Shown: piece by piece, positions 1 through 64,000 of the stretch
How positions within the stretch are numbered: position 1 is the stretch's first letter
How the letters are laid out: each line of letters starts with the position of its first letter
Assembly (NCBI RefSeq): GCF_901765095.1
Contig: NC_044037.1
Coordinates: 104,359,279-104,423,278 of the forward strand
Direction of reading: 5' to 3'
DNA from: Microcaecilia unicolor
Lineage: Eukaryota
Length of the DNA: 64,000 bases
Made by a program: the position numbers and the translations under genes
Notes under the pieces: generated by a model
The model's input: the letters and a program-made list of their open reading frames with translations, nothing else
Told to the model about the DNA's origin: nothing
Database searches by the model: none

Positions 1-659
1 GTTCAGACTGGCCACCTGGACTAGGAAACATGTGACCACGTTCCCACAGTATGGCTTGTTTACCTAGACAGAGAAGCATTCTGTAATTTTCCTTAGCTCT
101 GAACATGAGTTCTGAGCCTAATAAAAAGGGGAGTTTCTTTCAGTGAAATCGGGAGCTCATCTGTGAGTAACGTACGTACTGCGCAGAAGATCTGCTCCTG
201 GTCTAAAAAGCTCCTGGCTTTCGCTGTAACAGCCCCCCCCCCCCCCCCAGCTGATGATAAGAGCCTGGATGATGTAAGGACCAGTGATGTTGTATTATTG
301 CTTCTTTTCCTGGTCTAAGAGCTCTTAGCATTGCTTAGATGTAGAGACCAATGATGTAATGATTGTTTAGCTAATCATTGTGTTTATATAGCTAATCATT
401 GTATATATCTTAATCATTGTAGAATTTAGCACCTCTAATAAAGGTTTCATTTATCTAATACGAATCCAAAAGAATCCACAGTAATTATTGAGTAGTCTGT
501 GTCAGTGAGACAGGCTGTAAATCCAAAGCAGTACAGGGTGGCCGACAGGACTTATGTAGAGAGAAAATGAGAGGGGCGCTGAGGAAACCAGCTGGAGGAG
601 AGTACAAGGGAGTGGCCCAGCTACAGGCAACAGTCCAACAGGCAGACTGCTGGCAAAGG

Positions 660-805
660 AGAGATCCAGGTACAAGCAAGGTCTTACAGGCAGGCAGCAG
701 ACAAGAGAGTAGTCCAGGTCCAAGAAAGGTCTTACAGGCAGGCAGCAGACGAGAGAGTAATCCAGGTACAAGCAAGGTCAAGAACCAGGAACACAGGCAG
801 AACAC
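660..805. repeat. 48-bp tandem repeat, about 2.5 copies (ccaggtacaagcaaggtcttacaggcaggcagcagacaagagagtagt)
   Basis: It is directly visible in the sequence and accounts for the repetitive peptides in ORF 567..872. Confidence 0.8.
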
Positions 806-889
806 AGTGAAGATAAAAGCTTACCAACTAGAAGCCGAAGCAATAATGCAGAGGAAAGCTCTCCTGAAGTAGTGCAGGTGTCTGATGTC

Positions 890-2700
890 AACATGAGGCA
901 GCTGGTGAAGGAGAGCTTGACAGGTCAGGAAGGCAGTGAGGGGAGGGGCGCAGGAGCCGAAGCCTGCACACGGTCATAAAGAGAATCCACCAGATAAGCC
1001 AACCCCGACTCCATACAGGAAAAGGAACTCCCAAAGGCTGGAGCCGACCCCTGGTCCTGCTCCAACGCTTGCTGCAACCAGCTAACACATGCCCTGGTGA
1101 TGTAGGAACTACAGATAAGAGGCCTGTACGGCTAGCACCGATACTTCAAAAGCGTGCTTAACGGAAGCCTCCAGATGCCAGTCCTGTATGTCCTTCAAGG
1201 CCACTCCACCCTCCACAGGAAGGGTGGTCTTCTTAGTAACTGCAGTGTCCACTCTAGGGAGGACCAGCTTCTCCACTTGCACCGCCACAACCGGGTACAG
1301 TCGAGACACAGCCTTGGCTACCTTCAAACTCCCCTCAGGATCAGACCACTAGGCCGAAATAAGCTCTTGAATGGCAGCACACACAGGAAAAGCCTTAGAA
1401 GGCTTCATAATGCTGGCCATCTTGGGATTGACTGTGGCCGCAGCTTGCATCTCAGGATCCTCAATGTTTAAATTTTCCAGCATCTGACAGATGAGCAACA
1501 GCAGCTCATCCTGGTGGAAAAAAACAGGCCGCAGAAGGATCATCAGACTCCGCCTGGGGAACCTCACCATAATCCAACTGAGATGGGCGCAAGGACCCCT
1601 CCGAGCCCGTAGCTACCGACAGGGGTCCACAGAAAGATTCCACAGACCCCACATCCAAACCAGCAGCGATCTGCTGCCTTTTGAAAACTGGATCTTCCAG
1701 GGAAGACAGCAGGGCCACCTCCAACCCTGGAGCAGGGATCCCTAGGGGGGGGGGGGGGCAGGGAACTGCGATGGGGGTAAGGCCCTCTTCAATAAATAAG
1801 CCTGATGGAGAAGAAGTAAAAAATCCAGGGAAAATATTCCCCTATGTCAGCCGACCTCATAGGCAGACAGGAAAAACCTGCAGCCGAAGAGACCACCACT
1901 TCCCCAGGCACCACATTCAGGGCAGAAGCAGGCCACAAGGACTCCCCTGCTGCCAGCAGCAGTTGCATCGGAAGACAAAGGAAAATGGCCACACATGCCC
2001 GAAGCACCAGGGCGGGAATCAGGCCATTCAGGGGACTCTCACTCAATCCAGAAAGAGCCTCCGTGCACCCAGCGAGACAAACACCTGCTGTCGACCTGCG
2101 TGCCCTTCAGCGGGAACATCGCTTTCCAGACTCTGCTGCCATGCATGCACTTCCCCACAACACAGAATGCTGCCAAACACTCACCAGGAGCGAAGCACTA
2201 AACCTGTGCACCGCAGGAGCTCTCAGGGAAGGCTCGACCCAGAGGAAGCACTGACAGTGCGGTTTACACCACTGTCCTGCATGCACCCGCAAGTCTGTCC
2301 CCCTTAGTGCTGTCTCCTTTTTTTGAAGGCTGTGTTGCATTCTTTTTTTTTTTTACAGGTGAGGAAGACTACAGCCCAACAGACAGCCCAGAGACAGGAA
2401 GAAATAGGTCCACAGGGTGAGGAAGGGACCCAGCAAACTAAGTATGCCTCTAAAGCTGGTCACCAGACCAGACACCCCCTCTCTCCTCCAGGTTCAACTG
2501 GCTCAAAGGGCCCAGGAGCTGACTCAGGAGACAAATCCAGGAGCTGCTCAGATGTCGTCTACCACCTGCTGGAGATATAGATATACTGACTGAAGGAGAA
2601 GCTGGCCGTCTGGTATCACTGCCTTCGACTTTGTAATCTCTATCTCCACCTGCTGGTAGATGGACAAAACCCACCAGTCCCTGGATTCATCTGCTGCGAA
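890..2700 (-). mobile_element. Second, fragmentary DIRS-like copy (ITR plus partial gag)
   Basis: ORF 1109..1327 (VDTAVTKKTTLPVEGGVALKDIQDWHLEASVKHAFEVSVLAVQAS) is paralogous to the gag segment LITAVTKKTVLPVEGGTALKDAQDRRLEAALRSSFEAAALSLQAS. 2580-2700 matches the ITR. Confidence 0.65.
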
Positions 2701-3239
2701 GGCTAAGGAAAGGCGGTTAACAAATTCCAATAAATAAATAAATTACAGAATAGGCTCTCACCACACCACCTTGGGGTGCCTAAAAGTAGAGGTACACTGT
2801 GTTTGTTTAGTAGCAGTATAGAAATGATTAGCAGCAGTAGTAGAATTGTCCCCTTAGTGCCTGGGAGCTATGAATCACTGTGTTAGGTGTACACAGTTTA
2901 AGAGTGCCATTTTAAAATGTTACAAAACAAATTCCTGTTTCGGTGGTTTTCCGGGTCTTTTGAGTATAGTGCATATATACAATCATCCAGCTTTCAAATT
3001 TAAATTTAATAGTAGACTACCCTACAAATAAATAATGTTTTGCACAGTCTCAACTATTCACAGAGGAGAGACCTGCACTGTGCAATAAGGCCAATGACTT
3101 ACGAACCCAGAGCCCTCCTGACAGCTAAGACCTGAGTAGCAGCAATACAGAGCACCATATTACAACATCATAACAACACCACCAGATCCATCCCTGTTTT
3201 GTTATCCTCTGGGAGAAGCACCCTCTTCTTTCCCCTCAC

Positions 3240-3398
3240 CTTGCCAGTTTTGATGTCTCTCACGTAGATACCCTTGTTCTCATCCAGGGGGATGGCCTCC
3301 CTGGTCAGCACCACTTCTACCTCCACTGGAGGAACATATTCCATAGGCCCCCGAATCATCCAGCGGTCTCCAGGCTTCCTTTCCACATCATTCCCATC
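3240..3398 (-). CDS. MVP: MVP exon: [53 protein letters not shown]
   Basis: Aligns to human [52 protein letters not shown](VR). Acceptor ccccttggtatAG, donor AAG|GTGAGG. The next exon (VRAVIGSTYML...) was not found between 2700 and 3240 and is presumably beyond the window start. Confidence 0.8.
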
Positions 3399-3454
3399 CT
3401 ATACCAAGGGGAGAGAAGATCAAACAACACAAGAACATAAGCATTGCCATACTG

Positions 3455-3600
3455 GGTCAGACCAAAGGTCCATTAAGTCCAGTATCTGGTTTCAAACAGT
3501 GGCTAATTTTGGTTATATGTACCTGGCAGGATCCCAAAAAGCACCACGATTCCATAATACCAACCCCCAGGATAAGTAATGGCTTTCCACAAATCTACCT
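3455..3600 (-). mobile_element. CR1-like LINE 3'-end fragment
   Basis: ccatactgggtcagaccaaaggtccattaagtccagtatc resembles the reverse complement of the CR1 3' UTR. Confidence 0.6.
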
Positions 3601-4139
3601 TAATAATTAATAGATTAGTCCAGGAACTTGTTCAAACCTATATGCTAACTGCTTTTACCACATCCTCTGGCATTATATGAAAAAAAATGTTTTCTGACTT
3701 ATTTTAAATTTAGTACTTAGTAACTTCATGGTGTGTCCCCTTGTCTTTCATTTTTTTTGAAAATTCCACTGCTTTCATGATTTTATTGACCCCTCTTGTA
3801 TTTCCTCTCAGTCGTCTCTTCTCAAAGATGAAGCCTTTCCTCATAGGGACGTCATTACATCCCCTTTATCATTTTGATTGCCCTTCTCTGTACCTTTTCT
3901 AATTCTGTTATATCTTTTTGGAGATGCAGTGACCAGAACTGTACACAACACTCAAGATGTGGTCACACCCTGGAGTGATACAGAGGCATTATGATATTTT
4001 ATTTTATGCTCTATTCATTTCTTAGTAATTCCTAATGTTGCTTGCTTTTTTGGCCACCACTGCACACTGAGAAGATTTCAATGTAATGTTCATAATGACA
4101 GCTAATTTCTTTTCTCAGTATTGAGTCCTAATGTGGAAC

Positions 4140-4910
4140 ATGATAACATAAGAACAGCCATACTAGGTCAAACCAATGGTCCATCTAGATAAGTATCCTG
4201 TTTCCAACAGTGACCAATCCAGGTCACAAGTACCTGGCAGAAACCCAAATACTAGCACCATTCAATGATACCAATCCCAGGGTAAGCAGTGGTTTTCCCC
4301 ATGTCTATCTCAATAGCAGACTATGGACTTTTCCTCCAGGAACATGTCTAAACCCAGATACACTAACCGCTATTATCACATTCTCTGGCAACAAGTTTCA
4401 GAAATTAACTATTCATTGACAGAAAAAAATATATTTCCTTCTATTTGTTTTAAAAGTGTTTTCATTTAACTTCATTGAGTGTCCCCTAGTCTTTGTACAT
4501 TTTGAAAGAGCAAAAAAATTGATTCAATTCTACTCATTCTACACCACTCAGGATTTTATTGACCTCAATTGTATCTCCCCTCAGTCATCTTTTTTCCAAG
4601 CTGAACCTAGCATCTTCCATCTATAATTTAGGCCATTCTTTTTTATTTGCATCAGTTTGCCCTTGTGAGATTGGGAATCCAGATGGCAGATGAAATTTCA
4701 TGTGGATGCCATCCTCATACAATTTAACAACTTTGCATAATTGTGTATCATCTGCAAATTTTATCACCACATCATTTATAAGTATATTAAAAAGCACCAA
4801 TCCCAGTACAGATCCCTGGTGTACGCCACTATTCACTATATCCCATGATTCTTTAGTTGCCTTAAGAGGTACTTTGTCAAAAACCTTCTGAAAATCCAGG
4901 TTCACTGAGA
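4140..4910 (-). mobile_element. Diverged CR1-like LINE fragment (RT C-terminus plus 3' end), minus strand
   Basis: 4150-4230 is the reverse complement of the CR1 3' UTR motif (gccatactgggaaagaccaaaggtccatctag...). ORF 4621..4905 carries the FADDT RT motif. Confidence 0.7.
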
Positions 4911-5334
4911 TTTGTTTGATTTCTTCTGAAACATCACAACTTCAGGAATGGGTTGGTCCTTACTTCTTCCTCAGTAAAGACTGAAGCAAAGAATTCATTT
5001 AAAGGGAAAGTTATTAAGATGTGTTAAAGACATAATGCATGTTATTTGCTTCTTAACAGGTGTTGAAATGGCAACAACATGTTATAATCTCTGCCCATCC
5101 ACACCCCCCCCCCCCCCCCATCATTCCTCCCCACAAAGCACCTTTTCCTATCACATCCTCCCTTTTTCTAAAGACTGTAGCATCTCCTTCCCAAACCTAT
5201 CTGTATACTAGAGCTGTGTGGGGATGAAGACAACGGGAAACCTGCAGAAATCTGTGGGGATGGGGACGGGAGGGGAGTGATCAAAAATGAATGAGGATGA
5301 GAGGGAATAGATTCCAGATTATGTTGTCAGGGGT

Positions 5335-5730
5335 GGCCCAATGCAATCTGCTACCTGAGGCAGGGATAAGATGCCTCCCCCGCCCGGTCTAGCATCTCCC
5401 CCTTCCTTCCTCAACCATCTTCCCCGCATTTACCTTATTTTTTTTTTCTTTTCCAAAAAATGGCAGCGATTCCCACAGGCTGCCCTGCCACGGTGCTGCT
5501 GGTACCAGCCTCTTCACTCTACTGTGTCCCGCCTCTGAGGAAACAGGAAGTTATGTCAACAGGTGGACCACAGTAGGGAGATGAAGCAGGTGCCGGCAGC
5601 AGGGCAGTCTATGGGAATCACTGCCGCATTTTGAAAAAGAAAATACTGTAAATAAGGTAAATATGAGGAAGAGGGCTGAGGAGGGAAGGAGAGAGTGCCG
5701 CCTGAGGCCTCTGCCTCAGCTGGCCTAATA
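5335..5730. mobile_element. Foldback/MITE-like element with ~180-bp inverted arms and a ~110-bp loop
   Basis: 5345-5480 (...ccttccttcctcaacc...ttaccttatttttttttt...tggcagcgattcccacaggctgccctgcc) is reverse-complementary to 5585-5725. A partial paralog lies at 63826-64000. Confidence 0.65.
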
Positions 5731-6504
5731 GTAGGGCTGGGAATGAATGACCACAGGAGATGGAGGAACCAACAATCCCTACGTCACAATAGTACAGCGA
5801 AGAGGAGTAGGATAGTCTGGCCTTCACAATAACCATGGGAGATATCTGAAAATTCAGTCTTTATTAAAAAACATCACATAGCAAGCAGTGTTTCGGTGCC
5901 TGTGCGCCTGCTTCAGGAGCCTTAGGATGTCTCAAAGGTGTAAAACGTAAGCACAGAATTTGCCTATATGATCAGGCTATTCAAAGTCAAATTCCAAATA
6001 ATGCCAATCTGAGAATTTCACGTTCTTCTCCTGCAGTGTCAGCGGGAAGTACAAAGAAAGAGTGTGGACTCCACTGTCCGTTGTTTAAATACAGCAAAAC
6101 CACGCCTAATAGTAGGGCTGCCGCTGGTCCTTGTGCACACCTCGACTCGGAAACTTCACACCACACCTCAGCTAAAAAAGAAAAAAAAAGGGGGGGGGCT
6201 CAAAACTGGTGCATGTGTTCAGCAGTTTTGGCAATAAGGGAGACCAGTTTGTGTAGCAGTGAGAATATTTGTTGATTTGTTTTGAGCATTTTGGCAGAGT
6301 ATAATCTCTACTGAGCTACTCATTTATATGACTGATAAAGCAGCTAATATGAAAGCAGCCTTTCGAGATGAGGTCTGGCTAGGTTTTGCAGGTCATAATC
6401 TCAATCTTGTACTCTCTCATTGATTCCAGCCATCAAAAACTGAAGTTAATCCGAATGAGGTAAGCAGGCTTATAACAATGTGCAAGGAGGTGGATAAACT
6501 CACT

Positions 6505-6655
6505 AATGTGTCTGTACACACAAACCTTATTCTACCACGTTAATGTATTTGTTCATACCGGAATTGGCGAACGCCATTACGGTACTATGTAAACCACATT
6601 GAGCCTGCAAATAGGTGGGAAAATGTGAGATACAAATGTAACAAATAAATAAATA
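6505..6655 (+). repeat. Short 5'-truncated copy of the L2-like LINE 3' tail module
   Basis: ...ccggaattgg...ctatgtaaaccacattgagcctgcaaataggtgggaaaatgtgagatacaaatgtaacaa(ataa)n matches the LINE end at 33860-34015. Confidence 0.75.
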
Positions 6656-6722
6656 AGGGAACAAACGTCAACCATTCACTGAAGAAAATGCTGAAGAAGT
6701 GCATGTCAACTCGGTGGAACAA

Positions 6723-6815
6723 TTTATTTATTTTTATTTATTTATTTATTTTTTTTTTATTGCATTTGTATCCCACATTTTCCCACCTCTTTGCGGGCTC
6801 AGTGTGGCTTACAAT
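6723..6815 (-). repeat. Antisense partial copy of the LINE 3' tail module
   Basis: (ttta)n ttgcatttgtatcccacattttcccacctctttgcgggctcagtgtggcttaca. It is followed by a 55-bp tandem duplication at 6810-6930. Confidence 0.7.
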
Positions 6816-7321
6816 ATATTGTGAATGATGGAAATACAATTTGATACAATTTGTTACAGTACTGTTATGGTTACAATACATTGTGAATGATGGAAATACA
6901 ATTTGTTACAGTACTGTTATGGTTACATAGTGAGGAGTTATGTGAAGACAAAGTCAAAATCAAAATATCATTTGGGAAAATAGAACAGTGGAATGTATCA
7001 ATGGACAAAATATCATTTGTGGATAGAACAATGCAGTGTATCGATGGGGAAATGATAGGGCGATAGAACAATAGCAAGAGAGCATTAGGGTATAGCAATT
7101 TTATCTAAGGGTAGAGTTTTAGGTGTGGTGAAAGTACAGGGAAGAGAATTCAGAAGAGAGTGTATTGATGCATTTCTATTAGTGTGTATGGAATTCATGT
7201 GTTCTGATCCTTGCAATACATTTTTTCGAAGAGATGATGTGGGAGAGAGGTTCTGGAAGCAAAATTTAGGCTCTTAGGTAGAAAGCTGAAATCCAGATCC
7301 TCCAGGGTAGCATTTTCTGAA

Positions 7322-7549
7322 ATGCTACCTGTGCCACGCGCAGGGCCCAAGAGACAGGCAGAGCTCCAGAGTCTCAATGCGTGGATGAGACGATGGTGCA
7401 GGGAGGAGGGCTTTAGATTTGTTAGGAACTGGGCAACATTCTGGGGAAGGGGGAGCCTATTCCGAAAGGATGGGCTCCATCTTAACCAGAGTGGGACCAG
7501 GCTGCTGGCATCGGCGTTTAAGAAGGAGATAGAGCAGCTTTTAAACTAG
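7322..7549 (+). CDS. LINE ORF1 C-terminal fragment (...RKDGLHLNQSGTRLLA...)
   Basis: It sits immediately upstream of the ORF2 ATG at 7552, and the C-terminus resembles CR1/L2 ORF1 ends. Confidence 0.5.
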   Translation: MLPVPRAGPKRQAELQSLNAWMRRWCREEGFRFVRNWATFWGRGSLFRKDGLHLNQSGTRLLASAFKKEIEQLLN

Positions 7550-7551
7550 AA

Positions 7552-8634
7552 ATGGGGGGAAGGCCGACAGTCGCTCAAAAGAGCATGGTTCGGGATAAGG
7601 TATCTTTCAAAGATATCACCATAACAGGGAAGATAGAGTATCCTGATAGTGAGGTTGCAAAAGAGATTGTAGTAGATCGGGTATCTTTAAATAACAATAA
7701 AAATCAGACAAAAGATTGCCAATTAATACTGTCAAGTACTAAGCATGATGTACTTAGGAACAACAAACATAGTTTGAAATGTCTATATGCGAATGCCAGG
7801 AGCCTAAGAAATAAGATGGGGGAGTTGGAATATATTGCACTAAATGAAAAATTAGATATAATAGGCATCTCTGAGACCTGGTGGAAGGAGGATAACCAGT
7901 GGGACACTGTCATACCGGGGTACAAATTATATCGTAGTGATAGGGTGAATCGGATTGGTGGAGGGGTAGCATTGTATATTAACGAGAGCCTTGAATCAAA
8001 TAGATTGAAAATTCTGCAGGAAACAAAACACTCCTTGGAATCACTGTGGATTGAAATTCCATGTGCAAAGGGGAAAAGGATAGTGATAGGAGTGTACTAC
8101 CGTCCGCCTGGCCAGGACGAACAGACGGATGCGGAAATGTTAAAGGAAATCAGGGACGCAAACAAACTGGGCAATACAATAATAATGGGGGATTTCAATT
8201 ACCCGCATATAGACTGGGTTAATGTAACATCTGTACACGCAAGGGACATAAGATTTCTTGATGAAATCAAGGACAGTTTCATGGAACAGCTAGTTCAGGA
8301 GCCGACAAGAGAAGGAAAAATACTAGACTTAGTCCTTAGTGGTGCTCATGATCTAGTGCAGGGGGTAACGATACGAGGGCCGCTTGATAACAGTGATCAT
8401 AATATGATCGGTTTTGATATTGGCATTGAAGGAAGTGAAACTAGGAAATCAAGTACGCTAGCGTTTAACTATAGAAAAGGTGATTACGACAAAATGAGAA
8501 AAATGGTGAAAAAAAGACTGAAAGGAGCAGCTCGCAGAGTAAAAAACTTGCATCAGGCGTGGATGCTGTTTAAAAACACCATCCTGGAGGTTCAGGACAA
8601 ATATATTCCACAGAAAAAAGGGAAAAAAGACTAA
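7552..8634 (+). CDS. LINE ORF2, apurinic-endonuclease-like domain segment, ending at an in-frame stop
   Basis: Carries EN motifs (ISETWW, LYRSDR, GGGVALYI, GDFNYPHIDW, SDHNMI). Confidence 0.8.
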   Translation: MGGRPTVAQKSMVRDKVSFKDITITGKIEYPDSEVAKEIVVDRVSLNNNKNQTKDCQLILSSTKHDVLRNNKHSLKCLYANARSLRNKMGELEYIALNEKLDIIGISETWWKEDNQWDTVIPGYKLYRSDRVNRIGGGVALYINESLESNRLKILQETKHSLESLWIEIPCAKGKRIVIGVYYRPPGQDEQTDAEMLKEIRDANKLGNTIIMGDFNYPHIDWVNVTSVHARDIRFLDEIKDSFMEQLVQEPTREGKILDLVLSGAHDLVQGVTIRGPLDNSDHNMIGFDIGIEGSETRKSSTLAFNYRKGDYDKMRKMVKKRLKGAARRVKNLHQAWMLFKNTILEVQDKYIPQKKGKKD

Positions 8635-8812
8635 ACGTCAGCCGGCGTGGCTAAACAGTAAGATAAAGGAAATCATTAGAGCCAAAAAACAATCCTTCAG
8701 AAAGTGGAGAAGAGAACCAACTGAAAGTAACAGGATAGATCATAAGGAATGCCAAGCCAAATGCAAAGCGGAGATAAGGAGGGCAAAAAAGGACTTTGAG
8801 AAGAAATTAGCG

Positions 8813-10570
8813 TTGGAAGCAAAAATACATAGTAAAAATTTTTTTAGATACATTAAAAGCAGGAAACCGGCCAAAGAGTCGGTTGGGCCGCTGGACGAAA
8901 ATGGTGTTAAAGGGGCGATCAAGGAGGACAAAGCCGTAGCGGAGAAATTAAATGAATTCTTTGCTTCGGTCTTCACCGAGGAGGATTTGGGGGGGACACC
9001 GGTGCCGGAAAGAATATTTGAAGCGGGGGAGTCGGAGAAACTAAACAAATTCTCTGTAACCTTGGAGGATGTAATGGGTCAGTTCAGCAAGCTGAAGAGT
9101 AGTAAATCACCGGGACCTGATGGTATTCATCCCAGAGTATTAATAGAACTAAAAAATGAACTTGCGGAGCTACTGTTAGAAATATGCAATCTGTCCCTAA
9201 AATCGAGTGTAGTACCGGAAGACTGGAGGGTAGCCAATGTTACTCCGATTTTTAAGAAGGGTTCCAGAGGAGATCCGGGAAATTATAGACCGGTGAGTCT
9301 GACGTCGGTGCCGGGCAAGATGGTGGAGGCTATTATTAAGAATAAAATTGCAGAGCATATACAAAAACATGGACTGATGAGACAAAGTCAGCACGGATTT
9401 AGTGAAGGGAAGTCTTGCCTCACCAATCTAATGCATTTTTTTGAGGGGGTAAGCAAACATGTGGACAATGGGGAGCCGGTTGATATTGTATATCTGGATT
9501 TTCAGAAGGCGTTTGACAAAGTGCCGCACGAAAGACTCCTGAAGAAATTGCAGAGTCATGGAATCGGAGGTAGGGTATTATTATGGATTAAGAACTGGTT
9601 GAAAGATAGGAAGCAGAGAGTAGGATTGCGTGGCCAGTATTCTCAGTGGAGGAGGGTAGTTAGTGGGGTCCCGCAGGGGTCTGTGCTGGGTCCGTTGCTT
9701 TTTAATGTATTTATAAATGACCTAGAGATGGGAATAACTAGTGAGGTAATTAAATTCGCCGATGACACAAAATTATTCAGGGTCGTCAAGTCGCAGGAGG
9801 AATGTGAACGATTACAGGAGGACCTTGCGAGACTGGGAGAATGGGCGTGCAAGTGGCAGATGAAGTTCAATGTTGACAAGTGCAAAGTGATGCATGTGGG
9901 TAAGAGGAACCCGAATTATAGCTACGTCTTGCAAGGTTCCGCGTTAGGAGTTACGGATCAAGAAAGGGATCTGGGTGTCGTCGTCGATGATACGCTGAAA
10001 CCTTCTGCTCAGTGTGCTGCTGCGGCTAGGAAAGCGAATAGAATGTTGGGTGTTATTAGGAAGGGTATGGAGTCCAGGTGTGCGGATGTTATAATGCTGT
10101 TGTATCGCTCCATGGTGCGACCGCACCTGGAGTATTGTGTTCAGTACTGGTCTCCGTATCTCAAAAAAGATATAGTAGAATTGGAAAAGGTACAGCGAAG
10201 GGCGACGAAAATGATAGTGGGGATGGGACGACTTTCCTATGAAGAGAGGCTGAGAAGGCTAGGGCTTTTCAGCTTGGAGAAGAGACGGCTGAGGGGAGAT
10301 ATGATAGAAGTGTATAAAATAATGAGTGGAATGGATCGGGTGGATGTGAAGCGACTGTTCACGCTATCCAAAAATACTAGGACTAGAGGGCATGAGTTGA
10401 AGCTACAGTGTGGTAAATTTAAAACGAATCGGAGAAAATTTTTCTTCACCCAACATGTAATTAGACTCTGGAATTCGTTGCCGGAGAACGTGGTACGGGC
10501 GGTTAGCTTGACGGAGTTTAAAAAGGGGTTAGATAGATTCCTAAAGGACAAGTCCATGGACCGCTATTAA
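8813..10570 (+). CDS. LINE ORF2, reverse transcriptase domain plus C-terminal region
   Basis: Carries RT motifs (PGPDGIHPRVL, YRPVSLTSV, FDKVPHERLL, VPQGSVLGPLLF, FADDTKLF) and a CR1-type C-terminus (LEYCVQYWSPY...). Confidence 0.85.
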   Translation: MEAKIHSKNFFRYIKSRKPAKESVGPLDENGVKGAIKEDKAVAEKLNEFFASVFTEEDLGGTPVPERIFEAGESEKLNKFSVTLEDVMGQFSKLKSSKSPGPDGIHPRVLIELKNELAELLLEICNLSLKSSVVPEDWRVANVTPIFKKGSRGDPGNYRPVSLTSVPGKMVEAIIKNKIAEHIQKHGLMRQSQHGFSEGKSCLTNLMHFFEGVSKHVDNGEPVDIVYLDFQKAFDKVPHERLLKKLQSHGIGGRVLLWIKNWLKDRKQRVGLRGQYSQWRRVVSGVPQGSVLGPLLFNVFINDLEMGITSEVIKFADDTKLFRVVKSQEECERLQEDLARLGEWACKWQMKFNVDKCKVMHVGKRNPNYSYVLQGSALGVTDQERDLGVVVDDTLKPSAQCAAAARKANRMLGVIRKGMESRCADVIMLLYRSMVRPHLEYCVQYWSPYLKKDIVELEKVQRRATKMIVGMGRLSYEERLRRLGLFSLEKRRLRGDMIEVYKIMSGMDRVDVKRLFTLSKNTRTRGHELKLQCGKFKTNRRKFFFTQHVIRLWNSLPENVVRAVSLTEFKKGLDRFLKDKSMDRY

Positions 10571-11018
10571 ATGGACTTGGAAAAATTCCGCATTTTTAGG
10601 TATAACTTGTCTGGAATGTTTTTACGTTTGGGGAGCGTGCCAGGTGCCCTTGACCTGGATTGGCCACTGTCGGTGACAGGATGCTGGGCTAGATGGACCT
10701 TTGGTCTTTCCCAGTATGGCACTACTTATGTACTTATGTACTAGTAGTTTGCGGAAGTCGGTTAGTTCGTAGGTCGTTTTCAGGTTGCGTGGTACTGTAT
10801 TCCAGAAGTGTTCTTCTGACATTGAAATCTGTGGCAGAGAATACAGAGGAGCAATTGCCACTGAACCAGGTGCAACAAGCAGTTCCTGCCCAAATTGTGC
10901 ACTACTGATGACTCCTTGCTGGCAGAAGTTATGGTGTTGGAACCATCGGCAGATACTAAGCCTTCACTACATCTAGTGGTATCTATAAAATATAAGTTGA
11001 CAGCCATGTAATAGCATC

Positions 11019-11180
11019 TACTACTACTACTACTACTACTTAACATTTCTAGAGCGCTATTAGGGTTACGCAGCGCTGTACAATTTAACAAAGAGAGACA
11101 GTCCCTGCTCAAAGAGCTTACAATCTAATAGACAAGTGAACGGTCGGTCCGATAGGGGCAGTCAAATTGGGGCAGTCTGG
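11019..11180 (+). repeat. Interspersed repeat family with a (TAC)n head, unclassified
   Basis: ctactactactac ttaacatttctagagcgctattagggttacgcagcgctgtacaatttaaca...gtccctgctcaaagagcttacaatctaa recurs at 56995-57165. Confidence 0.7.
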
Positions 11181-13158
11181 ATTCACTGAACGGTAAGGGT
11201 TAGGTGCCGAACCTAGTAGATCACTATTTTATAGATACAGAAACACACTGGATCCAAGGCTGAAGGGCTGTTTAGATCTTAGGGCACAACAGTGCCATAA
11301 ACAGACTACGAATGCTGACAGCAGATCAAGCTATAGTCGAGGTGTAGCCAACTGCCAACAAAATGTCCAAAACAAGAAGAATCAGAGGCAGATTTTTTAT
11401 GGAGACTTATTCAAGAACCAGGAAACAGTTTCAGTGATCGACGAAGTGGATAATACATATCAAGCTCGGACAAGGAATTTTGCTCCTCTCTTGCTACCTA
11501 CTAGTAACAGAAGTCCCATATGTGGCCAAACAGACATGTATTGCCTGTTCCCTGCTTGGAACTCCTGCCACCAGCATAGCAGAACGTTCTTTTTCAGTTG
11601 CAGGACAAGCAATTAACGATTGTAGAATGGAACTGAGCTCTGGCTCTGTACAGTAGATGGTTTATTATTTTTACATATGTTTGAAATGATTGTTTCCTCA
11701 CAGTACATGTTAATAAATAATGTTATTCTTGCATATTTAACAAAGTTGTGTCTATTGTTTTGTGTTAAATTTTTAACAATAGGATGCATTTTATGTTTTG
11801 TTTTAATTTACAAGATCTTTTAAATGCAGATTGGGTAGGGATGAGAAAGAAAACTGCGGGGATGGTGAAGGGACAGTACCAATATGATGGGGATGGTGCA
11901 AGGAAAGAAGAGGATTGACTTGGGATAGTGAGGGGACAAGAGAATTGACTGGGGTCGGTTGGGGATGGGGACCAGATTATGTCCCCATGCACACCTCTAC
12001 TGTATACATCCCTGGTGTCTAGGGGGTATGGGGCAGGAACAATCCCTAGTTGCTCCTGCCGGCACCAGGTTCAAAATGATGCTGGTGACCCCTTGTGGAA
12101 GTGCCTTGGTGCTACCATTGTGGTCAAGCTGCCGTAAAAGGACACAACACAAGACTACCACTAGAGGTTGCCAGTGTCATATTGAACCTGGTTCCGGTAG
12201 GGGCAGAAGCGATTAAGGAATGCTCCTACCCCATAGCCCATAAACCCAAGGGATTTATACAGTTAGGCCCAGGGTGGGAGTCTCTGGAGGCAAGAAAGGC
12301 TGTGGCGAGGATGTGATGGGGGAGCTCTTTGCTGGAGGTTGTGATGTAACAGAGGCTATGGGGGGAGGGGAAGAGGGAATTTTTCCATTAGCACTTGGCC
12401 CCTTCAAGATGTCACCCAGGAGCATGAGGATGAGGATTAGTGGCCCAATGCACACAGGCAGTATGAGTAATGCAAGGTTGATCACAACCATTGTTATTCA
12501 TGTACTGTGGGAGTCACTAACTTTCAGTACTGAGCTGCTGCAGGTTATTGACAGGTGACTTAAGGTGCAGTAACTACCCCCCCCCCCCCCAACCACTTTA
12601 TCTCTTCTATATAGCCTTGTCCTCCCTGAATGCCCCTTTTACTCTTCAATTATCTTGTGGTCCAACTGATTGCTTTAAATTGTATGTGAAAAAGTTATTA
12701 TGAGTTTTTGTATTTACAGTAATGTTTGGGGTTTTGTTTTTGTTTTTTTATCTAGCTTATGCTGTTTCTTGTTTTCTTCATTTGGATCTATTTCCCATTT
12801 TTTTAAAAGATGTTCTTTAGGCTATAATAGCCTCTTTCACCTCAACTTTTATCATACCAGCAGTTATTCCACATTTTTCAATCTTTGGAATAGATCTGAT
12901 CAGAGCTGCCAAGACAGTCCTTTTAAATGTCTATACCTGGCAAGTTTATAAATTAGCACCTAGATCTGGGTGCCAGTTTACACAACTGTCCATCACACTT
13001 TTGCAGCTACTCCTTTTTAGAGCTTTTCTAGCCATTTTGTTCATTTTATCTTATTCTCCCTTTTGAAGGGAAACACTATTACATTTCCTTAATAACTGGA
13101 GAGGGTAGACTAAATTTGATCACGTTACGATCACTATTGCCAAGCTGCCCCAACACTC

Positions 13159-13354
13159 TTTTTTTTTTTGTTACATTTGTACCCCACGCTTTCCCACTCA
13201 TGGCAGGCTCAATGCGGCTTACATGGGGCAATGGAGGGTTAAGTGACTTGCCCAGAGTCACGAGGAGCTGCCTGTGCCTGAAGTGGGAATTGAACTCAGT
13301 TCCTCAGTTCCCCAGGACCAAAGTCCACCACCCTAACCACTAGGCCACTCCTCC
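13159..13354 (-). mobile_element. tRNA-derived SINE with a LINE-derived 3' tail and poly-A
   Basis: The sense strand is the minus strand. The head ggagtggcctagtggttagggtggtggactttggtcc...gagttcaattccc carries tRNA-like A and B boxes. The 3' tail ...gtaagccgcattgagcctgccatgagtgggaaagcgtggggtacaaatgtaacaaaaaaa is homologous to the L2-like LINE 3' end. Confidence 0.8.
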
Positions 13355-13480
13355 GCTCTTGCACCAAATCCTGCACTCCACTAAGGAGTAGATCAAGAAT
13401 TGCTCCCCATCTTGCCAGTTCATGAAGCAGTCAACCTTATCTCCCTAACAATTACCCAGTCAATATTGGGTTAACTTAAA

Positions 13481-13511
<31 letters not shown>

Positions 13512-13559
13512 TACTAGTAAAAAAAGGCCCGTTTCTGACACAAATGAAACGGGCGCTAG

Positions 13560-13960
13560 CAAGGTTTTCCTCGGAGTGTGTATGTTTGAGAGAGTGTATG
13601 TGAGAGTGACTGTGTGTAAGAGAGAGAGTGAATGTGCGAGTGTGCGTGAGAGAGAGAGAGTGAGTCTGGGTAGGAGTGTGTCTGTGAGAGAGAGAACGTG
13701 TGTGTGAGAATGGGTGTGTGTGCAAGTGCGTATGTGAGACACAGTGTGAGAGAGTGTGTGTTTCACACAGATACAGTGTGTGCGAGAGAGAGAGTGTGTG
13801 TGAAACACACTCTCTGTGAGACTTAGTGTATGAGACCAAGAGGGTGTGTGAGTGACTGTGTGACACATAGAGAGTAAATGTGATACAGTGTGTGAGAGAG
13901 AGTGTGTAAGAGAGAGAGAGAGAAAGACATTGACTGTGAGAGAGAGAGAGTGTGTGTGTG
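13560..13960. repeat. Complex (GT)n/(GA)n-derived microsatellite (gagagtgtgtg-type)
   Basis: Direct inspection. The histidine/serine/threonine-rich ORFs at 13471-14186 are artefacts. Confidence 0.85.
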
Positions 13961-14251
13961 ACAGAGATACCTCCCCCCCTCCCTTCCTCTCTCTGGTGTC
14001 AGCCCCCCCCCCCCCCCCCCCCTCTGGTGTCTGAGCGTTACTGTGCTGGAAGCTGAGCTCTGGCTGTGCTTCAAGGAACTGACCAATCCTATTTAATAGA
14101 ATGCACCTCCCAACATTCTGAAGCCGAGAAACCTCGTGTGGTTGGTCACTTCTGCTTGTGACGAACCCGGAAGTACGTGATGTCAATTCAGGAGCAGGAA
14201 TGCCTCAACCATGCAGTCAGCTTCAGAATGTTTGAGGTGTGTTTTATTATA

Positions 14252-14253
14252 TA

Positions 14254-14292
<39 letters not shown>
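14252..14292. repeat. (AT)n microsatellite
   Basis: Direct inspection. Confidence 0.9.
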
Positions 14293-14296
<4 letters not shown>

Positions 14297-14585
14297 CAAA
14301 ACTGCTCCAATTTGTGCTATGTGAATTTTTCACCACATTTTAAGATAAAAATGATCTCAGCCAAACAAATCAACAGTACATACAGTGAATAGTGATAGCT
14401 TTAATCACTGGTCAAACCCCCCCCCCCCCCCCCACACACACAATATATTTCAAAACAACTTATGGTACTTCACAAAAACACAAAATTTGATCAGAAAAGT
14501 GATGCCATGTTTTTTTTTTCCTTCAATAGTTTAAAATCAAATAATTAAAATCACATAACCATCATTGCTTAACAAAAAAAACTTT

Positions 14586-14746
14586 GGGGGTCTTTTACTA
14601 AGCTGCTGTAGTGTTTTTAGCCAGCGGTAGAAATCGGCTAGCGGTAAACGCTGAGACACCCATAGGAATATAATAGACGTCTCGGCTTTTACTGCCAGCT
14701 GATTTCTACCACAAGCTAAAGACACTACCGTGGCTTAGTAAAAGAC
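14586..14746. mobile_element. MITE with 18-bp TIRs GGGGGTCTTTTACTAAGC ... GCTTAGTAAAAGACTCCC
   Basis: The TIRs are read directly from the sequence, and the interior carries a gccagcggtagaaatcggctagcggtaaacgc motif. Confidence 0.6.
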
Positions 14747-16009
14747 TCCCTCAGCTTTGGAAGACTTTTTCAGTCAGGCAGGAACAGAGTGTACAATCCA
14801 ATCCTCAACAGGGGTTCCCTATGTTCACTGCAAAGCTGCCTCAGGGGAATTCACCTTCCTGCACATTGCAAGGTTCATACAGCCACAAATTGGAGCAGTT
14901 TTGAAAGACTGTCTTGGTTGTATACTACCCTAGCTCTAGAGGCCGACCAAAACTGCTTTTTTCAGTTTCATCTAAAACCGAAACTGCAACTGAAACTCAT
15001 TCACCTTGTCATGGCCAAAACCGAAACTGAAAACACAAATTTGGTTATGTAAAAACAGTGAGGGCTGCTGGGGATTAGCCTGCAGTCTGACTGCATCCCT
15101 CTGATAAACCCACAGTATCCAAACCAGAATATAGTATAAAATAATGAAAGACTGAGTTTTACCTACAAGAAAAATAGCTTCCACACACATGGATGCAGCT
15201 AATGAAAACTAAAAGCCACATTGCTTTTACATTGGCTGACTTTGCGCCACACTTGGAGTAACAGCTGATATCATAACGCCACAGAGATGCTAATTTCTAA
15301 GGAGATTATTAACCCAAATTTACAGACTTAAATTCCTGCTAAACTTTTGTATCAAAAGCATTTATTTGGCACACTCTATTTACTATACAAACTACTGTGC
15401 AAGATTATAGCTGTATTACTTCCGATTGCAGGACAAAAAAAAAAACAAAAAACAGAATACAGTTCGTGTGTTGGGGGGGGGGGGGGGGGGGGGACATGAA
15501 TAGGGGCAGCTCCTATTTGGCAGAGGAAGGAGGGAGACAACGGGATAAAACAAATTTTTGGCTTTCACCGAAAGTACATGGGTCATTTTTGGGTTAAACC
15601 AAAAACAACTTGGCCAACTGAAACCGGGCAGAAAAGAGATTTTGGGCCAGTTTCGGCACTGTAACCAAAATAGAAATTCAGTTGACCTACCTATTGTTTA
15701 AGAGGTAATTCAAATCACCTATTGTTATTGTTTTAACAGTAATTAGGCAAGATAACTAATTTGGTAGCATTTCATTACCTGTCTGTTCATTTTGGTCAGG
15801 TGTACAACACCACCACTAGTCTCTTCCCCTTCACACACGAAAGTTCTATCCATTAATACTCCACAGTTCAGTTTGCTTTTGTAGAGATTTTATTCCCTGT
15901 TTAAAATACATGCTCTTTAACATAAGGTAGACCAATTTGGTGGAGTGGGGGGCACTATCCTCACTGAAGACATAAAGCACTTTTTGCCCCACAGCTCCCC
16001 TTTGCTTAC

Positions 16010-16135
16010 CTCATCCTTCTCTTCCAAGTACTCCAGGGCCTTCAGCACTAACCCTTCCTCCTCCGATAGGATGTACACATTCTGGATCCCATTCTCCAGG
16101 CTCTCCCCAGGCTGCAGGAAAAAGGATTTCTCTCC
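16010..16135 (-). CDS. MVP: MVP exon: [42 protein letters not shown]
   Basis: Not in the ORF track because it is short, but translating the reverse complement gives a clean match to human [44 protein letters not shown]. Acceptor cttctgcAG|GGAGAG, donor GATGAG|GTAAGC. Confidence 0.8.
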
Positions 16136-16486
16136 CTGCAGAAGAACACAACAGTGGTTAAAGTCCTCTGCATACTCATTCCTGCTAAACCAAACAGACC
16201 CCGCCCCTCTTAATGCATTTTAAGTTGCTAAAAAAAAAGATCAGATTGAAAACCGAGTCTGTGGAGCTCAATATGCGTCAATGCTAGAATCTGTTCAGAT
16301 AAGACAGGGTAGGAAGAAAGGGAGAGGTGTTGGTATTATATGTTAAAGATAATATTAAAGCCACATAACTGCAGGAACTATAGGGTAAGGAAGAGGCACT
16401 ATGGGTCAATCTGGAAAGAGGAAATGGAAAATGTATTTACACTGGTGTGATATACAGGCCTCCTTCACAAACAGAAGAAAGGTAAA

Positions 16487-16645
16487 ATTATGTATCATAC
16501 CTGATAATTTTCTTTCCATTAATCATAGCTGATCAATCCATAGACTGGTGGGTTGTGTCCATCTACCAGCAGGTGGAGATAGAGAGCAAACTTTTGCCTC
16601 CCTATATGTGGTCATGTGCTGCCGGAAACTCCTCAGTATGTCAAT
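16487..16645. repeat. DIRS-like element terminal inverted repeat (3' ITR of the minus-strand element)
   Basis: It is the reverse complement of 21903-22066. Confidence 0.8.
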
Positions 16646-17139
16646 ATCAAAGCTCCATCCGCAGGACTCAGCACTTAGAGAATTACACCCACGAAGGGAC
16701 ACTCTGCCCAGCTCACCACCGCCGAAACGGGGGAGGGGAATTAACCCAGCTCATCCCCACACAAGTGGGGGAGGGGAATCTGTCCAGCTCATCCCCGCGG
16801 AGCGGGGGAGGGACACCACACCCGCCGATGCGGGGGGATCTGGCTTATCCTGCAACCGCAACCGCGGGAGGAGCTGACTGACCCTAACACCGCCGAAGCG
16901 GGAGGGGTACAAAGCTGCCCTACAGCCGCACGAAGCGGGAGGGAGTGCCGGCAGAATTTAAATCTCAATCCGGCCCCGTAAAACGGAGGGGAGAGGAATG
17001 CAGCAGCTCACTGTAACACAAACTCGTCTCAACTCTTGAAGAATCCAAGTGAAAGAAGAACTTGAACACGAAGTCCTCCTGAAGTAACTGAAGGCTAAAC
17101 TTGAACCTAAAATTCAACCAGAATATAAACAGTACAGAT

Positions 17140-17250
17140 ATCTGGGAGGGGCTATGGATTGATCAGCTATGATTAATGGAAAGAAAATTATCAGGTATGA
17201 TACATAATTTTACCTTCCATATCATCAAGCTGATCAATCCATAGACTGGT
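17140..17250. repeat. DIRS internal complementary region (ICR)
   Basis: 17140-17206 is the reverse complement of 16487-16553, and 17207-17250 is the reverse complement of about 22020-22063. Confidence 0.7.
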
Positions 17251-17504
17251 GGGATGTACCGAAGCAGTACTCACCCAGGGCGGGACATAGAAATCCCTGA
17301 CCGCAACACTGAAGCTCCAAACCGGGCCTCCGCCCGAGCAGCCACAGTCAAGCGGTAATGCCTGGCAAAGGTATGGGCCTTCCCTGCGGCCACCTAAGCC
17401 GCTGCAATGGCTTCCTTGCCCATCTTGCCACTGTAGGCTTAGAATCCTGCAGACCCTTACGAGGACCTGTAAACAGGACAAACAGATGATCCGATTTCCG
17501 GAAA

Positions 17505-19868
17505 TCATTGGTCACTTCCAAGTATCTGATGATGACTCGTCTCACATCCAGAAATTGAGAGCAGAGTATTCCTCTGGGTAGACCTCCCTACGAAAGGAAG
17601 GGAGACTGCTTTCAACGTCAGGTCTTTCAGAGATGCCCTCGACAAGGGTTCAAAAGGCGGCTTCTGCAATGCTCTTAGCACCAGGTTGAGATTCCACGCA
17701 GGCACCACTGAGTGCAGAGGAGGGCGCAGGTGATTAACTCCCTTGAGAAAGCGCACCACATCTGGCTGCGAAGCCAGGGAAGCACCCTTCAGGCGGCCCC
17801 TGAAGCAAGCCAGAGCCGCTACCTGAACTTTCAGGGAACTGAGCGACAGGCCTTTGTCCAGACCTTCTTGCAGGAACGCCAACACTGAAGAAATTGGAGC
17901 AGTGAAGGGAGAAAGTGAGCCTGCTTCACACCACGCTGCAAAGATACGCCAAAGCCTGGCGTAAGCCGTAGAAGTAGAGCGCTTCCTCGCTCTCAGCATA
18001 GTGGCGATGACCTTGTCTGAGAAGCCCTTCTTTCTCAGACGCTGCCGCTCAATAGCCAGGCCGGAAGACCAAAGGGGGAGGGATCCTCCATCACCACAGG
18101 ACCCTGATGTAACAGGCTCCACTGGCAGCCGCAGAGGATCGCCGACTGAGAGCCTGATCAAGTCCGCATACCAGGGACGTCTGGGCCAATCCGGACCCAC
18201 CAGGATTACCCTGCCGGGATGCTTTGCCACCCGGTCTAGCACCCTGCCCAACATGGGCCAGGGCGGGAACACATAGAGAAGCTCTTGTGTCGGCCACCGT
18301 TGGAGAAGAGCATCTACTCCCAGGGATCGAGGGTCCCGTCCTCTGCTGAAAAAGCGCGGCACTTGGCAATTGGCCGATGACGCCATAAGATCTAGGCTCG
18401 GCTGGCCCCAGCGCTTCGTGATGCCCAAGAACGCCTGAGCAGATAGCTGCCACTCTCCGGGCTCCAAGGTATGGCGACTGAGAAAGTCCGCCTTGACATT
18501 CATGACTCCGGCAATGTGGGCCGCTGACAGCTGTTCCAGGTTCGCTTCCGCCCACCAGCATAGATTCATGGCCTCCTTGGCTAGAGGGGCGCTCTTGGTA
18601 CCTCCCTGGCGGTTGACATAGGCCACAGCCGTGGCATTGTCTGACAGGACCCGTACAGGCTTCAACACCAGTACCGGGATGAACTCCAACAACACCAACC
18701 GAATGGCTCTGAGTTCCAGGAGGTTGATAGACCACTTGCCTCTGCAGGAGACCAGAGCCCCTGCGCTGTCCTTCCCAAGCAGTGAGCTCCCCAGCCCATC
18801 AAAGAGGCGTCTGTCGTGACGACAATCCACTCCGGGGTCACCAGAGGCATTCCTGCAGACAACTTGTCTGTCTGCGTCCACCAGCTCAGCGCCTTGCGCA
18901 CTGCTGGGTCCAAGGGAAGGCGCACAGCATAATCCTCCGACATCGGAGTCCAGCGCAGCAGCAGAGATTGTTGTAGTGGTCTCATATGAGCCCTGGCCCA
19001 GGGCACTACTTCCATCGTGGCCGTCATAGAGCCCAACAGCTGCACGTAGTCCCAAGCCCGAATAGGAGAGGCTACTAGGAACTAGTCCACCTGAGCCTGA
19101 AACTTGACAATCCGATTGTCTGGCAGGAACACTCTGCCCACTTGGGTGTCGAATCGAACTCCCAGATACTCCAGGGACTGAGTCGGGCGCAGCTGGCTTT
19201 ACTCCCAGTTGATGATCCACCCCAGGGAGCTCAAAAGAGCAACCACCCGGTTCACAGCTTTGCCGCACTCTGCATAAGAGGGGGCTTGGATCAACCAGTC
19301 GTCCAGATAAGGATGGACTTGAACTCCTTCCTTCCTCAGGAAGGCCGCGAAGACCACCATTACTTTGGAGAAGGTCCGCGGAGCAGTAGCCAACCCGAAC
19401 GGGAGGGCTCTGAACTGGAAGTGTCGGCCCATTACTGCAAAACGCAGAAAGCGTTGATGAGGAGGCCAGATGGGAATATGCAAGTACGCTTCCTTGATGT
19501 CCAAGGATGCCAGGAACTCTCCTGCCTTCACTGCCACTATAACAGAGCGGAGGGTCTCCATGCGAAAGTGCCGAACTTTCAAGGCCCAATTGACCCCTTT
19601 GAGGTCGAGGATAGGCCGTACAGAACCTCCTTTCTTTGGTATCACAAAGAAAAAGGAGTAACATCCCTTGCCAAGCTGATTTTCTGGCACCGGAACGACC
19701 GTCCCCAGGCGGATCAGATTGTTCAAGGTCTGCTGCACTACCACAGCTTTGACCGGAGACTTGCAGGGAGAGAGTACAAACCCGTCTTTTAAGGGTCGGC
19801 AGAACTCTAGCTTGTAGCCGTCTCTGATGACTTCCAGCGCCCAAGCGTCTGAAGTTATTGTGGTCCAC
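17505..19868 (-). CDS. DIRS-like RNase H, DIRS-specific conserved region and YR N-terminal domain. Real coding starts near 19200 after a -1/+1 frame change from the RT ORF; 19200-19868 of this ORF is out-of-frame overlap
   Basis: Shows LLELRAIRLVL...NVKADFLSR (RNase H), LLYVFPPW...RVILVGPDWPRRPWYADL, and GFSDKVIATMLRARKRSTSTAYARLWRIFAAWCE...VPAWNLNLVLRAL (YR core-binding domain). The ORF stops before the catalytic RHRY region, and only ~270 nt remain before the ICR. Confidence 0.75.
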   Translation of the reverse strand: MDHNNFRRLGAGSHQRRLQARVLPTLKRRVCTLSLQVSGQSCGSAADLEQSDPPGDGRSGARKSAWQGMLLLFLCDTKERRFCTAYPRPQRGQLGLESSALSHGDPPLCYSGSEGRRVPGILGHQGSVLAYSHLASSSTLSAFCSNGPTLPVQSPPVRVGYCSADLLQSNGGLRGLPEEGRSSSPSLSGRLVDPSPLLCRVRQSCEPGGCSFELPGVDHQLGVKPAAPDSVPGVSGSSIRHPSGQSVPARQSDCQVSGSGGLVPSSLSYSGLGLRAAVGLYDGHDGSSALGQGSYETTTTISAAALDSDVGGLCCAPSLGPSSAQGAELVDADRQVVCRNASGDPGVDCRHDRRLFDGLGSSLLGKDSAGALVSCRGKWSINLLELRAIRLVLLEFIPVLVLKPVRVLSDNATAVAYVNRQGGTKSAPLAKEAMNLCWWAEANLEQLSAAHIAGVMNVKADFLSRHTLEPGEWQLSAQAFLGITKRWGQPSLDLMASSANCQVPRFFSRGRDPRSLGVDALLQRWPTQELLYVFPPWPMLGRVLDRVAKHPGRVILVGPDWPRRPWYADLIRLSVGDPLRLPVEPVTSGSCGDGGSLPLWSSGLAIERQRLRKKGFSDKVIATMLRARKRSTSTAYARLWRIFAAWCEAGSLSPFTAPISSVLAFLQEGLDKGLSLSSLKVQVAALACFRGRLKGASLASQPDVVRFLKGVNHLRPPLHSVVPAWNLNLVLRALQKPPFEPLSRASLKDLTLKAVSLPFVGRSTQRNTLLSISGCETSHHQILGSDQ

Positions 19869-19969
19869 TCGCCCATAAACGAGGACAGCCGTCCTCCAAT
19901 CTGCACTGGGGCGTGGACCAAGGCCCCGTCATTGGGTACAAGACCCTGGGGGAGGACCGGAGGGAGCAC
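19199..19969 (-). CDS. DIRS-like reverse transcriptase domain
   Basis: Carries RT motifs (FFFVIPKKGGSVRPILDLKGVN, FLASLDIKEAYLHIPI, FRALPFGLATAPRTFSKVM, YLDDWLI). Confidence 0.85.
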   Translation of the reverse strand: MLPPVLPQGLVPNDGALVHAPVQIGGRLSSFMGEWTTITSDAWALEVIRDGYKLEFCRPLKDGFVLSPCKSPVKAVVVQQTLNNLIRLGTVVPVPENQLGKGCYSFFFVIPKKGGSVRPILDLKGVNWALKVRHFRMETLRSVIVAVKAGEFLASLDIKEAYLHIPIWPPHQRFLRFAVMGRHFQFRALPFGLATAPRTFSKVMVVFAAFLRKEGVQVHPYLDDWLIQAPSYAECGKAVNRVVALLSSLGWIINWE

Positions 19970-21596
19970 CTCCGGGACGGCGGTCTCTGCGAAAGGAATA
20001 CTGCTTGGGGCAGAAGTTCCTCTTGAAGGAAGAGGGGGCAGAGGAGCCCGACCTGCCCGGGCGGTACCGACGGGCTTCCTGAAACCGTCCTCTGGAGGTA
20101 CCAGGGCGAGTACTAGCCCGAGCCCTGACCTCTGGTAACTTCTTGCCCTTAGACGTGCCGAGATCGGTCACGATTTTGTCCAGCTCGACCCCAAAGAGCA
20201 GCTTGCCTTTAAAAGGCAATCTAGCCAGGCGGGATTTAGAGGCGTGGTCAGCAGACCAATGTTTCAGCCAAAGCCACTGCCGCGCAGAGATTGTCTGAGC
20301 CATGCCTTTCGCTGAGGCCCTCAAGACATCATACAGCAAGTCTGCCAAATAGGCTAAGCCCGATTCCAGGGCCGGCCAATCAGCCCTCAAGGAAAGATCC
20401 GAGGGGAAAGCCCGCTGCACCATAGTCAGGCACGCCCTGGCCACATAGGAGCCGCAAATTGAGGCCTGCAAACTTAAAGCAGCTGCCTCAAAGGACGACC
20501 TTAAGGCCGCCTCCAATCTTCTGTCTTGGGCGTCCTTTAGGGCCGTGCCACCTTCCACCGGCAACACCGTTTTCTTAGTCACCGCAGTGATTAAAGAATC
20601 CACGGTAGGCCACAGATAGGCCTCACGTTCACTTTCAGTCAAAGGATAGAGGCGGGACATAGCCCTAGCCACTTCAAGGCTCGCTTCCGGGACATCCCAT
20701 TGAGCCGCAATTAAGGTGTGCATGGCATCATGCACGTGGAAGTTTCTAGGCGGGCGCTTCGTCCCCAGCATAATGGCAGAGCCAACAGGGGCTGAGGGAG
20801 AGACGTCCTCCGGAGAGGAAATCTTCAAAGTGTCCATGGCCTGTACCAACAGGTTGGACAAATCCTCTGAGCTAAAAAGCCGCGCTGCAGAGGGGTCATC
20901 CGCTCCATCCGAGCGGGGATCCGTCTCCTCCAAGGAATCCGCAAAGGACCGTTGGGAGACCTCAGATACGCTGCCCTCATCTACATCAGAGGAGACAAAG
21001 TCCTCCAAGGCCTGGGAATCAACCCGAGGGCGTTTACCTCTGGGAACCTCAACCTCTTTACCAGACGAGGGAGCAGGGGCAGCGTTTTGCATAAGGAAGG
21101 CCTGATGCAGCAGCAAAACAAACTCGGGGGAGAAACCCCCCAGACTGTGTACTTCCGCAGCCTGGGCAACAGCCCTAGACGCACCCTCAACCAGCGCTCG
21201 CAAGAGCGGGGGAGAGACATGCTGCGCATCCAAAATGGCGTCCGGCGCGACACTCCGCGAAGGAGCCGCGCGGGAAGAACGGCGCTTAACTTTAGCCGCT
21301 TTTGTGCCGTCGCCCAAATTAAGGGCGTTCATGGCATTAATGTCTCCAACCTCAAGGGCGGCCCAAGAAGAAGCCGTCCGAGCCGCGTGGCCGGCCAAGA
21401 TGGCGGAGGCGAGGAGCGGGGGATGGGCGTTTATGGCGGGAAAAACCACCACGCCGGAGGAAGGACCGGGACATTCATCGGTCACGAAACTGTCACCCAA
21501 CAAGGGCGAATCAGGCTTTAAGACCCCCGCATCCCCTCTAGAAGCGCTCAAGCGATCCGGGTAGCGACTCTTTGCGCCCTCGCCCTCCGACGCCAT
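19929..21596 (-). CDS. DIRS-like ORF1 (gag-like), 555 aa, intact
   Basis: It is the first ORF of the element, and a paralogous fragment lies at 1109-1327. Confidence 0.6.
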   Translation of the reverse strand: MASEGEGAKSRYPDRLSASRGDAGVLKPDSPLLGDSFVTDECPGPSSGVVVFPAINAHPPLLASAILAGHAARTASSWAALEVGDINAMNALNLGDGTKAAKVKRRSSRAAPSRSVAPDAILDAQHVSPPLLRALVEGASRAVAQAAEVHSLGGFSPEFVLLLHQAFLMQNAAPAPSSGKEVEVPRGKRPRVDSQALEDFVSSDVDEGSVSEVSQRSFADSLEETDPRSDGADDPSAARLFSSEDLSNLLVQAMDTLKISSPEDVSPSAPVGSAIMLGTKRPPRNFHVHDAMHTLIAAQWDVPEASLEVARAMSRLYPLTESEREAYLWPTVDSLITAVTKKTVLPVEGGTALKDAQDRRLEAALRSSFEAAALSLQASICGSYVARACLTMVQRAFPSDLSLRADWPALESGLAYLADLLYDVLRASAKGMAQTISARQWLWLKHWSADHASKSRLARLPFKGKLLFGVELDKIVTDLGTSKGKKLPEVRARASTRPGTSRGRFQEARRYRPGRSGSSAPSSFKRNFCPKQYSFRRDRRPGGAPSGPPPGSCTQ

Positions 21597-21902
21597 ATGC
21601 CACGAGGAGAAGAATCGGGGAACCCCCTGCCCGCTATAAAAAGGTAAAAATTACCTGCTTGCCGCTCCGAGCTGTAACGACCTGGTGTCCCAGTGAGTAG
21701 CTGCAATAAACGTTTAAATAAACGTCAAAATAAACGCCTTTAAGGACGTTCAAAATTTTTTTTTTTTTAACGGAGCCAGCGGGAGGGGGGAGAAAAGGAG
21801 GGACCTGGCACCACCAGGTTTGCACTTGCTCAAAAGAGCCCTCAACCCCAGGCACTCAACAAAACCTAAGAATTAGGCTTGGAGGCGTAGCCAGAGCTGC
21901 TG

Positions 21903-22066
21903 CTGTGTGTGACCACCACCTGCTGAGATAGAGAACATACTGGGGAGTTTCCGGCAGCACATGACCACATATAGGGAGGCAAAAGTTTGCTCTCTATCTC
22001 CACCTGCTGGTAGATGGACACAACCCACCAGTCTATGGATTGATCAGCTTGATGATATGGAATGGA
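21903..22066. repeat. DIRS-like element terminal inverted repeat (5' ITR)
   Basis: It is the reverse complement of 16487-16645. A solo homolog lies at 2560-2700. Confidence 0.8.
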
Positions 22067-22261
22067 CAGATTTAACTGAAGACATTCAAAATACATTTAG
22101 GATATTGTGTACAATTCTGGAGACCACACCTTCAAAAAGATATAAACAGGATGGAGTCAGTCCGGAGGGTGGCTACTAAAATGGTCGGTAGTGTTTGTAT
22201 AGGGATATACTTAAATACCTCAATATGTATGCTTTGAAAGAAAGGAGGGAGAAGGGAGATA

Positions 22262-22345
22262 TGCAGGGCCGGTGCTAGGATCTCTGGCGCCACCCTGCAA
22301 ACTATCAGTTGGCACCCCCCCCCCCCCCCCCCCCCCCCCCCGGTC
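22262..22345. repeat. Terminal fragment of the CAGGGCCGTGCC MITE family followed by a C27 homopolymer
   Basis: cagggccggtgctaggatctctggcgccaccctgcaaactatcagttggcaccccc matches the reverse complement of 28775-28832. Confidence 0.55.
22315..22341. repeat. C27 homopolymer, one of about 14 G/C runs of 13 nt or longer in the window
   Basis: Direct inspection. Other runs are at about 235-250, 1747-1759, 5105-5119, 12577-12590, 13990-14024, 14417-14433, 15473-15493, 25628-25640, 41760-41776, 50894-50912, 55428-55446, 60375-60398 and 63914-63930. Confidence 0.9.
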
Positions 22346-22489
22346 CAGTATCTCCTTTCACTCTTCTCCCTCCCTCTTTTCGCACCCGCCCCCTTTTCCA
22401 GCACAGTACCTTAAAAGGTGGAGAACAAGTTTGTTTTTTACTTGACAGATTTTTAATTTATTTGAAAGATTCCCATATAATATTTATAA

Positions 22490-22960
22490 CATGAAATAAA
22501 ATTGAATATCACTAAAACTGCTTAAAAATTATTGTAGCTGGTGGAAACAGCACTAATAAAGGCTGTATTTTGTGTTCATTTTTCTACACTGTTCTATACA
22601 ATACATAGCCAGATTTCAGTGAGGATATCCTGTTTACTGATGGGTTCATCTCAACTGTTGTAATCTGCTTTGGGAAGCCTGGTGTTATAAAGATTGGAAG
22701 TAAAATTAAACTCTCCTTTCATTGGAGCACATGGAATCACATCTTCCCCTCATCTCCTTTGTACAAATGGATTATTCTGGTTTGAGCCTGTTTCAGGGAC
22801 AACTGGTTTAAGTCAAAATAATAAAAATAAATATTTTCTTTCATGCAGATCTCTCATTTGCTTAAACATAACTAAATGGGCCATATAAGTTCCTAATGCA
22901 GTCCATTACTTTTCTTATATTTTGTCCTTGTGATGACTTATACTGTGCCAAAACCTGCCG
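22490..22960 (+). repeat. Unclassified interspersed repeat (family X)
   Basis: ORF 22694..22888 is ~85% identical to ORF 35791..35994 on the opposite strand, and the flanks also match 36967-37110 in reverse complement. Confidence 0.7.
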
Positions 22961-23486
22961 CCACCACCCCCCTCCCGCGTACTGCAACCCTCCCAAGAAG
23001 ACCCACCTTAATCCTTAAGGCCGCCCCGGTGGTGTAGTGGCCTCTGTGGCTGCAGGGGCAGGAAAAAATCCCACTCTTTCCTGCTCTCTGCCACTCCTCC
23101 GTCTCCGCTTTGCTCATCTGGGTTGTAGCGGCGCCGCCGGGTTTTCAAAATGGCTGCCAAGACTTTGGCAGCAGTCTTGCGAGTCTGTCGCCGGAAGCCT
23201 CAGCAGCCATTTTTAAATATACAGCGGAAGCGCTCACAGCACAGAAGAGCAAAAGGAGATGGAGGAGGCGGCAGAGGGCAGGAAAGAGTGGGATTCTTTC
23301 CTGCCCTCTCAGAGGCCACTACATCACCAGGGCGGCCTTCAAGGATCAAGTCACTGGGACAAGTACATAGGATCACTAAGAGAGTGAAAGGGAGAGTAGA
23401 TGGCATGGATGGGCATTTTTCTATGATTCTACGTTACAGAGTGAGGGTTGGTTGCTCCACTGTGATTAATATTAGGACACATTTAC

Positions 23487-23723
23487 CTTGACCACTTTCT
23501 TTTGGCTCAGCTGGGGTTTGCCGTCTGGTCCCAAGGGGTCCAGCACGACACAGTACTGACGACTGTTAAGTGTGGTGATGTCTACAATGCCCACTACTTC
23601 CTCATAGACATTGGGGATGTGGGCCTCTGTGTCCTGCATGGTGACCAGCCATTCCTCCCCGATCCTACGTAGTGGCCCCTTGTCCTCCCGAAATGTCTTT
23701 GTGGCCTGAAGGTGCAATGCTTT
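23487..23723 (-). CDS. MVP: MVP exon: [79 protein letters not shown]
   Basis: Aligns to human [79 protein letters not shown]. Acceptor ctctcgtgcAG, donor AAG|GTAAAT. Confidence 0.85.
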
Positions 23724-23812
23724 CTGCACGAGAGGGGAGAAAGGTGTAAGAACCAGCAATCTCAGAGTCAAAACCACTTATACAGGAAAAAAATATATAA
23801 AGACATACATAC

Positions 23813-23907
23813 TTTTTCGGTAAGGACGCAGGCATCAACTATGTTCACAACTTCTTCAAAGACCCCAGGGAGATATGCACCCACCTTCTTCACGAGCCAC
23901 TCCTCCC
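23813..23907 (-). CDS. MVP: MVP exon: (G)[31 protein letters not shown]
   Basis: Aligns to human [32 protein letters not shown]. Polypyrimidine tract plus tttgcAG acceptor, donor GAAAAA|GTATGT. The exact 5' boundary is within +/-3 nt. Confidence 0.75.
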
Positions 23908-26207
23908 CTGCAAATATCCAAGGAAGGGGTAAGAGGAAAAAAAAAAACGAATGACAGGGAGGAACAAAGAGACGTATACAGGGAGAGCACTGTAGAACTT
24001 GGGACATTTTATGACAAAAATCTTTCACCTGAAAGACAGAAGTTATCACTTAAAGCCCCAATATAATACAATGTGAGTTCAAATGCATCAGGCATGGAAA
24101 AATGCAAGTTAGACCCAAGTAAACACATGTGTTAAGCTTAGCATACAGTTCTACATTGGGAAGTGCTTTAAAAATTGTAGTAAAAAGTTTAAAACATTAC
24201 TAACATTTTAAAATTGAAAAAAAAATGAAGGCTCTTTAGTCCAGCCCAAGAGCCCCAACCCAGAGGGACTCATACCCCCTCACCTAACTACCCACTCAAC
24301 TACCACCACCTCCCCCCAATGCTATATTCATACTTACTAATAAAGGTAAAAGCATTCTCCCGTCCTTTTCATATGACAATCATTTTAAAAACATCATTGG
24401 AGTCTCCAACTTAACTGAGCTAGCACCGTTTTTAAAATGGCCACCACACAGGACCAGAAGAGGAGATAGTGGTGACTTTCACCTTTAACAGCAAATACAC
24501 GTTTTATACTTTCCTTTGTAATCCTTGTTCTTGGTTGTGTGCATTCCTTTGCATGAATGTCATGCTTTTCTTAGTGTGAATGTATTTTCTCCTTTGTTTT
24601 CTCTTCTGTGCAATTATATATCTTTTCTGTCAATAACTGGAGTTCCTCACCTTTTTCTTTCTGTTTTAGTTATGTACATCACTCTGCTCTGCCCAGGGCA
24701 GCTAGAGCAGTCTAGCAATCTAATAAAGCATTATATAAAGGGACCATCAGGGGAAAAGGGGGGGGCAGCAGGGAGCATGGATGGGTGGGTAGCAGATAAG
24801 TGGGGCTCAGGATAGAGTCAGTCAGTCATTCTCTGGTCCTTTCACTGGCTTGGAGGTTCCCAGACTTAGGGGTCCTGAACTTGGGAGAGCCCAAGTTTCA
24901 GGATCTTTTCATTTTTTCACCAAAATAAATGGAAAGTAAAAACTTTACTTCACATCTAGGGCTGGTGATAAAAATCAGTGCTAAGAGGTGAAATAAAAAT
25001 GTATTTTAAGTTTAGCACACTATTTCGCATAAGAAACAGTTTCACAAGCAGGTCTTTTCCTTGCATTTTCATGAGAAGTGCATCAAATCCAAAGCACTTT
25101 AGTATGTATTTTTACAGCACACTAAATTCCATATGGGAAGTATAATCAGTAAAAATGCACAAAAACACTGGAACACTATTACATCAGACTCAATGAACTA
25201 ATGAGCCCTCCTTATCTCCTAGGCTTAAATAGCATGAGGAGCAAACCCTAATCATGTTCTCTCCAGAGTGAGGGCCTGATGCACAGAACTTTGGCAATGG
25301 TACTTAGCCCTTCCCAGTGCATCTCATGATGCACTGGGCAGGGGCTGGGTGCCACCATTTTGACAAGGATGTAGGCCTTCCTCCTGCCTCCAACTCAAGG
25401 TATGTGGAGGGGGTCGAGGTGGGATTACACTAGACCACCAAAGCCAGTGCTCAATTAGGGGAGCGAGTCAATGGGCCAACTGAACCACTAGGGTATATTT
25501 GTTTTTGGAGAGGGGTGGGTTAGAGGTCCACTGTATATATATATTTTTGGAGGGGGGGGGGTAGAGGTTCACCAGACTACCAGGGATGCCTTCAAGCTTT
25601 TTCTTGTTTTTTTTTTTTTTTGGGGGGGGGGGGGGGGAGGTCAGGGGGTCCACCAGACCATTGGGGATTTTGTTAAGGTTGGGGGAGCTTGGGTTCAGGA
25701 GGGGCTTGGGGGTAAGAGACTGCATTGTACTGCCAACTTTCCTGTCAGTGCCCAAGCCAAATCATTGCTCAGGCACCGACAGGAAAAGTTAGCAAAATAC
25801 CCCAATGACATCTCCAGAGCTGTTGGTAGTTTTTAGCCACTAGGGCAATCATTTTCCATGCACTGCACAGAGTTGCTAATGAGCTTGTTTTAATAGGAGT
25901 GAGCTCATTAGCATGGGACTTTCGGTCACTGCTTCCTTGCATGGTAAAGCAGTGGCCAAAAGCCTCTGTATATTGGCCACACAATAACATTTCATTTAGA
26001 CTGGCTAAAACCAGTCTAAATGAAATGTTGCAAACCCAGTTTGCTTTGAGCATCGCCCCCTGAGTTCTGAGCTGAATTTCACAGGTAAAAGAGAAGTCAT
26101 GATTAAGCCCCAATTCTGACTAGGGTATGAGATGCTGACATTCCTTTTTCACAGCTCACTCATCCATTGTTCCCTTACTTTGGTCCCCACCCCAGGCCTC
26201 GGCTCAC

Positions 26208-26339
26208 CTGTCACCCGGTCATGTCCCTCCCGGTCCTTGCACTCTTTCCGGGCTCGCAGCCGGATGGCTTGGTTGTGGTGGATTACTGTAGCCTGAATGG
26301 TCTCTACCACTTCCACCTCCTTCCGGGGAATGTACGTAC
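26208..26339 (-). CDS. MVP: MVP exon: (G)[43 protein letters not shown](G)
   Basis: Aligns to human [45 protein letters not shown]. Acceptor ctctctccAG|GT, donor ACAG|GTGAGC. Phase is consistent with both flanking exons. Confidence 0.85.
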
Positions 26340-26481
26340 CTGGAGAGAGTCAGAAAAATCCTCAATAACCCAGCAGAGAGAGAAATCACTAAATAATCCT
26401 TCTATAAACAGCCCCAAAACTCAACTCCCATGTTATCAGGGCCAAACAAGGGTATTGGACATCCTAGACAAGTCTTCTGGT

Positions 26482-28832
26482 TTGCATTGCCTCCAATCAG
26501 GGCCGTGCCAATGCGGTAAGTGGGGTAAGCAAGGCAGGGGGGCGCCTGCCTTTGAGGGGCGCCGCTGCCCTGCCATCCCTGCCTTCCACTCGCTTGCAAA
26601 ATCTTTTACCTGAAGTTGTGATTCTCCTACCTCCCCTGCCCTCCTTTTCATGGCAAACTGGAAGTGAAAGCAACGCAACGCAACGCAGCAGTATTCACTG
26701 AGGCAGGCAGGCTCTTCAAGTTATTTGAGAGAATGCAACCAGATTGCTATATATGTCTTTGGTTTGGGGATAACTCCTCACTCAGGGTGAACTTCAGAGC
26801 TTGAACAGCATTCATATTAAAGAGACTGGGAGAATGGGCGTGCAAGTGGCAGATGAAGTTCAATGTTGACAAGTGCAAAGTGATGCATGTGGGTAAGAGG
26901 AACCCGAATTATAGCTAGGTCTTGCAAGGTTCCGCGTTAGGAGTTACGGATCAAGAAAGGGATCTGGGTGTCGTCGTCGATGATACGCTGAAACCTTCTG
27001 CTCAGTGTGCTGCTGCGGCTAGGAAAGCGAATAGAATGTTGGGTGTTATTAAGAAGGGTATGGAGTCCAGGTGTGCGGATGTTATAATGCCGTTGTATCG
27101 CTCCATGGTGCGACCGCACCTGGAGTATTGTGTTCAGTACTGGTCTCCGTATCTCAAAAAAGATATAGTAGAATTGGAAAAGGTACAGCGAAGGGCGACG
27201 AAAATGATAGTGGGGATGGGACGACTTTCCTATGAAGAGAGGCTGAGAAGGCTAGGGCTTTTCAGCTTGGAGAAGAGACGGCTGAGGGGAGATATGATAG
27301 AAGTGTATAAAATAATGAGTGGAATGGATCGGGTGGATGTGAAGCGACTGTTCACGCTATCCAAAAATACTAGGACTAGAGGGCATGAGTTGAAGCTACA
27401 GTGTGGTAAATTTAAAACGAATCGGAGAAAATTTTTCTTCACCCAACGTGTAATTAGACTCTGGAATTCATTGCCGGAGAACGTGGTACGGGCGGTTAGC
27501 TTGACGGAGTTTAAAAAGGGGTTAGATAGATTCCTAAAGGACAAGTCCATAGACCGCTATTAAATGGACTGGAAAAATTCCTCATTTTTAGGTATAACTT
27601 GACTGGAATGTTTTTACGTTTGGGGAGCGTGCCAGGTGCCCTTGACCTGGATTGGCCACTGTCGGTGACAGGATGCTGGGCTAGATGGACCTTTGGTCTT
27701 TCCCAGTATGGCACTACTTATGTACTTATGTACTTATGTAAATTTTAAAAGTGCTAAAAATACGTTTTTTAAGTATTTGCATTAAATCTAATTGCAGAAT
27801 TCAGGTGCTGGGAGTCTGTACTTGGTTGTCATATGCTCAGATTTGTTTAAATCATATGCAAATTACTCTGTTTTTGGGAGGTTCACATTTGCATATTTAT
27901 GGATCAAAAATGATGGGAATGTTTACAGCCTTAATGTTAGGTCATGGCTCTGATCAAAAGTGTGAAGTTTGATCCAAAAACGAAGGGTTTATCTAGTGTT
28001 TTTCACTAAGAATTCCCATGAGTGTCTGTATGTTAATCTGCATTCAAATAGAGCTCTCTGATTGGATGATCAGCTTCTGTTAGAAATCTGCCGGGAATGG
28101 AACAGAGTGAGACAGCAACTGATCGTCGGTTTGGTCAAGAGAGACATGCAGCTGTGAGTTCCTGTTTGTGTTGACTGAAATTATAAGAGTGCCTGATTAT
28201 GTGGTAAATGAGAAAATATGAGTGAAAAGAGGTTGGTGGAGTTTGAGGTTTCGCTAGTGAGAAAAGGATCTGAATATTTCAGGATTACTTGAAGTTTATG
28301 AAGAATAGAAAAGGGTGAATTTCAGTTTAAGAGTGTTTAAATCCTATAAGCTATATAAAGGCTAGGTAGATTTAAGTGACTGTAAGCAAGGAAACCTTAA
28401 TATTTGATCTGAAATAAATATTTGATCTGAGATAGTTGATCAGAGATAAATGTTTGATCTGAATTATATCCTTTGGTGCAAAGGAGATTAGAAAAAGAAT
28501 CTTTGGAAACTAAGAGGATTTTGCCCACATTTTGAATTAGCATTCCTATTTTGAGTTGGAAATCTTTGGAAACTAAGAGGACTTTGCCCACATTTTGAAT
28601 TAGCATTCCTATTTTGAGTTGGAAATCTTTGAAGTGTTATGAAAATACATTTTGCTTTAATGACATTGCTAAACTTTAGAGTCAGAGACTTATCAATGAG
28701 GGATACCTACAGTGCTATTTTTTCCTGAGGTCTGGCTTACTTGCCTGCTCCCTTCTGTTCCTGCTCTGCTAGGCGGAGAGGGGGCGCCAACTGATAGTCT
28801 GCAGGGGGGCACCAGAGACCCTAGGCACGGCC
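26482..28832. mobile_element. Non-autonomous DNA-transposon-like element with CAGGGCCGTGCC termini, carrying a nested CR1 fragment and internal 62-bp tandem repeats
   Basis: The 5' end is cagggccgtgccaatgcggtaagtggggtaagca and the 3' end ...ggcacggccctg is its inverted complement. The internal CR1 copy is at 26820-27735. Tandem repeats lie at 28395-28625. Confidence 0.55.
26820..27735 (+). mobile_element. 5'-truncated copy of the same CR1-like LINE (RT C-terminus plus 3' UTR and (tacttatg)n tail)
   Basis: Near-identical to 9830-10740. ORF 26922..27563 repeats the C-terminal RT sequence. Confidence 0.85.
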
Positions 28833-30303
28833 CTGCCTCCAATTAACCTTTAATCTTCTGGTCACTCCCACCCCAGCAATCATGATCACCCCAACACTAC
28901 CCCTCCCAGAATAATTAGGGTAAACGGGCTATTTGAAATTTTTCCATCCTCCTTACTGGTAGAAGTACCTCCTGTTTCTTTGAGTTTGTATGGCTGTCAG
29001 AGCCTATTAATTAAATGATTACAGGCTGGTGCTTCAAGGTCCAGCACGAGTCCACCTATCACAGCATTATGCCAGCATTGCGGAACAGTCTTCCTGTGGA
29101 ACTCTAGGTAGAACTGTCATTTAGTAGTCTGTCTGACTCACACTCTATGTTGCTGTTAACATTCACTTTTATCGCTGGCATTAAGATTCTTCTTCCTTAT
29201 TGGTTTTGCATTCAAGGAAGGTTACAACCCTAAACAAGGCTCATTGCCGAAACGCAGCCCGTGTTGGGTCTGGACTGTTCATGTTTTTTTTTTTTTTATT
29301 GGCGTATAAAACTTTTTTTATTTGGAAGATATTAGACTTCTAGAGTTCTTGGAAATTTTTTATTTTCTTTCACCCTGTGCTTGTCTATTTAAAAAATGAA
29401 TCACTGCCCTAAAAACACTTTTGTTCAAAAAAGAAACTTGGTGAGGGCATGGGATAGCACATCTTCAGAGCAAATCTGTTTTCTGACTTGTTTGATGATT
29501 TTGATGATGTTTTGGGGTTTTAGATCTTGTTGTTAATTTTATTATTATATTCTATAATATATGTTTTGTTAAAATATGGGACATGCTGGACATGTACCAT
29601 AGATCAGGCTAAACTGCAGCCTGCATAAGTTGTGTGTTGAGCTAGGCCTCACTAAAGGTCAAACGTACAGTCATTAAGAAGCTAGTTAATAGCGTGACAG
29701 CTGTTCTCCTAAAAGCTTGCAACAGAAACTGGTAGGGGAATTTTGGGGTAGCTGAGCAAGTGATAAGGAATAAAGCAGAACAAGGTTACTGGAAAATTTT
29801 ATGTCACAAGTGAGAATGGCCTTAATGGTAATTATAATTGTAAAATATATGATTAAGTAACTTTCGGTAAATAAGTGCTGATACTGCACAAGACATATGA
29901 GACATCTGTATCTTTGACGAAATAGCATGTGACTAAAAGGGTATAAAACTGACAGTCGGAATCATTAGTAGTTAGAGAAGTAATAACCGTGGAAATGCTC
30001 TTTGCGGCCTGGTTTTATCCTCTCACATGAGAATCGCTTATGAATTATTTTTGATTTATACTGCTTTGCTGTACCAACTAAACTGAAATATCGTATATCT
30101 GTGTACCCTTAATTGGTAAGTTTAATAAAATGCTTATTCTCATATTACTAAAGCCTTCTGTGTCTGACTCTCCTTCTTTAGTAATTATAAGTCATTCTAT
30201 TAGCTGTAGTGGTGGACACTGCAGCATCTGTGATATGTTACCTGAAGGAGGGCAGACAGTTCTGGAGTACTTTCAGTTTCTTTGTATAATTGTTTCTGTC
30301 CTG

Positions 30304-30486
30304 TTTTTTTATTTTATTTTTTGTTACATTTGTACCCCGCGCTTTCCCACTCATGGCAGGCTCAATGCGGCTTACATGGGGCAATGGAGGGTTAAGTGAC
30401 TTGTCCAGAGTCACAAGGAGGTGCCTGTGCCTGAAGTGGGAATCGAACTCAGTTCCTCAGGACCAAAGTCCACCACCCTAACCCTA
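30304..30486 (-). mobile_element. SINE copy (same family, head slightly truncated)
   Basis: Roughly 90% identical to 13159-13354. Confidence 0.8.
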
Positions 30487-31027
30487 TCTAGTATTTGGCT
30501 TTCTTTTCCTTTTAGCATGTACACCACTTTGGCCTGTTCTTCAGAAAAAAGCAGTATAGCAAGTTTTATAGTTGGCATCTACACACACACACTCCTGCCA
30601 CCCCCAAATTTGCAGTTCTAAGCAGCTGCCTAGTCTTGCCCAATGAATGGGCCAGCCCTGCATGCTGTGCAACTGGTCTTTGGAAGGATGCCATATAGAA
30701 AGGCAAGCTTGCACTGCCACTTTCCATGCTGTACCATCTCTATGGTAAAAGATACACAGAACAAACCTCAAAATATAGCTTAAAAGTGACTGCAAAGTAA
30801 AAATCAAAACATGCAGACAAAAATTCCTGGAAGACTCCATTAAGCTAGACACTGTACGCAATACCACACTGGAAAAATAAAAACAGAAAATTCTAAAAAT
30901 ATTAGAATTTGACATTTCTCAAAGCCGATTAAAAAAAAAACTTCCCACGCATGGACTACGAAAAACTCTGAATTATCCTCGGTAAACAGGAAATGCAACA
31001 GCAAAATACGAGTCCTGTTTACTAAGA

Positions 31028-31160
31028 CATGTTAGCGTTTTTAAAACGCCTACAATTAGCACTCGCGCTGTGAAGGCGCCTATAGGGATATTGTAGGCAC
31101 ATACATGGTTAACGCGTGTACATGGTTTACACGCATTAAAAACGCTAAGCATTGCTGAAT
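31028..31160. repeat. Small palindromic element (gttagcgtttttaa ... ttaaaaacgctaa). A paralog lies at 60095-60170
   Basis: The shared motif tacacgcattaaaaacgctaa and its complement ttagcgttt(t)taa occur at both loci. Confidence 0.5.
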
Positions 31161-31407
31161 CCATAACAACCCACCTTGAAATAATCTCAATCAGAATCCA
31201 CCACAATACCCTGCTCGACCACCTAAATTGTGTCTTGTTTTACAGACCTCCATGCAACTGGAATGAAAGCCAAGCAGACTCCATGGAACACATGTGTATC
31301 CAACTCCAATATACTACTAATAGGAAACATTAACCTTCACCTAGAAGACCCAAACTCTACAAACGCAAGAGACTGTAAGGATTTCCTTCACTTGTGCAAT
31401 CTAACTT

Positions 31408-31788
31408 ATGCAAACAACACACACGAAAGGCCAAACACTAGACCTCATCTTATACAAACTATCCACTGACCAGAACCTAACCATAACACAAATCAGATGG
31501 ACAGAAATACCATTGACCGACCACTATAAATTAAACCTATCCCTAAAATGGCGGAAAAAAGGCTCTCTCCACACAAGACAACACACAACCCACATCACGA
31601 GAGGCCAAATAAACCCGGATACTTTCTGGCAACAGATATACAATAACGACTGGACAACACAAACGGACTCCATCCACTATCTCTCAGTTTGGGACAAAAG
31701 ATGCAGACACATACTAGACACAATAGCACCCCTACAAACAAGAACCCACGCAGACACAACTCGATACCGTGGTTCAACGAAGAATTGA
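31408..31788 (+). pseudogene. Degenerate LINE endonuclease C-terminal segment
   Basis: PTHxxGxTLDLI and SDH-like motifs. Confidence 0.55.
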
Positions 31789-32446
31789 AAAAATCAAAAA
31801 CACAATCAAGGAGACTAGAACGCGCATGGAAAAAAAAAATAAAAGACGAACACACACTCAATGCATGGAAATAGGTACAAAGGACATACAAATATGCAAT
31901 AAGACAGACCCAAAGGTCATATTACAAAACCAAAATTGGGCCGGACTACAACAACACGAAGAAACTATACCATCTCGTGAACAAATTACTAGACACAACA
32001 CCGGTCACCACAACCAACATCGACATCCCATGTGTAGACAACCTTGCTAAATATTTCAACGAAAAAATTATTAATCTACGCCAAACCCTACCTCTGGACA
32101 ACACGGATATAAAAACTTCATAAATGGGCTGGACCCCACCCCTGGTGATTACCCGGCGGACCGATTATGGACAAACTTCATTCTCATCTGCGCCGACATA
32201 GTTACTCAGGCGATTAAAAAATACTCCAAAAGCCACTGTCAATTGGACATCTGCCCCAGCTACCTAATACAATCTGCCCCCCACCGCTTCATAAATCCCA
32301 TCTAAATTTCATGCTTCAGCGGGGTATTTTCCCTAAAGAAAAAGGCAACATCCTGCTCACCCCAATACCAAAAGACACCAAGAAAAAAAACAAATGACAT
32401 CACCAACTACCGCCCAGTAGCATCTATCCCATTAGTAGTCAAACTT

Positions 32447-32824
32447 ATGGAAGGATTGGTGACCAAACAACTCAACGATTACATAAACAAATTCACTACA
32501 CTACATGAATCACAATCAGGATTCCGACTCCAACATAGCACCGAAACAGTACTACTCACTCTCCTATCCAAATTCAAGCAGGAGATAGCAATAGGCAAAA
32601 GCATTCTCCTCCTTCAATTTGACATATCCAGTGCGTTCGACATGGTTAACCATAACATATTGCTAAGACTCCTAGACTATTTCGGAATTGGTGGTAACAC
32701 TCTCAACTGGATTAAGGGCTTTCTAACCACCAGAACATACCAAGTGAAATCAAGCACCAACATATCGTCACCCTGGAAACCAGACTGTGGAGTACCACAA
32801 GGATCACCACTATCAAGCTCATGA
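32447..32824 (+). pseudogene. Degenerate LINE RT segment
   Basis: Shows SQSGFRLQHSTETVLL, FDISSAFDMVNH and GVPQGSPLS. Confidence 0.65.
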
Positions 32825-33252
32825 TGGTCCCACTAGCCAAAGCCTCATCCACATAAGGCCTTAATCCATTCACTTACGCTGATGACGTAACACTATACAT
32901 TCCCTACAAGCATGATTTAGCAGAAATCACCAATAAAATCAAGCTCAGCTTAAACATCATAAACTCATGGGCAAATGCATTCCAACTAAAACTCAACACA
33001 GAAAAAACACACTGTCTCATCATCACATCCCAACACAACACAACACATACAAACCCACAAACATTAACACCCCAGGATACACCCTCCCTATTTCAGACAG
33101 CCTGAAAATTCTCGGAGTAACAATCTACCGAAACCTCCAACTAGAGTCCCAAGCTAAACTCACCATAAAGAAAATGTTCCTCTCAATGTGGAAATTAAAA
33201 CGTGTGAAAACCATTCTTCCCGAGGGAAATATTTCGCAACCTGGTACAGTCA

Positions 33253-33738
33253 ATGGTACTAAGCCACGCAGACTATTGTAACGGAATCTATGCGGGATGC
33301 AAAGAACAAATAATAAAGAAACTTCAAACCACCCAAAACACAGCAGCACAGCTTATATTTGGAAAAACGCGTTATGACAATGCCAAACCACTCCGAGAAA
33401 AACTGCACTGGCTTCCAATTAAGGAACGCATCGCATTCAAAATCTGCATGACAGTTCACAAAATCATCTATGGCGAGGCACCGGGATACATGACAGACCT
33501 CATCAACCTAACACTCAGAAACACCATAAAATCAGTACGATCATACCTAAACCTCCACTACCCAAACAGCAAAGGACTCAAATACAAATCAACCTATGCA
33601 TCCAGCTTTTCCTACCTGAGCGCACAATTGTGGAACGCACTATCAAAAGCAGTAAAAACCACAGTCGACCACATGAATTTCCGGAAAGCACTAAAAACAG
33701 AACTGTTCAGAAGGGCATACCCCACCAACTCAACATAA
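33253..33738 (+). pseudogene. Degenerate LINE ORF2 C-terminal segment
   Basis: It is an L2-type C-terminus. Confidence 0.6.
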
Positions 33739-34292
33739 AACCTGGACAACTGCGACACAACGTAACCAAAGATCGTAACAGACATATCCTAACTCTTCCT
33801 TTCCCTCACTAAGTTCTCCCCAATTGTCTTTTACCATACATGTATCTCACTCTACCATAATATCACCTTGATATTACTCGCAATCTTGTATTTGTTCACA
33901 CTGGAATCGGTTAACACCGATTACAGTACTATGTAAGCCACATTGAGCCTGCAAAGAGGTGGGAAAATGTGGGATACAAATGCAACAAATAATAATAATA
34001 AATAATAATAAACAGAGCCCTATATGTTTTATGTGTTTCTGGTCTAATCATAGGAATGTGACTGATGACAGTACTGATCATTATCAGAATCATGGAACTT
34101 TTCTTATTGTCTTTTCTGTGCTCTGTAATTTTATTTACTGTTACTAACAACATAATATTTTATCACTTCATTTCTTTAAGAACTTTATATTTTCTTTAGT
34201 ACCACATGTACAAACTGCCATTCCACTAAAGTTTCCCGACTCAGTGCATGCAGGGAAGGAGCTCAGAAAGAAAGGCATTAAATGTGACTCAC

Positions 34293-34416
34293 CAGGACCC
34301 TCAAAGAGCCACTCATCTCCTGCTACAAATTTGTCCCCAGCATCATCCTCAAAATCAAGCAGCGCCTTCAGATGTAGTGCAGTGTTTGCAATGACAATCT
34401 TCAAGGGCGTGATGCC
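34293..34416 (-). CDS. MVP: MVP exon: [41 protein letters not shown](G)
   Basis: Aligns to human [41 protein letters not shown]. Acceptor ttttttttcttcacacAG, donor CCTG|GTGAGT. Confidence 0.85.
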
Positions 34417-35639
34417 CTGTGTGAAGAAAAAAAATCAGGTCTCGCTGCAATCAAACAAGAAACCGGGAACAGGGCCCACATCTGCTCTTTGCGTAAAACG
34501 GGGTGAATCAGCTAAAGTTAGGATAATGTGTAAGAGTGCAAACGCCCAGGAGCCAGTCTGCTTGTACAGATTTGAAACGGCACATCTTTTGCCAGGCACT
34601 CATTTCCTGCAACTTCTGCACTGAAAAATAAATATATATAACAAAACAATCTCACAAAAACTGTATTTAAAAAAAAAAATCCTCAGCTGGGCCTCCAATA
34701 GGTACAATTTACAAATCAAGGCAAAATGTCCCACAGCACATTTCACAGAAGTTTGCCTTTTCACAGTTTGGAGGTAATATTCAGCCTGCGGTGGATGGTG
34801 GATTTTAAGCCACAGGCTACCAAAGGCTAAACTCAGCCCAGATACTCAATACCAGGCCATGTACCAGTCAATATTCAGAACGGTGCAGTTAGCTTGGCAG
34901 ATAAAGTTAGGGCAACCTTTATGCTGTCCTAATATTATCTGCTTACTTAACTAGTTAGCGGTCTGAATATTGCCACTAGGCTGATTAAGTACTTGCTCCG
35001 CCTAAGCAGTGCCCATAGACCACCCTGGCACTACCTGGACAGAGCCGAGGTGATCAGAGCCAAGGAGTCTTGACTGAGAACAGGAGATGGCATGCCATCA
35101 AAAAGCTGAAGCCACTTAGTTTAGTCTGTTTCCCCTTCCCTGCGCAGCCGTCATTCTGTGTACACTCAAAAAAAAGCAAACAAACCTATAAGCTGCAGTA
35201 TCCATGTTGTCATTCTTTATTTTTGGTAGTATTTTTATTTAATCTCGCTTATATTTTCAAACATGCCGGCTTGTGCAGCATACAGATGTGCACAGAGGAA
35301 GTACTGATTTGTTGTAAATTGTAATCAAGAGTGTCATTTGAAGGTGCTGGTTATAGGGACATCCTAGCATGTGTTATATTTGTGCAGAGATTTTTTTCTC
35401 CTGGTAAAGGGCCACTAAAACATAATCAGGTGCTCAACATTCAGAGTTTCTACCTATTTATTTATGACATTTATATCCCACATCAAACATGAATTAGACT
35501 GAAACCTGGGAGCATTTAAAGTCTTATTTTTCTCCTGTGCCTAGATCAAAAGAGAAAGATGGTTTATGGGAACTTGCTGCTTTTGTTTTGTGAAATGCAG
35601 TGGTATTTTATAAAAAGACACTTAATATTGTTTATTACT

Positions 35640-37110
35640 ATTTCAAAGACAGAAATTGAATAATGAGGCACAGCTACCTTCATACGTTTTGGATGTTACT
35701 GAATTCTATTATTCTGTCACACTGTATTTCCAGTTTTGGCACAGTGTAAGTCATCACAAGGACAAAATGTAAGAAAACCAATGGACTGCATTAGGGGCTT
35801 ACAGCCCATTTAATTATGTTTAAACAAATGAGAGATCTGCATGAAAGAAAATATCTATTTTTATTATTTTGACTTATGAAACCACTCGTCTCTGAAACAT
35901 GCTCAAAACACAATAATCCGTTTGTACAAAAGAGATAAGGTGAAGATGTGATTCTATGTGCTCCAATGAAAGGAGAGTTTAATTTTACTTCCAATCGTTA
36001 TAACACCAGGATGCTCATTTTCGAAACAGATGGACGTCCAAAAAGTGACATAAATCGGCACTTAGACGTCCATCTCTCAGAGACGTCCAAATCAGTATAA
36101 TCGAAACCTGATTTTGGACGTCTTTATCAGAAGTCCGTCAAAATCTCAAGGGGGTGTATCAGAGGCGTGGTGAAGGCGGGACTTGGGCGTTCCTAAGACT
36201 TGGATGTCTTTGAGCCATAATGGAAAAACGCAGAGATGTCCAAGAGTTGGACATTTTTACCCTGACCTGTTTTTATTACGAATAAGGCACAAAAAGGTGC
36301 CCAAAATGACCACTGGAGGGAATCAGGGATAACCTCCCCTTACTCCCCCAGTGGTCATTAACCCCCTCCCACTCTTAAAAAACATCATTAAAAATATTAC
36401 TTGCCAGTCTCAGATGTCATACTCAGGTCCATGACAGCGCACACAGGTCCCTGGAGTAGTTTCGTAGTAGGTACAGTGCATGTCAGACAGTTGGACCCAG
36501 GCCCATCCCCCCTTACCTGTTACATTTGTGGAGGAAACAGCGAGCCCTCCAAACCCCACCAGAAACCCTCTGTACCCACACACAGGTGCCCCCCTTCACC
36601 CGTAAGGGCTATGATAGTGGTGTACAGTTGGAGGTAGTAGGTTTTGGGGGGCTCAGCACACAAGGTAAGGGAGCTGTGTACCTGGGAGCATTTTATGAAG
36701 TCCACTGCAGTGCCCCCCTGGGTGCCCGACTGCTGTCCTGGCATGTCAGGGGGACCAGTGTACTACAAATACTGGCTCCTCCCATGTACAAATGGCTTGA
36801 ATTTGGACGTTTTAGACTTGGACGTCTTTGGTTCCGAAAATCGCCGAAAATCAAAAATGTCCAAATCCAAGGACGTCCATGGTATTTTCAAAATGAAAGA
36901 TGGACGTCCATCTTTTTTCGAAAATGACCTTCTCCCCACTTCCGAATTTGGAGGCTTCCCAAAGTAGATTAAAACAACAGTTAAGATGAGCCCATCAGTA
37001 AACAGGATATCCTCACTGAAATTTGGCCATGTATTACTGTATTGTATAGAACAGTGTAGAAAAATGAGCACAAAAAAACAGCCTTTATTAGTGCTGTTTA
37101 CTTAAGAATA
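35640..37110 (-). repeat. Family X copy split by the nested DNA-transposon insertion (35640-36011 + 36967-37110)
   Basis: See 22490-22960. Continuity resumes exactly after the inserted element. Confidence 0.7.
36012..36966. mobile_element. Non-autonomous DNA transposon (~950 bp) with ~26-bp TIRs (ctcattttcgaaacagatggacgtcc / ggacgtccatcttttttcgaaaatgac) and many subterminal GGACGTC repeats, inserted inside another repeat
   Basis: The TIRs are visible. The host repeat (family X, 35640-37110) reads continuously across the insertion when compared with its paralog at 22490-22960. Confidence 0.7.
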
Positions 37111-37129
37111 TAAGAGTAGCCATACTGGG

Positions 37130-38390
37130 TCAGACAAATGGTCCATCTAGCCCAGTATCCTGTTTTCCAAACAGCAGCCAAGCCAAGTCACAAGTACCTG
37201 GCAGAAGCCCAATTAGTAGCAACATTCCATGCTACCAATCCTGGGGCAAGCAGCTGCTTCCCCATGTCTGTCTCAATAGCAGACTATGGATTTTTCCTCC
37301 AGGAATTTCTCCAAACCTTTTTTAAACCCAGATACACTAACCACTGTTACTACATCCTCCGGCAAAGAGTTCCAGAGCTTTTCTATTCGTTGAGTGAAAA
37401 AATATTTCCACCTATTTTTTTTTTTAAGTATTTCCATGTAACTTCCTCGAGCGTCCCCTAGTCTTTGTAATTTGGGAACGAGTAAAAAAAATCGATTTAC
37501 TTCTACTTGTTCTACACCACTCAGGATTTTGTAGACCTCAATCATATCTCCCCTCATCTGTCTCTTTTCCAAGCTGAAGAGCCCTAACTTCTTTAGCCTT
37601 TCCTCAAACAAGAGGAGTTCTATCCCCTTTATCATTTTGGTCGCTCTTCTTTGAATCTTTTCTAATTCCACTATTTCTTTTTTGAGATACGGCGACCAAA
37701 ACTGAAAATACTCAAGCTGCGGTCAAACCATGGAGCGATACAAAGGCATCATAGTATTTTGTCTTATTCACCATCCCTTTCCTAATAATTCTTAGCATCC
37801 TGATAGCTTTTTTGGCCACTGCCGCACACTGAGCAGAAGACTTCAGCGTATTATCTACAATGACATCTAGATCTTTTTCTTGAGTGCTGACCCCCAAAGT
37901 GAACCCTAGCATCAGGTAACTATGATTCAGATTATTCTTTCCAATGTGCATCACTTTGCATTTGTACACATTAAATTTCATCCGCTATTTGGATGCCCCA
38001 TCTTTCAATTTCCTAAGGTCTTCCTGCAATATTTCACAGTCTGCTCGTGTTTTAACAACCTTGAATACTTTTGTATCATCTGCAAATTTAATCACTTCAC
38101 TCGTCATTCCGATTTCCATGTCATTTATAAATATGTTAAATAGCACCGGTCCCAATATAGATCCCTGCGGCACTTCATTGTTCACCCTCCTCCATTGAGG
38201 GAAATTACAATTTAGTCCTACCCTCTGTTTTCTGTCCAATAACCAATTCCTAACCCACACCAGAACCTTGCCTCCTATCCCATGACTCTTTAATTTTCTT
38301 AGGAGTCTCTCATGAAGAACTTTATCAAAAGCTTTCTGAAAATCTAAATACATCAACCGGCTCACCTTTATCCACAATTCCACCAGCTAC
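37130..38390 (-). mobile_element. Diverged CR1-like LINE fragment (RT plus 3' UTR)
   Basis: ORFs 37273..37671, 37712..37981 and 37985..38383 carry RT motifs (FADDTKVF, VPQGSILGPVLF) and a CR1-type C-terminus. 37130-37210 matches the reverse complement of the CR1 3' UTR. Confidence 0.75.
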
Positions 38391-38489
38391 AATAATTTTT
38401 GAATGTGTTTTAGTGATATTCAGTTTTGATTTCATGATATTTATATCTACATATAGAAATCTTTCAAATAAATTAAGAAGCTGTCAAAT

Positions 38490-38870
38490 AAGTTAAAAAC
38501 AGAAGATAAAAAACAACAAAGCAGTGGAATCAAATGCATTTATTTGGAATAATACCCGACGTGGCCACGTTTCGCCCTCAGGCTGCGTCAGGGGTACAAA
38601 CTATCAAAAGTGTGTATATCATATACACTAGTAGTGAGATGAGAACAGTTATTCCAAAAATCTAGTTCCACTTTTCTGCTACTTCCCACTAAACTGATAT
38701 AACTGGAATAACTGTTCTCATCTCACTACTAGTGTATATGATATACTTATACACACTTTTGATAGTTTGTACCCCTGACGCAGCCTGAGGGCGAAACGTG
38801 GCCACGTCAGGTATTATTCCAAATAAAGGCATTTGATTCCACTGCTTTGTTGTTTTTTATCTACTGTTTT
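38490..38870. mobile_element. Foldback element with ~150-bp near-perfect inverted arms
   Basis: ggaataatacccgacgtggccacgtttcgccctcaggctgcgtcaggggtacaaactatcaaaagtgtgtatatcatatacactagtagtgagatgagaacagttattcc pairs with its reverse complement 38700-38820. The outer arms also pair (cagtggaatcaaatgc.../...gcatttgattccactg). Confidence 0.75.
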
Positions 38871-39289
38871 GTAAGCAGTTGTGTGCCTTTTTGTTTTTTT
38901 GGTTAAATAAGTTAAAAATAAATCTTTTGTCCTCCACCTTTTAAGGCACTGCCTATCCAACTGGAGCAACTTTTGACTTTTTACAGATGAATCACGCATA
39001 AGCAGTCCACTATAATATTTTACTATTGCTTTCAATAGCATTTGCTATTGTTTTGGGTGAACCAGTGACTACGCCTATTGACAGCAAGATCCGCATACTG
39101 GCTTCAACCCATACAATGGGCTAGATAGCCTCATACCGTTTCCTGTTCTCAATCTAACCTCCTTGATCAGAGCTGATGTTCAGCAGCACTGCCAGGTGAA
39201 GTGCCACAGAATATCGGTGGACAGGTGGTCTGTGTCCCGTCACTTAAGAAAACCCCGGGGACAGGGAAAAAGATGCAAACAGGGACTAG

Positions 39290-39800
39290 AACAGTGGCGT
39301 AGCCAAGGGTGGGCTTGGGTGGGCCCGGGCCCACCCACTTTGGGCTCAGGCCCACCCAGTAGCAGCACACCTATGATGGGGCTGGCAGAGATTCTCAAGC
39401 CCCACCAGCCAAAAACTCCCAACTCCCTCCTGCATACAGTACCTTATAAATAGCAGATCTTCGCCTGCAGCAAGCAGCGACTGATACATACTATTCGCAC
39501 CGGTCCCACAGCCTTCCCTCTGATATATTCCTGCCTATGCGGAAACAGGAAGTTGCATCAGAGGGAAGACTGTGGGGCCGGTGCGAACAGTATGTATCAG
39601 TCGCTGCTCGCTGCAGGCGAAGATCTGCTATTTACAAGGTATTCAGAGGAGGGGGATGTTTTTAAAGATCATATGGCATGCAGGCGAGAGAGGGAGAGAC
39701 CAAATCACATGTGGGACAGGGCGAAGTTCTTCTGCCCACCCATCTTGGGCCCAGGCCCATCCAAAATTGGGTGTCTGGCTACGCCCCTGGACTGGAAAAC
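39290..39800. mobile_element. Palindromic/foldback element centred near 39540
   Basis: ctgatacatactattcgcaccggtcccacagccttccctctgat pairs with atcagagggaagactgtggggccggtgcgaacagtatgtatcag. The outer pair is ggcgtagccaagggtgggcttgggtgggcccgggcccaccc / gggcccaggcccatccaaaattgggtgtctggctacgcc. Confidence 0.65.
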
Positions 39801-39999
39801 TAGAATTAGCTTCAGCCCCTGAGGGAGTGATATAAGAAAAGGACCTGGTAAACCGCAAGATCAATCCCTAGGAACAAGAGAAATCACCTACCCTCAAAAG
39901 ACCAGCCCCTTAGTTCCTCCAGTCAGAATAAGGGTTTAGAATTTCTGCCCAATCCTGTACTGGGGTGGAACTTAGAGGAGGAGTCTACTAGACTATAAC

Positions 40000-40270
40000 A
40001 GAATGAAAGTACGGTTGCCAGGTGGGCGGTTTTCCTACCCAATTGGGCGGTTTTCCGCGACCCGCTGCGGGAAATTTTTGTCCGCTGCGGGTCGTGGTTT
40101 TTTGGGCTATTTTGGGGGGTTTTGTGCTGGTTTTTGTGCGGTTTTTCAGGCCGCGGGGCTAATGACGTTTTGGACGGGGTTTGATGACGGCGGAGGCGGG
40201 GTTGATGACGGTGGGGGCGGGGGTGTGAACTTTTTGGGCGGGTTTTGGGGACGGGTAATTGGCAAAACTG
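40000..40270 (+). other. G/T-skewed, CpG-containing block with repeated GGGCGG / GCGGG motifs. It has G-quadruplex potential and lies within an MVP intron
   Basis: gggcggttttcc...ccgctgcggg...gacggcggaggcggggttgatgacggtgggggcgggggtg shows strong GT strand skew. Confidence 0.5.
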
Positions 40271-41141
40271 AATGAAAGTTGAAACAGAGCTCAGTCTTTG
40301 TGGGAAGGCTGAATGGAAAGTTGCTGGGCCAGAAGCTGAGGACTACAATGCAAGCAAGGACATACTGAACTGCTATCGTTTGGCGATATTTATCTTTTGA
40401 AGCCTTGGAACCTTGCCTGCGGGTGGATGTAGCTCAAAGGAAGAAGCTACGAGGGAGGAGGGCAGGCTCCAGTGAGAGGCCTGACTCTGGACATATAAGG
40501 GATATCTTTATAACTTTTTAAAAATTAAAATTTTGAAAGAAAACTGTTTTTTCAGTGGAACATAGTTGTGTTTTGGTTTGAATTCTGGCCCACACTGTGT
40601 TGGACATTGTTGAAGTGTGGAGTGGAACTAAGGAACTGAAAAATCGGTGACATCCAGCTCCCAGCTGGCAAGGACTGGATTCCACACTGGGGGAGGAGGT
40701 TGAGTTAAGACTTTGGAAGGGAATTTATGGGACAACCGCCCCATTCAAGGAGGGGTATAACTACTGTTGTTTGGAGGACAGAAATCTTGTACCCACAGAG
40801 GCCTGAGAGCATCAGAGAAGTCTTCAAGGTCACTTGGCCCACGCTCACGGATGGATGGCTTAGAGCTGTAAAGGTCTTCACAGTCATTCAGCCCACACTC
40901 ACGGGTGGGCAAGGCATGACACCAGGGTACCGCACACCATTTAATAGGGCAACAGCCTATCCTCCCAGTGAAATGGCTTTGAATATTGAGCCCTATATTT
41001 TCCTACCAGGAAACGAATGCCTCAAGGAAAAGATGTGGCATTTTGAAAAAGCAGTTCAGTTTTACAGTTTATTTGGGGTTTCCTTCTTTCACCGTAAGAA
41101 TCTCTACAAAACCTGGCTGGCTCCCCTACCACCAGTGTTAC

Positions 41142-41337
41142 CTGTTTCAGCTCCTCGCCTGGAAAGAGTGGGAAGGGGTCCTGTGCAAGCCGGACTTCCA
41201 GGTCACCGTGACGCAAGCGAGCCTGTCCTGCATTGTCAAGGAGCAGCCGCCGCTCTGCATCTCGGGCCACTGGATTCTCAATGATGCAATAGTGCCGCGG
41301 TGGAACCAGCACCATCTTCACTGGAGCAAACAACACC
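41142..41337 (-). CDS. MVP: MVP exon: (R)[65 protein letters not shown]
   Basis: Strong identity to human MVP [26 protein letters not shown]...[25 protein letters not shown]. Acceptor tttctgctcAG|G at 41339-41338, donor AAACAG|GTAACA at 41141. Phase matches the upstream exon (gag cg + g gtg = E R V). Confidence 0.85.
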
Positions 41338-41831
41338 CTGAGCAGAAAGAGGAAAAAGCAGTTCATTATGAGAAACAGAGGATATCTTATTTTTGTATGT
41401 GCTTTTTTTTAATGTGCACTGTGTTTCTTGTTGCTTGGTTTTATTAGCCTGAGGAACTGATCCTATCAAGCATTCTTTCTTCTGGACCCTTTACTGCACC
41501 AGAGACCTCAGTGCTAATGACTTAAAAAACCCACTGCTCATTTTAGCCTCACTTTCCTCTGAATTATGTTTTGGAGAAAGCCACAATAGAATCAGAAGAC
41601 AGTATCCTTTCAGTGTTACTGCTTCTCCCCTCGCTTTAATGTGAAAAGATTGTTGGGTCTCAGAGCTCCCATAGCACAGGCCTTCTTAGAGCTGGCGACA
41701 CACAAATACCCTGTCCTGGAAAGGAGGTCCTCAAGGACACTTCATAAGCAGGCTCCAGAGCCCCCCCCCCCCCCCCACACACACACAAACACACAGCACA
41801 TACCCCACAGTGACAACTGAGATTGCACTTA

Positions 41832-41981
41832 CCGCTCATTGTCCTGTCGGATGTAGGTCTTGGGCCCAGTTTCCACACGAGAGATGTTGTTGTTCTGGTC
41901 TAGCACATGGATGAAGTGGAAGGGGGGAATACGGATGATAGCTTCTTCACTCATTGTGAGGGCTATGGAGCTATGGAAGTC
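41832..41981 (-). CDS. MVP: Major vault protein, exon carrying the initiator ATG (CDS 41832..41953; 41954..41981 is 5'UTR after a ctctccAG acceptor). Encodes [40 protein letters not shown](R)
   Basis: Minus-strand translation aligns to the N-terminus of vertebrate MVP ([42 protein letters not shown]). GTAAGT donor at 41831-41826. The listed ORF is broken only by my miscount of a C6 run; the genomic frame is intact. Confidence 0.8.
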
Positions 41982-42289
41982 TCTGGAGAGAGAGAGGAAA
42001 TAAGTCAGAGAACCAGAGACACAGGCAAAAGGGAAAAAAGATGAATGATGGGAGGAGGAAATTTCCTCAATACTGAGAATATTCTGTAGTTCTTAAAAGA
42101 AAAGTTGTTCTTGCAGAATACACACTGGCCCCCAGCTCCTATGTTCAGGGCATGTTACAATCACATGCTATGAGTTTCTGTGAGTGCCTCCCATCTGTTC
42201 AGAAGCAGCATTGCCAACTGTCAACAAACGTGCTGACATTTAAACAAATGGCTATAAAATAATTTCATACCAATGTAAATTAGTCCCAA

Positions 42290-42620
42290 AAAAAAGCACA
42301 AAGGGCTGTCAAGAGTGGTACGTGTGCTTTATTGATAACCTGACAAGGGCCATGTTTCAGAGTCAGAAACGCCTGCCTCAGGGGTCACCTCAGACAACCG
42401 ACACTGACTGCATAAGCTGTGGCTCAAATCAACATAATGAAAATCCACTCTAAAGACAAAGCATCAAAATCTTGGTGCAGAAAAACCCGCTGTGTAAGTG
42501 CGTCAAAAATTAGACCATTTTTGGTGCGCTTACATGGCGTTTTTTTCCGGACCAAATGGATCCCTCAGGCAGGCGTTTCTGACGCTGAAACCCAGCCCAT
42601 GTCAGGTTATCAATAAAGCA
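42290..42620. repeat. Inverted repeat pair (~60-bp arms: gtgctttattgataacctgacaagggccatgtttcagagtcagaaacgcctgcctcagggg and its complement) with a 170-bp spacer
   Basis: The arms are 42323-42385 and 42555-42615. A third partial copy is at 42840-42875. Confidence 0.6.
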
Positions 42621-45600
42621 CCACCATGCTGCTTCCCAAAGCCAGGGCCTGAGTCCAAACGTTTGGATACCTTGGTGCTTTGTAGCTTTTACTATATGAG
42701 ACGTGGGGACCCCTGACGCAGGTGCTAGTCACCGAAACACGGCCCGTGTCGGGTCTTCTTGTCAAGGCTCATTCGTTAAAGAACTGTGTTCCATTTTTAA
42801 AGGCTGTTTTTTTTTGTTTGTACTTCGTTCCCTCTCTTTTGTTATATCCAGGTTATCAATAAAGCACACTTGTACCACTCTTGAAAGCACTTTGTGCTTT
42901 TTTTGGACTTCTTGTGTTGTGTAATCTGACCCTCTCCGTTGTATGTTGCTATACCAATGAAAAGGTCATGAACAATAGGACCTGCCTCTGGTACTGTGGA
43001 CTCAGGCCCTGGCTTTGGGAAGTAGCATGGGATTTAGGGATCTTCCATGCTTACAAGGACAAATTTTAACAAAAAAGGTGTGCACAAAATAGGGATAGCA
43101 AAACAGGATTCAGTAATACAATAAAAAGGTAAGTCTGGTTGTTTAACTACAATCTATCTGTAGAACTATATTTACATAAGCTGCCAAGCCCAGTAAGAGT
43201 TCTGGGAGTGGCAGCCACATCCCTCATAAAGAGACATCCTTTTAGAGAGAGATTACCACCACAAATAGGTCTCTCTCATTGAGGCCACCAGGTCTTTGAA
43301 ACCCACAGCGCTGAGGTAATATAAGTTTACCATCCCCTGGTACCACACTCATGCCAAGGCCTCACAGAGAAAATCCTGTATAGCAGCAAGATAAAGCCTT
43401 CAGCTACAGAATAAACATCACAGTGAAAGGAAAGTTGGAAGAGGCAGGCGAGGTAGTGACGGAAAGAGCGAGAAATGGGGGAGAGGAGGTCAGAAGCAAG
43501 GGAAGTGGATAGGGACTGGGAGGATTAGAAATGAGGAGGCAGACTACAGAAAGAAAGACGTTGGGAGGGCGTGGGCAAAGCCCTTCCACCTACAGGATTT
43601 GAGAATTGCACCTTGCACTGTCAGTACAGAGCGATATCAGTCAGGGCTTCAATAATGCTTCCTCTGCAAGTCTTTCCAAATCTTTACCCCTATCCAACTA
43701 GAAGTACTGGGCATTTGCTGAAATATCAGAGTTATGAGCACATGCATGTTTACCTGCATTACGAACACTGTCAGATTTGCTCTAACCTCCTTAGGGTGCT
43801 GAAGGCCTAAGGAGATACCCTTATCCTCAGTCACGAGCCCGTTCTAATGATACACAGCCTTCACCACAATGCCCTCTAGAACTCAATTCTATCACTTACC
43901 TGTGTTATGAAAAACAGCCTTCAGGCCCAGGATGCATTTGGGCACATTGAGAGCAGTATGCTCTAGTTTCATACTGCTTTTACAGCTCCCCGACGGCGAT
44001 TTCTACGTTTATAAACACGCACACATTCTCTTTCCACTTTCTAGGCGTCTTCCTCTTTCCTTTCACTGCTCCCTGCCTTGCCTCTGCCTGGTTTCCGAGA
44101 CAGGTTCAGGAGAAGCTCTCTTGACTACAATCCCTATACCTAGGGAGGCGGTATTGGCCTGATAACCACCACAGGCCAGGATTACTCAGACCTAGCTCTG
44201 CTCTGCTGCGGATCTCTACCAAAAGGAAGGCAGAATCCTTTATCCTGACTATAGTAGTCCCTGCCATCCCTCAGTAAAGAAAAAAAATTGCATGAGCTGG
44301 TAACTCAGTACCTCTACATCAACACATATCATGTAACCGAATACTGCTTAATGAAAAGCAGAACAGAACATTGGAGTTTTAGCTGGAATGTCAAATGAAA
44401 TTATTGTTGCCTTTTTGTGATTTTTAGACTTAATTTTAGAGATTGTTTAGCCACGACCTCTGTTGTCAATCCAACAAAACTGGGGATACTGCCCTGGACC
44501 AACCATCATCTGCTAGGTTGGCAAACACCCACCTTTTCTTTCTGCTACCCCTACTCCAGCTGCAGGCATCCCAATGATACACATGAACAGTGTTTGTGCC
44601 TAGAATTTGTTCATATGCTGGTAGCTCGAGTGGGCTGACCGCTGGAAAAACAGGGCAGTGCCCGAGGGCTCACAACAGTAGGGGGCTGACTCTCCCCTAA
44701 TTGCCATCAAATTTAATCATTTTGATAGGTAGTTAGGGGCCTAAATCAAAGTCTGCCTCTGGTGAGTAGATTGGTGTATTTTATAGTCCATGTGCATACT
44801 TGCAAACTCTGCCCATGATCCACCATTCCTGTAAACGCCTACTGGAACAATAAACATAATCCTGTCATGGTTTGTATTTTATAAGAGGAGAAACAAGCAC
44901 AGGATATCTACACTACCAGACAAACAACACAGCAGAGATGACAAAAATAGCTGGAAATGTTTTAATAATATTCATATGACTTGACATGGCCATATTTCAG
45001 CTTAAATGGCCTGCATCAGGAGTCTGATTTTATCACCACAGGAATATAAAATTCAATGAGGCTTGAGTGTGCTGAGGCTTAGAAACCTGTCAATCCTGTA
45101 TTGCCCCTGACTATATGTTGCCCCTTGTTACTTTGCCTTCTGGCAATTCAGCCTTTGGTAGAAAAGACTACCTGTGTCTTCATTTTTCTACCTGTAAGAA
45201 AGTAGTTTATAAATCTATATGTTCAGCTACGGTTTCATACCAAGATACTAAATGTTGGAATTCCTTCCCGAAAAATATAAGATTGTTTTTAGGTAAGTTT
45301 TTTTAAATCTTTCCTTTTCAAAAAATTTCTGTCAATTGATCCTGGTGCCAAATCTCCCCCTTCCATTCTCCCCATTATGCTTTATTACTGAATTCTTTCT
45401 ATATTTACAATTCTTTCCTTACTAAGATGTGCGGGTTTGTTTTTTGTTTCATATAGCTTGTTAGCTACATTGAACTCAAAATGTATGGGAAAATGTGGGG
45501 TATGTATACATAAATGAATGAGCTGGGTTGGCAACAAGCTTTGCTTACCTGACTACAGCAGAGATTGTCCTTCAGAGGCAATAGGGCATCATTAGGCATG

Positions 45601-45989
45601 AACGAGGGTGGAGGGGGGAGTCAGAAAGTAGATGTAGTAGTAGTGGCTCAACTGCCAGGAGAAAGGTCAGCAATACTCAAGTCTGGCAGGCCTGAGTTAC
45701 CAAGTGCTTGTTCAGTGTCCCCAGTGGGCTTTCTGCTCTGCGATCTGTATTATCAGAAGAAAAAAAAAATGCAACAGGAACACATACGAACTAAAGGACA
45801 GAAAAGAGATGTTCAAGCAGCCACGATGGAGGACTACCGGCCACTCCGACCAGGAGCCCAGCTACAGTTACTGAAAGAGCGCTTCTGAGTCAGCAGAAAC
45901 ACTGATAGAAGGCGCAGCAAGCTAAGACATATTCATGCCATGCTCCGTGCTGCAAGAACATACTACAGCACTTCTTCCACTTTGCTTCC

Positions 45990-46150
45990 CCATCCGTTCC
46001 GCCCATGGGTGGAGAGAGCTGCACGCGAGGCGATTGGCTCCTCCATCCGTTCCGTCCGTGGGTGGAGAGAGCGGCACGCGATTGGCCAATCTCCTCCTCC
46101 TCGCTACTGGGCTGGGACCGGTCGGTCGTTGTGCTTTTGCTTTCATAGTA
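45990..46150. promoter_or_regulatory. CpG-rich block with a tandemly duplicated ~45-bp unit carrying CCAAT / inverted CCAAT (ATTGG) boxes. It is a candidate TATA-less promoter, possibly the MVP non-coding exon 1
   Basis: ccatccgttccgcccatgggtggagagagctgcacgcgaggcgATTGGctcc is followed by ccatccgttccgtccgtgggtggagagagcggcacgcgATTGGCCAATct. CpG is dense here in an otherwise CpG-poor window. The block lies ~4 kb upstream of the ATG exon, which is preceded by an acceptor. Confidence 0.4.
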
Positions 46151-47469
46151 GAACAAAAATCAGAAAAAGCGTCAAGGGCTGTCAAGCTGGGGATACTCAA
46201 GAGTGCTTTATTGATGACTCTTCAGTATTCCATGCTTGACGGCGCTTGATGCTCTTTCTGACTTTGTGTTGTGTGCTTCGACCCTTTCATTTGCCGCTTT
46301 CTTCCTACAACAATCAGCGTCTGTAAAACTGGCAAACTTTGGGAGGAATCTACCTCTCCAGGCCCACTTGGTGCTACGCTCTCGAGTCTTAAACTGACCT
46401 GATACCTCTCATCGTCTTGGGCTAAACACTACTAACAGTCCCAGTATTAGTTGTAAGGATAACGTCAGTTCCAAGCAGGCGGTGTCAGTGGACCTTCCGG
46501 TTCCTCCTGTTGCCTCTAGTTCCAGACCTGCAGCCACTGGTCCTTCTAAGATGCACAGCCATGTGGCCCAGCACCTTCTTTTTAAAGAAAAGTCAGCAAG
46601 TCCTTTCCCTTCTCCTTCCCACTGCCATACCAGCAGCAAAACACCACAGCTCACATGCAGGGCCGCAATCTCTTTACCATGGCTGTCAGTCCTGCCCCCT
46701 CTGACATCACCTTGCTGTTCTAGGGTTCTGGGGCAGAGCTGCCAACCCCATGTGTAAGTTGTGGTGTTTTGCTCCGCTGCTGCTGATCAGGAAAAGTAGC
46801 AGTATTGACATAGTAACATGGAGGGGCATAATCGAACGGATTGACATCACCTTGCTGTTCTAGGGTTCTTATCAATGGGGCGGAGCTAGGGTGGGGGTGG
46901 GGCTAGAATGGGGCCCCACCAAATTGGTCTGCATAGGGCCCCCACACTTGCTAAGACTGGCCCTGACTGGGCAGTGGCGGCGCCACTCATAGGCTGCCTG
47001 CAACCTGCACCAGGACTTCTTCCCTGAACAGTCCCACCCCTCAATCCCCCTGTACTGTGCAAATATAAAGAGATGCAAATTTCAAAAACTGACATATTTC
47101 AATCACTTTACTATAGGTTAACAAATACAAATAAAACAAAACATGGAAAATATAATATCATTTTAGTGGACTAAATACATTTTTCAATTAGCTTTCAAAG
47201 GCCAAAACCTCTTTCCTCAGGTCAGGACAGTATACTGCTGTTATGGTATTCTGTTCTGACACAAGAAAGGAGGGTTTGGTCTCCAAACATTAGTCAAAAA
47301 TGTATTAAAATTAGTCCAGCAAACATTACTTCCATTTTCTGTATTTATTAACACAGCTACCATACTACTTTATCCTAAACTAAAAATAAAATTCATTTTT
47401 TCCTACCTTTGTGGTCTGGCCGTTTACTGTTTTTAATCGTGTTGGTCCCAGTCTCTTGTTTCTTCTTTG

Positions 47470-48480
47470 CTCAATCTTCAACTTTCCCCCCTTTCCATCC
47501 AGCATCTACCCCCTCTCTCCCCCTTTTCCTTCCAGCATCTGCCCCCTCTCTCTCTCCTTTCCATCCAGCATCTGCCCCCTCTCTTCCCTCTTGCCATCCG
47601 GCGTCTATTTTCTCCATCCATGTGTAGTTTTTCTTCTCTTTTCCCTTTCCCTCATCTCTGTCAGTATGCGTCTCCTTCCTCTTTCTTCACTCCCCTCCAT
47701 CCATATGCAACTCCTTCCTCTTTCTTCCCTCTCCTCCATCCATGTCCATTTTTCCTCTCTCCGCCCCTCCATCCATGTTCATCTCACTTCCTCTCTTCCC
47801 TCTCCTCCATCCATGTCCAGCATTTTTCCTCTCTCCACTCCATCCATGTGCATCTCCTCCTGTCTTCCCTCCCCTCCATCCATTTCCAGCATTTCTCCTG
47901 CCCTCCCCTGCATCCATGTACAGCAACTCTCATCTCTCCCCTGCCCTCCCAGCCATCAATATTCAGCAACTCTCCTCTCTCCCCTATCCTCTCCTGCATC
48001 CATGTCCAGCAATTCTCCTCTCTCCCCTGCCCTCCCCTGCATCCATGTCCAGCAACTCTCCTCTCTCCCCTGCCCTCTCCTGCATCTATGTCCAGCAACT
48101 CTCTTCTCTCCCCTGCCCTCCCCTGTATCCATGTTCAGCAACTCTCCTCTCTCCCTTGACCTCCCCTGTATCCATGTTCAGCAAGTCTCCTCTCTCCCCT
48201 GACCTCCCCTGTATCCATGTTCAGCAAGTCTCCTCTCTCCCCTGCCCTCCCCTGTATCCATGTTCAGCAACTCTCCTCTCTCCCCTGTCCCCTGCCCTCC
48301 CCTGTATCCATGTTCAGCAACTCTCCTCTCTCCCCTGTCCCCTGCCCTCCCCAGTATCCATGTTCAGCAACTCTCCTCTCTCCCCTGTCCCCTGCCCCCC
48401 CTGTATCCATGTTCAGCAACTCTCCTCTCTCCCCTGCCCCCTGCTCAGCATCAATGTTCAGCGATTTCTTCCCTGCCCTA
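47470..48480 (+). repeat. Pyrimidine-rich satellite array with a ~43-50-bp unit (catccatgtccagcaactctcctctctcccctgccctcccctg)
   Basis: A tandem periodicity is visible, and the long ORFs at 47411-48504 are its artefacts. Confidence 0.8.
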
Positions 48481-48490
48481 CCTCTTAAAA

Positions 48491-48688
48491 CTAATTTTAC
48501 CTGACTGAACGAAAGCAGCAGAGTAAAGCCGGCTCCGTCTTCACCTTTCTTCTTCCCTCTCAGCTGTGGTCCCGCCCTCATTTCCTGTTTATGCAAGGGC
48601 AGGAGCACAGCTGAGAGGGAAAGAGAAAGGTGAAGACGGAGCCTGTACTCTACTTCTTTCACTGCCATTCAGTCATGTAAAATTAGTT
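48491..48688. repeat. Palindromic hairpin core of the same MITE family (~85-bp arms), abutting the satellite array
   Basis: ctaattttacctgactgaacgaaagcagcagagtaaagccggctccgtcttcacc... pairs with ...ggtgaagacggagcctgtactctacttctttcactgccattcagtcatgtaaaattag. Confidence 0.6.
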
Positions 48689-48915
48689 TTATGAGCGGCA
48701 GGAAAGCAAGGAGGGCAGGTTTGAAAATATTGGGGGTGCTCGAGCACCCACAGCACCCATGGAGTCGGCGTCTATGTCTGGGACCAAAGAAATATATTCA
48801 GTTAACCGGAGTGTGCACTTAACCGTTGTGACCCAAAGAAGCTTGACATCTGATAAACATATGTACTGTACTGATTATAAGTACAATATACAGTCTCTGT
48901 TAACTGACGTTAGGC

Positions 48916-49746
48916 TTACTTGAAGTAATCAGTCATAGTCCTCTGTACACTATTGTGTCTGTGAGTTCCATAGACTACGTCTGCCAGACGGTAAAAACTG
49001 TCATAGCACTGACATCCAGTGACCTCCAGATAGGCCCGCACGGTGTTAAGACTCTCCAGCACTCTTGCAAAAGTGACAGGAGGTTGTTGAATTTCGTCAG
49101 CATGTGCCTCACTGCTCATTTCATCATCTGTTTCATCATCAGCCGTTGCCTGCGTGTCGGCCCATATCTCGACATCAGTGCTGTCGTCAGCTGTTTGTAG
49201 ATCGTAATCAACAGCTACGTAGTGATGAAACTCCTCTTCAGTAACACCGGCTGGGATGTCAATAGCCTGTTCATCTGATGCATTTGCAACAGCTGCATCT
49301 GTTTCGTCCCTCTCTACATCCTTAACAAAGCTTGCCCGCTTGTAGCAGTTCACAATGGCTGCCTGTGTAACATGATTCCAGGCTTCTTTCTGCTTTTGTA
49401 GGGAATCCAACAGTGATAGATTACAAGCCAGTTCAACAGCACGTTTATCTTTGCCAGTCTGGTCATCCATAACGCTCATCAGACAACGTAGCACAAGAGC
49501 CCAATAATGTTTTTTGAAATTGGCTATTATGCCCTGATCCATAGGTTGGATCAGAGAGGTAGTGTTTGGTGGCAGGAAGACCACCTTGATGTTAGACAGC
49601 TTGATATCATCACTGTGTGCAGCACAATTATCACAAAGCAACAAAATCTGACGCTTTTGTGCCTGCATTCTAGTGTCTAACTTCTTTAGCCACTGCTTCC
49701 AAATTTCCCCAGTCATCCATGAATTTGCGTTAGCCTCGTATGACAC
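48916..49746 (-). pseudogene. Tigger/pogo DDE transposase catalytic domain (frameshifted relative to upstream pieces)
   Basis: Shows LLLCDNCAAHS...VVFLPPNTTSLIQPMDQGIIANFKKHY, as in the Tigger1/2 DDE region. Confidence 0.8.
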
Positions 49747-49752
49747 AGGAAG

Positions 49753-50097
49753 TCACTTAACATTCTTGAAGCAATGGGGCTGTTTGCTCTTTCTAATGAC
49801 GAGTGGTTCCAACTTCTCACTCCCATCCATATTGCAGCAAAGGAGGATCGTCAGTCGGTCCTTCGACGTTTTACTTCCTGTAGTTATGGCTTGTTTGAAT
49901 GCAAATGTTCCATCAGGAATCGCTAGCCAGTAGAGACCGTTTTCGTCAGCATTGAAAATGTCACGAGGTGCAAACTCGTTCAAGATGGTAGGAAGACCTG
50001 AAACAACCCAATTTTCAGCACCAAAGTCATCAGCGTCTTGTTTCTCACCATGCTGTTTCTTGAATTTTATGTTCTTCTTCTTCTTCCATCTTTCCAA
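49753..50097 (-). pseudogene. Tigger/pogo transposase middle segment
   Basis: Shows FNADENGLYWLAIPDGTFAFK...TILLCCNMDGSEKLEPLVI. Confidence 0.7.
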
Positions 50098-50231
50098 CCA
50101 TCCAACAGTGACTTTGAATTCAGTTAGTCCAAGACTTCAAGCTAGCTGATTAGCTTTCTCCATAAGCAGTGGACCACTGACAGGAAACTGTCTGCTCCTG
50201 ACTTGAGAAAACCACCGAAGAAGAGCATCTT

Positions 50232-50480
50232 CTATAACCTTAGCTTTTCCCGCCCGTTTACGTTTCCTGTGTGGATTTGTATTGTGTTGCCAGTCTTCAG
50301 AAGCTGATCTTTCTGCTTCAAGATACGTGAAATTTGACTGGGATTGACACCATATTCTTTAGCAATAGATGCTTGACTTTGTTTGTTTTCTAATTTTGTA
50401 AGAACTTCTATTTGTTCAGCCAGTGTTAAAGTCTTACAGTTGCGCAATGATGACGACCACTCCAGTGTACACTCTAACAA
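50232..50480 (-). pseudogene. Tigger/pogo N-terminal CENP-B-type HTH (psq) domain
   Basis: Shows KTLTLAEQIEVLTKLENKQSQASIAKEYGVNPSQISRILKQKDQLL. Confidence 0.7.
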
Positions 50481-50992
50481 CTTTCACTTATTCTGCCTGT
50501 GGCAGTTAACCAATGAGATTTCAAATTTATCGCCCCTTTATCACGTGCCAATCGGCTTCCATATTCCGTGCCTGCGCTTATGCGGAGTTTTTCCTGCAGA
50601 GGAGAGGTCTTAAACCATGCATATAAGCAAATCTTGCACTTATCAGTGGTGCGCTAAACCGAAGTTTGTCCCCATAGAAGCTGATGGCGCCAAAAACGGG
50701 ACCGAAGTATGGCATGCACTTAAATGGAGTGCACTGTACACGTTTGCAGGGCCCAAGTTATCTGCAAGACAAGTCGGTTTCACTTTCTCTGCTGCCAGAG
50801 GTGAGGATGAGGAAGTTAACTTGCACAGCCACTCCCTAGTTCCCTGCACCAAGAGGAGGAGAAATGAAAAGCAAGGAGGAGATTTAACTTAGCGGGGGGG
50901 GGGGGGGGGGGGAGCAGAGTCCTTTCCGGTAGGAAAGAAGGAAGGGTTTCATCTTGCTGTCACCTCTCCCACCTGTCTATTCTGTGCATTTC

Positions 50993-51472
50993 TGGCAGGG
51001 CCGTGCCGATGCGGTAAGCGGGGTAAGCACCGCAGGAGGGTGCCCACCTCTGGAGGGCACCGCCGCAGTGCTTACCCTCGCCCTGCGCCGCCGAGGCCTT
51101 TAAATCTTTTACTTGCAGTCGCAGCAGCGTCTGTGAAAACGGAGCGCTGCCGACGTCTCCCTTCCCTTGCACTCGTTGGTTCCCTCAGTGTCCCGCCTTC
51201 TTCTGACATCAGAAGAAGGCGGACACTGAGGGAACCAAGAGCGCGAAGGGAAGGGAGACGTCGGCAGCGCTCCGCTTTCACAGACGCTGCTGCGACTGCA
51301 AGTAAAAGATTTAAAGGCCCCCAGGGCGCGCAGCGATAATCTTCACGGGGGGGGAGAGGGGTGCGCGCGCGCCAACTGTTCTTCTGCGGGGGGGCGCCAA
51401 CTGTTCTTCTGCGGGGGGGGGGCGCCAACAGTTCGTCTGCGGGGGGGCGGCATAGACCCTTGGCACGGGCCT
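50993..51472. mobile_element. MITE of the same family (CAGGGCCGTGCC...GGCACGGGCCTG) with a near-perfect ~110-bp-arm internal palindrome centred near 51213
   Basis: Its 5' end is near-identical to 26482-26560. A perfect hairpin (ctttaaatcttttacttgcagtcgcagcagcg...ttctgacatcagaa...) sits inside. The 3' end is the inverted terminus. Confidence 0.65.
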
Positions 51473-52324
51473 GATTTCTCGGTTCCTCGGCTGGCATTCC
51501 CAGCACTGTGTTCTACCTTTTTTTCCTCTGGTCTCCTTTATTTATTTAAAAGATTTATAACCCACACAGCCTTGCCCAGTGGTTTCTCTATCCAGAAATA
51601 TTTGGGATGGCAAGCCCAAAAGACATTTCAGCACATCATGCCCACCACATCACACACCCTCCCCCTCCACCCCCCTTTTTTAAATTAGCAATATAAGATA
51701 TCCTGGTCTCTCCCTTTACCTAGATTCATCTACCAGGTTAAAAAAAAAACACCATCCTTTCACTGCCAGATCAGGTAATCAATCAGTTAGTTTTGTGTAT
51801 GATGACTATTTATGGTTCAACAATTTTTATTGATAACATATCAAATACAACCACATGACATAAGCATGATAAAGTGACAGCGGGTGATGCTCTTCCATGT
51901 ATAAATATTGAGATTTTAAGTCTGTCCCCATCTGCTTTATGACAAGGACAACTGACCATTTTAGTAGCCACCCTCTGGACCGACTTTATCCTGTTTATAT
52001 CTTTCTGAAGGAGCGGTCTCCAGAATTGTACGCAATATTCTAAATGAGATCTCACCAGAGTCTTATACAAATCATCACTTCCTTTTTCCCACTGATCATT
52101 CCTCTCCCTATGTACCCAAGCATCCTTCTAGCTTTTGCCTTTACCTTTTCTACCCGTTTGGCCACCTTAAGATCATCACATATGATCACAGTTAGTACTT
52201 AAGCTGAAACTGGCTAATTTGTGGGCAGTCTGGGAGTAGAGACTGCACTTATGTAGTTAAGTTCCAATGTTCAGTGCTTTAACTGCCTAAGGTAACCCCC
52301 TAAATAGGATGCACCTGATACACA

Positions 52325-52457
52325 TGTACCTTTATTCGACCACAATATCACCTTGTATTTGTTTCTCTACCGGACTAGGCGAAAGCCTTTACGGTATTAT
52401 GTAAGCCACATTGAGCCTGCAAATAGGTGGGAAAATGTGGGATCCAAATGCGACAAA

Positions 52458-52492
<35 letters not shown>

Positions 52493-52500
52493 ATATTGCA
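52325..52500 (+). repeat. 5'-truncated copy of the L2-like LINE 3' tail with an (ATAA)n tail
   Basis: Matches 33850-34015 (accacaatatcaccttgtatttgtt...gtaagccacattgagcctgcaaataggtgggaaaatgtggg). Confidence 0.8.
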
Positions 52501-53099
52501 CTTAACCACATAAGTGTTAATTGGCCACATATGTCCATATATTCAATGCTGGTGCACTAACATGGCCTGTCATCGATGGGCATAAAGTTGGCAGCAACCA
52601 GAAAAACGCTGACCGCTGCCAGCTGAATATCAGTGCTTCGGTGTATACCCAGAATATGGATAACTCCTTTACATAAACAATATCTTTGGTTGGGACCAGG
52701 GCCAGAACCAGAATCCTCTGGGAAGCCATGGGCAGCCTCACTCTCTCTGCATACTGTGCATTCTCTCAATAAGCTAGTTTGCTCCAAATGCTGTTCTGAA
52801 CTGTTTAATAAAATCAAGTCTCTTAAATCAAACAAATGCAACTACTGTACCTTAATGTATAGCACTTCAATATCTTCCAGGCTTGCAGGCAGCATCTAAG
52901 AAATTAAATAAAATTTTAAAATGTAAAACAGTTGCACATATAGGCAAGTGATAAATGGCAAACAACGTTTATTTACAATGTCTCTGAGGCTTAATACTTC
53001 TAACTAGAGAATGACACAGGGACACGGGACCTGCGGTAACCACAAGGATGGGGACGGGGACATAACCCCCCTTTACCTTGAATCTTAGACTACTATTAC

Positions 53100-53330
53100 T
53101 TATCAATTATGAGGCAAAGAGGGGCATTTTCAATATGATGTCTAAGTCCGACTTAGGACATTTTTCAAAAAACGTCCAAAATCCAAATAGGAAAGAAGGT
53201 CATTTTCAAAAGAGAAAAACCTCTTTCTTTTGTTTTCAAAAATACTGTTCTGAATAACATTTTGTGATTTGGACGTTTTGGTTTTTTTGGTTCATTTTCG
53301 AAAAAAAATAAAAAAGTCCAAGTGCAAAAC
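53100..53330. repeat. Fragment related to the same GGACGT-repeat element family
   Basis: Shows ggacgttttggtttttttggttcattttcgaaaaaaaa and ttaggacatttttcaaaaaacgtccaaaatccaaat. Confidence 0.45.
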
Positions 53331-53384
53331 ACACAAAATCAAGCCATTGGGATGTAGGAGGAGCCAGCATTTTTAGTAGACTGG

Positions 53385-53770
53385 CAGTGGTGTGCTGGAG
53401 CCGGCTCGCGGTTGTTACATTTTTAAAGCTCTTGTGAGCCAGTTGTTCTGGCAGGCGAGCCGGCTCCCAAGGGTGACGCAACCCGGCAGTAAGTGAGGTA
53501 AGCATGGCAGGAGGGCGCCACAAGCCATGCTTACACTCCTGCCACTCTGGGGGGTTTAAATCGTTGATTTACCTCCATTGCAGCAGCTGCAGTGGAAGCC
53601 CGTCTCTAGTCTTCCCTTCTTTCCCGTCAGTGTTCCGCCTTCTTCTGATGTCATTTCCTCTTTCCGCGAGGGCGGGACACTGACAGGAAACGATGGGAAG
53701 GCTAGAGATGGGCTTTCACTGCTGCTGCTGCGACGGAGGTAAATCAACGATTTAAACCCCCCAGGAGGCA
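53385..53770. mobile_element. Diverged copy of the same MITE family with an internal palindrome (53530-53760)
   Basis: Shares ...ggcagtaagtgaggtaagcatggcaggagggcgcc... and a hairpin gtttaaatcgttgatttacctccattgcagcagc.../...gctgctgctgcgacggaggtaaatcaacgatttaaac. Confidence 0.5.
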
Positions 53771-53789
53771 GGAGCAAAACGAGGGATGT

Positions 53790-54990
53790 TTGGGGAAGGG
53801 CGGGCAGGTGGACATTGGAGCGGGAGGGCAGGGGAGAGGAGCATCAAAGCCATCGATGGAGATGGATGGGAAGGCAGGGCCCAGGGAGAGAGGAGAAGTT
53901 GCTGGACATGGAGGGGAGGGGAGGGCAGGGGAGAGAGGACAGCTGCTGAATATGGATGGATGGAGGGGGAGGGGAGAGAGGAGAATCGCTGGGTATGGAT
54001 GGCTGGAGGGGAGCGAGGAGAATCGCTGGGTATGGGTGGCTGGAGGGGGGGCAGGGGATAGAAGAGAATCACTGGGTATGGGTAGCTGGAGGGGGAGGCA
54101 GGGGATAGAAGAGAATCGTTGGGTATAGGTGGCTGGAGGGGGGCAGGGGAGAGAGGAGAATTGCTGATATGGATGAATGGAGGGAGGGCAGGGGAGAGAA
54201 GAGTTACTGGACATGGGTGGAGGGGAGGGCAGGGGAGAGGAGAGTTGCTGGATATGGGTGGCTGGAGGGGGGACAGGGGAGAGAAGAGAATCGTTGGGTA
54301 TGGACGGCTGGAGGGGGGCAGGGGAGAGAAGAGAATCGCTGGGTATGGACGGCTGGAGGTGGGGCAGGAGAGAGAAGAGAATCGCTGGGTATGGACGGCT
54401 GGAGGGGGGCAGGGGAGAGAAGAGAATCGATGGGTATGGATGGATAGAGGGGGGCAGGAGAGAGAAGAGAATTGCTGATATGGATGGATGGAGGGAGGGC
54501 AGGGGAGAGGAGAGTTGCTGGATATGGGTGGCTGGAGGGGGGACAGGGGAGAGAAGAGAATCGTTGGGTATGGACGGCTGGAGGGGGGCAGGGGAGAGAA
54601 GAGAATCGCTGGGTATGGACGGCTGGAGGGGGGCAGGGGAGAGAAGAGAATCGATGGGTATGGATGGATAGAGGGGGGCAGGAGAGAGAAGAGAATTGCT
54701 GATATGGATGGATGGAGGGAGGGCAGGGGAGAGGAGAGTTGCTGGACATGGATGGATGGAGTGGAGGGCAGGGGAGAGGTGAGTTGCTGGACATGGGTGG
54801 ATGGAGGGGTGGGCAGGGGGGAGAGGAGGATTGCTGGACGAGTGAATGGAGTGGAGGGCAGGGGAGAGGAGGGTTGCTGGACATGGATGGAGGAGAGGGA
54901 AGGGAGTGAGAAGAAATGCTGGACATGGATGGAGGGGAGGGAAGAGTGAGGAAGGAGATGAGATGAGGGAAAAGGAAAAGAGGAGAAAAA
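53790..54990 (-). repeat. The same satellite in inverted orientation (purine-rich on the + strand)
   Basis: The unit gggtatggacggctggaggggggcaggggagagaagagaatcgct is the reverse complement of the 47470-48480 unit. Confidence 0.8.
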
Positions 54991-55489
54991 CTGCATATGG
55001 ATGAAGAAAATAGGCAGATTCACTGGACAGTCAAGTCTGCGGAGGACCCAGCTTTTATTTATGAATGTAGGGCAAGAAATGAAGAAGAAAAACGGAAAGT
55101 AAAGAAATAAATGGAAAGGAAGCCCTGGAAACTGAGTTAAGAGGACAGATAGCAGCAGAATCGGATACTGGGCCAGCATGATCAGAACAACAAAGTCACC
55201 AGACAACAAAGGTCACCAGACAAACATTATAGTGTTTGGAATATGTCCACTTTGAGAATCAGGTGCTCAACATTAAAAGTTTATATTTATTTACTTATTT
55301 ATGGCATTTTATCTCACATTAAACATGAATTAGATTGGAACCTGGGATCATTTAGTTTTTTTTTTCCTAGAGTAATGCATTGAACTCTCCCCCCAGGCTC
55401 TCTCTCCAGCTATAGCCAGCTCTGCAATTTGTGGGGGGGGGGGGGGCGCAGAGGTGGACCGGGGAGAGAGCATGTTGTTAAACATTTAC

Positions 55490-56340
55490 CAGCACACCAC
55501 TGTGTGGTCCCCCTGACATCCCAGGAAAGCAATAGGGCATCCTAGGGGGCACTGCGGTGGACTTCATAAAATGCTCCTAGGTACACATCTCACCATTTCT
55601 CTCTTACCTTGTGCACTGAGCCCCCCAAAACCCACCCAAAACCCAGTATCCCCAACTGTACACCACTACACCTGTATGGGGCACCTATAGGGGGCACCTA
55701 TATGTGGGTACAGTGGGTTTCTGGTGAGTTTGGGAGGGCTCACAGTTTTCTCCACAAGTATAACAGGTATGGGGAGGTAGGAGCCTGGGTCCACCTGTCT
55801 GCAGTGCACTGCACCCATCACTAGACTACTCCAGGGACCTGCATGCTGTTCTAATGGACCCGAGTATAACATTAGAGGCCGGCAAGTAATGTTTTTAATC
55901 ACATTTTCTGGGGGTGGGAGGGGGTTAGTGACCACTGGGGGAATAAGGGGAGGTCATTCCTGATTCCCTCCAGTGGTCATCTGGTTATTTAGGGCAACAT
56001 TTTGTGCCTTATTCATAATAAAAACAGGTCTAGCTCAAAACGTCTAAGTTTTAGTCCTGGATGGTTTTGTTTTGTTCCATTATGTCTGAAAAACGTCTAA
56101 GTCTTAGGAACGCCCTGAACATGCCCTGGCACTTCCCCTTGAGATTTGGATGCACTTCTGGCGGACTTCAGAGAAAAACATCTAAAAATAGGTTTTGAAA
56201 ATGCTGATTTGGACGTTTTTGTGAGAAAAACATCCAAATGCAGACTTACACCACTTTTTGGATGTTTTTCTCTTTTGAAAATGAGCCTGTTATTTGTGAA
56301 AATCCTTGCGATAGAATGGCCAGGATAATACCAGTATTGA
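55490..56340. repeat. Diverged, inverted copy of the 36012-36966 element family
   Basis: Long stretches are the reverse complement of 36060-36900 (for example ccactgggggaataaggggaggt..., gtacacctccatacaggtgtagtgg...), and GGACGT subterminal repeats are present. Confidence 0.65.
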
Positions 56341-56994
56341 TGTATGATGCCCAAACTACATTTATTCAGAAGCAATATCCAGTTAAAAAAAAAAAAAAAG
56401 TACATAGAATTCTGACCTCCATAGAATATTTGCAGAATAATTGAACATTTTCTCTGCTTATAAGCTTTGACATGGAGAAGGTATTCAATGGAATATTTGT
56501 TTGCCCAGTTAAACCCCATTGAACGAGGCAGGAGCCAATGTTCAGCAGCACTTAACTGGTTAGTATCACTGAAATTTCCACTAACCGGCCTTCCCCTAAC
56601 CAGCTAGGTAGGGATGGGCTGGGGGAAGGCAGAGTGTCTGAATAGTAGCTAAGTAACCGAGTGAAGTTAGAACAGCAAAACAGATGTCCTAACTTTATGT
56701 GCCGAGTTAACCGGGCACTGATCTGAATATCCACCAGTGTCCTGTTAACTCCTGGGACATACATGAATATTCAATGCTGGAAATGCCATGCATGCCCTGA
56801 CATTGAATAGCTGGGGTGGGTCCAGTCTGCAGCTGGAAATGCCTTACCACCATGGGTTGAATATTGACCCCAATATGTTTAATCCTTTATTTTCAGTCAG
56901 CATGAAAATGTACATTAGTATTTAAAAAATCCAAGGTATGCGTTCTCAAATGCACATTCTCAGCTTGTGTTCTCTACCAGGCCATGGTTTTACC

Positions 56995-57165
56995 TGCAAT
57001 ACTACTACCAATACTACTACTACTTAACATTTCTAAAGCGCTACTAGGGTTACGCAGCGCTGTACAATTTAACATGGAAAGACAGTCCCTGCTCGAAGAG
57101 CTTATAATCTAAAAGACAAATGTACAGTTAATCTGAAAGGTCAGGCAGATTGGGGCAACCTATAT
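56995..57165 (+). repeat. Second copy of the (TAC)n-headed repeat family
   Basis: Matches 11019-11180. Confidence 0.7.
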
Positions 57166-58685
57166 ACTGGGCTGCATCAGGAACTAACACAATTTTTTAA
57201 AAGAGTGAAAAACATTCAATAAATCAGATGCAAACTTGAAAAAATATATTTCACCTATCCATATAAAAACAGCACAAAACTCACCCTTTGTTTTCCCTGG
57301 GCAAAATTTACTGGCATGTACATACTTTAATAGAGAAGTGAAGAACCCAACACCCTTAAAGAAACAGGAGCCATTCTATTTCTTTATTCAAACCTTCAAG
57401 TTCCAAAGTATGCCATCAAAAGTTACTCTTCTACTTAAATATTGGGAAAAATCTCCCCCGTGAAGGGAAGGTACACTGCTGTACAACAAAACTTTTAATG
57501 TTTTTCTCAGTGTAGGATGATGAAATCCAATGAGATGTCAAAGGCTTTGTCAACTGAGACTAGCATATGGCTGATAGATCATCTATCATTCATACCTTCA
57601 CCAGTGTAATAAGTTTTGCTAATATAACTTTTCAAACAAGGGCATATCACTGCATAATATAGTGACATAGTAAATGACGGCAGATAGAGACCTGAACGGT
57701 CCATCCAGTCTGCCCAACAATCACACTCATTATCAATTCATGATTAAATCAACAATGAATGTGATATTATATACTTTATCACAAGTCTTTTTTTTTTTTT
57801 TACATTTCTGGGAAATAGACCACAGAAGTCCACCCGGCTCTGTCCTTATGTTCTACCAACTGCAGTTGCTGTCAAAGCTCACTCCAATCTATCCAAATCT
57901 GTCTTGTCATTTGCGGGACCCAGACCGTAAATGTCTGTCCAGCACCATCCTCGGTTCTAGCTACTGAAGTTGCCATTGAAGCCTTTTCCAGCCTATCCTA
58001 AACTGGATTGCCATGTACAGACACAGACCTACAAAGTCTACCTGGCACCAGCCTTAGTTTTTCACAGCTGGAGTAGCCATCCAAGTGTCACTCACACATC
58101 CATCTCCTGCAGCCATTTAAGAGTTTTTAAACATTTTCTTTTTGTTTCCTACCATCTGTTTTCTAAATTGGGTTCCTCTGTGTTCATCCCACGCCTTTTT
58201 GAATTCTGTCACTGTCTTTGTCTCTACCGCCTCCCTCTGGTCATTCCAGGCATCAACCTCCCTTTCTGTAGAAATCCTCCTCCACTGGGGCAATGAAATG
58301 TAAAGACGAGTATAATAAATCACAGCCTTGTTTAACCCGCAGCAGGCATCTCATGACTGTAAACATGTGTACAACTCGTGGGTTATATTTGCAAAAATAT
58401 GGTACCGATAGGTGATATATAAATATTTTGAAATAAATACACTGTCCTTCTGAAGAGGTCACCATTGATTTCTTTAATGATGAAATAAATACCTTACAGG
58501 TGTGAAACTATTAATAGCACCCTGTCTCTCTAAGCAGCAGTTTGCAGGTCACACTGGAACAGAAAGCAACACACATGGATCTACAGCAGTCTTGACTGCA
58601 CCTTATTAAGTATGTTCATATCTCTAACTCCATGTGAATTACAGTCCAGGTGCTTCTACCCAAACTCCTGTAATTCCAGTGCATT

Positions 58686-59114
58686 ATGCATGTTCACAGC
58701 TCGCATAAGCTCCACCATTCTTTACAAGTTCAGGAGATTACCATTCCGCATAGAGATAAAAGGTATCGATTACAAGCATATACTGACTGTGACACTATGA
58801 ATTGTGTTTACGGGGTGGTATGTCCGTGCGGCCTTTGGTATATTGGGTTGACCACACGTAAAATTAAATGTAGGATAGCTCAACATCTGAGTAATATCCG
58901 CACAGCGCGCACGGATGTCCCCCTTGCTTCTCACTGGCTTGAAGCAAATCATGCTGTACAAGATCTTAGATTCGTAGTATTAAATCAAATAAAGTCAGAA
59001 AGAGGTGGTAATCTCCCCTTGATGTTATTAAGGAAGGAACAGCGCTTGATATTCCTTTGGAATACGGTTGCCCCAGGTGGCTTAAATAAGGAGGTCGATT
59101 GGCTGAGCATTTAG
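58686..59114 (+). pseudogene. GIY-YIG endonuclease domain fragment, probably the 3' end of a Penelope-like retroelement
   Basis: NCVYGVVCPCGLWYIGLTTRKIKCRIAQHLSNIR fits the GIY-(x)-YIG...R...H core with the CxC preceding it, as in the Penelope EN. No RT domain lies upstream, consistent with 5' truncation. Confidence 0.5.
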
Positions 59115-59564
59115 GAGGGTATTTAACCACTGAGACTCCTGGTCAGTTAATGCGCATGTGCGGGCGTCTTTTTGACGTTTCTACCGGCTGCTTGCTGGTA
59201 TCGAGTTTCTGACTACTTGCTGTAGCTGGTAAGAAGTTTAAAACCTTCTTTTTGTAATGGTGTTTTAAAATTTAGGGTGGATTAGAATATTTAGTTATCT
59301 ATACACTGTCTTTTTATATAGATTGAAAGACCCTTGAAGACGCTTTATTTAGCGAAACATGATTGTGTCGGGTTCTTCTGAGGCATGTTGAACAGTTGAT
59401 TGAAGTTGAACAAACACATCAGGCAAAGTCCTGAGAATGTGAATTCTGGGTTTCAGTTCGACTATCATAAAAGTTTACAGCCACCTCACTGATTGAACTA
59501 TGACAGCACCATGTGTGAGTGCTCATTATTGAAGACTGGTCATTCATCGTGAGTCTGCATGGAC

Positions 59565-59744
59565 TTTTTTTTGTTGTTGTTGTTGTACCCCACGCTTTCC
59601 CACTCATGGCAGGCTCAATGTGGCTTACATGGGGCAATGGAGGATTAAGTGACTTGCCCAAAGTCACAAGGAGCTGCCTGTGCTGGGAATTGAACTCAGT
59701 TCCTCAGGACCAAAGTCCACCACCCTAACCACTAGGCCACTCAG
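59565..59744 (-). mobile_element. SINE copy (same family) with a (GTT)n-interrupted poly-A
   Basis: Roughly 90% identical to 13159-13354. Confidence 0.8.
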
Positions 59745-60094
59745 TAAGGTTTACTACTAAATACACTGATGAATAGATACCATCTTACTGGACATTTGAG
59801 TTAAGAGTGTATATTACACTGTATAGGAGACGCTGATTCATACAATGAGGATAATGCTGGATTATTATTTTATGTAGTATGGTTTATGTATATTACATGT
59901 TGGGTGAATGTGAGTGTATGAATGTGGTAGATTTATGACATTGTGTATTGTAAAATTTGAGTATATTTAAGATATTTAATAAAGATTTCAATTGTTTGAT
60001 AAATATTTTAACGGTTGTTTAGTAATGTACATTGTATGATAAATGCAACCATTAATGGTGTTTGAACCTTGTTTGTAATTTAATACATTTCTAT

Positions 60095-60170
60095 GGGCGT
60101 GTTAGCGTTTAATGCATATAAAACATTTACACGCATTAAAAACGCTAATGTGCCCATAGCGCACCTTTAG
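60095..60170. repeat. Paralog of the 31028-31160 palindromic element
   Basis: Shows gttagcgtttaatgcatataaaacatttacacgcattaaaaacgctaatg. Confidence 0.5.
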
Positions 60171-60479
60171 TAAACATAGGCACTCGTGTACATTAAGAAT
60201 ATGTCCATATTTGTTGATGTTTTTACATTTCAATTCTTGGACTGGTATGATTTGTATGTTTTTGTAGTTAAAAAAATGAGTAGAGGTTTCATCAAAAGTA
60301 TTTATTATAAAGGGTTTTCAACAAAGAAGAAAATTATTAGAGCAATTCCTGAAGCTTTTTTTTTGTGTGTGTATGGGGGGGGGGGGGGGGGGGGGGGGAG
60401 GGTAGCCCTATTTGAGTGATACAGTATAATAATATAATATTATTAAAAGTTCTTCTTGCTCTGATGTCTGGGGTTAGGT

Positions 60480-60692
60480 TTCCTAAAGGACAAGTCCATA
60501 AACCACTACTACATGGACTTGGGAAAAATCCACAATTCCAGGAATAACATGTATAAAATGTTTGTACGTTTGGGAAGTTTGCCAGGTGCCCTTGGCCTGG
60601 ATTGGCCGCTGTCGTGGACAGGATGCTGGGCTCGATGGACCTTTGGTCTTTTCCCAGTGTGGCATTACTTATGTACTTATGTCAAATTCAAA
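60480..60692 (+). mobile_element. Short 5'-truncated CR1-like LINE 3' end
   Basis: Matches 10530-10740, including gtgcccttg(a/g)cctggattggcc and the tacttatg repeats. Confidence 0.8.
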
Positions 60693-60780
60693 TTTAAACA
60701 AAAACATAGAACAGATGTATATTTCCCAAACTTGACATAATCTAGTCCCTAAACATGTGTAAATACATTGTTTAAATTTT

Positions 60781-62430
60781 CTTTTTTTTTTTTTTTATTT
60801 ATGAAAATTTATACATTTATAATCAAGCAAATGCTTGTTTGAAAGAGCAATACATTTCAATCAGTTCAAAGAAAATACATAACAAGGAAGTAATTGTTTG
60901 AAATTTCTTGCTCAAGTCCACATTATTGGGACAAGATTTTAAGAAATGGAATTATTTATAAACATAAGTTTCAAAGATAGAGCACTAGATGATAACAGCC
61001 ATCATTCCACAGTGTTAATTACATATTAAAGGGATAAGATGTTTTAAAATACCCCTATTTTGCCTTGAGGTAAGGAATGCTGTCAGCTGAGCTGGATCAA
61101 AAAATACATACTTATTTGCCTGGTACCTCACCACACACTTGCAAGGGTATCGCAAGTAAAGTGTTGCACCCAGCTGAGTTACAGCTGATTTCATTAAAAG
61201 AAAAGACTTCCTACGTTTTTGCGTGTCTCTGGAGATGTCAGGAAACATTTGTATTTTCTGACCAAGGAATGTTTTATCTTTATTCTTAAAGTACATGGAC
61301 ATTAACCACTGTTTATCAGGTGCCAATGCCACTGTAACTATTAATGTCGATGGAATTACATTTTCATTATCTGCTAGTTCAAGTAAATCAGTGACATTCA
61401 ATGGTTGTTCTTGGCTTGCTATTTTTTGGTCACTCCTTTCTTTAACTGGAAGATAATACACTTGGGTGAAAGGAGGAATCAATTCCTCCCTTACACCCAG
61501 AATTTCCATTATATATTTTTTTAACATTTCCCTAGGAGATATAACAATTTGTTTAGGAAAGTTTAACAAACGTAAATTATTGCTTCTAGCATTGTTCTCA
61601 AGAGATTCAGTCTTTCTTCTTAATGAGGTCAAGTCTTTAATCATAGCCTCCTGCTGAGTAAGCAATCTTTTCATATCCAAATCTTTTTGTTCTTCTATCT
61701 GTTCCAGTTTACCTATTTTTAAGTCCATGTTGTTTATTTTTTCCTCTTGTTTTAACATTTCCTGGTTTAGTCTATTTATCTGTGGAGTAATTGATTTCCC
61801 TAGATCTACAATCAGAGTCCACAAAGAGTCCAGAGTAACTTCTGCTGGCTTGTGCATATCGAAAGAAAAAAGTGGTGGTCCTACCGGATTCATGCTAGCA
61901 GCATTCCCCACCGAATTCGTTGTAAAAATCGGTGTAGCCATCAAGGCTTCTTGCTCTGCAGCCAATCGATGGTCTGCCTCCTGACTGGAACTGGTCTCAC
62001 CGCTTCTGGGGGACCCGTTCAAAGTCGTCTCTGACGGAGTGCTACAGCCCAACAGCTGAGGGGGTGGTTCCCTTGTGTCAGGGCTGAGCGTAAGCTCTAG
62101 CCCAGGAGACGCTGCCGTGCCTCCATTCGCACTGGCACGTATCAGCGGGCTGCCTCCCGGCACTCCAAATACTGCGGTAGATGAAGCTACAGACCTCTGC
62201 AAAAAGGACCGAATATCCTGCGAAGTGGGAGCCGATCGCTGCGGAACATAGGAGGCGGACTTGCCCCTTCACTTCGGCATCTTGCTAGGAAATCAGAGAG
62301 CTGTAGAAATGGTGGCTGTTAGCAGGTACGCTCAGCGGCCATCTTGTCCTCGTTTAAATTTTCTACCTTGATTTTTTGGGGCATTATATTGTACTAATCA
62401 GGTTGGTCCTAGCCTCTCCATTTTCCATGT
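60781..62430 (-). mobile_element. ORF1-only L1-type retroelement (HAL1-like). It has a 5' leader, an intact 395-aa ORF1, a ~220-nt 3' UTR with AATAAA, and an A17 tail. The 5' boundary is approximate
   Basis: The minus-strand poly-A is at 60781-60797, preceded by cataaataaa. No ORF2 lies between the ORF1 stop (61015) and the poly-A. Confidence 0.65.
61015..62202 (-). CDS. L1-type ORF1p (Transposase_22-like) with a coiled-coil, RRM and C-terminal domain. Intact
   Basis: The coiled-coil is LKQEEKINNMDLKIGKLEQIEEQKDLDMKRLLTQQEAMIKDLTSLRRKTESLENN. ARSNNLRLLNFPK is the counterpart of L1 RRNNLRIIGVPE. The C-terminal domain IQMFPDISRDTQKRRKSF...LYLRYPCKCVVRYQANKYVFFDPAQLTAFL resembles the L1 ORF1p CTD (FPDLS...YPAKL...F). 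Confidence 0.75.
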   Translation of the reverse strand: MQRSVASSTAVFGVPGGSPLIRASANGGTAASPGLELTLSPDTREPPPQLLGCSTPSETTLNGSPRSGETSSSQEADHRLAAEQEALMATPIFTTNSVGNAASMNPVGPPLFSFDMHKPAEVTLDSLWTLIVDLGKSITPQINRLNQEMLKQEEKINNMDLKIGKLEQIEEQKDLDMKRLLTQQEAMIKDLTSLRRKTESLENNARSNNLRLLNFPKQIVISPREMLKKYIMEILGVREELIPPFTQVYYLPVKERSDQKIASQEQPLNVTDLLELADNENVIPSTLIVTVALAPDKQWLMSMYFKNKDKTFLGQKIQMFPDISRDTQKRRKSFLLMKSAVTQLGATLYLRYPCKCVVRYQANKYVFFDPAQLTAFLTSRQNRGILKHLIPLICN

Positions 62431-62432
62431 GT

Positions 62433-62575
62433 TATTTATTTATTTATTGCATTTGTACCCCACATTTTCCCACCTATTTGCATGCTCAATGTGGCTTACA
62501 TAGTACCTTCAAAGGCGTTTGCCCAGTCGGTGGATAACAAATACAAAGTTGTATAGTGATCGTATGAGGTATAAG
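62433..62575 (-). repeat. Antisense copy of the L2-like LINE 3' tail
   Basis: Reverse complement of the tail module; the match extends into the pre-tail region (...aacaaatacaaagttgtat). Confidence 0.75.
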
Positions 62576-62739
62576 TGGAGGGTCAGACTGGATGAAGATT
62601 GTGTGATGTCCTGTTTGATCATAGTCATGCTGTGTTGGTAGGTGAAGAGGGTTACGTGGGGTCGTTGGGGTAGGCCTTTTTGAAGAGGTAGGTTTTCAGT
62701 GATTTCCTGAAGTTCAAGTTATCTTCAGTTAAGTTCTTT

Positions 62740-63480
62740 TCTGTGGTCTCATGTTCATTTCTTCTTTCTTCTATTGTCTTCCTTTCTATATCTTTTTTCT
62801 CCATTTCATTCTTCTCAGCTACATTTTGCCCCTCATTTTCCAGTCCTCAATCTTCCTCTTCACTTCTTATCTGCCTACAGGCTTTCCATCTTCTGCTCTT
62901 GCCCAATCCAACCATCACTTATCTTTCTTCAAGTTTCATTCCCTTACTAACCCCAGCTCCTTATCTTTCATTCAACCCATTAATTTTTTTCTCTTACCCC
63001 TACCTAGTTTCTCCACCCCTTCACAGATCTGTCATCTGTCCTTTTACACTACCTCTCAACCCTTTTCCAGCTTCTTCAGATCCTCACACCATCATTCCTC
63101 CCTCTAGACACTCTTCCCTCCCTCCACGCCTCCTTCCCCTTCTCAGTTCCTCTCCTTCCCTCCAGACAGATATGTTTCTACTTCCATCTACACTTATCCC
63201 TTCTCTCCTGTCCCTTTTTCTACTCTTCCCCACTCTCACCCATTACACTCTGACTCCCTGCTCACCACTTCCTTCCCTCCTTCTTTCCACTCTGACTCAT
63301 TCTCACTCCTACATCCAGATACTCTTTTCCCTTCTCATCCCCACCTTCTGTTCATTCCCTCCTCTCCAGTGTACTCTCTCTCTCTCTTCTCACCCCTCCC
63401 TCTTTCCAGTCTGTCCCTCTTCACCCTCTTTCTTCTGCCTGAGGTTATTGGCTGCCCTGGGCTGTTCTTTCAACTCTGGA
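62740..63480 (+). repeat. ~740-bp polypyrimidine (CT-rich) low-complexity tract, almost devoid of G on the + strand
   Basis: Direct inspection; the ORFs 62743..63501 and 62751..63107 are artefacts of this tract. Confidence 0.8.
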
Positions 63481-63825
63481 AGCCCAGCCAGCACCTTGTA
63501 GAAAGCAAGAGATGTGCATAATTGCACACCAGTGGGGCACGTCACATGGAATCTTATGAATCATCATGAAACTGCAATTAAGAGCTTCTCCTGCTGCCAG
63601 CTATAGAGGAAGACAACATGATAGATTGCACTGTACTTCACCAGACTGGATCAAACATTTGAATGTCTGGTCCCTATCCAATGGGTGGCCAACAAGGTGG
63701 CCAAAGCCACGCCTACCACTCTATGCAGGCCCCAGTCACTTATGCTTAAATGCTCATTGGCAAGTCTCCACCATGCCAACCATTTAAGCAGCCAAACGTG
63801 ATAGGGAAGATATGTGGTTACAGGG

Positions 63826-64000
63826 GCGGCCCATGACAATCTGGCGCCTGAGGCAAGGAAAGAGCTGCTGGCCCAGCTCCTCCACCTCCCCTGTGACAGT
63901 CCCCCTTCTTTCCCCCCCCCCCCCCTTCCTCAAATTTACCTTTTCTTGCTTTCCAAAAGATGGTAGCAGCAGGCCGGCAGCAATTCCCACAGGCCCCTTC
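63826..64000. repeat. Partial copy (one arm) of the 5335-5730 foldback family, cut by the window end
   Basis: Shows cctgaggcaagg...ccttcctcaaatttaccttttcttgctttccaaaagatggtagcagcaggccggcagcaattcccacaggc. Confidence 0.6.

What the first reader, a model, noticed from the sequence alone, without database searches (positions are those of the whole stretch)
3240..41981. 5' half of the major vault protein (MVP) gene with giant transposon-filled introns
Eight minus-strand exons (41832-41981, 41142-41337, 34293-34416, 26208-26339, 23813-23907, 23487-23723, 16010-16135, 3240-3398) translate contiguously into the MVP N-terminal vault repeats, with high identity to human MVP. Every boundary has GT/AG sites and compatible phase. 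The ATG exon begins at a splice acceptor, implying a non-coding exon 1 upstream, as in human. Introns are 6-12.6 kb, against ~1 kb or less in mammals. Each is occupied by a distinct TE: a CR1 LINE, a DIRS element, a MITE with a nested CR1 fragment, and foldbacks. This suggests a large-genome lineage.
Basis: partly seen in the sequence, partly recalled or inferred. Interest (0 to 1): 0.6.

Follow-up and report, generated by a model that had tools for sequence, protein, structure and literature searches.

The report
First half of a caecilian vault-protein gene
This is the ordinary, intact 5' half of the major vault protein gene, most likely from the caecilian Microcaecilia unicolor; four of its seven introns are swollen by common retrotransposons, as expected in a 4.7-Gb genome.

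Summary
Eight minus-strand exons join into an uninterrupted 397-aa reading frame once one boundary is moved by one base (41832 to 41833). The product matches rat MVP residues 3-397 colinearly (E 1.7e-196, 72% identity) and carries Vault repeat domains. All seven introns are GT..AG. The coding exon lengths (122/196/124/132/95/237/126/159 nt) are identical to those I mapped in white shark and in the amphisbaenian Rhineura, so the boundaries are independently supported. The 3' half of the gene lies beyond the window's left edge.

Only four of the seven introns are large (6.7, 8.0, 7.4 and 12.6 kb). The other three are 495, 2300 and 89 bp. The seven total 37.5 kb, against 29.9 kb in shark and 4.7 kb in Rhineura.

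The large introns hold:
- a near-full-length CR1 LINE;
- a complete DIRS1-like element with inverted terminal repeats and an internal complementary region;
- a truncated CR1 copy 99% identical to the first;
- an older CR1 remnant and two foldbacks.

The "MITE with a nested CR1 fragment" was not confirmed. The CR1 reverse transcriptase is 99% identical to a Microcaecilia unicolor protein. This is a known gene in a published genome: correct, and of low interest.

The parts
41833..41981 (-). ATG exon of MVP: 27 nt of 5' UTR (41955-41981) plus 122 coding nt (ATG at 41954-41952). An acceptor-like CTCTCTCTCCAG sits immediately upstream; the donor is CG|GTAAGT.
   Evidence: The end is corrected from 41832 to 41833.
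41142..41337 (-). MVP coding exon, 196 nt (aa 41-106)
34293..34416 (-). MVP coding exon, 124 nt
26208..26339 (-). MVP coding exon, 132 nt
23813..23907 (-). MVP coding exon, 95 nt
23487..23723 (-). MVP coding exon, 237 nt
16010..16135 (-). MVP coding exon, 126 nt
3240..3398 (-). MVP coding exon, 159 nt (aa 345-397), followed by a GTGAGG donor. The next exon is not in the window, so this intron is longer than 3.2 kb.
7238..10742 (+). CR1-type LINE, antisense to MVP, in the 12.6-kb intron. It has a GDSL/esterase-like ORF1 tail (7238-7546), an APE endonuclease (7552-8634), an RT (8813-10570, in a different frame from the endonuclease) and a 3' (ACTTATGT)n tail. The 5' limit was not determined.
16479..22062 (-). 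Complete DIRS1-like retrotransposon (5.6 kb), in the same orientation as MVP, in the 7.4-kb intron. Inverted terminal repeats are 22049-21935 and 16527-16641 (99%). The internal complementary region is 17152-17253. The gag-like ORF is 19929-21596, the RT 19199-19969, and the long downstream ORF 17505-19868.
26822..27734 (+). 5'-truncated CR1 copy (914 bp), 99% identical to 9829-10742, with the same octamer tail
31408..33738 (+). Decayed second LINE in the 8.0-kb intron. The RT domain is at 32447-32821. The C-terminal motifs look L2-like by eye.
37099..38383 (-). Old CR1 remnant (about 71% identical to the young copies; RT fragment at 37988-38383) in the 6.7-kb intron
38465..38901 (.). Foldback: arms of 154 nt at 89%, with an inner 43-nt perfect pair
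39421..39660 (.). Foldback: arms of 104 nt at 87%, 32-nt loop
3426..4605 (-). Two old CR1 3'-end fragments in sense orientation (about 3426-4115 and 4137-4605). The first ends 27 nt upstream of the acceptor of exon 3240-3398.

Best explanation
The window holds the first eight coding exons (aa 1-397) of the single-copy orthologue of the major vault protein gene, on the minus strand. It most probably comes from the caecilian Microcaecilia unicolor. By position against the rat structure, these residues cover vault repeat domains R1-R7 and the start of R8.

Shown here:
- The exons splice through canonical GT..AG introns.
- The intron positions match those of the white shark and the amphisbaenian Rhineura.
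- Four introns were enlarged to 6.7-12.6 kb by retrotransposon insertions: young CR1 LINEs, a very recent DIRS1-like element, a decayed second LINE, older CR1 fragments and foldbacks.

Inferred:
- The encoded N-terminal half forms the barrel wall and waist of the 78-subunit vault shell, as in rat. This rests on 72% identity to the solved protein.
- The introns are removed normally.
- A non-coding exon 1 lies further upstream.
For: The 397-aa open frame appears after the 1-nt correction, and all splice sites are canonical. Pfam gives Vault and Vault_2 repeats. The product aligns colinearly with rat MVP 3-397 at E 1.7e-196 and 72% identity. Six MVP queries hit the same eight blocks in the same order. 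Coding exon lengths are identical in window, Carcharodon and Rhineura.

Transposons: CR1 endonuclease and RT domains, the octamer tail, and DIRS inverted repeats with the internal complementary region.

Species: 333/335 aa identity of the CR1 RT to M. unicolor LOC115464802. The published LINE-then-DIRS repeat profile of that 4.7-Gb genome fits.
Against: No expression or junction data exist here. The 3' half of the gene (rest of R8, R9, shoulder, cap-helix, cap-ring) is outside the window, so the gene's integrity as a whole is unknown.

No MVP more than 74% identical was found in the protein database. The species assignment therefore rests on a transposon protein, not on a host gene. The DIRS element and several CR1 fragments lie in sense orientation and could in principle disturb splicing.
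Confidence: 0.95

Rival explanations
1. This is a decaying duplicate (unprocessed pseudogene or 'MVP-like' paralogue) rather than the functional orthologue.
For: The nearest database proteins are only 74% identical and one is named 'major vault protein-like'. Only half the gene is visible.
Against: There is no stop or frameshift in 1191 coding nt. All 14 splice sites are canonical. Exon lengths are exactly conserved with shark and squamate. Identity is roughly even across distant vertebrates at 67-74%, as expected for an amphibian orthologue.
Confidence: 0.04
2. Sub-claim rival: transcription starts just upstream of the ATG exon. There would then be no separate non-coding exon 1, and the CAG at 41982-41984 is not a used acceptor.
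For: No exon 1 could be located. The only CpG-rich stretch upstream (50801-51700) is dominated by a palindrome and abuts a decayed Tigger element.
Against: A pyrimidine tract plus CAG lies 27 nt upstream of the ATG here, 36 nt in Carcharodon and 9 nt in Rhineura. From my own memory, not checked here, human MVP has a non-coding first exon. The review I read confirms only 15 exons and a TATA-less promoter.
Confidence: 0.2
3. The large introns come from segmental duplication or assembly error rather than from independent transposon insertions.
For: Two CR1 segments 17 kb apart are 99% identical.
Against: The homology stops exactly at the CR1 3' tail and at a 5' truncation point, and the flanks are unrelated. 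The second copy behaves as a typical 5'-truncated LINE insertion. The other introns hold different element types.
Confidence: 0.02

Closest known systems
Rat and human major vault protein (PDB 4V60, 4HL8, 7PKR; human MVP gene at 16p11.2, 15 exons)
   Same: Colinear alignment over residues 3-397 at 72% identity with a single 1-aa gap. Same Vault repeat domains.
   Different: Only the N-terminal half is in the window. Four introns are 6.7-12.6 kb. Mammalian intron sizes were not measured here.
MVP genes of Carcharodon carcharias (JAGDEE010000442.1) and Rhineura floridana (CM057615.1)
   Same: Identical coding exon lengths for the first eight coding exons, and an acceptor-like motif just upstream of the ATG.
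   Different: The first seven introns total 37.5 kb here, 29.9 kb in shark and 4.7 kb in Rhineura. Different introns are expanded in shark (the largest is 16.2 kb, the second intron).
DIRS1-like tyrosine-recombinase retrotransposons (Dictyostelium DIRS-1; Xenopus DIRS; abundant in caecilians)
   Same: Inverted terminal repeats. An internal complementary region made of two abutting segments complementary to the two termini. A gag-like ORF related to LAP2alpha. An RT domain (PMC4495291).
   Different: The recombinase reading frame is interrupted and gives no Pfam hit. The methyltransferase-like hit is below threshold.
CR1 LINEs of birds, turtles and amphibians
   Same: APE endonuclease plus RT. 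Best homologues are bird and turtle RT proteins. An 8-nt tandem 3' tail. An esterase-like ORF1 end. A 5'-truncated daughter copy.
   Different: The endonuclease and RT are in different frames in this copy, so it is not autonomous.

Membership tests
Major vault protein (MVP) orthologue | Tandem Vault repeat domains at the N-terminus | tested here: met
   Pfam Vault E 1.9e-66 (4 stretches), Vault_2 E 4.6e-36 (2 stretches), and the start of Vault_4
Major vault protein (MVP) orthologue | Colinear similarity to experimentally solved MVP | tested here: met
   Rat MVP residues 3-397, E 1.7e-196, one 1-aa gap, 72% identity
Major vault protein (MVP) orthologue | Exon-intron structure shared with other vertebrate MVP genes | tested here: met
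   Coding exon lengths 122/196/124/132/95/237/126/159 are identical in window, Carcharodon and Rhineura
Major vault protein (MVP) orthologue | Shoulder, cap-helix and cap-ring domains in the C-terminal half | not testable with these tools
   Residues beyond 397 are not encoded in the window
Major vault protein (MVP) orthologue | Transcribed, spliced as predicted, and assembled into vault particles | not testable with these tools
   No RNA or protein data are available
DIRS1-like retrotransposon | Inverted terminal repeats | tested here: met
   16527-16641 against 21935-22049, 115 nt, 99%
DIRS1-like retrotransposon | Internal complementary region matching both element termini | tested here: met
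   17215-17253 is 100% complementary to 22062-22024, and 17152-17216 is 100% complementary to 16479-16543
DIRS1-like retrotransposon | Reverse transcriptase and gag-like ORF | tested here: met
   RVT_1 E 2.3e-16. LAP2alpha domain E 4.5e-15 in the 555-aa ORF. LAP2alpha derives from DIRS gag (PMC4495291).
DIRS1-like retrotransposon | Tyrosine recombinase instead of an integrase | tested here: inconclusive
   No Pfam hit. By eye there is only a core-binding-like segment and a '...HTFARHY' motif in another frame, so the ORF is interrupted.
CR1 LINE | ORF2 with APE endonuclease and RT | tested here: met
   Exo_endo_phos E 1e-13 and RVT_1 E 1.2e-36. The two are in different frames.
CR1 LINE | Short tandem-repeat 3' tail rather than poly(A) | tested here: met
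   (ACTTATGT)2-3 at the end of both copies
   No inverted repeat of 25 nt or more spans the fragment. Short-word blastn of the left against the right flank gives only chance matches of 19 nt or less, E 0.15 or worse.

The most novel reading that the evidence does not exclude
The most novel reading not excluded concerns the insertions, not the gene. The DIRS1-like element has termini 100% complementary to its internal complementary region, 99% identical inverted repeats and an open gag ORF. The two CR1 copies are 99% identical. These are very recent insertions into one housekeeping gene. If so, both families may still be active in this caecilian, and the sense-oriented DIRS copy might contribute cryptic exons or polyadenylation to MVP transcripts.
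Probability: 0.2. Interest if true: 0.2.

Novelty: already known. Interest (0 to 1): 0.08.

Why it matters
It matters little beyond annotation quality. MVP is a well-studied, highly conserved gene. The likely source genome (Microcaecilia unicolor) is published, and the paper reports an NCBI annotation for it (PMC10195157). Retrotransposon-driven intron growth is the expected state in a 4.7-Gb genome with 69% repeats. Two things are useful: a corrected exon boundary, and a textbook-complete DIRS1-like element that could serve as a reference copy for caecilian repeat libraries.

Tried and rejected
- Fetching the genomic loci of the M. unicolor CR1 protein P0143 and of two mammalian MVPs (P0007, P0004) failed, as they are not on record. 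I therefore have no host-gene confirmation of species and no mammalian intron comparison.
- Rfam at gathering thresholds and a tRNA scan of the whole window found nothing.
- I searched for terminal inverted repeats around the truncated CR1 to test the MITE claim and found none.
- I looked for the promoter and exon 1 through CpG content. Apart from stretches inside the DIRS element, the only CpG-rich region is 50801-51700. It is a palindrome-containing segment next to a decayed Tigger element, so I rejected it as a confident promoter call.
That negative is weak.
- I considered a pseudogene or paralogue and rejected it because the frame is intact, the splice sites are canonical and the exon lengths are conserved.
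- Solved MVP structures already match at E 1e-196.
Full report
**Observation**

Joining the eight minus-strand segments exactly as listed shifts the frame after the first one, and the donor next to 41832 reads T|AAGT. Moving that one boundary to 41833 gives the donor CG|GTAAGT. The eight exons then form one open frame of 397 codons, starting at the ATG at 41954-41952 and ending ...DIKTGK at 3240. All seven introns are GT..AG with phases 2,0,1,1,0,0,0. The other seven coordinate pairs are exact.

**Identity of the product**

- Pfam finds Vault (E 1.9e-66, four stretches), Vault_2 (E 4.6e-36) and the first residues of Vault_4.
- Against all PDB chains the best matches are major vault proteins. 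Rat MVP residues 3-397 align colinearly with one 1-aa gap at E 1.7e-196, which is 286/396 = 72% identity.
- A search of the large protein collection returns 526 MVP relatives. The best are white shark and the amphisbaenian Rhineura at 74%, with mammals at 72%.
- tblastn of six of these against the window finds the same eight blocks in the same order and strand. It finds nothing for residues beyond about 400 (415 for Callorhinchus), and no block below window position 3198. The 3' half of the gene therefore lies off the left edge, and the last visible intron exceeds 3.2 kb.

**Independent test of the exon boundaries**

I fetched the genomic loci of the shark and Rhineura proteins and mapped their exons by requiring GT/AG sites and exact translation. 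The coding exon lengths are 122/196/124/132/95/237/126/159 nt in all three species. Intron positions and phases are therefore conserved across jawed vertebrates, and the corrected model here is very unlikely to be wrong.

| Species | Sizes of the seven introns (bp) | Total |
|---|---|---|
| Window | 495, 6725, 7953, 2300, 89, 7351, 12611 | 37.5 kb |
| White shark | 4138, 16172, 1432, 134, 1959, 4306, 1721 | 29.9 kb |
| Rhineura | 726, 759, 286, 81, 520, 1496, 797 | 4.7 kb |

'Introns are 6-12.6 kb' is thus true of four of the seven. The expansion is about eight-fold relative to a squamate and similar to another large genome. I could not retrieve a mammalian locus.

**5' end**

The ATG exon is preceded by TTATTTCCTCTCTCTCTCCAG|AG, 27 nt upstream of the ATG. 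Equivalent pyrimidine-tract-plus-CAG motifs lie 36 nt upstream in shark and 9 nt upstream in Rhineura. This supports a conserved intron in the 5' UTR, but only as inference. A review confirms that human MVP has 15 exons and a TATA-less promoter (PMC7916137). That its first exon is non-coding is my own recollection.

I could not locate exon 1. Outside transposons, the only CpG-rich stretch is 50801-51700. It contains a near-perfect palindrome at 51078-51336 and abuts a decayed Tigger/pogo element.

**What fills the introns**

- 12.6-kb intron. A CR1-type LINE lies on the plus strand. It has a GDSL/esterase-like ORF1 end (7238-7546, E 2e-6, below Pfam's cut-off), an APE endonuclease (7552-8634), an RT (8813-10570) in a different frame, and an (ACTTATGT)n tail ending at 10742. 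Two older CR1 3' fragments lie in sense orientation at 3426-4605. The first ends 27 nt before the acceptor of the last visible exon.
- 7.4-kb intron. A complete DIRS1-like element spans 16479-22062 in sense orientation.
  - Its inverted terminal repeats are 115 nt at 99%.
  - Its internal complementary region is 17152-17253. The two abutting halves of this region are each 100% complementary to one terminus.
  - It has a 555-aa gag-like ORF with a LAP2alpha domain (E 4.5e-15). That domain is known to derive from DIRS gag (PMC4495291).
  - It has an RT and a sub-threshold Dam-like methyltransferase hit.
  - Its recombinase region is interrupted.
- 8.0-kb intron. A 914-bp 5'-truncated CR1 at 26822-27734 is 99% identical to the full copy and carries the same tail. 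No terminal inverted repeats flank the CR1 fragment, so the 'MITE with nested CR1' is not supported.
- 6.7-kb intron. It holds an old CR1 remnant at 37099-38383 (RT fragment, about 71% identical to the young copies) and two foldbacks at 38465-38901 and 39421-39660.

**Source organism**

The CR1 RT is 333/335 identical to 'uncharacterized protein LOC115464802' of Microcaecilia unicolor. All other hits with more than 57% query coverage are 75% identical or less. The published M. unicolor genome is 4.7 Gb and 69.3% repeats, with LINEs the most abundant transposons, followed by DIRS. It also has an NCBI annotation (PMC10195157). The window's content fits that description. The assignment rests on a transposon protein rather than a host gene, so it is probable, not proven.

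**How it works**

Shown: an intact, canonically spliced coding region for MVP residues 1-397.

Inferred from 72% identity to the solved rat protein and from established knowledge of vault architecture: these residues form repeat domains R1-R7 and the start of R8. Those domains build the barrel wall and the waist where the two 39-subunit halves of the vault meet. The transposons are intronic passengers removed by splicing. Nothing here suggests a new function.

**Verdict**

- one exon boundary is off by 1 nt;
- only four introns are large;
- the MITE claim is unconfirmed;
- there is an extra LINE and an extra old CR1 remnant.

This is a known, conserved gene in a published genome, showing expected transposon-driven intron growth. 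Interest is low.

Noticed in passing
window 47485-48484 and 53822-55013: Two minisatellite arrays of related units (43 bp and 45 bp; about 12 and 24 copies) lie in inverted orientation, 5.4 kb apart. They bracket the Tigger remnant and the CpG-rich palindrome. They produce long spurious Pro/Ser-rich ORFs on both strands. The second array appears to interrupt a repeat that is contiguous at 36013-36952.
   Followed up: partly
window 51078-51336 (within the CpG-rich stretch 50801-51700): A near-perfect palindrome (91-nt arms, 91%) centred on TGATGTCA, followed by a 25-28-bp GC-rich tandem repeat at 51362-51451. It is the only CpG-island-like stretch upstream of MVP that is not inside a recognised transposon. 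It could be a promoter or a foldback element.
   Followed up: partly
window 48916-50300, minus strand: A decayed Tigger/pogo transposase (HTH_Tnp_Tc5 E 1e-14, DDE_1 E 6e-41) with in-frame stops.
   Followed up: yes
window 6515-6825, 13158-13350, 30303-30483, 33881-34012, 52319-52481, 59564-59742, 62427-62577: A short interspersed repeat family with a shared core (...CATTTGTAYCCCRC.TTTCCCAC...GGCTCAATGYGGCTTACA), in both orientations, 80-92% identical between copies. It is probably a SINE or MITE of this genome.
   Followed up: no
window 58686-59114 (+) and 61015-62202 (-): A 142-aa ORF with a weak GIY-YIG hit (E 0.013), possibly a Penelope-like remnant. A 395-aa ORF with a coiled-coil region looks like a LINE-1 ORF1 by eye but has no significant Pfam hit.
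   Followed up: partly
window 3426-3445, minus strand: A sense-oriented CR1 3' end stops 27 nt upstream of the acceptor of exon 3240-3398. The branch-point region of that intron may therefore be transposon-adjacent.
   Followed up: no
protein hits P0095, P0096, P0118: Proteins from the cyanobacteria Moorena producens, Moorea sp. SIO3I7 and UBA11371, some named 'colicin uptake protein', are 54-55% identical to this MVP N-terminal half over 99-100% of its length and carry full Vault domain sets. They are either true bacterial MVP homologues or contamination.
   Followed up: no
L001 (Carcharodon carcharias JAGDEE010000442.1): The shark 'MVP-like, partial' model ends at exactly the same exon boundary (residue 397) as the visible part of the gene in this window.
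   Followed up: partly
window 13476-14186: A GT/GA-rich low-complexity tract with a C19 run, giving a spurious 236-aa ORF.
   Followed up: no

Follow-up and report, generated by a model that had tools for sequence, protein, structure and literature searches.

A probable DIRS1-like retrotransposon copy with near-perfect termini and a damaged recombinase in a major vault protein gene intron of Microcaecilia unicolor

Transcription of DIRS1-like retrotransposons starts from the left ITR, and reverse transcription of the RNA yields cDNA that is mostly single-stranded and linear. In the ICR the complements of the 3' and the 5' end adjoin each other, and this region acts as a template or splint that restores the termini and joins them into a circle; the tyrosine recombinase (YR) then recombines the short junction sequence with an identical target sequence, and no target-site duplication results. 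The founding member is reportedly DIRS-1 of Dictyostelium, attributed to Cappello in 1985. In Dictyostelium, the element cannot do without its ICR, linear single-stranded cDNA is formed, and RT as well as the other proteins work in trans (Malicki et al. 2020, PMC7192593). Vertebrate DIRS1-like elements include XtDIRS1-3 of Xenopus tropicalis and AcDIRS1/2 of Anolis (Piednoel et al. 2011, PMC3266345). Ngaro, PAT and VIPER elements also combine RT-RNase H with a tyrosine recombinase; they carry split direct repeats, not an ITR plus ICR, and Ngaro and VIPER have no MT domain (PMC3266345).

The window analysed here is a 64,000-nucleotide stretch of the Microcaecilia unicolor genome. Its positions 22062..16479 (minus strand, 5,584 bp) are very probably a single genomic copy of a tyrosine-recombinase retrotransposon of DIRS1-like type (order DIRS), lying in an intron of MVP, the host gene for the major vault protein. 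Read in its own direction, the copy consists of an ITR, gag with a LAP2alpha-type domain, RT, RNase H, Dam-like MT, YR, the ICR and the second ITR (Table 1). The first-pass annotation had placed a near-intact DIRS-type element at 16487-22066. The location was right, with each end a few nucleotides off, and the DIRS-type call stands: the copy has all the architectural features of DIRS1-like elements, and its RT, RNase H, MT and YR are nearest to those of ITR/ICR-bearing elements. 'Near-intact' was too strong, since disabling lesions occur in RT, RNase H, the MT/YR junction and YR, and gag alone is open. The nearest protein homologues are DIRS pol and YR sequences from amphibians, reptiles and fish, and the databases hold no near-identical protein (best matches at 51-60% identity).

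Table 1. Features of the DIRS1-like copy, listed from its 5' to its 3' end (positions in the window)
Feature	Positions	Strand	Details
Left (5') ITR	21935..22062	-	13-nt divergent tip 22062-22050 + 115-nt conserved core 22049-21935
5' untranslated leader	21597..21934	-	A-run and 12-nt tandem at 21736-21705
ORF1 (gag)	19929..21596	-	555 aa, wholly open
RT fingers/palm	19199..19969	-	+1 frame relative to gag, 41-nt overlap with gag; Pfam RVT_1 E=2.3e-16
Alternative-frame ORF	18745..19928	-	same frame as gag, -1 relative to pol; starts at the gag stop and stays open through the entire RT
RT thumb/connection and RNase H start	18737..19198	-	RT frame; TTDAS at 18817-18803
RNase H frameshift site	18732..18745	-	1 nt; GCAGAGGCAAGTGG; intact relatives continuous in frame here
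RNase H C-terminal part and Dam-like MT	18126..18731	-	LELRAI, SDNATAV, VKADFLSR; MT is DLMASSAN...YVFPPWP...WPRRPWYADL
MT/YR junction	18111..18140	-	MT frame runs on into YR frame; by-eye comparison of DNA
YR N-terminal (core-binding/SAM-like) domain	17605..18062	-	ERQRLRKKGF...LKDLTLKAV
Deletion 1 junction	17604..17605	-	163 nt (~55 aa) absent relative to Rhinatrema and Xenopus
YR catalytic domain, surviving middle	17420..17597	-	SLPSF...LDVRRVIIRYLEVTNDFRKSDHLFVLFTGPRKGLQDSKPTVARW; two other frames, frameshift near 17563-17551
YR C-terminal remnant	17271..17419	-	Frameshift ~17420-17414; TGA stop 17273-17271
ICR	17152..17257	-	Left part 17257-17215, right part 17216-17152
Spacer, ICR to right ITR	16642..17151	-	510 nt
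Right (3') terminus	16479..16641	-	ITR 16641-16513 + 34-nt right extension 16512-16479

The copy begins with TTCCATATC... and ends with ...TTTTACCTT. Its ITRs, earlier given as 158 bp, measure 128/129 nt, and the 3' terminus with its extension 163 nt; the 115-nt cores are 99% identical (one mismatch) and the two termini 96.9% identical when aligned over 129 nt. The ICR had been described as complementary to both tips, and so it is: the left part (43 nt) is 98% complementary to 22020-22062 and the right part (65 nt) 100% complementary to 16543-16479, the complement of the 34-nt right extension being found only there. The two parts overlap by two nucleotides (AA), which form the circular junction. 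With the boundaries marked by slashes, the flanks read ...TGTCCA/TT... and ...ACC TT/TCTTCT; nothing beyond TT is repeated, and since TT is all that the flanks have in common, a target-site duplication is absent. Judged by its family membership, the copy would have followed the route outlined above, and the junction sequence that it recombined would be TT, within CTT.

Other classifications were rejected. An assignment to Ngaro, PAT or VIPER is at odds with the lack of split direct repeats (A1-B1 ... B2-A2), all long repeats being inverted, and with the presence of an MT region. An LTR retrotransposon (Ty3/gypsy, ERV) would call for direct terminal repeats, of which there are none, and no ORF has an integrase-core match. 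A Penelope classification appears ruled out along with these.

The spacer that separates the ICR from the right ITR had been credited with about five copies of a ~45-bp tandem motif. A repeated C-rich/G-rich motif is indeed there, in the form of approximately nine units of a mini-hairpin (CCCTCCC-GC-TTCG-GCGG) between 16999 and 16700, with a period of 34-48 nt. Tandem Repeats Finder did not call the array. Its RNA folding was no better than that of shuffles (z=-1.72), and we therefore make no claim of a structured RNA. The ITR core had no match in JGI metagenome contigs.

Gag is uninterrupted, as first reported. The conserved DIRS gag/LAP2alpha-type domain (Pfam LAP2alpha, E=4.5e-15) makes up its C-terminal two thirds, and the gag of Xenopus laevis DIRS likewise matches Pfam LAP2alpha. 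An exhaustive HMMER search found 548 relatives at E<=1e-3, covering residues ~210-550, while a word-indexed homology search returned no match and an exact look-up of the protein in public assemblies was negative. LAP2alpha is itself a derivative of DIRS1 gag, and TMPO and ZNF451 are precedents for co-option by the host (PMC4495291). Could gag then serve, or have served, as an alternative exon of MVP, which would explain why it alone is intact? The element does lie in sense orientation in the intron, with the next exon 335 nt downstream, and gag has the requisite type of domain. However, the near-perfect ITR/ICR complementarity suggests a recent insertion, so that an open gag requires no selection, and gag starts behind a leader, 466 nt from the 5' end of the element (22062 to 21596). 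From these sequence features, we consider such a co-option highly improbable.

The pol region fares differently from its first description, in which RT and RNase H were open. The RT frame, with its YLDD motif at 19309-19298, is interrupted by a premature TAA (19201-19199) and by a TAG (19084-19082), and RNase H by a 1-nt frameshift (near 18745-18735) that falls between the TDAS and LELRAI motifs. Consistently, the X. laevis pol aligns to the copy with aa 33-376 in one frame and aa 336-583 in another. The RT is 46-51% identical over >340 aa to the DIRS RTs of X. laevis and Rhinatrema, both from ITR/ICR-bearing elements, and the RNase H-MT region 43-56% identical to their pol (Rhinatrema 56%). 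Homologues of the RNase H/MT region carry PF17917 and PF05869, the latter in several of them; the Pfam Dam match in the MT region is below the cut-off (E=0.018 here and E=0.0034 in the X. laevis element). At the MT/YR junction the copy lacks 4 nt (net -1) relative to the Rhinatrema element, in which pol terminates and YR overlaps it as an ORF of its own, and the two frames are fused by this indel. The alternative frame overlapping RT has 392 of 406 codons open, which none of 5000 codon shuffles matched, and it supplies the N-terminal ~375 aa of the 787-aa 'YR ORF' described earlier.

The long ORF does end at 17505, shortly after ...LTLKAVSL, as the first-pass annotation had noted in concluding that the catalytic region was deleted. 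That conclusion holds in part. The box-I Arg, the Lys and the His-x-x-Arg are gone, yet the middle of the domain and the Tyr motif persist in other frames at 17230-17551. The check proposed beforehand, a search for catalytic sequence in another frame of 17230-17505, thus came out partly positive: the domain was not cleanly cut off but carries two internal deletions as well as frameshifts. Deletion 1 takes out ...SARRVSEL..., with the box-I Arg, and ...FLPK..., with the Lys, and shifts the frame as well. A possible 4-nt microhomology (CAGT) is seen at its junction only by way of the Rhinatrema proxy, and we make no claim for it. In tblastn with the intact Rhinatrema YR, residues 345-388 match 17551-17420 (79.5% identity, other frame) and residues 441-473 match 17375-17277. 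Deletion 2 (~37 aa, junction ~17385-17376) removes His-x-x-Arg. Its placement is ambiguous at the nucleotide level, as VAAGKAH may derive from either ...YVAKGK... or ...AATWKSLH..., so that the conserved Trp was either deleted or replaced. In the C-terminal remnant, a TAG at 17396-17394 stands in place of a Tyr codon, and HTFARHYR is kept, with the catalytic Tyr codon at 17357-17355.

This Tyr is the only residue left of the catalytic set R...K...H-x-x-R...W/H...Y, which is needed for autonomy, not for descent, and the recombinase is catalytically dead. Its N-terminal domain, catalytic middle and C-terminal Tyr motif all align to DIRS YRs. An alignment profile of the YR found nothing among PDB sequences at E<=0.01, and Pfam Phage_integrase matched the intact Rhinatrema YR only below threshold; the recombinase assignment therefore draws on conserved motifs, on PF00589 carried by two YR homologues, P0030 and P0048 (precomputed), and on the literature.

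Single-nucleotide frameshifts in a repeat could be assembly errors. That part of the damage is an assembly or sequencing artefact, with the frameshifts at 18745, ~18125, ~17555 and ~17417 being consensus errors in a highly repeated family, seems unlikely. The RNase H frameshift does fall in a short A-containing run (GCAAG against the expected GCAAAG), and the Rhinatrema reference copy has isolated frameshifts too, in gag and between RT and RNase H. This explanation nevertheless leaves out the long deletions, both RT stops and the TAG within YR, and Arg-I, Lys and His-x-x-Arg are absent regardless.

Owing to the RT stops, the RNase H frameshift and the YR losses, the copy cannot produce an RT or recombinase of its own. 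Gag is open, and what acts in cis (the two termini and the ICR) is all but perfect. From its sequence the copy would be either inert or movable only with enzymes from intact relatives. Its earlier description as trans-dependent is a fair account of what it would need in order to move, whether or not it ever moved in its present state.

The identity, architecture and lesions of the copy are demonstrated, and we infer when the lesions arose. Of 223 positions compared in the termini and ICR, two are mismatched. At least nine disabling lesions are found in the coding part, none of them in the 1,665 nt of gag (P=0.013 if lesions fell uniformly), and five lesions (two deletions >100 nt, two frameshifts and a stop) are crowded into the 324 nt that remain of the YR catalytic domain (P=2e-4 under uniformity), both P values treating the nine lesions as independent where one complex event may underlie several. 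This clustering mildly favours an already defective template over decay in place. Our preferred reading, to which the evidence from one copy in one window gives about even odds, is that at least the recombinase deletions were present in the RNA template, the copy then coming from a trans-mobilised non-autonomous lineage.

A serious contender, to which we give a little less than even credence, is that an autonomous element inserted intact and took on all its lesions later, by neutral decay or local rearrangement, never having been mobilised in its present form. Decay after insertion is the default fate of transposable element copies, and amphibian genomes commonly hold old, degenerate DIRS copies (PMC9210276). 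The lesions are dispersed over RT, RNase H, MT/YR and YR, and the YR fragments that were kept are still highly similar to intact relatives, so the damage would be recent. The 95% interval for post-insertion divergence is wide (2-70 expected substitutions, with ITR cores that were not necessarily identical at insertion); as its upper bound permits dozens of mutations, there is room for decay in place. What this account fits poorly is the nearly untouched state of the termini and ICR, together with the crowding of lesions in YR and their absence from gag.

If the template was defective, the copy might belong to a distinct non-autonomous DIRS1-like subfamily that kept gag, termini and ICR, lost the YR active site by two fixed deletions, expanded the ~40-nt mini-hairpin array and obtained RT and recombinase in trans. 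We hold this to be rather doubtful. The surviving YR fragment counts against the defective template too: no other stretch of the element is as well conserved, which argues against long neutral drift in a recombinase-less lineage. A second fragment in the window, first put at 890-2700 and read as a copy of the same family, is indeed a DIRS fragment (955-1522 and 2637-2696), but of a different, older lineage: its gag is 45% identical at the amino acid level and has a stop and a frameshift, and over 59 nt of the ITR core the identity is 91.5%.

Trans-mobilisation of recombinase-less DIRS elements has so far, to our knowledge, been shown only with engineered Dictyostelium constructs. Should other copies prove to have both recombinase deletions, the element would be a natural case of it, and the subfamily, if real, a natural counterpart of the Dictyostelium helper/donor experiment. 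The kind of element is already known, and the copy is an ordinary one, a typical DIRS1-like insertion in a vertebrate intron rich in transposable elements; its value is mainly for annotation, where it should be masked as DIRS1-like. In addition, termini and ICR covary cleanly across three species, which supports the model of ICR-templated end repair.

How does the copy compare with described elements? Like the vertebrate DIRS1-like elements (XtDIRS1-3, AcDIRS1/2 and an X. laevis element, L003 4651-10355, with three open ORFs in the same layout), it has the order gag, RT-RNase H-MT, YR, an ITR core of ~115-140 nt with an 11-26-nt divergent tip and a 26-34-nt right extension, abutting ICRs of ~40 and ~60-65 nt just past the YR stop, a T-rich terminal di- or trinucleotide without target-site duplication, and a -1 frame open across pol. 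The tabulated dimensions of XtDIRS3 and AcDIRS1/2 match its 43+65-nt ICR, 13+115-nt ITR and 34-nt extension (PMC3266345). It differs in its pol stops and frameshifts, its MT/YR fusion and the two deletions that its YR catalytic domain has undergone, and its junction overlap is 2 nt (TT) instead of TTT. Identity to the X. laevis element is 31% in gag and 46-47% in RT and the YR N-terminal domain, and the spacer is 510 nt with the mini-hairpin array against 101 nt.

The closest relative found is in another caecilian, Rhinatrema bivittatum (L001 4180-9974, GCA_901001135.2), with amino acid identities of 51% (RT), 56% (RNase H-MT), 52% (YR N-terminal domain) and 79.5% (YR middle). At 5,795 bp in total, it is laid out like the copy, has an ICR of 44+65 nt and an ITR core of 123 nt, and shares with the copy the left ICR motif ACATCCCA.CAGTCT..GGA.TGATC. 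Unlike in the copy, its YR is complete (a 630-aa ORF with ARR, LPK, AHSLR, ATW and RHY) and overlaps, unfused, a pol that ends ahead of it, and its 272-nt spacer lacks the CCCTCCC hairpin motif. At the DNA level the two are only 65-77% identical, in patches, and when the window was compared by BLAST with Rhinatrema and Xenopus loci (55 kb), the matches were of 65-84% only, so that young repeats are not shared. The right ICR nonetheless measures 65 nt and is 100% complementary in all three elements (copy, Rhinatrema and X. laevis) despite their differing sequences. Dictyostelium DIRS-1, likened here by description, differs in its very distant host, its 330-bp ITRs and its sequences, and follows the same cis logic as the copy, with ITRs and an ICR that holds the circle junction.

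The main copy, a DIRS1-like retrotransposon on the minus strand, encodes proteins whose best matches are the DIRS pol and tyrosine recombinase (YR) proteins of amphibians, reptiles and fish, with Rhinatrema bivittatum at the top (51-60% identity). This bears out the family assignment of the first-pass annotation. Since no long match to a database protein exceeded 60% identity, the main copy is a new member of the DIRS1-like family. Two relative loci were retrieved for comparison, one in Rhinatrema (L001) and one in X. laevis (L003); in the latter gag (488 aa), pol (608 aa) and YR (731 aa) are all open ORFs.

Repeat analysis and self-BLAST identified an inverted pair at 16527-16641 / 21935-22049 (115 nt, one mismatch) and complementary pairs at 16479-16543 / 17152-17216 (65 nt, 100%) and 17215-17257 / 22020-22062 (43 nt, 98%). 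An alignment of the two termini spans 128/129 nt, made up of a 13-nt divergent tip and the 115-nt conserved core. In the internal complementary region (ICR, 17257-17152), the complements of the 3' and 5' ends are joined, overlapping by 2 nt. The empty insertion site would read ...AATCTGTCCA-TT-TCTTCTGTTTG...; only TT is common to both flanks, and there is therefore no target-site duplication. In each of the three elements, which come from three species, the right ICR measures exactly 65 nt and matches the right terminus of that element with 100% complementarity, although the sequences themselves differ; termini and ICR thus covary, which is a prediction of the ICR-templated end-repair model. 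At the Rhinatrema locus, further DIRS terminus/ICR fragments lie at 2297-2409, 2676-2806, 11999-12096 and 15045-15081; DIRS elements are clustered or nested around the full-length copy.

Features of the window and of the two relative loci (window coordinates unless L001 or L003 is named)
Feature	Position	Strand	Details
DIRS1-like element (main copy)	22062..16479	minus	Start TTCCATATC..., end ...TTTTACCTT (sense-orientation reading); 5,584 bp; ITR core 115 nt; ICR 43+65 nt; ICR-to-ITR spacer 510 nt; YR with two deletions, frameshifts and a stop
Right-terminus extension	16512-16479	minus	34 nt
Right ICR	17152-17216		
gag	21596-19929	minus	555 aa, open
RT motif YLDD	19309-19298	minus	
YR missing block 1	junction 17605/17604		~55 aa (163 nt); loses ...SARRVSEL... 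(box-I Arg) and ...FLPK... (Lys)
YR surviving middle	17551-17420		LDVRRVIIRYLEVTNDFRKSDHLFVLFTGPRKGLQDSKPTVARW; 79.5% identity to Rhinatrema
YR missing block 2	junction ~17385-17376		~37 aa; loses ...AHSTR... (His-x-x-Arg); ATW Trp deleted or replaced
YR surviving C-terminus	17375-17271		HTFARHYR...SRPG-stop; Tyr codon 17357-17355
Second, older DIRS1-like element, 5' remnant	1522-955 (gag), 2637-2696 (ITR core)	minus	
MVP exons (tblastn)	41951-41832, 41327-41142, 34413-34291, 26343-26203, 23908-23771, 23720-23502, 16144-16019, 3398-3231	minus	
CR1-like LINE	7552-10570	plus	ORFs with endonuclease (Exo_endo_phos) and RT (RVT_1)
CR1-like LINE, second 3' fragment	26922-27563	plus	213-aa ORF, few residues differ from first copy
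Pogo/Tigger-like DDE_1 transposase fragment	48916-49746	minus	
Two minisatellite-like arrays	47400-48500, 53750-55200		Long Pro/Ser-rich pseudo-ORFs, both strands
Rhinatrema L001 element	L001 4180-9974		5,795 bp; ITR core 123 nt; ICR 44+65 nt (right ICR 9477-9541); spacer 272 nt; YR complete, 630-aa ORF
X. laevis L003 element	L003 4651-10355		5,705 bp; ITR core 128 nt; ICR 40+65 nt (right ICR 10019-10083); spacer 101 nt; YR complete

The gag product matches the Pfam LAP2alpha domain (E=4.5e-15), a domain described as a derivative of DIRS1 ORF1 (PMC4495291), and the 548 relatives found in an exhaustive HMMER search all align to residues ~210-550. The reverse transcriptase, with an RVT_1 match, lies in the +1 frame after gag, which it overlaps by 41 nt, and its frame is interrupted by TAA at 19201-19199 and TAG at 19084-19082. 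RNase H starts in the RT frame (TTDAS, 18817-18803), and its following motif, LELRAI (18719-18702), is in a different one. Likewise, the intact X. laevis pol aligns in one frame over aa 33-376 and in another over aa 336-583; we thus place a 1-nt frameshift in RNase H at ~18745-18735. A single frame then holds the remaining RNase H, the Dam-like methyltransferase (MT) region and the YR N-terminal domain. In both relatives, by contrast, pol ends after MT and YR is a separate overlapping ORF; the MT/YR junction of the main copy (near 18125) is 4 nt shorter, which fuses the frames.

A frame at -1 to pol is also open over nearly the whole of RT/RNase H/MT (window 19928-18745, minus; L003 7084-8910; L001 6533-9425). 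In the window it shares the frame of gag and opens directly behind the gag stop codon, and in the intact relatives it continues into the recombinase. Open codons number 392/406 in the window and 570/608 in L003, a level reached by none of 5000 codon-order shuffles in either. Consequently, the first ~375 aa of the 787-aa 'YR ORF' of the first-pass annotation belong to this -1 frame and are neither RT nor RNase H. This frame looks like the 'long ORF overlap' recorded by Piednoel et al. 2011 (PMC3266345).

Is the recombinase really without a catalytic domain, as first proposed? A frame-corrected translation was aligned with four intact DIRS recombinases; tblastn and a DNA alignment of the region were concordant with it on the damage. 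Catalytic-domain sequence does survive in other frames, within 17230-17551, so that the refuting check set by the first-pass annotation comes out partly positive, but the enzyme still cannot be active. About 274 nt are absent relative to relatives, and the surviving pieces occupy three different frames, with a TAG at 17396-17394. The first deletion junction reads AAAGCAGT on one side and CTCCCTTCC on the other, and the second ...GCAGGGAAGGCCCATACC....

When did this damage arise? Comparison of 223 positions in the termini and ICR gave 2 mismatches, from which ~19 substitutions (95% range 2-70) would be expected since insertion in the 4.3-kb coding part; at least nine disabling lesions are present in the copy. 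Near-clean termini and ICR against so many coding lesions argue that the lesions pre-dated insertion, a defective template having been mobilised in trans. The distribution of lesions points the same way: gag has none (P=0.013 under uniform placement), and five, both long deletions included, are packed into the 324-nt recombinase remnant (P=2e-4, likewise under uniform placement). However, no part of the element is better conserved than the recombinase fragment that remains, assembly errors may account for single-base indels, and the argument is drawn from one copy. We give mobilisation of a defective template about an even chance; decay in place after insertion is a serious possibility, somewhat short of even, and artefact or other causes take up the remainder.

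The ICR-to-ITR spacer is longer than in either relative. A repeated motif noticed earlier in this region does exist, in a loose form: some nine copies of the CCCTCCC-GC-TTCG-GCGG mini-hairpin (16999-16700, minus), with a period of 34-48 nt, expand the spacer to 510 nt. Every unit has the potential for a small hairpin, and in one a G-C pair is replaced by A-T through a compensatory double change. Tandem Repeats Finder did not call the array, the region folds no better than its shuffles (z=-1.72), and the spacers of L001 and L003 (272 and 101 nt) lack the motif array.

Tblastn with a human major vault protein (MVP) sequence yielded collinear exons on the minus strand from 41951 to 3231, one of which was independently confirmed as a vault repeat (PF01505/PF17796); the window holds the 5' half of an MVP gene. 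The main copy lies in sense orientation in the intron between exons 23720-23502 and 16144-16019, 335 nt upstream of the latter. The next intron harbours the older DIRS fragment, also in sense orientation. The gag of this fragment, with a stop and a frameshift, is 45% identical to that of the main copy, and its ITR core 91.5% over 59 nt; gag has thus diverged far more than the core. Earlier taken as a sign of a multi-copy family, the fragment is a different, older DIRS element, and indicates DIRS recurrence here instead.

The remaining window is rich in transposable elements, with a CR1-like LINE, a pogo-like DDE_1 fragment and minisatellites. The near-identical 213-aa ORF suggests that the LINE family was active recently. 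Copies of a ~90-nt repeat, tail-like in character, lie at 3428-3525, 4139-4236, 10651-10738, 27643-27730, 37103-37200 and 60593-60681, and match L001 14533-14628 at 79-84%. Two ORFs, at 58686-59114 (plus, 142 aa) and 61015-62202 (minus, 395 aa), had no match in a Pfam search; by eye, the former may resemble a GIY-YIG (Penelope-type) endonuclease.

By family membership, we assign to the main copy the retrotransposition mechanism reportedly put forward for DIRS-1 by Cappello et al. The element would be transcribed and its RNA reverse transcribed into mostly linear single-stranded cDNA; the ICR would direct restoration and joining of the ends, and the tyrosine recombinase would insert the resulting molecule at a short site with the sequence of the circle junction. 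This mechanism was tested in Dictyostelium, where the ICR of DIRS-1 is essential for retrotransposition and its RT and other proteins are trans-acting (PMC7192593). The main copy keeps every cis requirement and can supply no RT, RNase H or recombinase; it is inert unless helped. In dimensions, its termini and ICR come very close to the values listed for XtDIRS3, AcDIRS1 and AcDIRS2 (PMC3266345). It is an ordinary, coding-defective DIRS1-like element.

Follow-up and report, generated by a model that had tools for sequence, protein, structure and literature searches.

A common 3′ hairpin module in a probable L2-clade LINE and a CORE-SINE of the caecilian Microcaecilia unicolor

A 64-kb stretch of the Microcaecilia unicolor genome (hereafter the window) most probably carries decayed copies of two partner retroposons, an L2-clade LINE and a MIR/Ther1-like CORE-SINE, which end in the same module of about 57 nt. 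This reading is based on three SINE copies and six L2 tails, for which sequence homology, a covarying hairpin, the domain make-up and an L2-type tail were computed here. The sharing of 3′ tails between LINEs and SINEs has been textbook knowledge since the 1990s, and no concept is therefore changed by the present case.

The common module and its hairpin

The elements that end in the module are given below by position in the window, with the bit score of the covariance model in brackets where available.

6505-6656, + strand: 5′-truncated L2 3′ end of about 150 nt, with the module and (ATAA)3 (90.8 bits)
6722-6814, − strand: L2 tail consisting only of the module and a long (AAAT)n/A-rich tail (86.8 bits)
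13159-13354, − strand: full-length SINE with an 8-nt internal duplication (85.6 bits)
30304-30483, − strand: SINE, about 22 nt short at its 5′ end and without the A box (86.9 bits)
31181-34012, + strand: the long L2-type LINE
45103-45521, + strand: older, diverged L2 3′ end (match at 45453-45518, 31.5 bits, E 2.8e-5)
52325-52495, + strand: 5′-truncated L2 3′ end, with the module and (AAAT)~10 (90.1 bits)
59565-59742, − strand: SINE retaining both the A and the B box, with an internal deletion of 6 nt (80 bits)
62432-62740, − strand: 3′ end of an L2 from another subfamily (91.5 bits)

Eight sites in the window match the 20-mer GTAAGCCACATTGAGCCTGC with at most three mismatches (6589, 33933 and 52401 on the + strand; 6793, 13203, 30356, 59609 and 62480 on the − strand), against 0.00 matches expected from 100 dinucleotide shuffles. 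A distal 19-mer of the module picked out seven of the same elements in the window, with 0.03 expected. Used as a blastn query against the window, the LINE recovered the other copies seven out of seven (E 9e-11 to 5e-33), and the SINE recovered the five LINE tails together with the other two SINE copies (at 92% over 180 nt and 88% over 192 nt); between LINE and SINE tails, blastn E-values range from 1e-10 to 4e-15. In the multiple alignment, homology between LINE and SINE starts abruptly at ATGTAAGCC, precisely where the hairpin has its base, and ends at ...ACAAATG[C/T]AA[C/T]AA. The module so delimited is non-repetitive; five copies terminate L2-type LINE copies, three terminate the SINE of about 185 nt, and the covariance model revealed a ninth in the older L2 tail, which extends to about 45521. 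A full-text literature search for the module sequence returned 0 papers, and a metagenome scan with the module pattern returned 0 matches.

That the tails resemble each other by chance or as simple sequence, without a common origin, can safely be dismissed: this account has nothing beyond the A/T-rich terminal repeats in its favor, and it is rejected by the alignment, which reveals 57 nt of complex sequence with a boundary and a covarying structure in common, by the shuffle counts (0 matches) and by blastn E-values down to 4e-15. An earlier note on this DNA had proposed that the LINE, short tail copies and a SINE have one terminal module in common, and this holds, with eight copies at the places it named and none in shuffled sequence. 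Its coordinates were essentially right; we refine the LINE to about 31181-34012 and extend the copy near 62 kb to about 62740.

In the LINE, the hairpin (33932-33978) is built of three tiers, UGUA / CCACAUU / CCUGC - loop - GGUGG / AAUGUGG / UACA, and the module has a minimum free energy of −19.4 kcal/mol (z −3.4 versus shuffles). The same three-tier hairpin was obtained for all eight modules when each was folded alone. When the SINE tail is folded in its natural upstream context, however, the structure of minimum free energy has GCCCCAUG paired to CGUGGGGU in place of the LINE hairpin, which counts against the partner reading. Covariation was evaluated over the eight modules, the published L2-derived regions of Squam3A, Squam3B and Squam3C, and the old L2 copy. 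In this set, 91% of the cells in the consensus hairpin are paired, versus 38-59% in slid registers, and double changes occur at seven pairs; none of 500 shuffles reaches the observed values. The hairpin is intact in the SINE copies as well, with one compensated pair. The stem-loop predicted in the module is thus both conserved and covarying.

The L2-type LINE and the CORE-SINE

The long element is 2.8 kb in total, decayed and 5′-truncated. Its parts, all on the + strand, are as follows.

31181-33738: LINE body, 5′-truncated and decayed, with stops and frameshifts in three-frame translation
about 31229-31552: C-terminal remnant of the endonuclease, aligning to residues 181-262 of the CR1 endonuclease of the window (E 2e-5)
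about 32390-33150: reverse transcriptase (Pfam RVT_1, E 1.1e-26 on the stitched protein)
33253-33738: C-terminal domain, still open as an ORF of 161 aa
33739-33930: 3′UTR 5′ of the module, from a 3′UTR alignment of four L2 copies
33931-33989: module, comprising the hairpin followed by AAUGCAACAA
33990-34012: terminal microsatellite (ATA/ATAA)n, read from the sequence

As in L2-clade LINEs, ORF2 combines an APE-type endonuclease remnant with a reverse transcriptase. Compared with the CR1 ORF2 of the window, the LINE protein has 26% identity over 513 aa, indicating that it is related to CR1 yet distinct from it. We take the C-terminal ..LHWLP..FK..LKT.LF..AY motif to be L2-like. A protein homology search with the L2 protein gave anonymous matches only, at about 30% identity and none naming a clade, and an Rfam E-value search of the LINE 3′UTR gave chance matches only. 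The LINE tail aligns end-to-end with the published 'L2-derived region' of Squam3A (78% over 67 nt, z 18), and the LINE 3′ end is thus homologous to one labelled L2 in the literature (PMC7983390). Together, RVT_1, the APE remnant and the L2-type tail bear out the earlier description of the long element as an L2-like non-LTR LINE, and on these sequence features it probably belongs to the L2 clade.

The last ~50 nt of the LINE 3′UTR (TTGTATTTGTT...GGTACT) are kept among the L2 copies and missing from the SINE; in the consensus fold they form a second small hairpin with three compensated pairs. The 3′UTR alignment shows the short copies to be 5′-truncated LINE 3′ ends, so that they were rightly taken for L2 tails. 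All LINE-type copies carry (AAAT)n-like terminal repeats; that of the copy at 6722-6814 (−) is seen by TRF as (ATTT)n at 6722-6761. The copies at 6722-6814 (−) and 6505-6656 (+) lie tail-to-tail. The copy at 62432-62740 (−) retains the ORF2 terminus (..LNFRKSLKTYLFKKAYPNDPT*), to which tblastn aligns the L2 C-terminus at 60% identity over 25 aa. A divergent 3′UTR follows, and the last ~110 nt, which are conserved, include the module and (AAAT)3. In the older copy at 45103-45521 (+), an ORF2 C-terminal remnant (..WNSLPEKIRL..; L2 C-terminus versus 45103-45282, tblastn E 2.6e-6) is followed by a degenerate module and the terminus ATAAATGAATGA. No fewer than three or four lineages of L2 tail (the 33k, 62k, 6813 and old 45k types) are present within 64 kb, and many more subfamilies must therefore exist genome-wide.

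Among the SINE copies, 13159-13354 (−) comprises an A box (TGGCCTAGTGG), a B box (GTTCAATTC), the 5′ half of the CORE (..GTGACTCTGGGCAAGTCACTTAACCCTCC..), the SINE-type module and an A11 tail. The copy at 30304-30483 (−) has the B box GTTCGATTC and the tail A6TA4TA7, and in 59565-59742 (−) the end of the module is replaced by (CAA)4A8. The A-box consensus is TRGCNNAGTGG, to which TGGCCTAGTGG conforms at 11 of 11 positions in the 13159 and 59565 copies. Both B boxes fit the consensus GWTCRAnnC (PMC5381342) exactly, and the A-to-B box spacing is 33 nt.

The SINE head aligns with the published heads of Ther1, Squam3 and tuaMIR; extended by the 5′ CORE half, it is 70-76% identical over 103-115 nt to Ther1, Squam3A, tuaMIRa and MIR_Testu (0/300 shuffles). 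For the CORE CTCCTTGTGACTCTGGGCAAGTCACTTAACCCTCC, identity to that of Xenopus Xt1 is 91% over 34 nt (0/300 shuffles), and identity to Coe2 is 84% over 37 nt. The SINE has no more of the CORE domain than its 5′ half, and, as in CORE-SINEs, the LINE-derived 3′ region (the 57-nt module common to the L2 copies of the window) is followed by an A-rich tail. ARAGORN reported no tRNA in the SINE head, and Rfam gave no match to the SINE at gathering thresholds and chance matches only at E up to 10. Since tRNA detectors are silent on the head, the support for tRNA descent is its homology to CORE-SINE heads. The proposal that a tRNA-headed SINE ends in a diverged module is nonetheless sustained, by a pol III-type head in the A/B-box scan and by the diverged module itself. 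Judged by sequence, the SINE is a MIR/Ther1-like CORE-SINE, with a tRNA-type head, a CORE and an L2 tail. Its MIR-type CORE, absent from the earlier note, places the LINE/SINE pair in an already described class.

No target-site duplications of at least 8 nt were detected at any of six copies examined. Few are found in Squam3 as well (PMC7983390), and their absence here is compatible with L2-type SINEs without lending this positive support.

The probable L2 partner of the SINE

The tails split cleanly into five of LINE type and three of SINE type. Tail identity is 76-85% between the groups and 85-95% within the LINE group; the SINE copies are 88-92% identical to one another. About ten differences are fixed between the groups, including a 1-nt deletion and the whole apical loop, with AAAKAG in the LINE type and CAUGA in the SINE type. 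The 3′ arm has AAAGCG in the SINE type versus AAAATG, and the SINE-type states read GCCGC...CCATGAG...AAAGCGYGGGG. With respect to the features of an UnaL2-type pair, a ~60-nt 3′ tail with a conserved stem-loop is common to LINE and SINE, whereas loop and terminal repeat differ, the latter being (AAAT)n in the LINE versus A11, A6TA4TA7 or (CAA)4A8 in the SINE. The earlier note had gone on to identify the L2 family present here as the mobilizer; given the fixed tail differences, the loop, the 1-nt deletion and the A-rich SINE ends, that identification is not established.

A plausible reading, to which we give somewhat less than even credence, is that the partner is a related L2 subfamily outside the window whose tail is identical to that of the SINE; the L2s of the window would then be sister lineages with the ancestral module. 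The fixed, group-specific tail differences speak for it, as does the middle stem, where GCCAC/GTGGG versus GCCGC/GCGGG also separates Squam3A from Squam3B tails; because those two differ by the same A-U versus G-C stem variant, both variants represent separate L2-tail lineages elsewhere. Set against this, the window contains no such LINE, and SINE tails can diverge independently after capture.

That the L2 subfamily of 31181-34012 and its truncated copies itself mobilized the SINE is possible, if rather doubtful. No other type of LINE tail in the window matches that of the SINE, the SINE tail keeps the hairpin architecture, and LINE and SINE copies are similarly decayed, as the within-group identities indicate. 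The clean split of five versus three tails, with its fixed differences in loop, deletion and 3′ arm, argues against this subfamily, as do the different terminal repeat and the presence of three or four L2 tail lineages already within 64 kb.

Very improbable, finally, is that the L2 tail is a relic and that the SINE copies moved via their A-rich 3′ ends by means of a poly(A)-dependent L1-type LINE. The SINE ends, not being (AAAT)n, would fit, and an ORF of L1 ORF1-like size lies at 61015-62202 (−), although it has no Pfam match and is identified as L1 by reading alone. However, the target-site duplications usual for L1-type insertions are lacking, the hairpin is intact with a compensated pair in the SINE copies, (AAAT)n readily decays into A-rich runs, and poly(A) tails have been reported for some L2-type Squam3 subfamilies (PMC7983390).

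CR1 was also considered as tail donor and rejected: none of the three CR1 3′ ends of the window (GGGCTAGATGGACC...(ACTTATGT)n) is related to the module. The first CR1 ORF of the window (7552-8634) carries an endonuclease domain.

In the reading of an L2-clade LINE and a CORE-SINE as partners, the LINE RNA has at its 3′ end an interrupted hairpin of ~47 nt, then a short linker and finally an (AAAT)n repeat; the SINE (~185 nt) is made up of a pol III tRNA-type head, the 5′ CORE half, a diverged L2 hairpin module and an A-rich tail. By analogy with eel UnaL2/UnaSINE1, we infer transcription of the SINE, recognition by an L2 protein and mobilization: RNA polymerase III would transcribe the SINE, the reverse transcriptase of an L2-clade LINE would bind its 3′ hairpin, and reverse transcription would start from a nick in the target site, primed on the terminal A/T-rich repeat. 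LINE copies reduced to a short tail would be the usual 5′-truncated products of the same process. In the eel, UnaL2 retrotransposition requires the ~60-nt L2 tail (stem-loop and terminal repeat), and in cis this tail suffices for trans-mobilization, the loop being the recognized element (PMC1636434).

More speculatively, and with little confidence, we suggest that the L2 lineage found here, if it is the mobilizer, might read the interrupted stem and the 3′ flank rather than the loop; alternatively, the SINE might mark an undescribed caecilian L2 subfamily. A stem-reading reverse transcriptase, if real, would contrast with UnaL2, whose loop guanosine is essential, and would explain how one L2-tail type could serve MIR-like SINEs of amphibians and squamates.

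Relation to known CORE-SINE/L2 pairs

Catalogued SINE/LINE pairs include MIR/L2, MIR_Xt/L2-5_XT and UnaSINE1/UnaL2 (PMC3747384). Like Ther1/MIR, which pair with L2 in mammals and reptiles, the caecilian SINE has a tRNA-type head with A and B boxes, a CORE and an L2-derived 3′ end, and its head plus CORE is 70% identical over 110 nt to Ther1 and 73% over 115 nt to MIR_Testu. Ther1/MIR are longer, however (~260 nt versus ~185 nt); the caecilian SINE lacks the 3′ half of the CORE (..TTTCCTCATCTGTAAAATGGGG..) and the spacer, and its L2 tail, of another sequence type, is not significantly similar to the L2 region of Ther1 (z −0.2).

To Squam3A/B/C and tuaMIR (PMC7983390), head plus CORE is 76% identical over 103 nt. 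The caecilian elements also have the L2 tail type of Squam3A, with ...GGTGGGATAYAAATG and a terminus of the (TAAA)n type. Over 62 nt, the SINE tail has 74% identity to the L2-derived region of Squam3A (z 10.7), next to 78% for the LINE tail. Unlike the caecilian SINE, in which the CORE adjoins the hairpin directly, Squam3 carries the ACCTACCTCACAGGGTTGTTG spacer, and a 32-nt deletion in the CORE is characteristic of it. Squam3 has been reported as confined to Squamata (PMC7983390); the element described here is amphibian.

Another amphibian CORE-SINE with an L2 tail is found in Xenopus tropicalis, where MIR_Xt/Xt1 is paired with L2-5_XT (PMC3747384, Table 1). In addition to the CORE, at 91% over 34 nt, the start of the head is similar (AGGAGTTGGCCTAGAGGTTAAG vs GGAGGAGTGGCCTAGTGGTTAGGG). 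Differences lie in the inter-box stretch and in the 3′ portion of the body, and the tail, at 76% over 25 nt (z about 4), is only weakly similar.

The eel UnaL2/UnaSINE1 pair, an experimentally proven pair of the stringent type, likewise joins an L2-clade LINE to a CORE-SINE through a common 3′ tail of ~60 nt, with an interrupted stem-loop and a short terminal repeat; the caecilian pair is known from sequence alone. The eel tails have no detectable sequence similarity to the caecilian ones, their terminal repeat is (TGTAA)n instead of the (AAAT)n of the caecilian LINE, and the eel loop is common to LINE and SINE and recognized, whereas the caecilian loops differ.

CORE-SINE/L2 pairs are already known from mammals, reptiles, fish and Xenopus, and a caecilian example is added here; literature searches on caecilian SINEs yielded nothing specific. 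The L2 tail type published for the squamate Squam3 SINEs is also present in an amphibian, and the covariation of its stem spans, by our own estimate, roughly 350 million years of divergence. The pair is useful for the annotation of caecilian repeats, and it offers comparative data on the features recognized by L2 reverse transcriptases.

Copies of the tail module in the window

The terminal 20-mer of the LINE (GTAAGCCACATTGAGCCTGC) occurs at eight sites in the whole window at ≤3 mismatches, and 100 dinucleotide-preserving shuffles yielded no match. A distal 19-mer (GGGATACAAATGCAACAAA) picks out seven sites in the same elements, where 0.03 are expected. With the LINE at 31180-34015 as query, blastn against the window returned seven further sites (79-89% identity, E 9e-11 to 5e-33):

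6544-6656, match to the LINE
6737-6813 (-), match to the LINE
13161-13224 (-), match to the LINE
30305-30377 (-), match to the LINE
52352-52477, match to the LINE
59574-59630 (-), match to the LINE
62432-62546 (-), match to the LINE

The same search with the SINE copy at 13159-13360 (-) returned all five LINE tails as well as two further SINE copies, 30312-30483 (-) at 92% over 180 nt and 59565-59742 (-) at 88% over 192 nt. In a multiple alignment, LINE-SINE homology starts sharply at ATGTAAGCC and runs for ~57 nt up to ..ACAAATG[C/T]AA[C/T]AA, immediately before the terminal repeats. The site counts bear out the claim of the earlier note that the LINE, its short copies and a SINE have this tail module in common; since the segment is complex sequence, the alternative that note allowed for, simple-sequence similarity only, fails. 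When the eight modules were made into a covariance model and the window was scanned with it without filters, all eight were recovered at 80-96 bits. The scan added a ninth copy, an older one, at 45453-45518 (31.5 bits, E 2.8e-5); upstream of it lies what is left of an L2 ORF2 C-terminus (tblastn E 2.6e-6).

The LINE, its truncated copies and the SINE

At 31181-34012 lies a non-LTR retrotransposon that is decayed and 5'-truncated. Its ORF, translated in three frames, is interrupted by stops and frameshifts, and the final 161 codons (33253-33738) are intact. The stitched protein matches RVT_1 in Pfam (E 1.1e-26), and its first ~130 residues align (E 2e-5) to residues 181-262 of the window's CR1 endonuclease, the C-terminal half of this apurinic-type domain, with YRPP and G-D-F-N-like motifs in the aligned part. 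Identity to the ORF2 of that CR1 is only 26% over 513 aa, and the LINE is therefore of a different lineage; database homologues of its RT are anonymous, at ~30% identity. We take its C-terminal motif, LHWLP...FK..LKT.LF..AY, to be L2-like in look. The tail aligns end-to-end with that of the CORE-SINE Squam3A (78% over 67 nt, z 18, 0/300 shuffles), taken from the consensus 'L2-derived regions' of CORE-SINEs in the supplement of Vassetzky et al. 2021 (PMC7983390); the match takes in ..GGTGGGATAYAAATG.. and the (TAAA)n-type terminus. For the tail, then, the description L2-like has support; for the protein it is plausible. Another repeat, with internal palindromic pieces (..gttagcgtttttaaaacgc..gcattaaaaacgctaagc..), abuts the truncated 5' end at 31000-31170.

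Alignment of upstream sequence confirms that the short copies are ordinary 5'-truncated L2 3' ends:

6505-6656, L2 3' end with ~150 nt of 3'UTR
52325-52495, L2 3' end with ~150 nt of 3'UTR
62432-62740 (-), L2 3' end that also takes in the last part of ORF2 (LNFRKSLKTYLFKKAYPNDPT, then stop)
6722-6814 (-), L2 tail consisting of the module and a long (AAAT)n tail only

The copy at 62432-62740 (-) has a divergent proximal 3'UTR and therefore represents another L2 subfamily; together with the older ninth copy, this means that several L2 tail lineages coexist in 64 kb.

Upstream of the module, the L2 copies share an extra conserved block, which the SINE lacks:

33884-33930, ~50-nt block; homologous in 6542-6588, 52350-52398 and 62502-62548 (-)

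A small hairpin in the block has compensated pairs (GGCG/CGCC vs CGGT/ACCG). Also within the block, UAUUUGUU is complementary to AACAAAUA at the start of the terminal repeat, and this pairing could close the whole L2 3' end into a multi-branch fold; the predicted closing stem is invariant, hence without covariation support. The tails at 6505-6656 (+) and 6722-6814 (-) lie tail-to-tail with ~65 bp between them, probably as independent insertions, both inside a putative hAT-transposase remnant (..CMSTRWNN.., 6300-6720). Directly upstream of the module-only tail, a ~60-bp imperfect duplication at 6814-6960 (tacaatayattgtgaatgatggaaatacaatttg..ttacagtactgttatggttaca) may be part of a different L2 3'UTR or of the insertion site; TRF reports only a 10-bp repeat there, at 6834-6858.

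The three SINE copies define a ~185-nt element, in which a head (GGAGGAG-TGGCCTAGTGG, 33 nt, GTTCAATTC) is followed by a CORE (..CTCCTTGTGACTCTGGGCAAGTCACTTAACCCTCCATTGCCCC), directly by the L2 module and then by an A-rich tail. TGGCCTAGTGG agrees at 11/11 positions with the A box consensus TRGCNNAGTGG. GTTCAATTC matches the B box consensus GWTCRAnnC exactly (quoted in PMC5381342). Neither ARAGORN nor Rfam called a tRNA in the head. Compared with published consensuses (PMC7983390), head plus CORE matches Squam3A and tuaMIRa (76% over 103 nt each), MIR_Testu (73% over 115 nt) and Ther1/MIR (70% over 110 nt), and the CORE matches Xenopus Xt1 (91% over 34 nt), with 0/300 shuffles for each match. 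These similarities lead us to class the SINE as a CORE-SINE related to MIR/Ther1, its CORE being shortened; the affiliation is absent from the earlier note.

Fold of the module and the LINE partner

In isolation, each of the eight modules folds into one and the same three-tier hairpin (-12.7 to -19.6 kcal/mol), with an outer stem UGUA/UACA, a middle stem CCACAUU/AAUGUGG (SINE type CCGC.UU/AA.GCGG) and an inner stem CCUGC/G(G)UGGG. Of the eight 67-nt segments tested, five reach z <= -2 against shuffles. Within the window, two SINE copies have G-U or G-C in place of the middle-stem A-U pair. In an alignment of few and related sequences, from one of which the structure was derived (the eight modules, the old L2 copy and the published Squam3A/B/C tails), the hairpin pairs 91% of cells, as against 38-59% in registers slid by 1-3 columns, and seven pairs carry two-sided changes (e.g. 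CCACAUU/AAUGUGG, CCACCUU/AAGGUGG, CCGCUUU/AAAGCGG); 0/500 shuffles attain any observed measure. The conserved stem-loop that the earlier note proposed to look for is thus present and, in this limited set, covarying. When the flanking SINE sequence is included, the lowest-energy structure has the CORE end GCCCCAUG paired to CGUGGGGU instead, so the LINE-like hairpin is not the sole fold open to SINE RNA.

The window has three CR1 3' ends, at 10560-10745, 27560-27745 and ~37100-37270 (-), which are of the form ..GGGCTAGATGGACC..(ACTTATGT)n-like and are unlike the module; CR1 is thereby excluded as partner. The CR1 copies are:

7552-10745 (+), CR1 LINE, apparently intact and young, with an endonuclease ORF (Exo_endo_phos, E 1e-13), an RT ORF (RVT_1, E 1e-36) and a 3'UTR ending in (ACTTATGT)n
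~26760-27745 (+), second CR1 3' fragment, near-identical
37100-38356 (-), older CR1 fragment, 3' end ..GGATACTGGGCTAGATGGACC..CTCTTATATTCTTA

To judge from its 3' end, the last is of a different CR1 subfamily. The intact ORF2 (8813-10570) shares 99% identity with a protein annotated in Microcaecilia unicolor (P0115), so that the window is probably of this caecilian species or one closely related to it. CR1 looks to have been active far more recently than the L2/SINE pair.

Within L2, the proposal of the earlier note that this very family mobilised the SINE is insecure. LINE-type tails are 85-95% and SINE-type tails 87-98% identical among themselves, and only 76-85% between the groups, which are separated by fixed differences (a 1-nt deletion; loop AAAKAG vs CAUGA; 3' arm AAAAUG vs AAAGCG). 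Terminal repeats are (AAAT)n in LINE copies and A11, A6TA4TA7 and (CAA)4A8 in SINE copies. The GCCAC/GUGGG vs GCCGC/GCGGG alternative also separates Squam3A from Squam3B tails, and both variants are therefore separate L2-tail lineages elsewhere. The fixed differences and these separate lineages argue for another, related L2 subfamily as the partner, a reading that we favour tentatively and rate somewhat above the subfamily of the LINE at 31181-34012; the latter is doubtful, given the identity between groups, the fixed differences and the other terminal repeats of the SINE. L1-type poly(A) mobilisation of the SINE seems very improbable.

The caecilian tails are arranged as in the eel, where experiments have proven the pairing of UnaL2 with UnaSINE1. 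The two have in common a ~60-nt tail with an interrupted stem-loop and a terminal repeat; this tail is the sole cis element required, the SINE is mobilised in trans by the LINE machinery, and template slippage accompanies the start of reverse transcription on the repeat (PMC1636434). By analogy, we infer that an L2-clade LINE mobilised the caecilian SINE: pol III would transcribe it, an L2-clade reverse transcriptase would capture it through the 3' hairpin and the captured RNA would be copied at the nicked target, the tail-only LINE fragments being presumably the usual 5'-truncated products. Target-site duplications of 8 nt or more were not detected at any of six copies; Squam3, which is L2-type, likewise has few.

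Neighbouring elements and known LINE/SINE pairs

Further elements lie in the window:

17505-21596 (-), GC-rich (0.57) retroelement with long ORFs
47682-48439 and 53857-54941, 43-45-bp satellite in two arrays of opposite orientation, ~5.4 kb apart
48916-49746 (-), DDE_1 (pogo/Tigger-type) transposase ORF flanked by the satellite arrays
61015-62202 (-), 395-aa ORF directly downstream of the L2 fragment at 62432-62740

The retroelement looks DIRS-like. Among its ORFs, one matches RVT_1 (E 2e-16), another matches a LAP2alpha-like domain (E 4.5e-15), and the 787-aa ORF is without a Pfam match. DIRS elements reportedly dominate the TEs of the Banna caecilian (PMC11600591). The satellite arrays have strong GC skew, opposite in sign, and may both belong to a single large DNA transposon, as its repetitive subterminal regions. 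The 395-aa ORF has no Pfam match; by eye, its middle is coiled-coil-like and its C-terminal part resembles L1 ORF1p.

LINE-SINE 3'-tail sharing has been catalogued for 58 SINEs, including MIR/L2, Xenopus MIR_Xt/L2-5_XT, cichlid AFC/CiLINE2 and eel UnaSINE1/UnaL2 (PMC3747384), and the caecilian pair, with the same plan, is a textbook pattern. Our literature search found no paper with the module sequence or caecilian SINEs; automated libraries such as Dfam may hold the family. Of mild interest is that the L2 tail type published for the squamate-restricted Squam3 is also found in an amphibian L2 and SINE, with covarying stems.

Follow-up and report, generated by a model that had tools for sequence, protein, structure and literature searches.

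Repeat X with and without an insert

The window analysed here, a 64 kb stretch of vertebrate DNA, is dense with interspersed repeats. One of these, which we call X, is present in two copies on opposite strands. Copy A (22545-22954, minus strand) is uninterrupted. Copy B, on the plus strand, consists of a left part (35733-36009, corresponding to 22954-22678 of the minus strand) and a right part (36955-37099, corresponding to 22680-22545), separated by a non-coding element of 941-942 nt. This element, Y copy 1 (36010-36951, plus strand), is missing from the paralogous empty site in copy A. When the region was compared with the window by blastn, 35733-36010 (+) matched 22954-22678 (-) with 90.4% identity and 36952-37099 (+) matched 22680-22545 (-) with 87.2% identity; the divergence between the two X copies is ~10-13%. 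Both halves of the filled copy map to one unbroken stretch of copy A, in which they overlap by exactly 3 bases. A sequence-only reading of this DNA had described the X copies as collinear, with one of them split by an insert, and the match of both flanks to the uninterrupted paralogue confirms this. The extents that it gave for X (22490-22960 and 35640-37110) are too wide, as homology spans only 22545-22954 and 35733-37099. The CpG observed/expected ratio of the host repeat (35733-36009, 36955-37099) is 0-0.24.

In a three-way alignment, the filled site tracks the empty site up to ...ATAACACCAGG on the left and picks it up again at AGGCTTCCCAAAG on the right. No host bases are lost and none are added, and the overlap of 3 nt reads AGG. 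The left junction of copy B is ...TTATAACACCAGG|ATGCTCATTTTCG..., the right junction is ...CCGAATTTGG|AGG|CTTCCCAAAG..., and the empty site of copy A is ...TTATAACACCAGGCTTCCCAAAG..., with the target AACACCAGG at 22678-22686. The insert is 941-944 nt long. The right breakpoint, previously placed at 36967, moves to 36951/36955. Loss of flanking sequence had been set beforehand as the outcome that would speak against an insertion; none is seen in the three-way alignment, and the filled/empty relation stands.

The surroundings of both X copies contain further mobile elements. Where X homology stops at the right edge of copy B (37099/37100), the repeat adjoins the 3' terminus of an older CR1-like LINE on the minus strand (window 37099-38400). 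Thus, copy B has been struck by at least two different mobile elements. In another CR1-like LINE (7552-10742), the ORFs for the endonuclease (360 aa) and the RT (585 aa), at 7552-10570, are both open. Its RT ORF is 99% identical to Microcaecilia unicolor protein P0023 over 57% of its length, and a second 3' LINE fragment (26822-27734) is 99% identical to this LINE, suggesting that the family was very recently active. From the RT match, the caecilian M. unicolor, or a very close relative, is the probable host of this DNA. Copy A is located ~480 bp from the end of a DIRS-like retroelement (16514-22062) with ORFs of 555, 256 and 787 aa, of which the 555-aa ORF matches Pfam LAP2alpha (gag). Inverted repeats of 129 nt, with 97% identity to each other, delimit the element (16514-16641 and 22062-21935). 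A pogo/Tigger-type DDE_1 fragment at 48916-49746 (276 aa ORF, Pfam E 3e-29) is the sole DNA-transposase remnant among the window ORFs of at least 130 aa; no Y-like termini are found near it.

Motif arrays, termini and second copy of element Y

Y copy 1 has 8-15 stops in every reading frame and no ORF longer than 133 aa. The 133-aa ORF had no homologue among 5.8 billion proteins, and the insert matched no Pfam family better than E 0.1. A reading of Y as a structured RNA was rejected, as no Rfam family scored better than E 0.1 and none reached a family's gathering score. Note that the sub-threshold, miRNA-like Rfam hairpin noise in Y arises from inverted GGACGTC pairs. Exact-pattern searches with the Y terminal module and the block common to both Y copies found no match in metagenome contigs or in bacterial/archaeal genomes.

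The insert had been described earlier as carrying many GGACGT(C/T) motifs, and counting supports an enrichment. All three occurrences of GGACGTCC in the 64 kb window, and 7 of its 14 GACGTC hexamers, fall inside the 944-nt insert, where ~0.1 GACGTC-type motifs would be expected from the rate elsewhere (Poisson estimate, P ~1e-11). In full, the motif reads ATGGACGTCCAT and forms a palindrome of 12 bp. Copy 1 contains 13 GGACGTC-type sites, a count that takes in the CpG-decayed forms GGATGTC, GGACATT and AATGTCC. These sites are confined to the arms: 8 in mixed orientation form the left subterminal array (36028-36260) and 5 (36796-36915) lie in the right subterminal array (36796-36932). Searching the literature for transposons with the GGACGTCC motif gave nothing relevant.

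Nearly all surviving CpGs of Y are located within GGACGTC motifs. The CpG is retained at 9 of the 13 sites of copy 1. For the left and the right arm (the latter taken as 36791-36954), the CpG observed/expected ratio is 0.92 and 1.3, respectively, as compared to 0.17 in the core of Y and 0.41 window-wide. We infer that the contrast between arms and core stems from selection that acted on the motif while the lineage was active, combined with a fairly recent insertion.

An old, CpG-decayed second copy of Y was found on the minus strand in two parts. The 5' part (55505-56286) is 74.4% identical to insert positions 2-746 and has the 5' flank AAATAACAG. The 3' part (53125-53384) is 68.7% identical to insert positions 744-941 down to 53175 and includes a distal TIR-like module; the exact end near 53125 is uncertain. 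The sequence-only reading had listed 55490-56340 and 53100-53330 as related, diverged copies. Both are homologous to Y (74% and 69%, respectively), but they are halves of one copy rather than two. The motif CpGs of copy 2 have mostly decayed to TG/CA, and CpG is kept at a few sites that have decayed in copy 1, indicating that the ancestral arms carried even more GGACGTC sites. The flanks of copy 2 are unrelated to X, and thus Y moved independently of X. The occurrence of the same element elsewhere without X flanks, along with the nucleotide-precise breakpoints of copy 1, substantiates the earlier claim of a mobile element. The two Y copies have diverged by ~26-31%. This value, the 10-13% difference between the X copies and the motif CpGs kept in copy 1 (9/13) indicate that, provided Y did insert into copy B, copy 1 is much younger than copy 2 and also postdates the X duplication.

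The halves of copy 2 are separated by an unrelated 2.1 kb TIR element nested in it (53385-55504, minus strand), which has a perfect 14-nt TIR, CAGTGGTGTGCTGG. This element contains a 45-bp G-rich minisatellite of ~24 copies (53857-54941) and an internal palindrome with 79-nt arms (53547-53625 and 53686-53764). With Y copy 1 as a proxy for the empty site, its duplication is CCA (3/3), or CAC/CAG if the TIRs are symmetric 15-mers. If the CAC/CAG duplication holds, the nested element could be another CWG-targeting, Harbinger-like family. At 47485-48484 lies a minisatellite array with a 33-43 nt period that shows 70-75% similarity, in the opposite orientation, to the array inside the nested element (53822-55013); it probably represents this family as well, either as another copy or as a relative.

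Copy 1 of Y begins with a terminal module, GCTCATTTTCGAAACAGATGGACGTCC (36013-36039), which starts 3-4 nt from the host junction and which we take as the true TIR arm. The inverted repeat pairs 36015-36040 with 36901-36927 (25 of 27 positions matching; blastn E 3e-4) and is part of a longer module, [G]G[C/G/T]TCATTTTCRAAA-N2-4-GATGGACGTCC. The pattern at the 5' end can also be given as GCTCATTTTCGAAA-N3-4-ATGGACGTCC, with inverted copies in the 3' arm, which in copy 1 are located at 36871-36896 and 36902-36932. Seven such TIR-like modules are present over the two Y copies: one at the 5' terminus of each, two inverted in each 3' arm, and a seventh that lies further out and is found in copy 2 only. 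The last module of copy 1 ends at 36932 and is followed by 19 nt more, TCCCCACTTCCGAATTTGG (36933-36951), before host sequence is reached. The termini of copy 1 read (G)ATGCTCATTTTC... and ...CCGAATTTGG. The TIRs of ~26 bp that had been claimed for Y thus exist as an inverted repeat, but only the 5' arm is terminal; the right arm lies 19-22 nt inside the junction, with element bases outside it.

The two copies differ at the 3' terminus. Copy 1 stops at GAATTTGG|AGGCTT, and its right junction falls inside a GAATTTGGACGT-type (GGACGT) motif, as at a non-canonical or truncated end, whereas copy 2 runs on with GATTTTGGACGTTTTTTGAAAAATGTCC...ATTGAAAATGCC, ~50 more Y-like bases that include the TIR-like module. 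This distal module, GGGGCATTTTCAAT, may be the true 3' TIR of Y, and the right end of copy 1 looks non-canonical. Possibly, copy 1 shed its outermost 3' part after insertion, for example after the transposase had cut there and the end was resected and rejoined; a deletion endpoint at the element/host boundary would then be accounted for. Alternatively, the donor from which copy 1 transposed may have had an aberrant end, or copy 2 may have an extra module or adjoin another Y fragment. The putative 3' flank of copy 2 resembles element-internal sequence elsewhere. Because the right end of copy 1 is non-canonical, the register and length of the target site duplication (TSD) cannot be read safely from this single insertion.

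Target site and duplicated bases

PIF/Harbinger elements generate 3-bp TSDs, have a 15-bp target preference in vertebrates and usually excise perfectly (PMC2836001). Zebrafish Harbinger3_DR integrates into the palindromic sequence AAACACCWGGTCTTT (PMC3016246). The insertion site of Y copy 1, AACACCAGG (36002-36010, plus strand), matches the core of this target at 9 of 9 contiguous positions. AACACCWGG occurs twice in the window, in the filled and the empty X target only, with ~1.3 occurrences expected per 64 kb. Over its full length, the empty site TAACACCAGGCTTCC agrees with AAACACCWGGTCTTT at 10 of 15 positions with CAG in the central register (empirical P 1.8e-3 per position), the right half being poorly matched (GCTTCC vs GTCTTT, 4/9). 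The left flank of copy 1, including CAG, matches AAACACCWG at 8 of 9 positions (empirical P 3e-4), and the 5' flank of copy 2 does so at 7 of 9 in the same register (empirical P 3e-3). In both Y copies the scored 9 bases end directly at the element start, G(AT)GCTCATTTTC. The joint chance of both left-flank matches is ~1e-5 with a few registers allowed for each; the target-site match was spotted after looking, yet scored against a published consensus.

The duplicated bases of copy 1 can be read in two registers. On the left, they are either CAG (36007-36009) or AGG (36008-36010). The right junction, GAGG (36951-36954, plus strand), provides either AGG (36952-36954), which agrees with the left copy at 3/3 positions, or GAG (36951-36953), which agrees with CAG at 2/3. 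The sole perfect 3-nt duplication is thus AGG, one base off the centre of the palindrome, whereas CAG requires a damaged or mutated right copy (GAG). We consider CAG the more likely TSD (left CAG, right GAG), because the symmetry of the target palindrome predicts CWG. In the CAG reading, copy 1 is AACAC-CAG-[GATGCTCA...GAATTTG]-GAG-GCTTCC, and the altered right TSD copy is consistent with a damaged right end. Joining of the element's A of GGACGT to the last G of the TSD would produce the observed GGAGG with zero substitutions. Alignment of the empty with the filled site had been proposed as the way to the exact TSD; it yielded the 3-nt AGG overlap, but with the non-canonical right end the register stays AGG or CAG/GAG.

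The TSD of copy 2 is decayed or unreadable by flank scoring, and two candidates at this copy were rejected. Its 3' flank, CCCCTCTTT, matches the right half-target at 6 of 9 positions, but near-identical sequence follows an internal module. A TAA duplication identified by eye (cacaaaTAAcagg... / ...cctcaTAAttg) needs much weaker TIRs and conflicts with the site of copy 1.

Superfamily assignment and comparison with known systems

We conclude with high confidence that Y is a non-autonomous TIR DNA transposon whose past mobility is directly documented. Its target site, the 3-nt duplication and the overall architecture point to the PIF/Harbinger type, and we consider it probable from these sequence features that Y combines a Harbinger3-like target choice and a CAG duplication with a non-canonical right end in copy 1. 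As part of the same joint reading, the complete element would be ~1 kb long, non-coding and mobilised by the class II cut-and-paste route. This superfamily assignment draws on two Y copies in one window. PIF/Harbinger had also been the suggestion of the sequence-only reading and, by virtue of the target site, it is still the best superfamily guess, but the reason given then, an AGG duplication, is not the usual TWA. The Myb-like protein of Harbinger3_DR recognises a 9-bp subterminal motif (PMC9710019). The subterminal architecture of Y, with 13 GGACGTC-type sites in the arms only, fits a pattern of repeated Myb-bound motifs, with binding being putative. Harbinger elements are abundant in another amphibian (PMC5741667).

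According to this PIF/Harbinger reading, a transposase acting in trans, together with a Myb/SANT-like partner bound to the repeated palindromic ATGGACGTCCAT-type sites, would have cut the ends of Y. The element would then have integrated at the palindrome-like AACAC|CAG|G, with CAG being duplicated. Later, ~50 nt at the outer right end of copy 1, and some of the right TSD with them, may have been removed, for instance when an abortive excision cut was resected and its ends were joined. Such a loss would have left GAATTTGG-AGG-CTTCCC and immobilised copy 1.

A candidate source of transposase was not found in the 64 kb window. Autonomous PIF/Harbinger elements encode a DDE (DDE_Tnp_4) transposase and a Myb-like protein, and the superfamily has terminal inverted repeats of ~15-50 bp at both ends. 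No Harbinger transposase or Myb-like gene was seen here; a tblastn search with an approximate HARBI1 query returned only noise (E>4). The window ORFs of at least 130 aa matched only RT, endonuclease, LAP2alpha and pogo-type DDE_1 in Pfam, with no transposase-encoding partner of Y. The hallmarks of other mobile-element classes were also evaluated. The empty site CACCAGGCTTCC has no TA or TTAA at the junction, as would be required for Tc1/mariner and piggyBac elements. Helitrons insert between A and T, begin with 5' TC, end with 3' CTRR and are without TIRs; the host site of Y, CAGG|CTTC, is not between A and T, and Y has inverted repeats. Neither end of Y has the A-rich or microsatellite tail of a SINE or LINE, and the insert contains no RT or other Pfam domain and no Rfam match better than E 0.1. 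As for hAT elements, no 8-bp TSD was detected: copy 1 duplicates 3 nt only, with a right end that may be deleted, and copy 2 shows none by eye.

These results bear on the possibility that Y belongs to another superfamily, with either a true 3-bp AGG TSD (CACTA/EnSpm-, Zator- or Academ-like) or a longer TSD (8 bp, hAT) that was mostly lost with the right terminus. In its favour, no duplication other than AGG is perfect, the non-canonical right end may have cost copy 1 part of a longer TSD, and no Harbinger protein was detected in the window among ORFs of at least 130 aa (Pfam) or with the approximate HARBI1 query (tblastn). Moreover, subterminal repeat arrays are known also in CACTA, hAT, P and Mutator elements. 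We nevertheless regard this assignment as unlikely, given that the termini of Y are not CACTA/CACTG, that the flanks of copy 2 show no 8-bp duplication by eye and that the Harbinger3_DR target match at both independent 5' junctions would be left unexplained.

The junctions of copy 1 could also be ascribed to a fragment of Y captured in X as filler DNA when a double-strand break was repaired, or through template switching, with AGG as microhomology. The right junction does lie within a Y motif and not at an element end, an overlap of 3 nt is in the size range of microhomology, and the junction AGGCTT, which includes AGG, agrees with the motif continuation ACGTTT at 4 of 6 bases. Capture would not, however, account for a left junction within 3-4 nt of the family's 5' terminal module, as in copy 2, for a break exactly on a rare Harbinger-type target 9-mer, or for host bases that are neither lost nor added, and is very improbable in our view. 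We assign a similarly low probability to a history in which copy A is not ancestral, Y having been present before the X duplication and later being precisely excised or deleted from A. PIF/Harbinger elements usually excise perfectly and take one TSD copy with them (PMC2836001), so that excision, too, is expected to leave a precise empty site. However, such a history needs an additional event, and excision of an element whose right end is defective is unlikely, unless that end was damaged only afterwards. As excision and insertion alike show Y to be mobile, only the chronology would change, not the nature of the element.

The filled/empty pair is a clean record that this family of non-autonomous DNA transposons was once mobile in a caecilian genome. 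Caecilian genomes consist of ~70% repeats, with DNA transposons being ~20-fold rarer than retrotransposons (PMC10195157). In light of this scarcity, a well-defined Y family has modest curatorial value, and its 5' terminus, terminal module and GGACGTC arrays are a usable seed for family annotation. The family may already be present, unnamed, in a published RepeatModeler library. Beyond repeat annotation the finding is of little importance, reflecting routine, well-understood mobile-DNA biology. Y does hint that the palindromic target preference of zebrafish Harbinger3_DR reaches amphibians. More speculatively, a caecilian Harbinger lineage might have kept the Harbinger3_DR palindromic target (AACACCWGG...) for >400 My and might use the 12-bp ATGGACGTCCAT, repeated ~13-15 times, as a Myb-like docking site; we treat this as a tentative idea. 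If it were true, the Y family would be a natural probe of recognition by the domesticated HARBI1/NAIF1 proteins in tetrapods, and Y would represent a Harbinger burst in a soil-dwelling amphibian.

Among known systems, Y was compared with three. The non-autonomous CACTA/EnSpm elements are like Y in having a 3-bp TSD (probable in Y) and multiple subterminal repeats, which in CACTA elements are bound by an element-encoded protein. They differ in their termini, CACTA/CACTG as opposed to G(AT)GCTCATTTTC in Y, and targeting of a specific palindrome is not characteristic of CACTA elements. The Tourist-like MITEs of plants, including mPing, belong to PIF/Harbinger and are, like Y, non-coding elements with TIRs and, probably also in Y, a 3-bp TSD. 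Further points of likeness would be a target preference that extends beyond the TSD, and excision that is precise. In contrast to Y, which is ~1 kb long with a target other than TWA, they use TWA (TTA/TAA) targets, are mostly <500 bp and are without long palindromic subterminal arrays.

The third comparison is with zebrafish Harbinger3N_DR and its partner Harbinger3_DR, the lineage closest to HARBI1. Harbinger3N_DR and Y are both non-coding derivatives mobilised in trans (for Y this is inferred), and short repeated subterminal motifs and a 3-nt duplication are common to both. Harbinger3_DR and Y also have the target core of AAACACCWGGTCTTT in common (9/9 contiguous and 10/15 overall, with a poor right half in Y). 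Harbinger3_DR has a clean CWG pair, whereas Y has AGG or CAG/GAG, and the hosts are a fish and a caecilian, respectively. This comparison covers the target and the architecture of the elements.

Follow-up and report, generated by a model that had tools for sequence, protein, structure and literature searches.

Mirrored satellite arrays in the caecilian Microcaecilia unicolor are probably two old copies of one composite, hAT-related DNA transposon

Foldback elements are recognized by their long inverted termini, which consist of tandem repeats. Tetris of D. virilis is described as an element of this type (PMC4079207, cited in PMC12628747). In the summary given by PMC12628747, miDNA4 of Xenopus is a Tc1/mariner MITE that contains a satellite in its interior (Scalvenzi and Pollet). 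The copy number of this tandem repeat varies, from a single monomer to arrays of different lengths, and it has been proposed that copies with long arrays shed their termini and turn into free satellite arrays. The same source describes Xmix/Xstir of Xenopus, in which MITEs, tandem arrays and composites of the two occur side by side (Hikosaka and Kawahara 2004), and states that stem-loop formation has been invoked for the origin of the arrays. The clam Donax trunculus carries DTC84, a tandem-repeat-containing MITE (PMC3879986). Transposon-borne arrays are already known from amphibian MITEs, and the pair described here is a further example.

A 64-kb window of the caecilian Microcaecilia unicolor was analysed, and all local searches were made within it. 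The region is a transposon nest: it contains 13 long inverted repeats as well as LINE fragments, a Tigger and a repeat called X (Table 1). A sequence-only reading had proposed that two inverted satellite arrays, each capped by a hairpin MITE, bracket a Tigger-like transposon, and its boundaries proved right to within about 10–30 bp. We consider it likely that the mirrored arrays belong to one composite, non-autonomous DNA transposon of the cut-and-paste type, which is related to hAT-like hairpin elements and is present here in two old and diverged copies of opposite orientation. Arrays and hairpins are most simply read in this way, which makes the finding an ordinary one. The plan of the family consists of a TIR, a short leader that contains a small hairpin, a palindrome of ~200–260 bp, a slot for tandem repeats, a tail and a second TIR; in the array-bearing sub-family the slot is filled by a polypyrimidine/polypurine repeat of 33–50 bp, grown to ~1–1.2 kb. 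The two copies are referred to as the left unit (L) and the right unit (R).

Table 1. Positions of the repeat and transposon features in the 64-kb window.
Feature	Position	Strand	Remarks
Element Z, lone 3′-end fragment of E/M-type family	22264–22340	−	Ends in C27 tract
Element E, hairpin-family member	26498–28835	+	TIR CAGGGCCGTGCC; perfect 8-bp target duplication CCTCCAAT
L tail	47405–47484	−	Homologous to R tail 55143–55215 (70% identity, z = 6.6)
L 33-bp tandem block, 3.7 copies	47485–47607	−	L-specific; TRF, unit list
L single-copy founder unit	47606–47698	−	Outer array edge
L main array, C-rich on + strand	47699–48484	−	Units of 33–39 bp, then 43 bp, then 49–50 bp
L long palindrome	48482–48695	−	Abuts inner array end; inverted repeats I3, I4
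L expected-leader position	48696–48776	−	
Tigger-end-like fragment	48777–48835	+	Direct orientation with Tigger right end
Degenerate pogo/Tigger transposon, broken ORFs	48866–50740	−	Both ends approximate; Pfam domains
Element M, hairpin MITE, hAT-like	50996–51473	+	478 bp
Repeat X, left part	53120–53384	.	53175–53384 aligns with 36952–36755
R, complete TIR-bounded element	53385–55502	+	2,118 bp
R TIR, first	53385–53398		Exact 14-bp CAGTGGTGTGCTGG
R small hairpin	53397–53467		Fold
R leader	53468–53546		Homology to M and E
R palindrome	53547–53764		Fold; homology to M
R array	about 53790–55013		Founder unit at outer edge; TRF, unit list
R tail	55014–55236		
R stretch recurring at 35402–35532	55237–55368		
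R 3′ end			With G tract, before last TIR
R TIR, second	55489–55502		Exact CAGTGGTGTGCTGG, inverted
Repeat X, right part	55503–56290	.	55505–56286 aligns with 36757–36013 (74%, E = 5e-150)

The C-rich array at 47485–48484 and the G-rich array at 53822–55013 are inverted copies of one 33–50 bp satellite. Blastn aligned 47605–48484 with 55013–54095 on opposite strands (72% identity, 958 columns, E = 4e-122), and the monomer motif ATCCATGTYCAGCAAYTCTCCTCTC had 22 matches in the window (three mismatches or fewer; shuffles, 0), all 13 plus-strand matches falling within the left array and all nine minus-strand matches within the right. The arrays proposed from sequence are confirmed by these results, and their units, which share ATCCATGTYCAGCAAYTCTCCTCTC on opposite strands, are related. 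GC skew is −0.57 in the left array and +0.76 in the right, and the plus strand is ~80% pyrimidine and ~79% purine, respectively. TRF reported 47485–48439 with a period of 33–43 bp and 53857–54941 with periods of 45, 90, 224 and 270 bp. The ~45-bp satellite suggested earlier is real, but its unit length is not uniform (33, 33–39, 43 and 49–50 bp on the left, 37–49 bp on the right). Unlike classical satellites, which form homogeneous, transposon-independent arrays of tens of kilobases, these arrays measure 1.0 and 1.2 kb and are confined in the window to the two units. Canonical G-quadruplex motifs are few (two and three in the two arrays), and a claim of G-quadruplex potential was dropped. A homology search with a 485-aa ORF spanning the array gave no match, exact ORFs across array, Tigger and LINE had no matching protein on record, and Rfam identified no known RNA family over 44–58 kb.

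The nearest relative of a monomer lies in its own array in 39 of 40 cases. The right array contains 100%-identical monomers spaced 224 or 270 bp apart, forming identical repeated blocks, and the 50-bp variants of the left array are 98% identical. The placement of nearest relatives, together with the identical blocks of the right array, points to turnover and expansion of the arrays in place. Each array has one founder segment at its outer edge (78% identity between L and R, z = 15.7), and the founder motif GTTTTTCTYCTCTTTTCCYTTTCCCTCATCTC occurs in the window only at 47627–47658 (+) and 54960–54991 (−), with 0 expected. The stretch of R that corresponds to the 33-bp block of L is non-repetitive.

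Three hairpins fold far beyond shuffled sequences: the left palindrome (−77 kcal/mol, z = −16.5), 53385–53790 in R, which includes the large R palindrome (−144 kcal/mol, z = −16.9), and element M (−213 kcal/mol, z = −24). The L and R palindromes are homologous yet distant (60–63% identity, z = 10–14), the L palindrome is homologous to that of M in the same range of z, and the R and M palindromes match with z = 21, an exact 20-bp core included. A hairpin at the inner end of each array had been read correctly, and it does adjoin the array; it is, however, the internal palindrome of the array-bearing family, with the array slot just 3′ of it, and not a separate MITE that caps the array. In R this palindrome (~200 bp) lies on the 5′ side of the array, away from the element ends. 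Alternatively, a hairpin MITE family might prefer the ends of existing satellite arrays, so that two separate entities met repeatedly, and hairpin elements without this satellite (M, E and Z) do lie nearby. Nevertheless, both array–palindrome junctions fall at the same position in similar sequence, the polarity of the array relative to the palindrome is the same, the same founder unit occupies the far end, and array and palindrome of R lie within one TIR-bounded insertion, all of which renders such repeated encounters very improbable.

R is a discrete 2.1-kb insertion, because 14-bp TIRs bound it and because it splits the older repeat X, which is contiguous in a paralogue (36013–36952, unbroken across the insertion point). 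The TIRs, CAGTGGTGTGCTGG at 53385 (+) and 55502 (−), form a 14/14 inverted match and are the sole exact occurrences in the window. The X alignment junctions at R overlap by TGG. The target duplication is not clean: beyond the right TIR stand five additional bases, TGTGG, and just TGG is a repeat of the left flank; no clean 8-bp target duplication for R was found under any boundary choice tried.

These observations bear on two accounts that treat the mirror as a single structure. An inverted segmental duplication, raised earlier as an alternative, would mean that a repair or fold-back event produced an inverted copy of one block and that insertions later filled the centre, and it would agree with tail, founder, array and palindrome being mirrored on both sides. 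It is nevertheless disfavoured, and we judge it very unlikely: searches outside 47405 and 55215 and on the inner side of the palindromes gave no significant inverted homology, so that homology stops with the units; R sits with its own TIRs inside one older repeat that forms both its flanks, half within the quasi-palindrome and half outside; and, at 60–78% identity, the copies have diverged as far as dispersed repeats do. The second account takes the two arrays as the long tandem-repeat TIRs of a single ~8-kb foldback element or macrotransposon, comparable to Drosophila FB and Tetris, whose tandem-repeat-built inverted termini the arrays resemble. The right array, however, lies in a TIR-bounded insertion of its own, and R alone splits repeat X, with one half of X within the supposed element and the second beyond it. 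Moreover, L and R have no common terminal sequence at their outer ends past the tail and arm identity is just ~72%, and we regard a single foldback element as extremely unlikely.

Members of the hAT superfamily produce 8-bp target duplications and have short TIRs starting with YARNG. Nearby relatives of R bear hAT-type 8-bp target duplications, perfect on both sides of element E and 7/8 at M, whose flanks are ATTTCTGG and ATTTCTCG; R has just TGG or TGTGG. TIRs of the YARNG type are present in E and M (CAGGGCCGTGCC, paired in M with CAGGCCCGTGCC) and in R, and L is without any. Just 3′ of its palindrome (51078–51336), M carries tandem repeats of 25–28 bp (51362–51451), which occupy the same slot as the arrays of R and L. 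The leader of R is similar to those of M (z = 6.1) and E (z = 8.6). MITEs are small (under about 800 bp), lack coding capacity and reach high copy numbers. M falls within this size bound, and R and E lie above it, E having 2,338 bp including a CR1-like LINE 3′ fragment nested at 26822–27734. Z matches the 3′ end of E in reverse complement (85% identity, z = 17); this terminus match is real, and Z was rejected as a link between the C-rich tail of L/R and the E/M-type terminus, the tail likeness being non-significant (z = 1.8 and 0.2). A G21 tract at 50894–50914 was likewise rejected as a further 3′ end of the family (z = 1.7, non-significant).

The TIR of R (CAGTGG...) is unlike that of E and M (CAGGGCC...), and homology of R to M and E begins 83–88 bp inside R, so that the 14-bp TIRs could belong to a host MITE. 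An array-bearing element with its hairpin, starting at ~53468, would then be nested inside a small unrelated MITE that owns the CAGTGGTGTGCTGG TIRs, and the empty-site evidence would date this host but need not date the element that bears the array. Leader homology to M and E does start at ~53468–53473, where those elements have their own TIR, the 88-bp 5′ extension folds into a hairpin of its own, and a GTTGTTA(A)CATTT motif lies near both ends in direct orientation. By contrast, the putative inner element is without a flanking 8-bp duplication, the 3′ end of R is weakly like those of E and M (z ~3), and the window contains no second copy of the putative host; we consider nesting unlikely.

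L and R have a common internal anatomy, with tail, founder unit, array and palindrome in the same order. L is without recognisable TIRs, target duplication or empty site, and searches of 44000–47404 and 48696–50995 with the putative inner-end sequence, the E/M TIR and the 5′ and 3′ parts of R returned nothing significant. L is probably truncated at the expected leader, where the sequence has no demonstrable homology to the leaders of R, M and E (z ~0). For the same reason, and because the stretch resembles a Tigger end, CATAGACGCCGACTCC at 48761–48776 was dropped as a candidate TIR of L. The proposal of a mobile unit inserted twice is directly supported for R by its TIRs and the split repeat; for L, it is solely the homology of ordered parts to R that suggests an insertion.

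The 4.7-kb centre is made up of unrelated insertions, among them the degenerate Tigger and M, which agrees with the Tigger-like centre and additional hairpin MITE recognized earlier. Three broken minus-strand ORFs (48916–50480) contain the Pfam domains DDE_1 (3e-29, 4e-9) and CENP-B_N (9e-14). Terminal similarity of the Tigger is weak (z = 3.6). The Tigger-end-like fragment matches 50690–50755 (z = 7.4; 0/300 shuffles equally good), and 48721–48835 resembles the right end of the Tigger in direct orientation (z = 7.2). The bracketing of the Tigger looks incidental. The pair had also been considered prone to cruciform formation and recombination; it is an implausible substrate because identity is ~72% (77% in the best 100-bp window between the inverted arms), exact inverted matches do not exceed 28 bp and a 4.7-kb spacer separates the arms. 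L and R are unlikely to form a cruciform or to recombine with each other, and only the individual ~200-bp palindromes are hairpin-prone.

If the mirrored arrays are two transposon copies, both would have been mobilised in trans by a transposase recognising their termini, and L and R would have arrived by separate insertions. L may afterwards have lost both ends, and each array may have gone on growing and homogenising in situ via replication slippage or unequal exchange. The mirror around the Tigger would then be a by-product of two close insertions in a transposon-dense region, and not a functional or single-event structure.

Two ordinary transposon insertions would account for the ~8-kb quasi-palindrome, without a structural rearrangement, a fragile site or an artefact of assembly having to be invoked, and the main use of the result lies in annotation. 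It adds a caecilian, hAT-related case to the known pattern in which tandem arrays are born and expanded within non-autonomous DNA transposons, and the pair of an intact copy (R) and an end-less copy (L) corresponds to the route by which transposon cargo has been proposed to become a free satellite. As a speculation that we think rather improbable, a long palindrome that directly adjoins a strongly strand-asymmetric polypurine/polypyrimidine repeat might act as a self-expanding "satellite seed", in which replication forks stalled by the hairpin cause the array to grow and a hAT-like transposon carries the module to new sites in caecilian genomes, end-less copies like L being the first step to free arrays. 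If true, it would offer a vertebrate system for following the transposon-to-satellite transition copy by copy.

Compared with hAT non-autonomous elements, CAGGG termini accompany 8-bp duplications in E and M, and R begins with CAGTG and has leader and palindrome in common with both, but R is without a clean 8-bp duplication. In foldback elements (Drosophila FB and, as cited in PMC12628747, Tetris), inverted arrays of short tandem repeats also surround a central region; there, however, both arrays form the termini of one element, whereas here the two arrays belong to separate elements, of which the right one inserted independently. DTC84 is similarly a composite non-autonomous element with central tandem repeats between conserved flanking modules, but it is from a mollusc, has Helentron/pearl-type modules and few monomers, and is without hAT-type termini or a long palindrome (PMC3879986). 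Helitrons and Helentrons themselves are without TIRs and have a short 3′ hairpin by a CTRR end, whereas the TIRs of R are perfect. Xmix/Xstir, as summarized in PMC12628747, is comparable in its composite MITE-plus-array forms and in the stem-loop formation invoked for it; the Xstir arrays, however, derive from the MITE's own internal sequence, whereas the array of L and R lies beside the palindrome and is not built from it. Similar to L and R, miDNA4 is an amphibian non-autonomous DNA transposon with an internal tandem repeat, and the loss of termini proposed for it fits L, which has no TIRs. It differs in belonging to Tc1/mariner, whereas the relatives here are hAT-like, and in being without a long internal palindrome by the array; its sequence is apparently unrelated to L and R.

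We consider the mirror arrangement of satellite arrays and hairpins best explained by two diverged, opposite-orientation copies, the left unit L and the right unit R, of one kind of non-autonomous DNA transposon related to hAT-like hairpin elements, each composed of a satellite array, a palindrome and a tail. Arrays, hairpins and the central Tigger, as described in the sequence-only reading, were all found by TRF, blastn, folding and Pfam. The two arrays are inverted relatives (47605-48484 versus 55013-54095 on opposite strands, 72% identity, E = 4e-122 by blastn), and a degenerate monomer motif is restricted to them in the window (13 plus-strand sites on the left and nine minus-strand sites on the right, none expected). 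Long palindromes adjoin the inner side of both arrays and a third lies within the 478-bp element M; all three form much more stable folds than shuffles (z -16.5 to -24). The pyrimidine or purine content of one strand of the arrays is ~80%, canonical G-quadruplex motifs are few, and Rfam returned no match in 44-58 kb. Between L and R, the degenerate Tigger transposon is identifiable by Pfam domains DDE_1 and CENP-B_N in three broken minus-strand ORFs.

Coordinates of the features within the window
Feature	Positions	Details
Tail, L / R	47405-47478 / 55215-55143	70% identity, z 6.6
Array, L	47485-48439	33-43 bp period (TRF)
Array, R	53857-54941	45/90/224/270 bp periods (TRF)
Founder 32-bp core, L / R	47627-47658 (+) / 54960-54991 (-)	no other site; 0 expected in window
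Palindrome, L / R	48482-48695 / 53547-53764	60-63% identity, z 10-14
X, halves flanking R	53120-53384 and 55503-56290	ends like GGGGCATTTTCAA... and ...TTGAAAATGAGCC
X, paralogue	36013-36952	
Repeat hosting the 36-kb X copy	22438-22954	unbroken at 22545-22954
M	50996-51473	TIR CAGGGCCGTGCC; flanks ATTTCTGG / ATTTCTCG
E	26498-28835	same TIR as M; perfect 8-bp duplication CCTCCAAT
Z	22264-22340	further 3'-end fragment of the hairpin family
Tigger ORFs	48916-50480	minus strand
Tigger right end	50690-50755	
Tigger-end-like fragment (~60 bp)	48777-48835	direct orientation, not inverted
G/C tracts	22315-22341; 55433-55446; 50894-50914	C27 (Z); G14 (R); G21
G-rich repeats of M	51362-51451	25-28 bp units
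CR1-like LINE	7552-10742	ORFs 7552-8634 (360 aa), 8813-10570 (585 aa, reverse transcriptase)
LINE fragment nested in E	26822-27734	99% identical to LINE 3' end, 9829-10742
Inverted repeats of GC-rich segment	16514-16641 / 21935-22062	97% identical
ORFs of GC-rich segment	17505-19868 (-); 19929-21596 (-)	
Other MITE-like inverted repeats	38465-38901; 39421-39660; 14578-14758; 42324-42621; 23017-23339; 5401-5689; 12051-12205; 6588-6813	arms 37-154 nt
(AAAT)n repeat	52319-52495; 6515-6813; 33885-34012; 62432-62577; 13159-13224; 30304-30377; 59565-59630	79-90% identity

The sequence CAGTGGTGTGCTGG has only two exact occurrences in the window, one from 53385 (+) and one ending at 55502 (-), which form perfect 14-bp terminal inverted repeats (TIRs) around a 2,118-bp block with hairpin, array and tail. 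An older ~1-kb repeat, X, is split by this block, R, into two flanking halves; the paralogue of X at 36 kb is unbroken at the corresponding point, with flank positions 53384 and 55505 matching the neighbouring positions 36755 and 36757. The paralogous copy can serve as empty-site evidence, and R is, judged from its sequence context, an insertion. Its target duplication is imperfect: after the right TIR come five additional bases, TGTGG, of which TGG alone matches the left flank. The 36-kb copy of X lies itself inside another repeat and X hosts R, which gives three levels of nesting. An inverted segmental duplication, the other origin suggested in the sequence-only reading, is rejected because inverted homology is absent outside the two units and R sits in a single older repeat, and a single foldback-type element is rejected because one half of X lies within the quasi-palindrome and the other outside it.

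From ~53468 to the end of its palindrome, R aligns with the hairpin-family elements M and E. The leaders, which precede the palindromes, are similar between R and M (z 6.1), R and E (z 8.6) and M and E (z 15.7), and the palindromes of R and M match with z 21, including an exact 20-bp core. CAGGG termini together with 8-bp duplications are characteristic of hAT transposons; E and M are accordingly non-autonomous elements of hAT-like type, to which R is related. TRF detected three copies of a 25-28 bp tandem repeat directly 3' of the palindrome in M, which occupy the slot filled in R by the big array. Since the TIR of R is unlike that of E and M and its 3' end resembles theirs weakly (z ~3), R may belong to a sister family with different ends; the same observations would fit an array-bearing, E/M-like element lying within a small MITE unrelated to it, which we regard as improbable. 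Long homopolymer G/C tracts occur near the 3' ends of Z and R, and the G-rich repeats of M lie near its 3' end; membership of the G21 tract in a hairpin-family element is not demonstrable.

From the outside inwards on the C-rich strand, the parts follow one order in both L and R: the tail, the single-copy founder unit at the outer array edge (78% identity, z 15.7), short units, 43-50 bp units and the palindrome. L has no recognisable TIR, its putative leader is unrelated to the other leaders (z ~0), its side from 48721 resembles a Tigger end, and its missing termini were not found in the surrounding sequence. The best reading of L is an older copy of this type of element that has been truncated at both ends. 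The proposal that satellite plus hairpin forms a mobile unit is directly supported for R by its perfect TIRs and split X; for L the support comes from the ordered homology to R. Hairpin MITEs targeting satellite ends are rejected as an alternative, because the units agree in polarity, junctions and far-end founder unit, and R has both parts within one TIR pair. An assembly collapse or inversion is unlikely because false inverted duplications would be near-identical, whereas these copies differ by 22-40%. The Tigger-end-like fragment just left of Tigger adjoins L and could be left over from a further Tigger-family element or from a rearrangement.

The nearest relative lies in the same array for 39 of the 40 monomers, and between-array monomer identity averages 0.705. 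In R, 100%-identical monomers spaced by 224/270 bp indicate duplication of a higher-order block; L has a 33-bp block of its own, along with 50-bp variants that are 98% identical. As read from the monomers, the shared outer-edge order shows common ancestry of the arrays, and the array-specific variants show separate further expansion and homogenisation of each. Most simply, this growth would have been local, through slippage or unequal exchange.

For two nearby polar units, the prior for hairpins facing inwards is one in four, and by rough geometry the probability that two points placed at random in 64 kb are <6 kb apart is ~0.18. In the window, the wider hairpin family is represented by five or more members or fragments. 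The arrangement calls for no special explanation. Local reinsertion is typical of hAT elements and could contribute to the proximity of L and R, but their deep divergence speaks against direct descent of one from the other. Of the cruciform and recombination proneness suggested earlier, only the hairpin-forming tendency of the individual palindromes stands; on general grounds, L and R are unlikely to extrude a large-scale cruciform or to recombine homologously with each other, because their longest exact inverted match is 28 bp, the best 100-bp window reaches 77% identity and the spacer is 4.7 kb.

The window is transposon-dense vertebrate DNA with several LINE fragments, many nested repeats and 13 long inverted repeats separated by <400 bp. 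Many other long, palindromic MITE-like inverted repeats are present, unrelated to the hairpin family by BLAST; this region is very rich in hairpin-forming elements. A short repeat with an (AAAT)n end, interspersed in about seven copies or fragments, looks like a SINE or LINE tail. Both ORFs of the CR1-like LINE are long and open, and the 99% identity of its reverse transcriptase, over 57% of the query, to an NCBI Microcaecilia unicolor protein suggests that the family was recently active. Inverted repeats also flank a GC-rich 5.4-kb segment, in which a 555-aa ORF contains a LAP2alpha domain (Pfam 4.5e-15) and a 787-aa ORF has no Pfam match. The LAP2alpha domain is related to DIRS-type gag, and the segment is a possible DIRS-like retroelement bounded by inverted terminal repeats.

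It is well documented that non-autonomous DNA transposons can carry tandem arrays and that these expand within them (PMC12628747; PMC3879986), and L and R add a further case of this pattern. Examples include Xmix/Xstir and miDNA4 in Xenopus among amphibians (review PMC12628747), DTC84 in a clam (PMC3879986) and the foldback element Tetris in Drosophila virilis (PMC12628747). L, with no recognisable termini, fits the fate proposed for long-array copies that lose their termini (PMC12628747). Compared with Xmix/Xstir, miDNA4, DTC84 and Tetris, L and R differ in their caecilian host, their hAT-like relatives and the long palindrome directly beside the array.

Follow-up and report, generated by a model that had tools for sequence, protein, structure and literature searches.

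Diverged hAT-like MITEs with an internal palindrome in a 64-kb caecilian sequence

The flagged repeat and its relatives are very probably non-autonomous (MITE-type) hAT elements of Microcaecilia unicolor or a very close relative, belonging to diverged subfamilies that are built on one architecture. This shared architecture consists of a TIR of 12–13 bp, CAG(G/T)G(G/C)CGT(G/A)(G)CC, followed by 5′ subterminal repeats, a palindrome with an asymmetric center of ~25 nt, a G-rich and repeat-prone 3′ side, and a second TIR. Within the window, by which we mean the whole 64-kb stretch of DNA that was analyzed, we found eight related hAT-type members (A, B, the 22263 fragment, H39, H5, H64, C and E; Table 1), and by the sum of member lengths this group occupies ~9% of the window. 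H39, H5 and H64 were absent from an earlier note on this DNA and were found by inspecting other palindromes of the window, while nhmmer profiles of the arms and 5′ ends yielded no further members there. Our analysis supports the reading offered by that note, a non-autonomous hAT-like DNA transposon family; a more apt description of the set is several diverged subfamilies whose TIRs are related but different.

The window (GC content 44.8%) is eukaryotic and dense with vertebrate transposons, and no tRNA genes were found in its 64 kb. It spans the 5′ half of the gene for MVP (major vault protein), of which eight collinear minus-strand exons, running from 41951–41832 down to 3398–3231, cover the first ~400 residues; a protein search with these exons returned no caecilian MVP orthologue. 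Some of the hAT-type members are housed in MVP introns, and the remaining members lie upstream of MVP. The ORF2 of the CR1 in the window matches [quoted passage not shown] at 99% identity.

Table 1. Positions of the hAT-type members, their parts and other mobile elements in the window
Feature	Position	Strand	Remarks
A, long member	26498–28835	+	2338 bp; TIRs 12/12, TSD 8/8
A TSD	26490–26497 / 28836–28843		CCTCCAAT on both flanks, 8/8
B, complete element	50996–51473	+	478 bp; both TIRs and 8-bp TSD
B left TSD	50988–50995	+	ATTTCTGG; 7/8 match to 51474–51481
B right TSD	51474–51481	+	ATTTCTCG; 7/8 vs ATTTCTGG
B 5′ TIR	50996–51007	+	CAGGGCCGTGCC, exact 12-mer; 11/12 complementary to 3′ TIR
B 5′ subterminal region	51013–51076	+	GGTAAGC pair at +18 and +27 from tip
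B long internal palindrome	51078–51336 (end 51333/6)		arms ~116–125 nt
B 3′ subterminal tandem repeat	51362–51451	+	25–28-bp unit GCGCCAACTGTTCTTCTGCGGGGGGG, three copies
B 3′ TIR	51462–51473	−	CAGGCCCGTGCC on minus strand; one mismatch to CAGGGCCGTGCC
3′-terminal fragment of A/B-type element	22263–22327	−	~62 bp; broken at poly-C/G run
H39, complete related MITE	39292–39789	+	498 bp; TIRs CAGTGGCGTAGCC / CAGGGGCGTAGCC, 11/12
H39 TSD	39284–39291, 39790–39797		GACTAGAA / GACTGGAA, 7/8
H39 palindrome	39420–39658		center GCGGAAACAGGAAGTTGCATCAGAG
H5, partial related element	5328–5740	+	5′ TIR CAGGGGTGGCCCAATGC
H5 palindrome	5395–5694		center GAGGAAACAGGAAGT
H64, H5-type element	63821–64000	+	5′ TIR CAGGGGCGGCCCATGAC and start of left arm; cut by window end
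C, degenerate member	53468–53774	+	5′ region homologous to A/B from 53468
C palindrome	53536–53774		arms 89% identical; asymmetric center in inverted orientation
C minisatellite	53822–55013	+	45-bp unit, ~24 units; G-rich strand; abuts hairpin
E, degenerate member	48465–48787	−	includes ~75 bp of flanking element sequence
E palindrome	48465–48709		arms 84% identical; center GCATAAACAGGAAAT on minus strand
E minisatellite	47485–48464	−	33–43-bp unit, ~20 units; abuts hairpin
Full-length CR1 LINE	7552–10742		endonuclease and RT domains
DIRS element	about 16514–22062		inverted ITRs, LAP2alpha-like gag
pogo/Tigger DDE_1 ORFs	48916–50097	−	

The ends of the elements carry most of the family assignment. 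The flagged element, B, is real but begins at 50996, 3 bp from the start at 50993 that had been given for it. The exact 12-mer CAGGGCCGTGCC is found at 26498 (+), 28835 (−) and 50996 (+), and with one mismatch at 51473 (−); in its degenerate form, CAGGGNNGNNCCNATGC, the terminus occurs three times against 0.29 expected. The sequences at 20538 and 44651, which also come close to the terminus, were put down to chance, with no element behind either. A and B align over their first ~120 bp and last ~75 bp at 74–82% identity and have unrelated interiors. The earlier note had listed five copies as sharing these termini, which holds for the two complete elements A and B and for one fragment, but the remaining listed copies are without them. 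The copy placed at 22262–22345 is indeed related, but it covers only the last ~60 bp, on the reverse strand.

In our TSD scan, a CA/TA...TG/TA pair had to be accompanied by a match between the flanking 8-mers with at most one mismatch. Only three elements have both ends present (A, B and H39), and in all three the TSD is 8 bp long, the length on which the hAT assignment had been staked; the chance probabilities of these matches are 1.5e-5 for A (8/8), 3.8e-4 for B (7/8) and 3.8e-4 for H39 (7/8). The same scan gave zero matches in broad regions surrounding C, E and H5, suggesting that the false-positive rate of the rule is low. As to target patterns, which come from three sites only, position 7 is A in CCTCCAAT, position 2 is T in ATTTCTGG, and GACTAGAA of H39 reads TA at positions 4–5 and A at position 7. 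The target preference of Buster-type elements is nnnTAnnn. That of Ac/Hermes-type elements has the consensus nTnnnnAn (PMC10368747), to which the three TSDs, from three sites only, show no clear fit.

Short motifs recur just inside these ends. GGTAAGY occurs twice, at +18 and +27, in both A (26515, 26524) and B, and once in C, such that 6 of its 17 occurrences in the window fall within the first 80 bp of these three elements; in B, an inverted GGTAAGC copy at 51070–51076 is predicted to form a small hairpin. On the 3′ side, the unit GCGCCAACTG...GGGGG is present three times in B, once in A and once in the 22263 fragment, and the GCGCCAACTGTTCTTCTGCGGGGGGG unit of B has a single copy in A (28785–28810) and another in the 22263 fragment. 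We infer that GGTAAGY and the GCGCCAACTG-type units are putative transposase-binding subterminal repeats.

Size and content agree with a non-autonomous class of element. B and H39, at 478 and 498 bp, are non-coding and bounded by TIRs and a TSD, and both fall within the usual MITE size of <~800 bp; the ORF over B contains no Pfam domain. A, which would measure about 1.4 kb if its CR1 were removed, is longer, a non-autonomous relative that is not strictly "miniature." As had been noticed earlier, it carries a nested CR1 fragment and tandem repeats: a CR1 3′ fragment (26822–27734) is 99% identical to 9829–10742 of the window's full-length CR1, and a 63-bp tandem duplication lies at 28498–28631. 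With the CR1 left out, A shows no Pfam domain and no coding capacity. It also has no palindrome, of which it keeps just a center-like motif and the initial ~20 bp of the left arm. If any copy is young, A, with its perfect TSD and perfect TIRs, is the most likely one. Recent activity, which the earlier note had thought possible, is not demonstrated by the copies in the window, since they are 20–45% diverged and no two of them are above ~82% identical.

The internal palindrome is the second shared character. It measures 240–300 bp in five members (B, C, E, H39 and H5) and sets in at about 70–130 bp from the 5′ tip. The near-perfect palindrome that the earlier note had described in the flagged copy was confirmed at 51078–51336, with arms 91–94.7% identical over about 225–250 bp and, as single-stranded DNA, a folding energy of −213 kcal/mol (z = −24 vs shuffles). 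Left and right arms of the same element are 91% (B), 89% (C), 88% (H39), 84% (E) and 75% (H5) identical, while arms compared between elements are 55–76% identical against a shuffle null of 55 ± 5. Because the arms are alike within but barely between elements, the arm sequence must have been almost wholly replaced while palindromy was kept, and as judged from sequence comparison the arms are thus in concerted evolution. The falling arm identity is as expected of copies that were near-perfect at birth and have been decaying since.

At the exact symmetry center lies a short asymmetric motif, GGAAACAGGAAGT, which is the best-conserved part of the palindrome: it is identical at 13/13 positions between H5 and H39 and at 10–11/13 in C and E, and the center 13-mer is counted 11 times in the window against 2.6 expected. 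In B, the asymmetric motif has been replaced by a fully mirrored center (GTCCCGCCTTCTTCTGA-CA-TCAGAAGAAGGCGGAC), which corresponds to the left half of a C-like center in mirror image. This mirrored center gives direct evidence that sequence is copied from one arm to the other. The stretch that follows the hairpin on its 3′ side readily undergoes tandem expansion, with 27 bp repeated three times in B, 63 bp repeated twice in A and long arrays in C and E; the post-hairpin segment of H39 scored 24 against the array unit (null 12.9 ± 2.4), in a comparison between sequences of low complexity.

C and E bring these features together. The units of their arrays are homologous (unit-to-unit score 80), the E array is inverted relative to that of C, and both minisatellites lie on the same side of the hairpin. 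Their asymmetric centers are reverse complements of each other, also relative to the array. As the arrays are homologous and same-sided, yet the centers are reverse-complemented, the loop has inverted between the arms. The earlier note had counted both, at 53385–53770 and 48491–48688, as copies with the named termini; they are distant hairpin relatives, but the CAGGGCCGTGCC termini are absent from both, and neither has a TIR/TSD pair. C is weakly related to B and A, at 60–63% identity over the hairpin and 82–88% over a 34-bp 5′ block, and the only ties of E to the family are the shared center motif and a 64% identity to C over 150 bp. The borders of E are formed by a 10-bp inverted repeat, TTGGTCCCAG, with no direct TSD. 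The string CAGTGGTGTGCTGGAGCC at 53385, where C had been thought to start, was rejected as a terminus: it occurs only once in the window and lacks both a TSD and an inverted partner.

Links among the members were found by word-7 blastn for H5–H39, H5–C, C–B, C–E, C–A and H5–H64 (E 1e-3 to 1e-16), with those between subfamilies resting on 60–70% identity. The start of H5, CAGGGGTGGCCCAATGC, is comparable to CAGGGCCGTGCCAATGC in A; no 3′ end or TSD was identifiable for H5. Homologies noted by eye between the outer ends of C and E, between the 5′ ends of E and H39, and between the 3′ ends of H39 and B did not beat shuffled controls and were discarded. A "Repeat X" (22094–22238 and 51893–52046) found beside the 22263 fragment and B is a CR1-like RT fragment, and we therefore regard its adjacency to them as coincidental.

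The conservation of the center invites a functional reading, in which the palindrome and its ~13–25-nt center (GCGGAAACAGGAAGT beside GGGCGGGAC) would be a selected functional module, regenerated by fold-back copying and spread widely in caecilian genomes, including into or upstream of genes such as MVP. We consider this unlikely. If it were true, the module might serve as a cis hairpin for mobilization, as a compact ETS/GC-box promoter, or as a source of hairpin RNA that feeds small-RNA pathways. The promoter and hairpin-RNA readings are speculative, since no Rfam family was reached and B is without the motif yet has intact ends.

It is less likely still that the elements are composites, in which a separate mobile element of the foldback or hairpin type has landed in an ordinary hAT MITE. 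Such an origin would suit the finding that A has termini without a palindrome while C and E have a palindrome without recognizable termini, and that the TIRs accompanying the hairpin are of three different types. However, the spacing from the 5′ tip to the palindrome, about 70–130 bp, is comparable among B, H5, H64, H39 and C, A and B share the junction from the 5′ subterminal region into the left arm together with the first ~20 bp of that arm, and there is no TSD or other insertion signature around the palindrome inside B. The nesting would also have to predate all of the subfamilies, which amounts to saying that the palindrome is part of the element.

We also think it very improbable that the hairpins are exapted loci, whether hairpin-RNA/miRNA genes or ETS/GC-box modules, held under host selection. 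Their extreme stability, the location of several copies within or upstream of MVP, and a center that is more conserved than the arms and resembles the familiar ETS (ACAGGAAGT) and GC-box (GGGCGGGAC) motifs would be in keeping with exaptation. Yet no Rfam matches were obtained at gathering thresholds, and the sub-threshold matches were to generic miRNA-hairpin models, at 25–60% of the gathering score and on both strands. The arms decay copy by copy (91, 89, 88, 84 and 75%), as in neutral ageing after insertion, and B has no center motif, yet its TIRs and TSD are intact.

As for the superfamily, the view that the CAGGG terminus is hAT-like was upheld by tips of CAGGG/CAGTG, TIRs of 12–13 bp, 8-bp TSDs and the absence of any encoded protein domain, and a tip of the YARNG type is the rule in the hAT superfamily. 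Assignment to another TIR superfamily with ~8-bp TSDs is scarcely credible: an 8-bp TSD is not exclusive to hAT and no transposase is tied to these elements here, but the TIRs of P elements are 31 bp long and begin with CATGATG, and those of Merlin begin with GG, whereas CAGGG/CAGTG tips and 12–13-bp TIRs suit hAT. Dissimilar ends with short subterminal repeats likewise suit hAT (PMC10368747).

The window yielded no autonomous partner whose TIRs match, and a metagenome scan for the 5′ terminus gave zero matches. The window does contain a hAT transposase relic, at 6122–6504 and continuing at 10726–11665 past insertions of SINE-like and CR1 sequence. In the PDB it matched only two Hermes entries (E 0.85, over the motif TDRGANV...CSSHLL), and DBD_Tnp_Hermes, ZBED1_RNase-like and Dimer_Tnp_hAT domains are found in its database homologues; the contigs of these homologues, from other organisms (JGI/ENA metagenome assemblies and Logan run assemblies), held no matching TIR or hairpin. 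The relic, which lies just downstream of H5, was considered as a partner for the MITEs and rejected: it is 5′-truncated, and its 3′ subterminal repeats (GGGGATGG/GGGGAC, 11850–11990) are unlike those of the MITEs. It is probably unrelated to them, and we treat its adjacency to H5 as coincidence.

For diverged non-autonomous hAT elements of this architecture, the following course of events can be proposed. A hAT transposase would be supplied in trans by an autonomous element and would recognize the TIRs together with asymmetric subterminal repeats, the candidate sites being GGTAAGY twice on the 5′ side and the GCGCCAACTG-type units on the 3′ side. The element would then be excised and reinserted across an 8-bp staggered cut, generating the 8-bp TSD. 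The palindrome would be heritable cargo of the lineage, dispensable for the chemistry of transposition, and its palindromy would be kept by recurrent copying of one arm onto the other, through fold-back or template-switch synthesis or through intramolecular conversion. During this process the loop could invert between the arms, as C and E suggest, and the segment 3′ of the hairpin could give rise to tandem arrays, 27 bp three times in B and 43–45 bp 20 or more times in C and E.

In another caecilian, Ichthyophis, hAT ranks first in abundance among the DNA-transposon superfamilies, and MITEs are present as well (PMC8498967). Caecilian genome papers describe a dominance of DIRS and LINE elements, and a genome paper found class II elements to be about 20 times rarer than class I (PMC10195157). 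In M. unicolor, the "Unknown" repeat fraction is very large, and a newer pipeline gave a larger classified fraction with prominent TIR contributions. Literature searches with the TIR and subterminal sequences gave no relevant matches, with five TIR strings returning primer matches only. The kind of element is well known, including hAT MITEs with internal hairpins and MITE-derived minisatellites, and these particular families appear to be uncurated; the flagged element is an ordinary kind of junk DNA that has probably gone uncatalogued. The value of this result lies mainly in annotation. The recognizable TIRs, TSDs and diagnostic hairpin center mark the family for curation, and curating a group that makes up ~9% of the window would shift class II numbers.

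Compared with known non-autonomous hAT elements and hAT MITEs, such as maize Ds, Drosophila Mar (PMC3517528) and the mammalian MER1-type hAT-Charlie MITEs, the caecilian elements have the same short imperfect CAG-NG TIRs, 8-bp TSDs and non-coding content, as well as variable interiors between shared ends and a presumed mobilization in trans. They differ in their 240–300-bp palindrome, whose asymmetric center is conserved across diverged subfamilies. Hermes has an 8-bp TSD, short imperfect TIRs and dissimilar ends with subterminal repeats that are bound by BED domains; its subterminal motif is AAG(T/C), and its STR1/STR2 form a quasi-palindrome (PMC10368747). In the elements described here, GGTAAG(C/T) likewise occurs twice, 9 bp apart at +18/+27, with an inverted third copy. 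Hermes differs in being autonomous and in having 17-bp TIRs, and the resemblance between the motifs, seen here at the level of sequence only, may be coincidental.

Foldback-type elements and Galileo have long inverted repeats that contain tandem repeats, and the arms of one copy are more alike than arms of different copies. They share with the caecilian elements long inverted arms that evolve in concert and an internal expansion of tandem repeats. Their long inverted repeats are, however, their termini, whereas the palindrome here is internal and short hAT-type TIRs stand at the ends, and they belong to other superfamilies with other TSDs. Tandem repeats associated with MITEs are exemplified by Xstir and Xmix of Xenopus, and miRNA hairpin precursors derived from MITEs by MADE1/mir-548. 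As in these, an internal segment of the MITE has grown into minisatellite arrays (C and E), and a palindromic MITE, if transcribed, can fold up as a long hairpin, although for the caecilian elements Rfam gave only sub-threshold generic matches. The palindrome dynamics and the conserved center are neat but not surprising; concerted evolution of a palindrome, flip/flop of its loop and expansion from MITE to minisatellite, none of them unprecedented, occur here together as a clean natural example within short-TIR elements.

We found that residues ~3-400 of the major vault protein (MVP) are encoded within window positions 41951-3231 by eight collinear minus-strand exons, whose products are 65-83% identical to human MVP and whose database matches are named MVP, with PF01505. 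Given these exon positions, several members of the MITE family are therefore intronic: H5 (from 5328), the 22263 fragment (a 3′-terminal piece), the complete element A (26498-28835), which lies 155 bp from an MVP exon, and H39 (39292-39789). Upstream of the MVP start codon lie the degenerate member E (palindrome 48465-48709), the complete element B (50996-51473), the degenerate member C (palindrome 53536-53774) and H64 (from 63821).

MVP exons and mobile elements of the window
Feature	Position	Strand	Remarks
MVP exons	41951-41832, 41327-41142, 34413-34291, 26343-26203, 23908-23771, 23720-23502, 16144-16019, 3398-3231	minus	
hAT transposase pseudogene	6122-6504 + 10726-11665; 3′ subterminal region to ~11998	+	
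Palindromic MITE	11999-12263		265 bp; ends ACTGTATA...TATACAGT
CR1 LINE, near full length	7552-10742		endonuclease and RT ORFs
CR1, 5′-truncated	26822-27734		nested in A
DIRS-type tyrosine-recombinase retroelement	~16514-22062		inverted terminal repeats 16514-16641 vs 21935-22062, 97%
pogo/Tigger-type DDE_1 transposase ORFs	48916-50097	-	Pfam 3e-29; between hairpin E and B

Around hairpin E, a perfect 10-bp inverted repeat, TTGGTCCCAG/CTGGGACCAA (47442-47451 / 48778-48787), bounds a block consisting of the minisatellite, the hairpin and ~75 bp. With the tips taken as CAG/CTG, the 8-bp flanks of this block are mutually reverse-complementary (7/8) rather than direct repeats, and no TSD was found. 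We could detect no link between the neighboring pogo/Tigger ORFs and the hairpins or arrays on either side of them.

The hAT transposase pseudogene within the window is unlikely to be the partner of these MITEs. It is 5′-truncated, SINE-like and CR1 insertions totaling ~4.2 kb separate its two parts, and its 3′ end, which carries the subterminal repeats GGGGATGG/GGGGAC, is interrupted by the palindromic MITE. Between the end of H5 and the start of this relic lies a 365-bp segment with a 16-bp direct repeat, CCTAATAGTAGGGCTG, on either side (5725-5740 / 6106-6121), which may represent the TSD of some insertion or a rearrangement junction.

Very recent CR1 activity is evident in this genome: the copy nested in A is 99% identical to the 3′ 914 bp of the near-full-length CR1, whose ORF2 shows 99% identity to an annotated M. 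unicolor protein. The DIRS-type element contains a 65-nt inverted pair (16479/17152, 100% complementary), and its gag ORF matches the Pfam family LAP2alpha.

Palindromic repeats are unusually abundant in this genome. A 344-bp palindrome at 23007-23350 comes from a family other than the hAT MITEs; its arms hold a tRNA-like GGTGGTGTAGTGG box, motifs resembling ETS and YY1 sites, CGCCGGAAGCC and GCAGCCATTTT, occur at its center, and it gave the top sub-threshold Rfam hairpin match (MIR839, 82/200 bits). Several other long palindromes or elements with inverted repeats, none of them related to the MITE family, were observed at 38465-38901 (154-nt arms at 38465/38748), 14578-14758, 42282-42909, 56170-56273 and 6588-6813. 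The last consists of two inverted copies of a SINE-like repeat that ends in (AAAT)n tails and is present at least six times in the window.

The core of the family hairpin center, the short asymmetric motif at the middle of its palindromes, is the 11-mer AAACAGGAAGT, which we also found at 516-526 in a hAT element on the JGI metagenome contig 3300027544|Ga0209568_1042130. There it occupies the strand opposite to a nearly intact, distantly related hAT transposase gene, 28 bp upstream of that gene's start codon. This placement may be due to chance (roughly p 0.01-0.04); it could also hint at a transposase promoter as the source of the MITE hairpin center.
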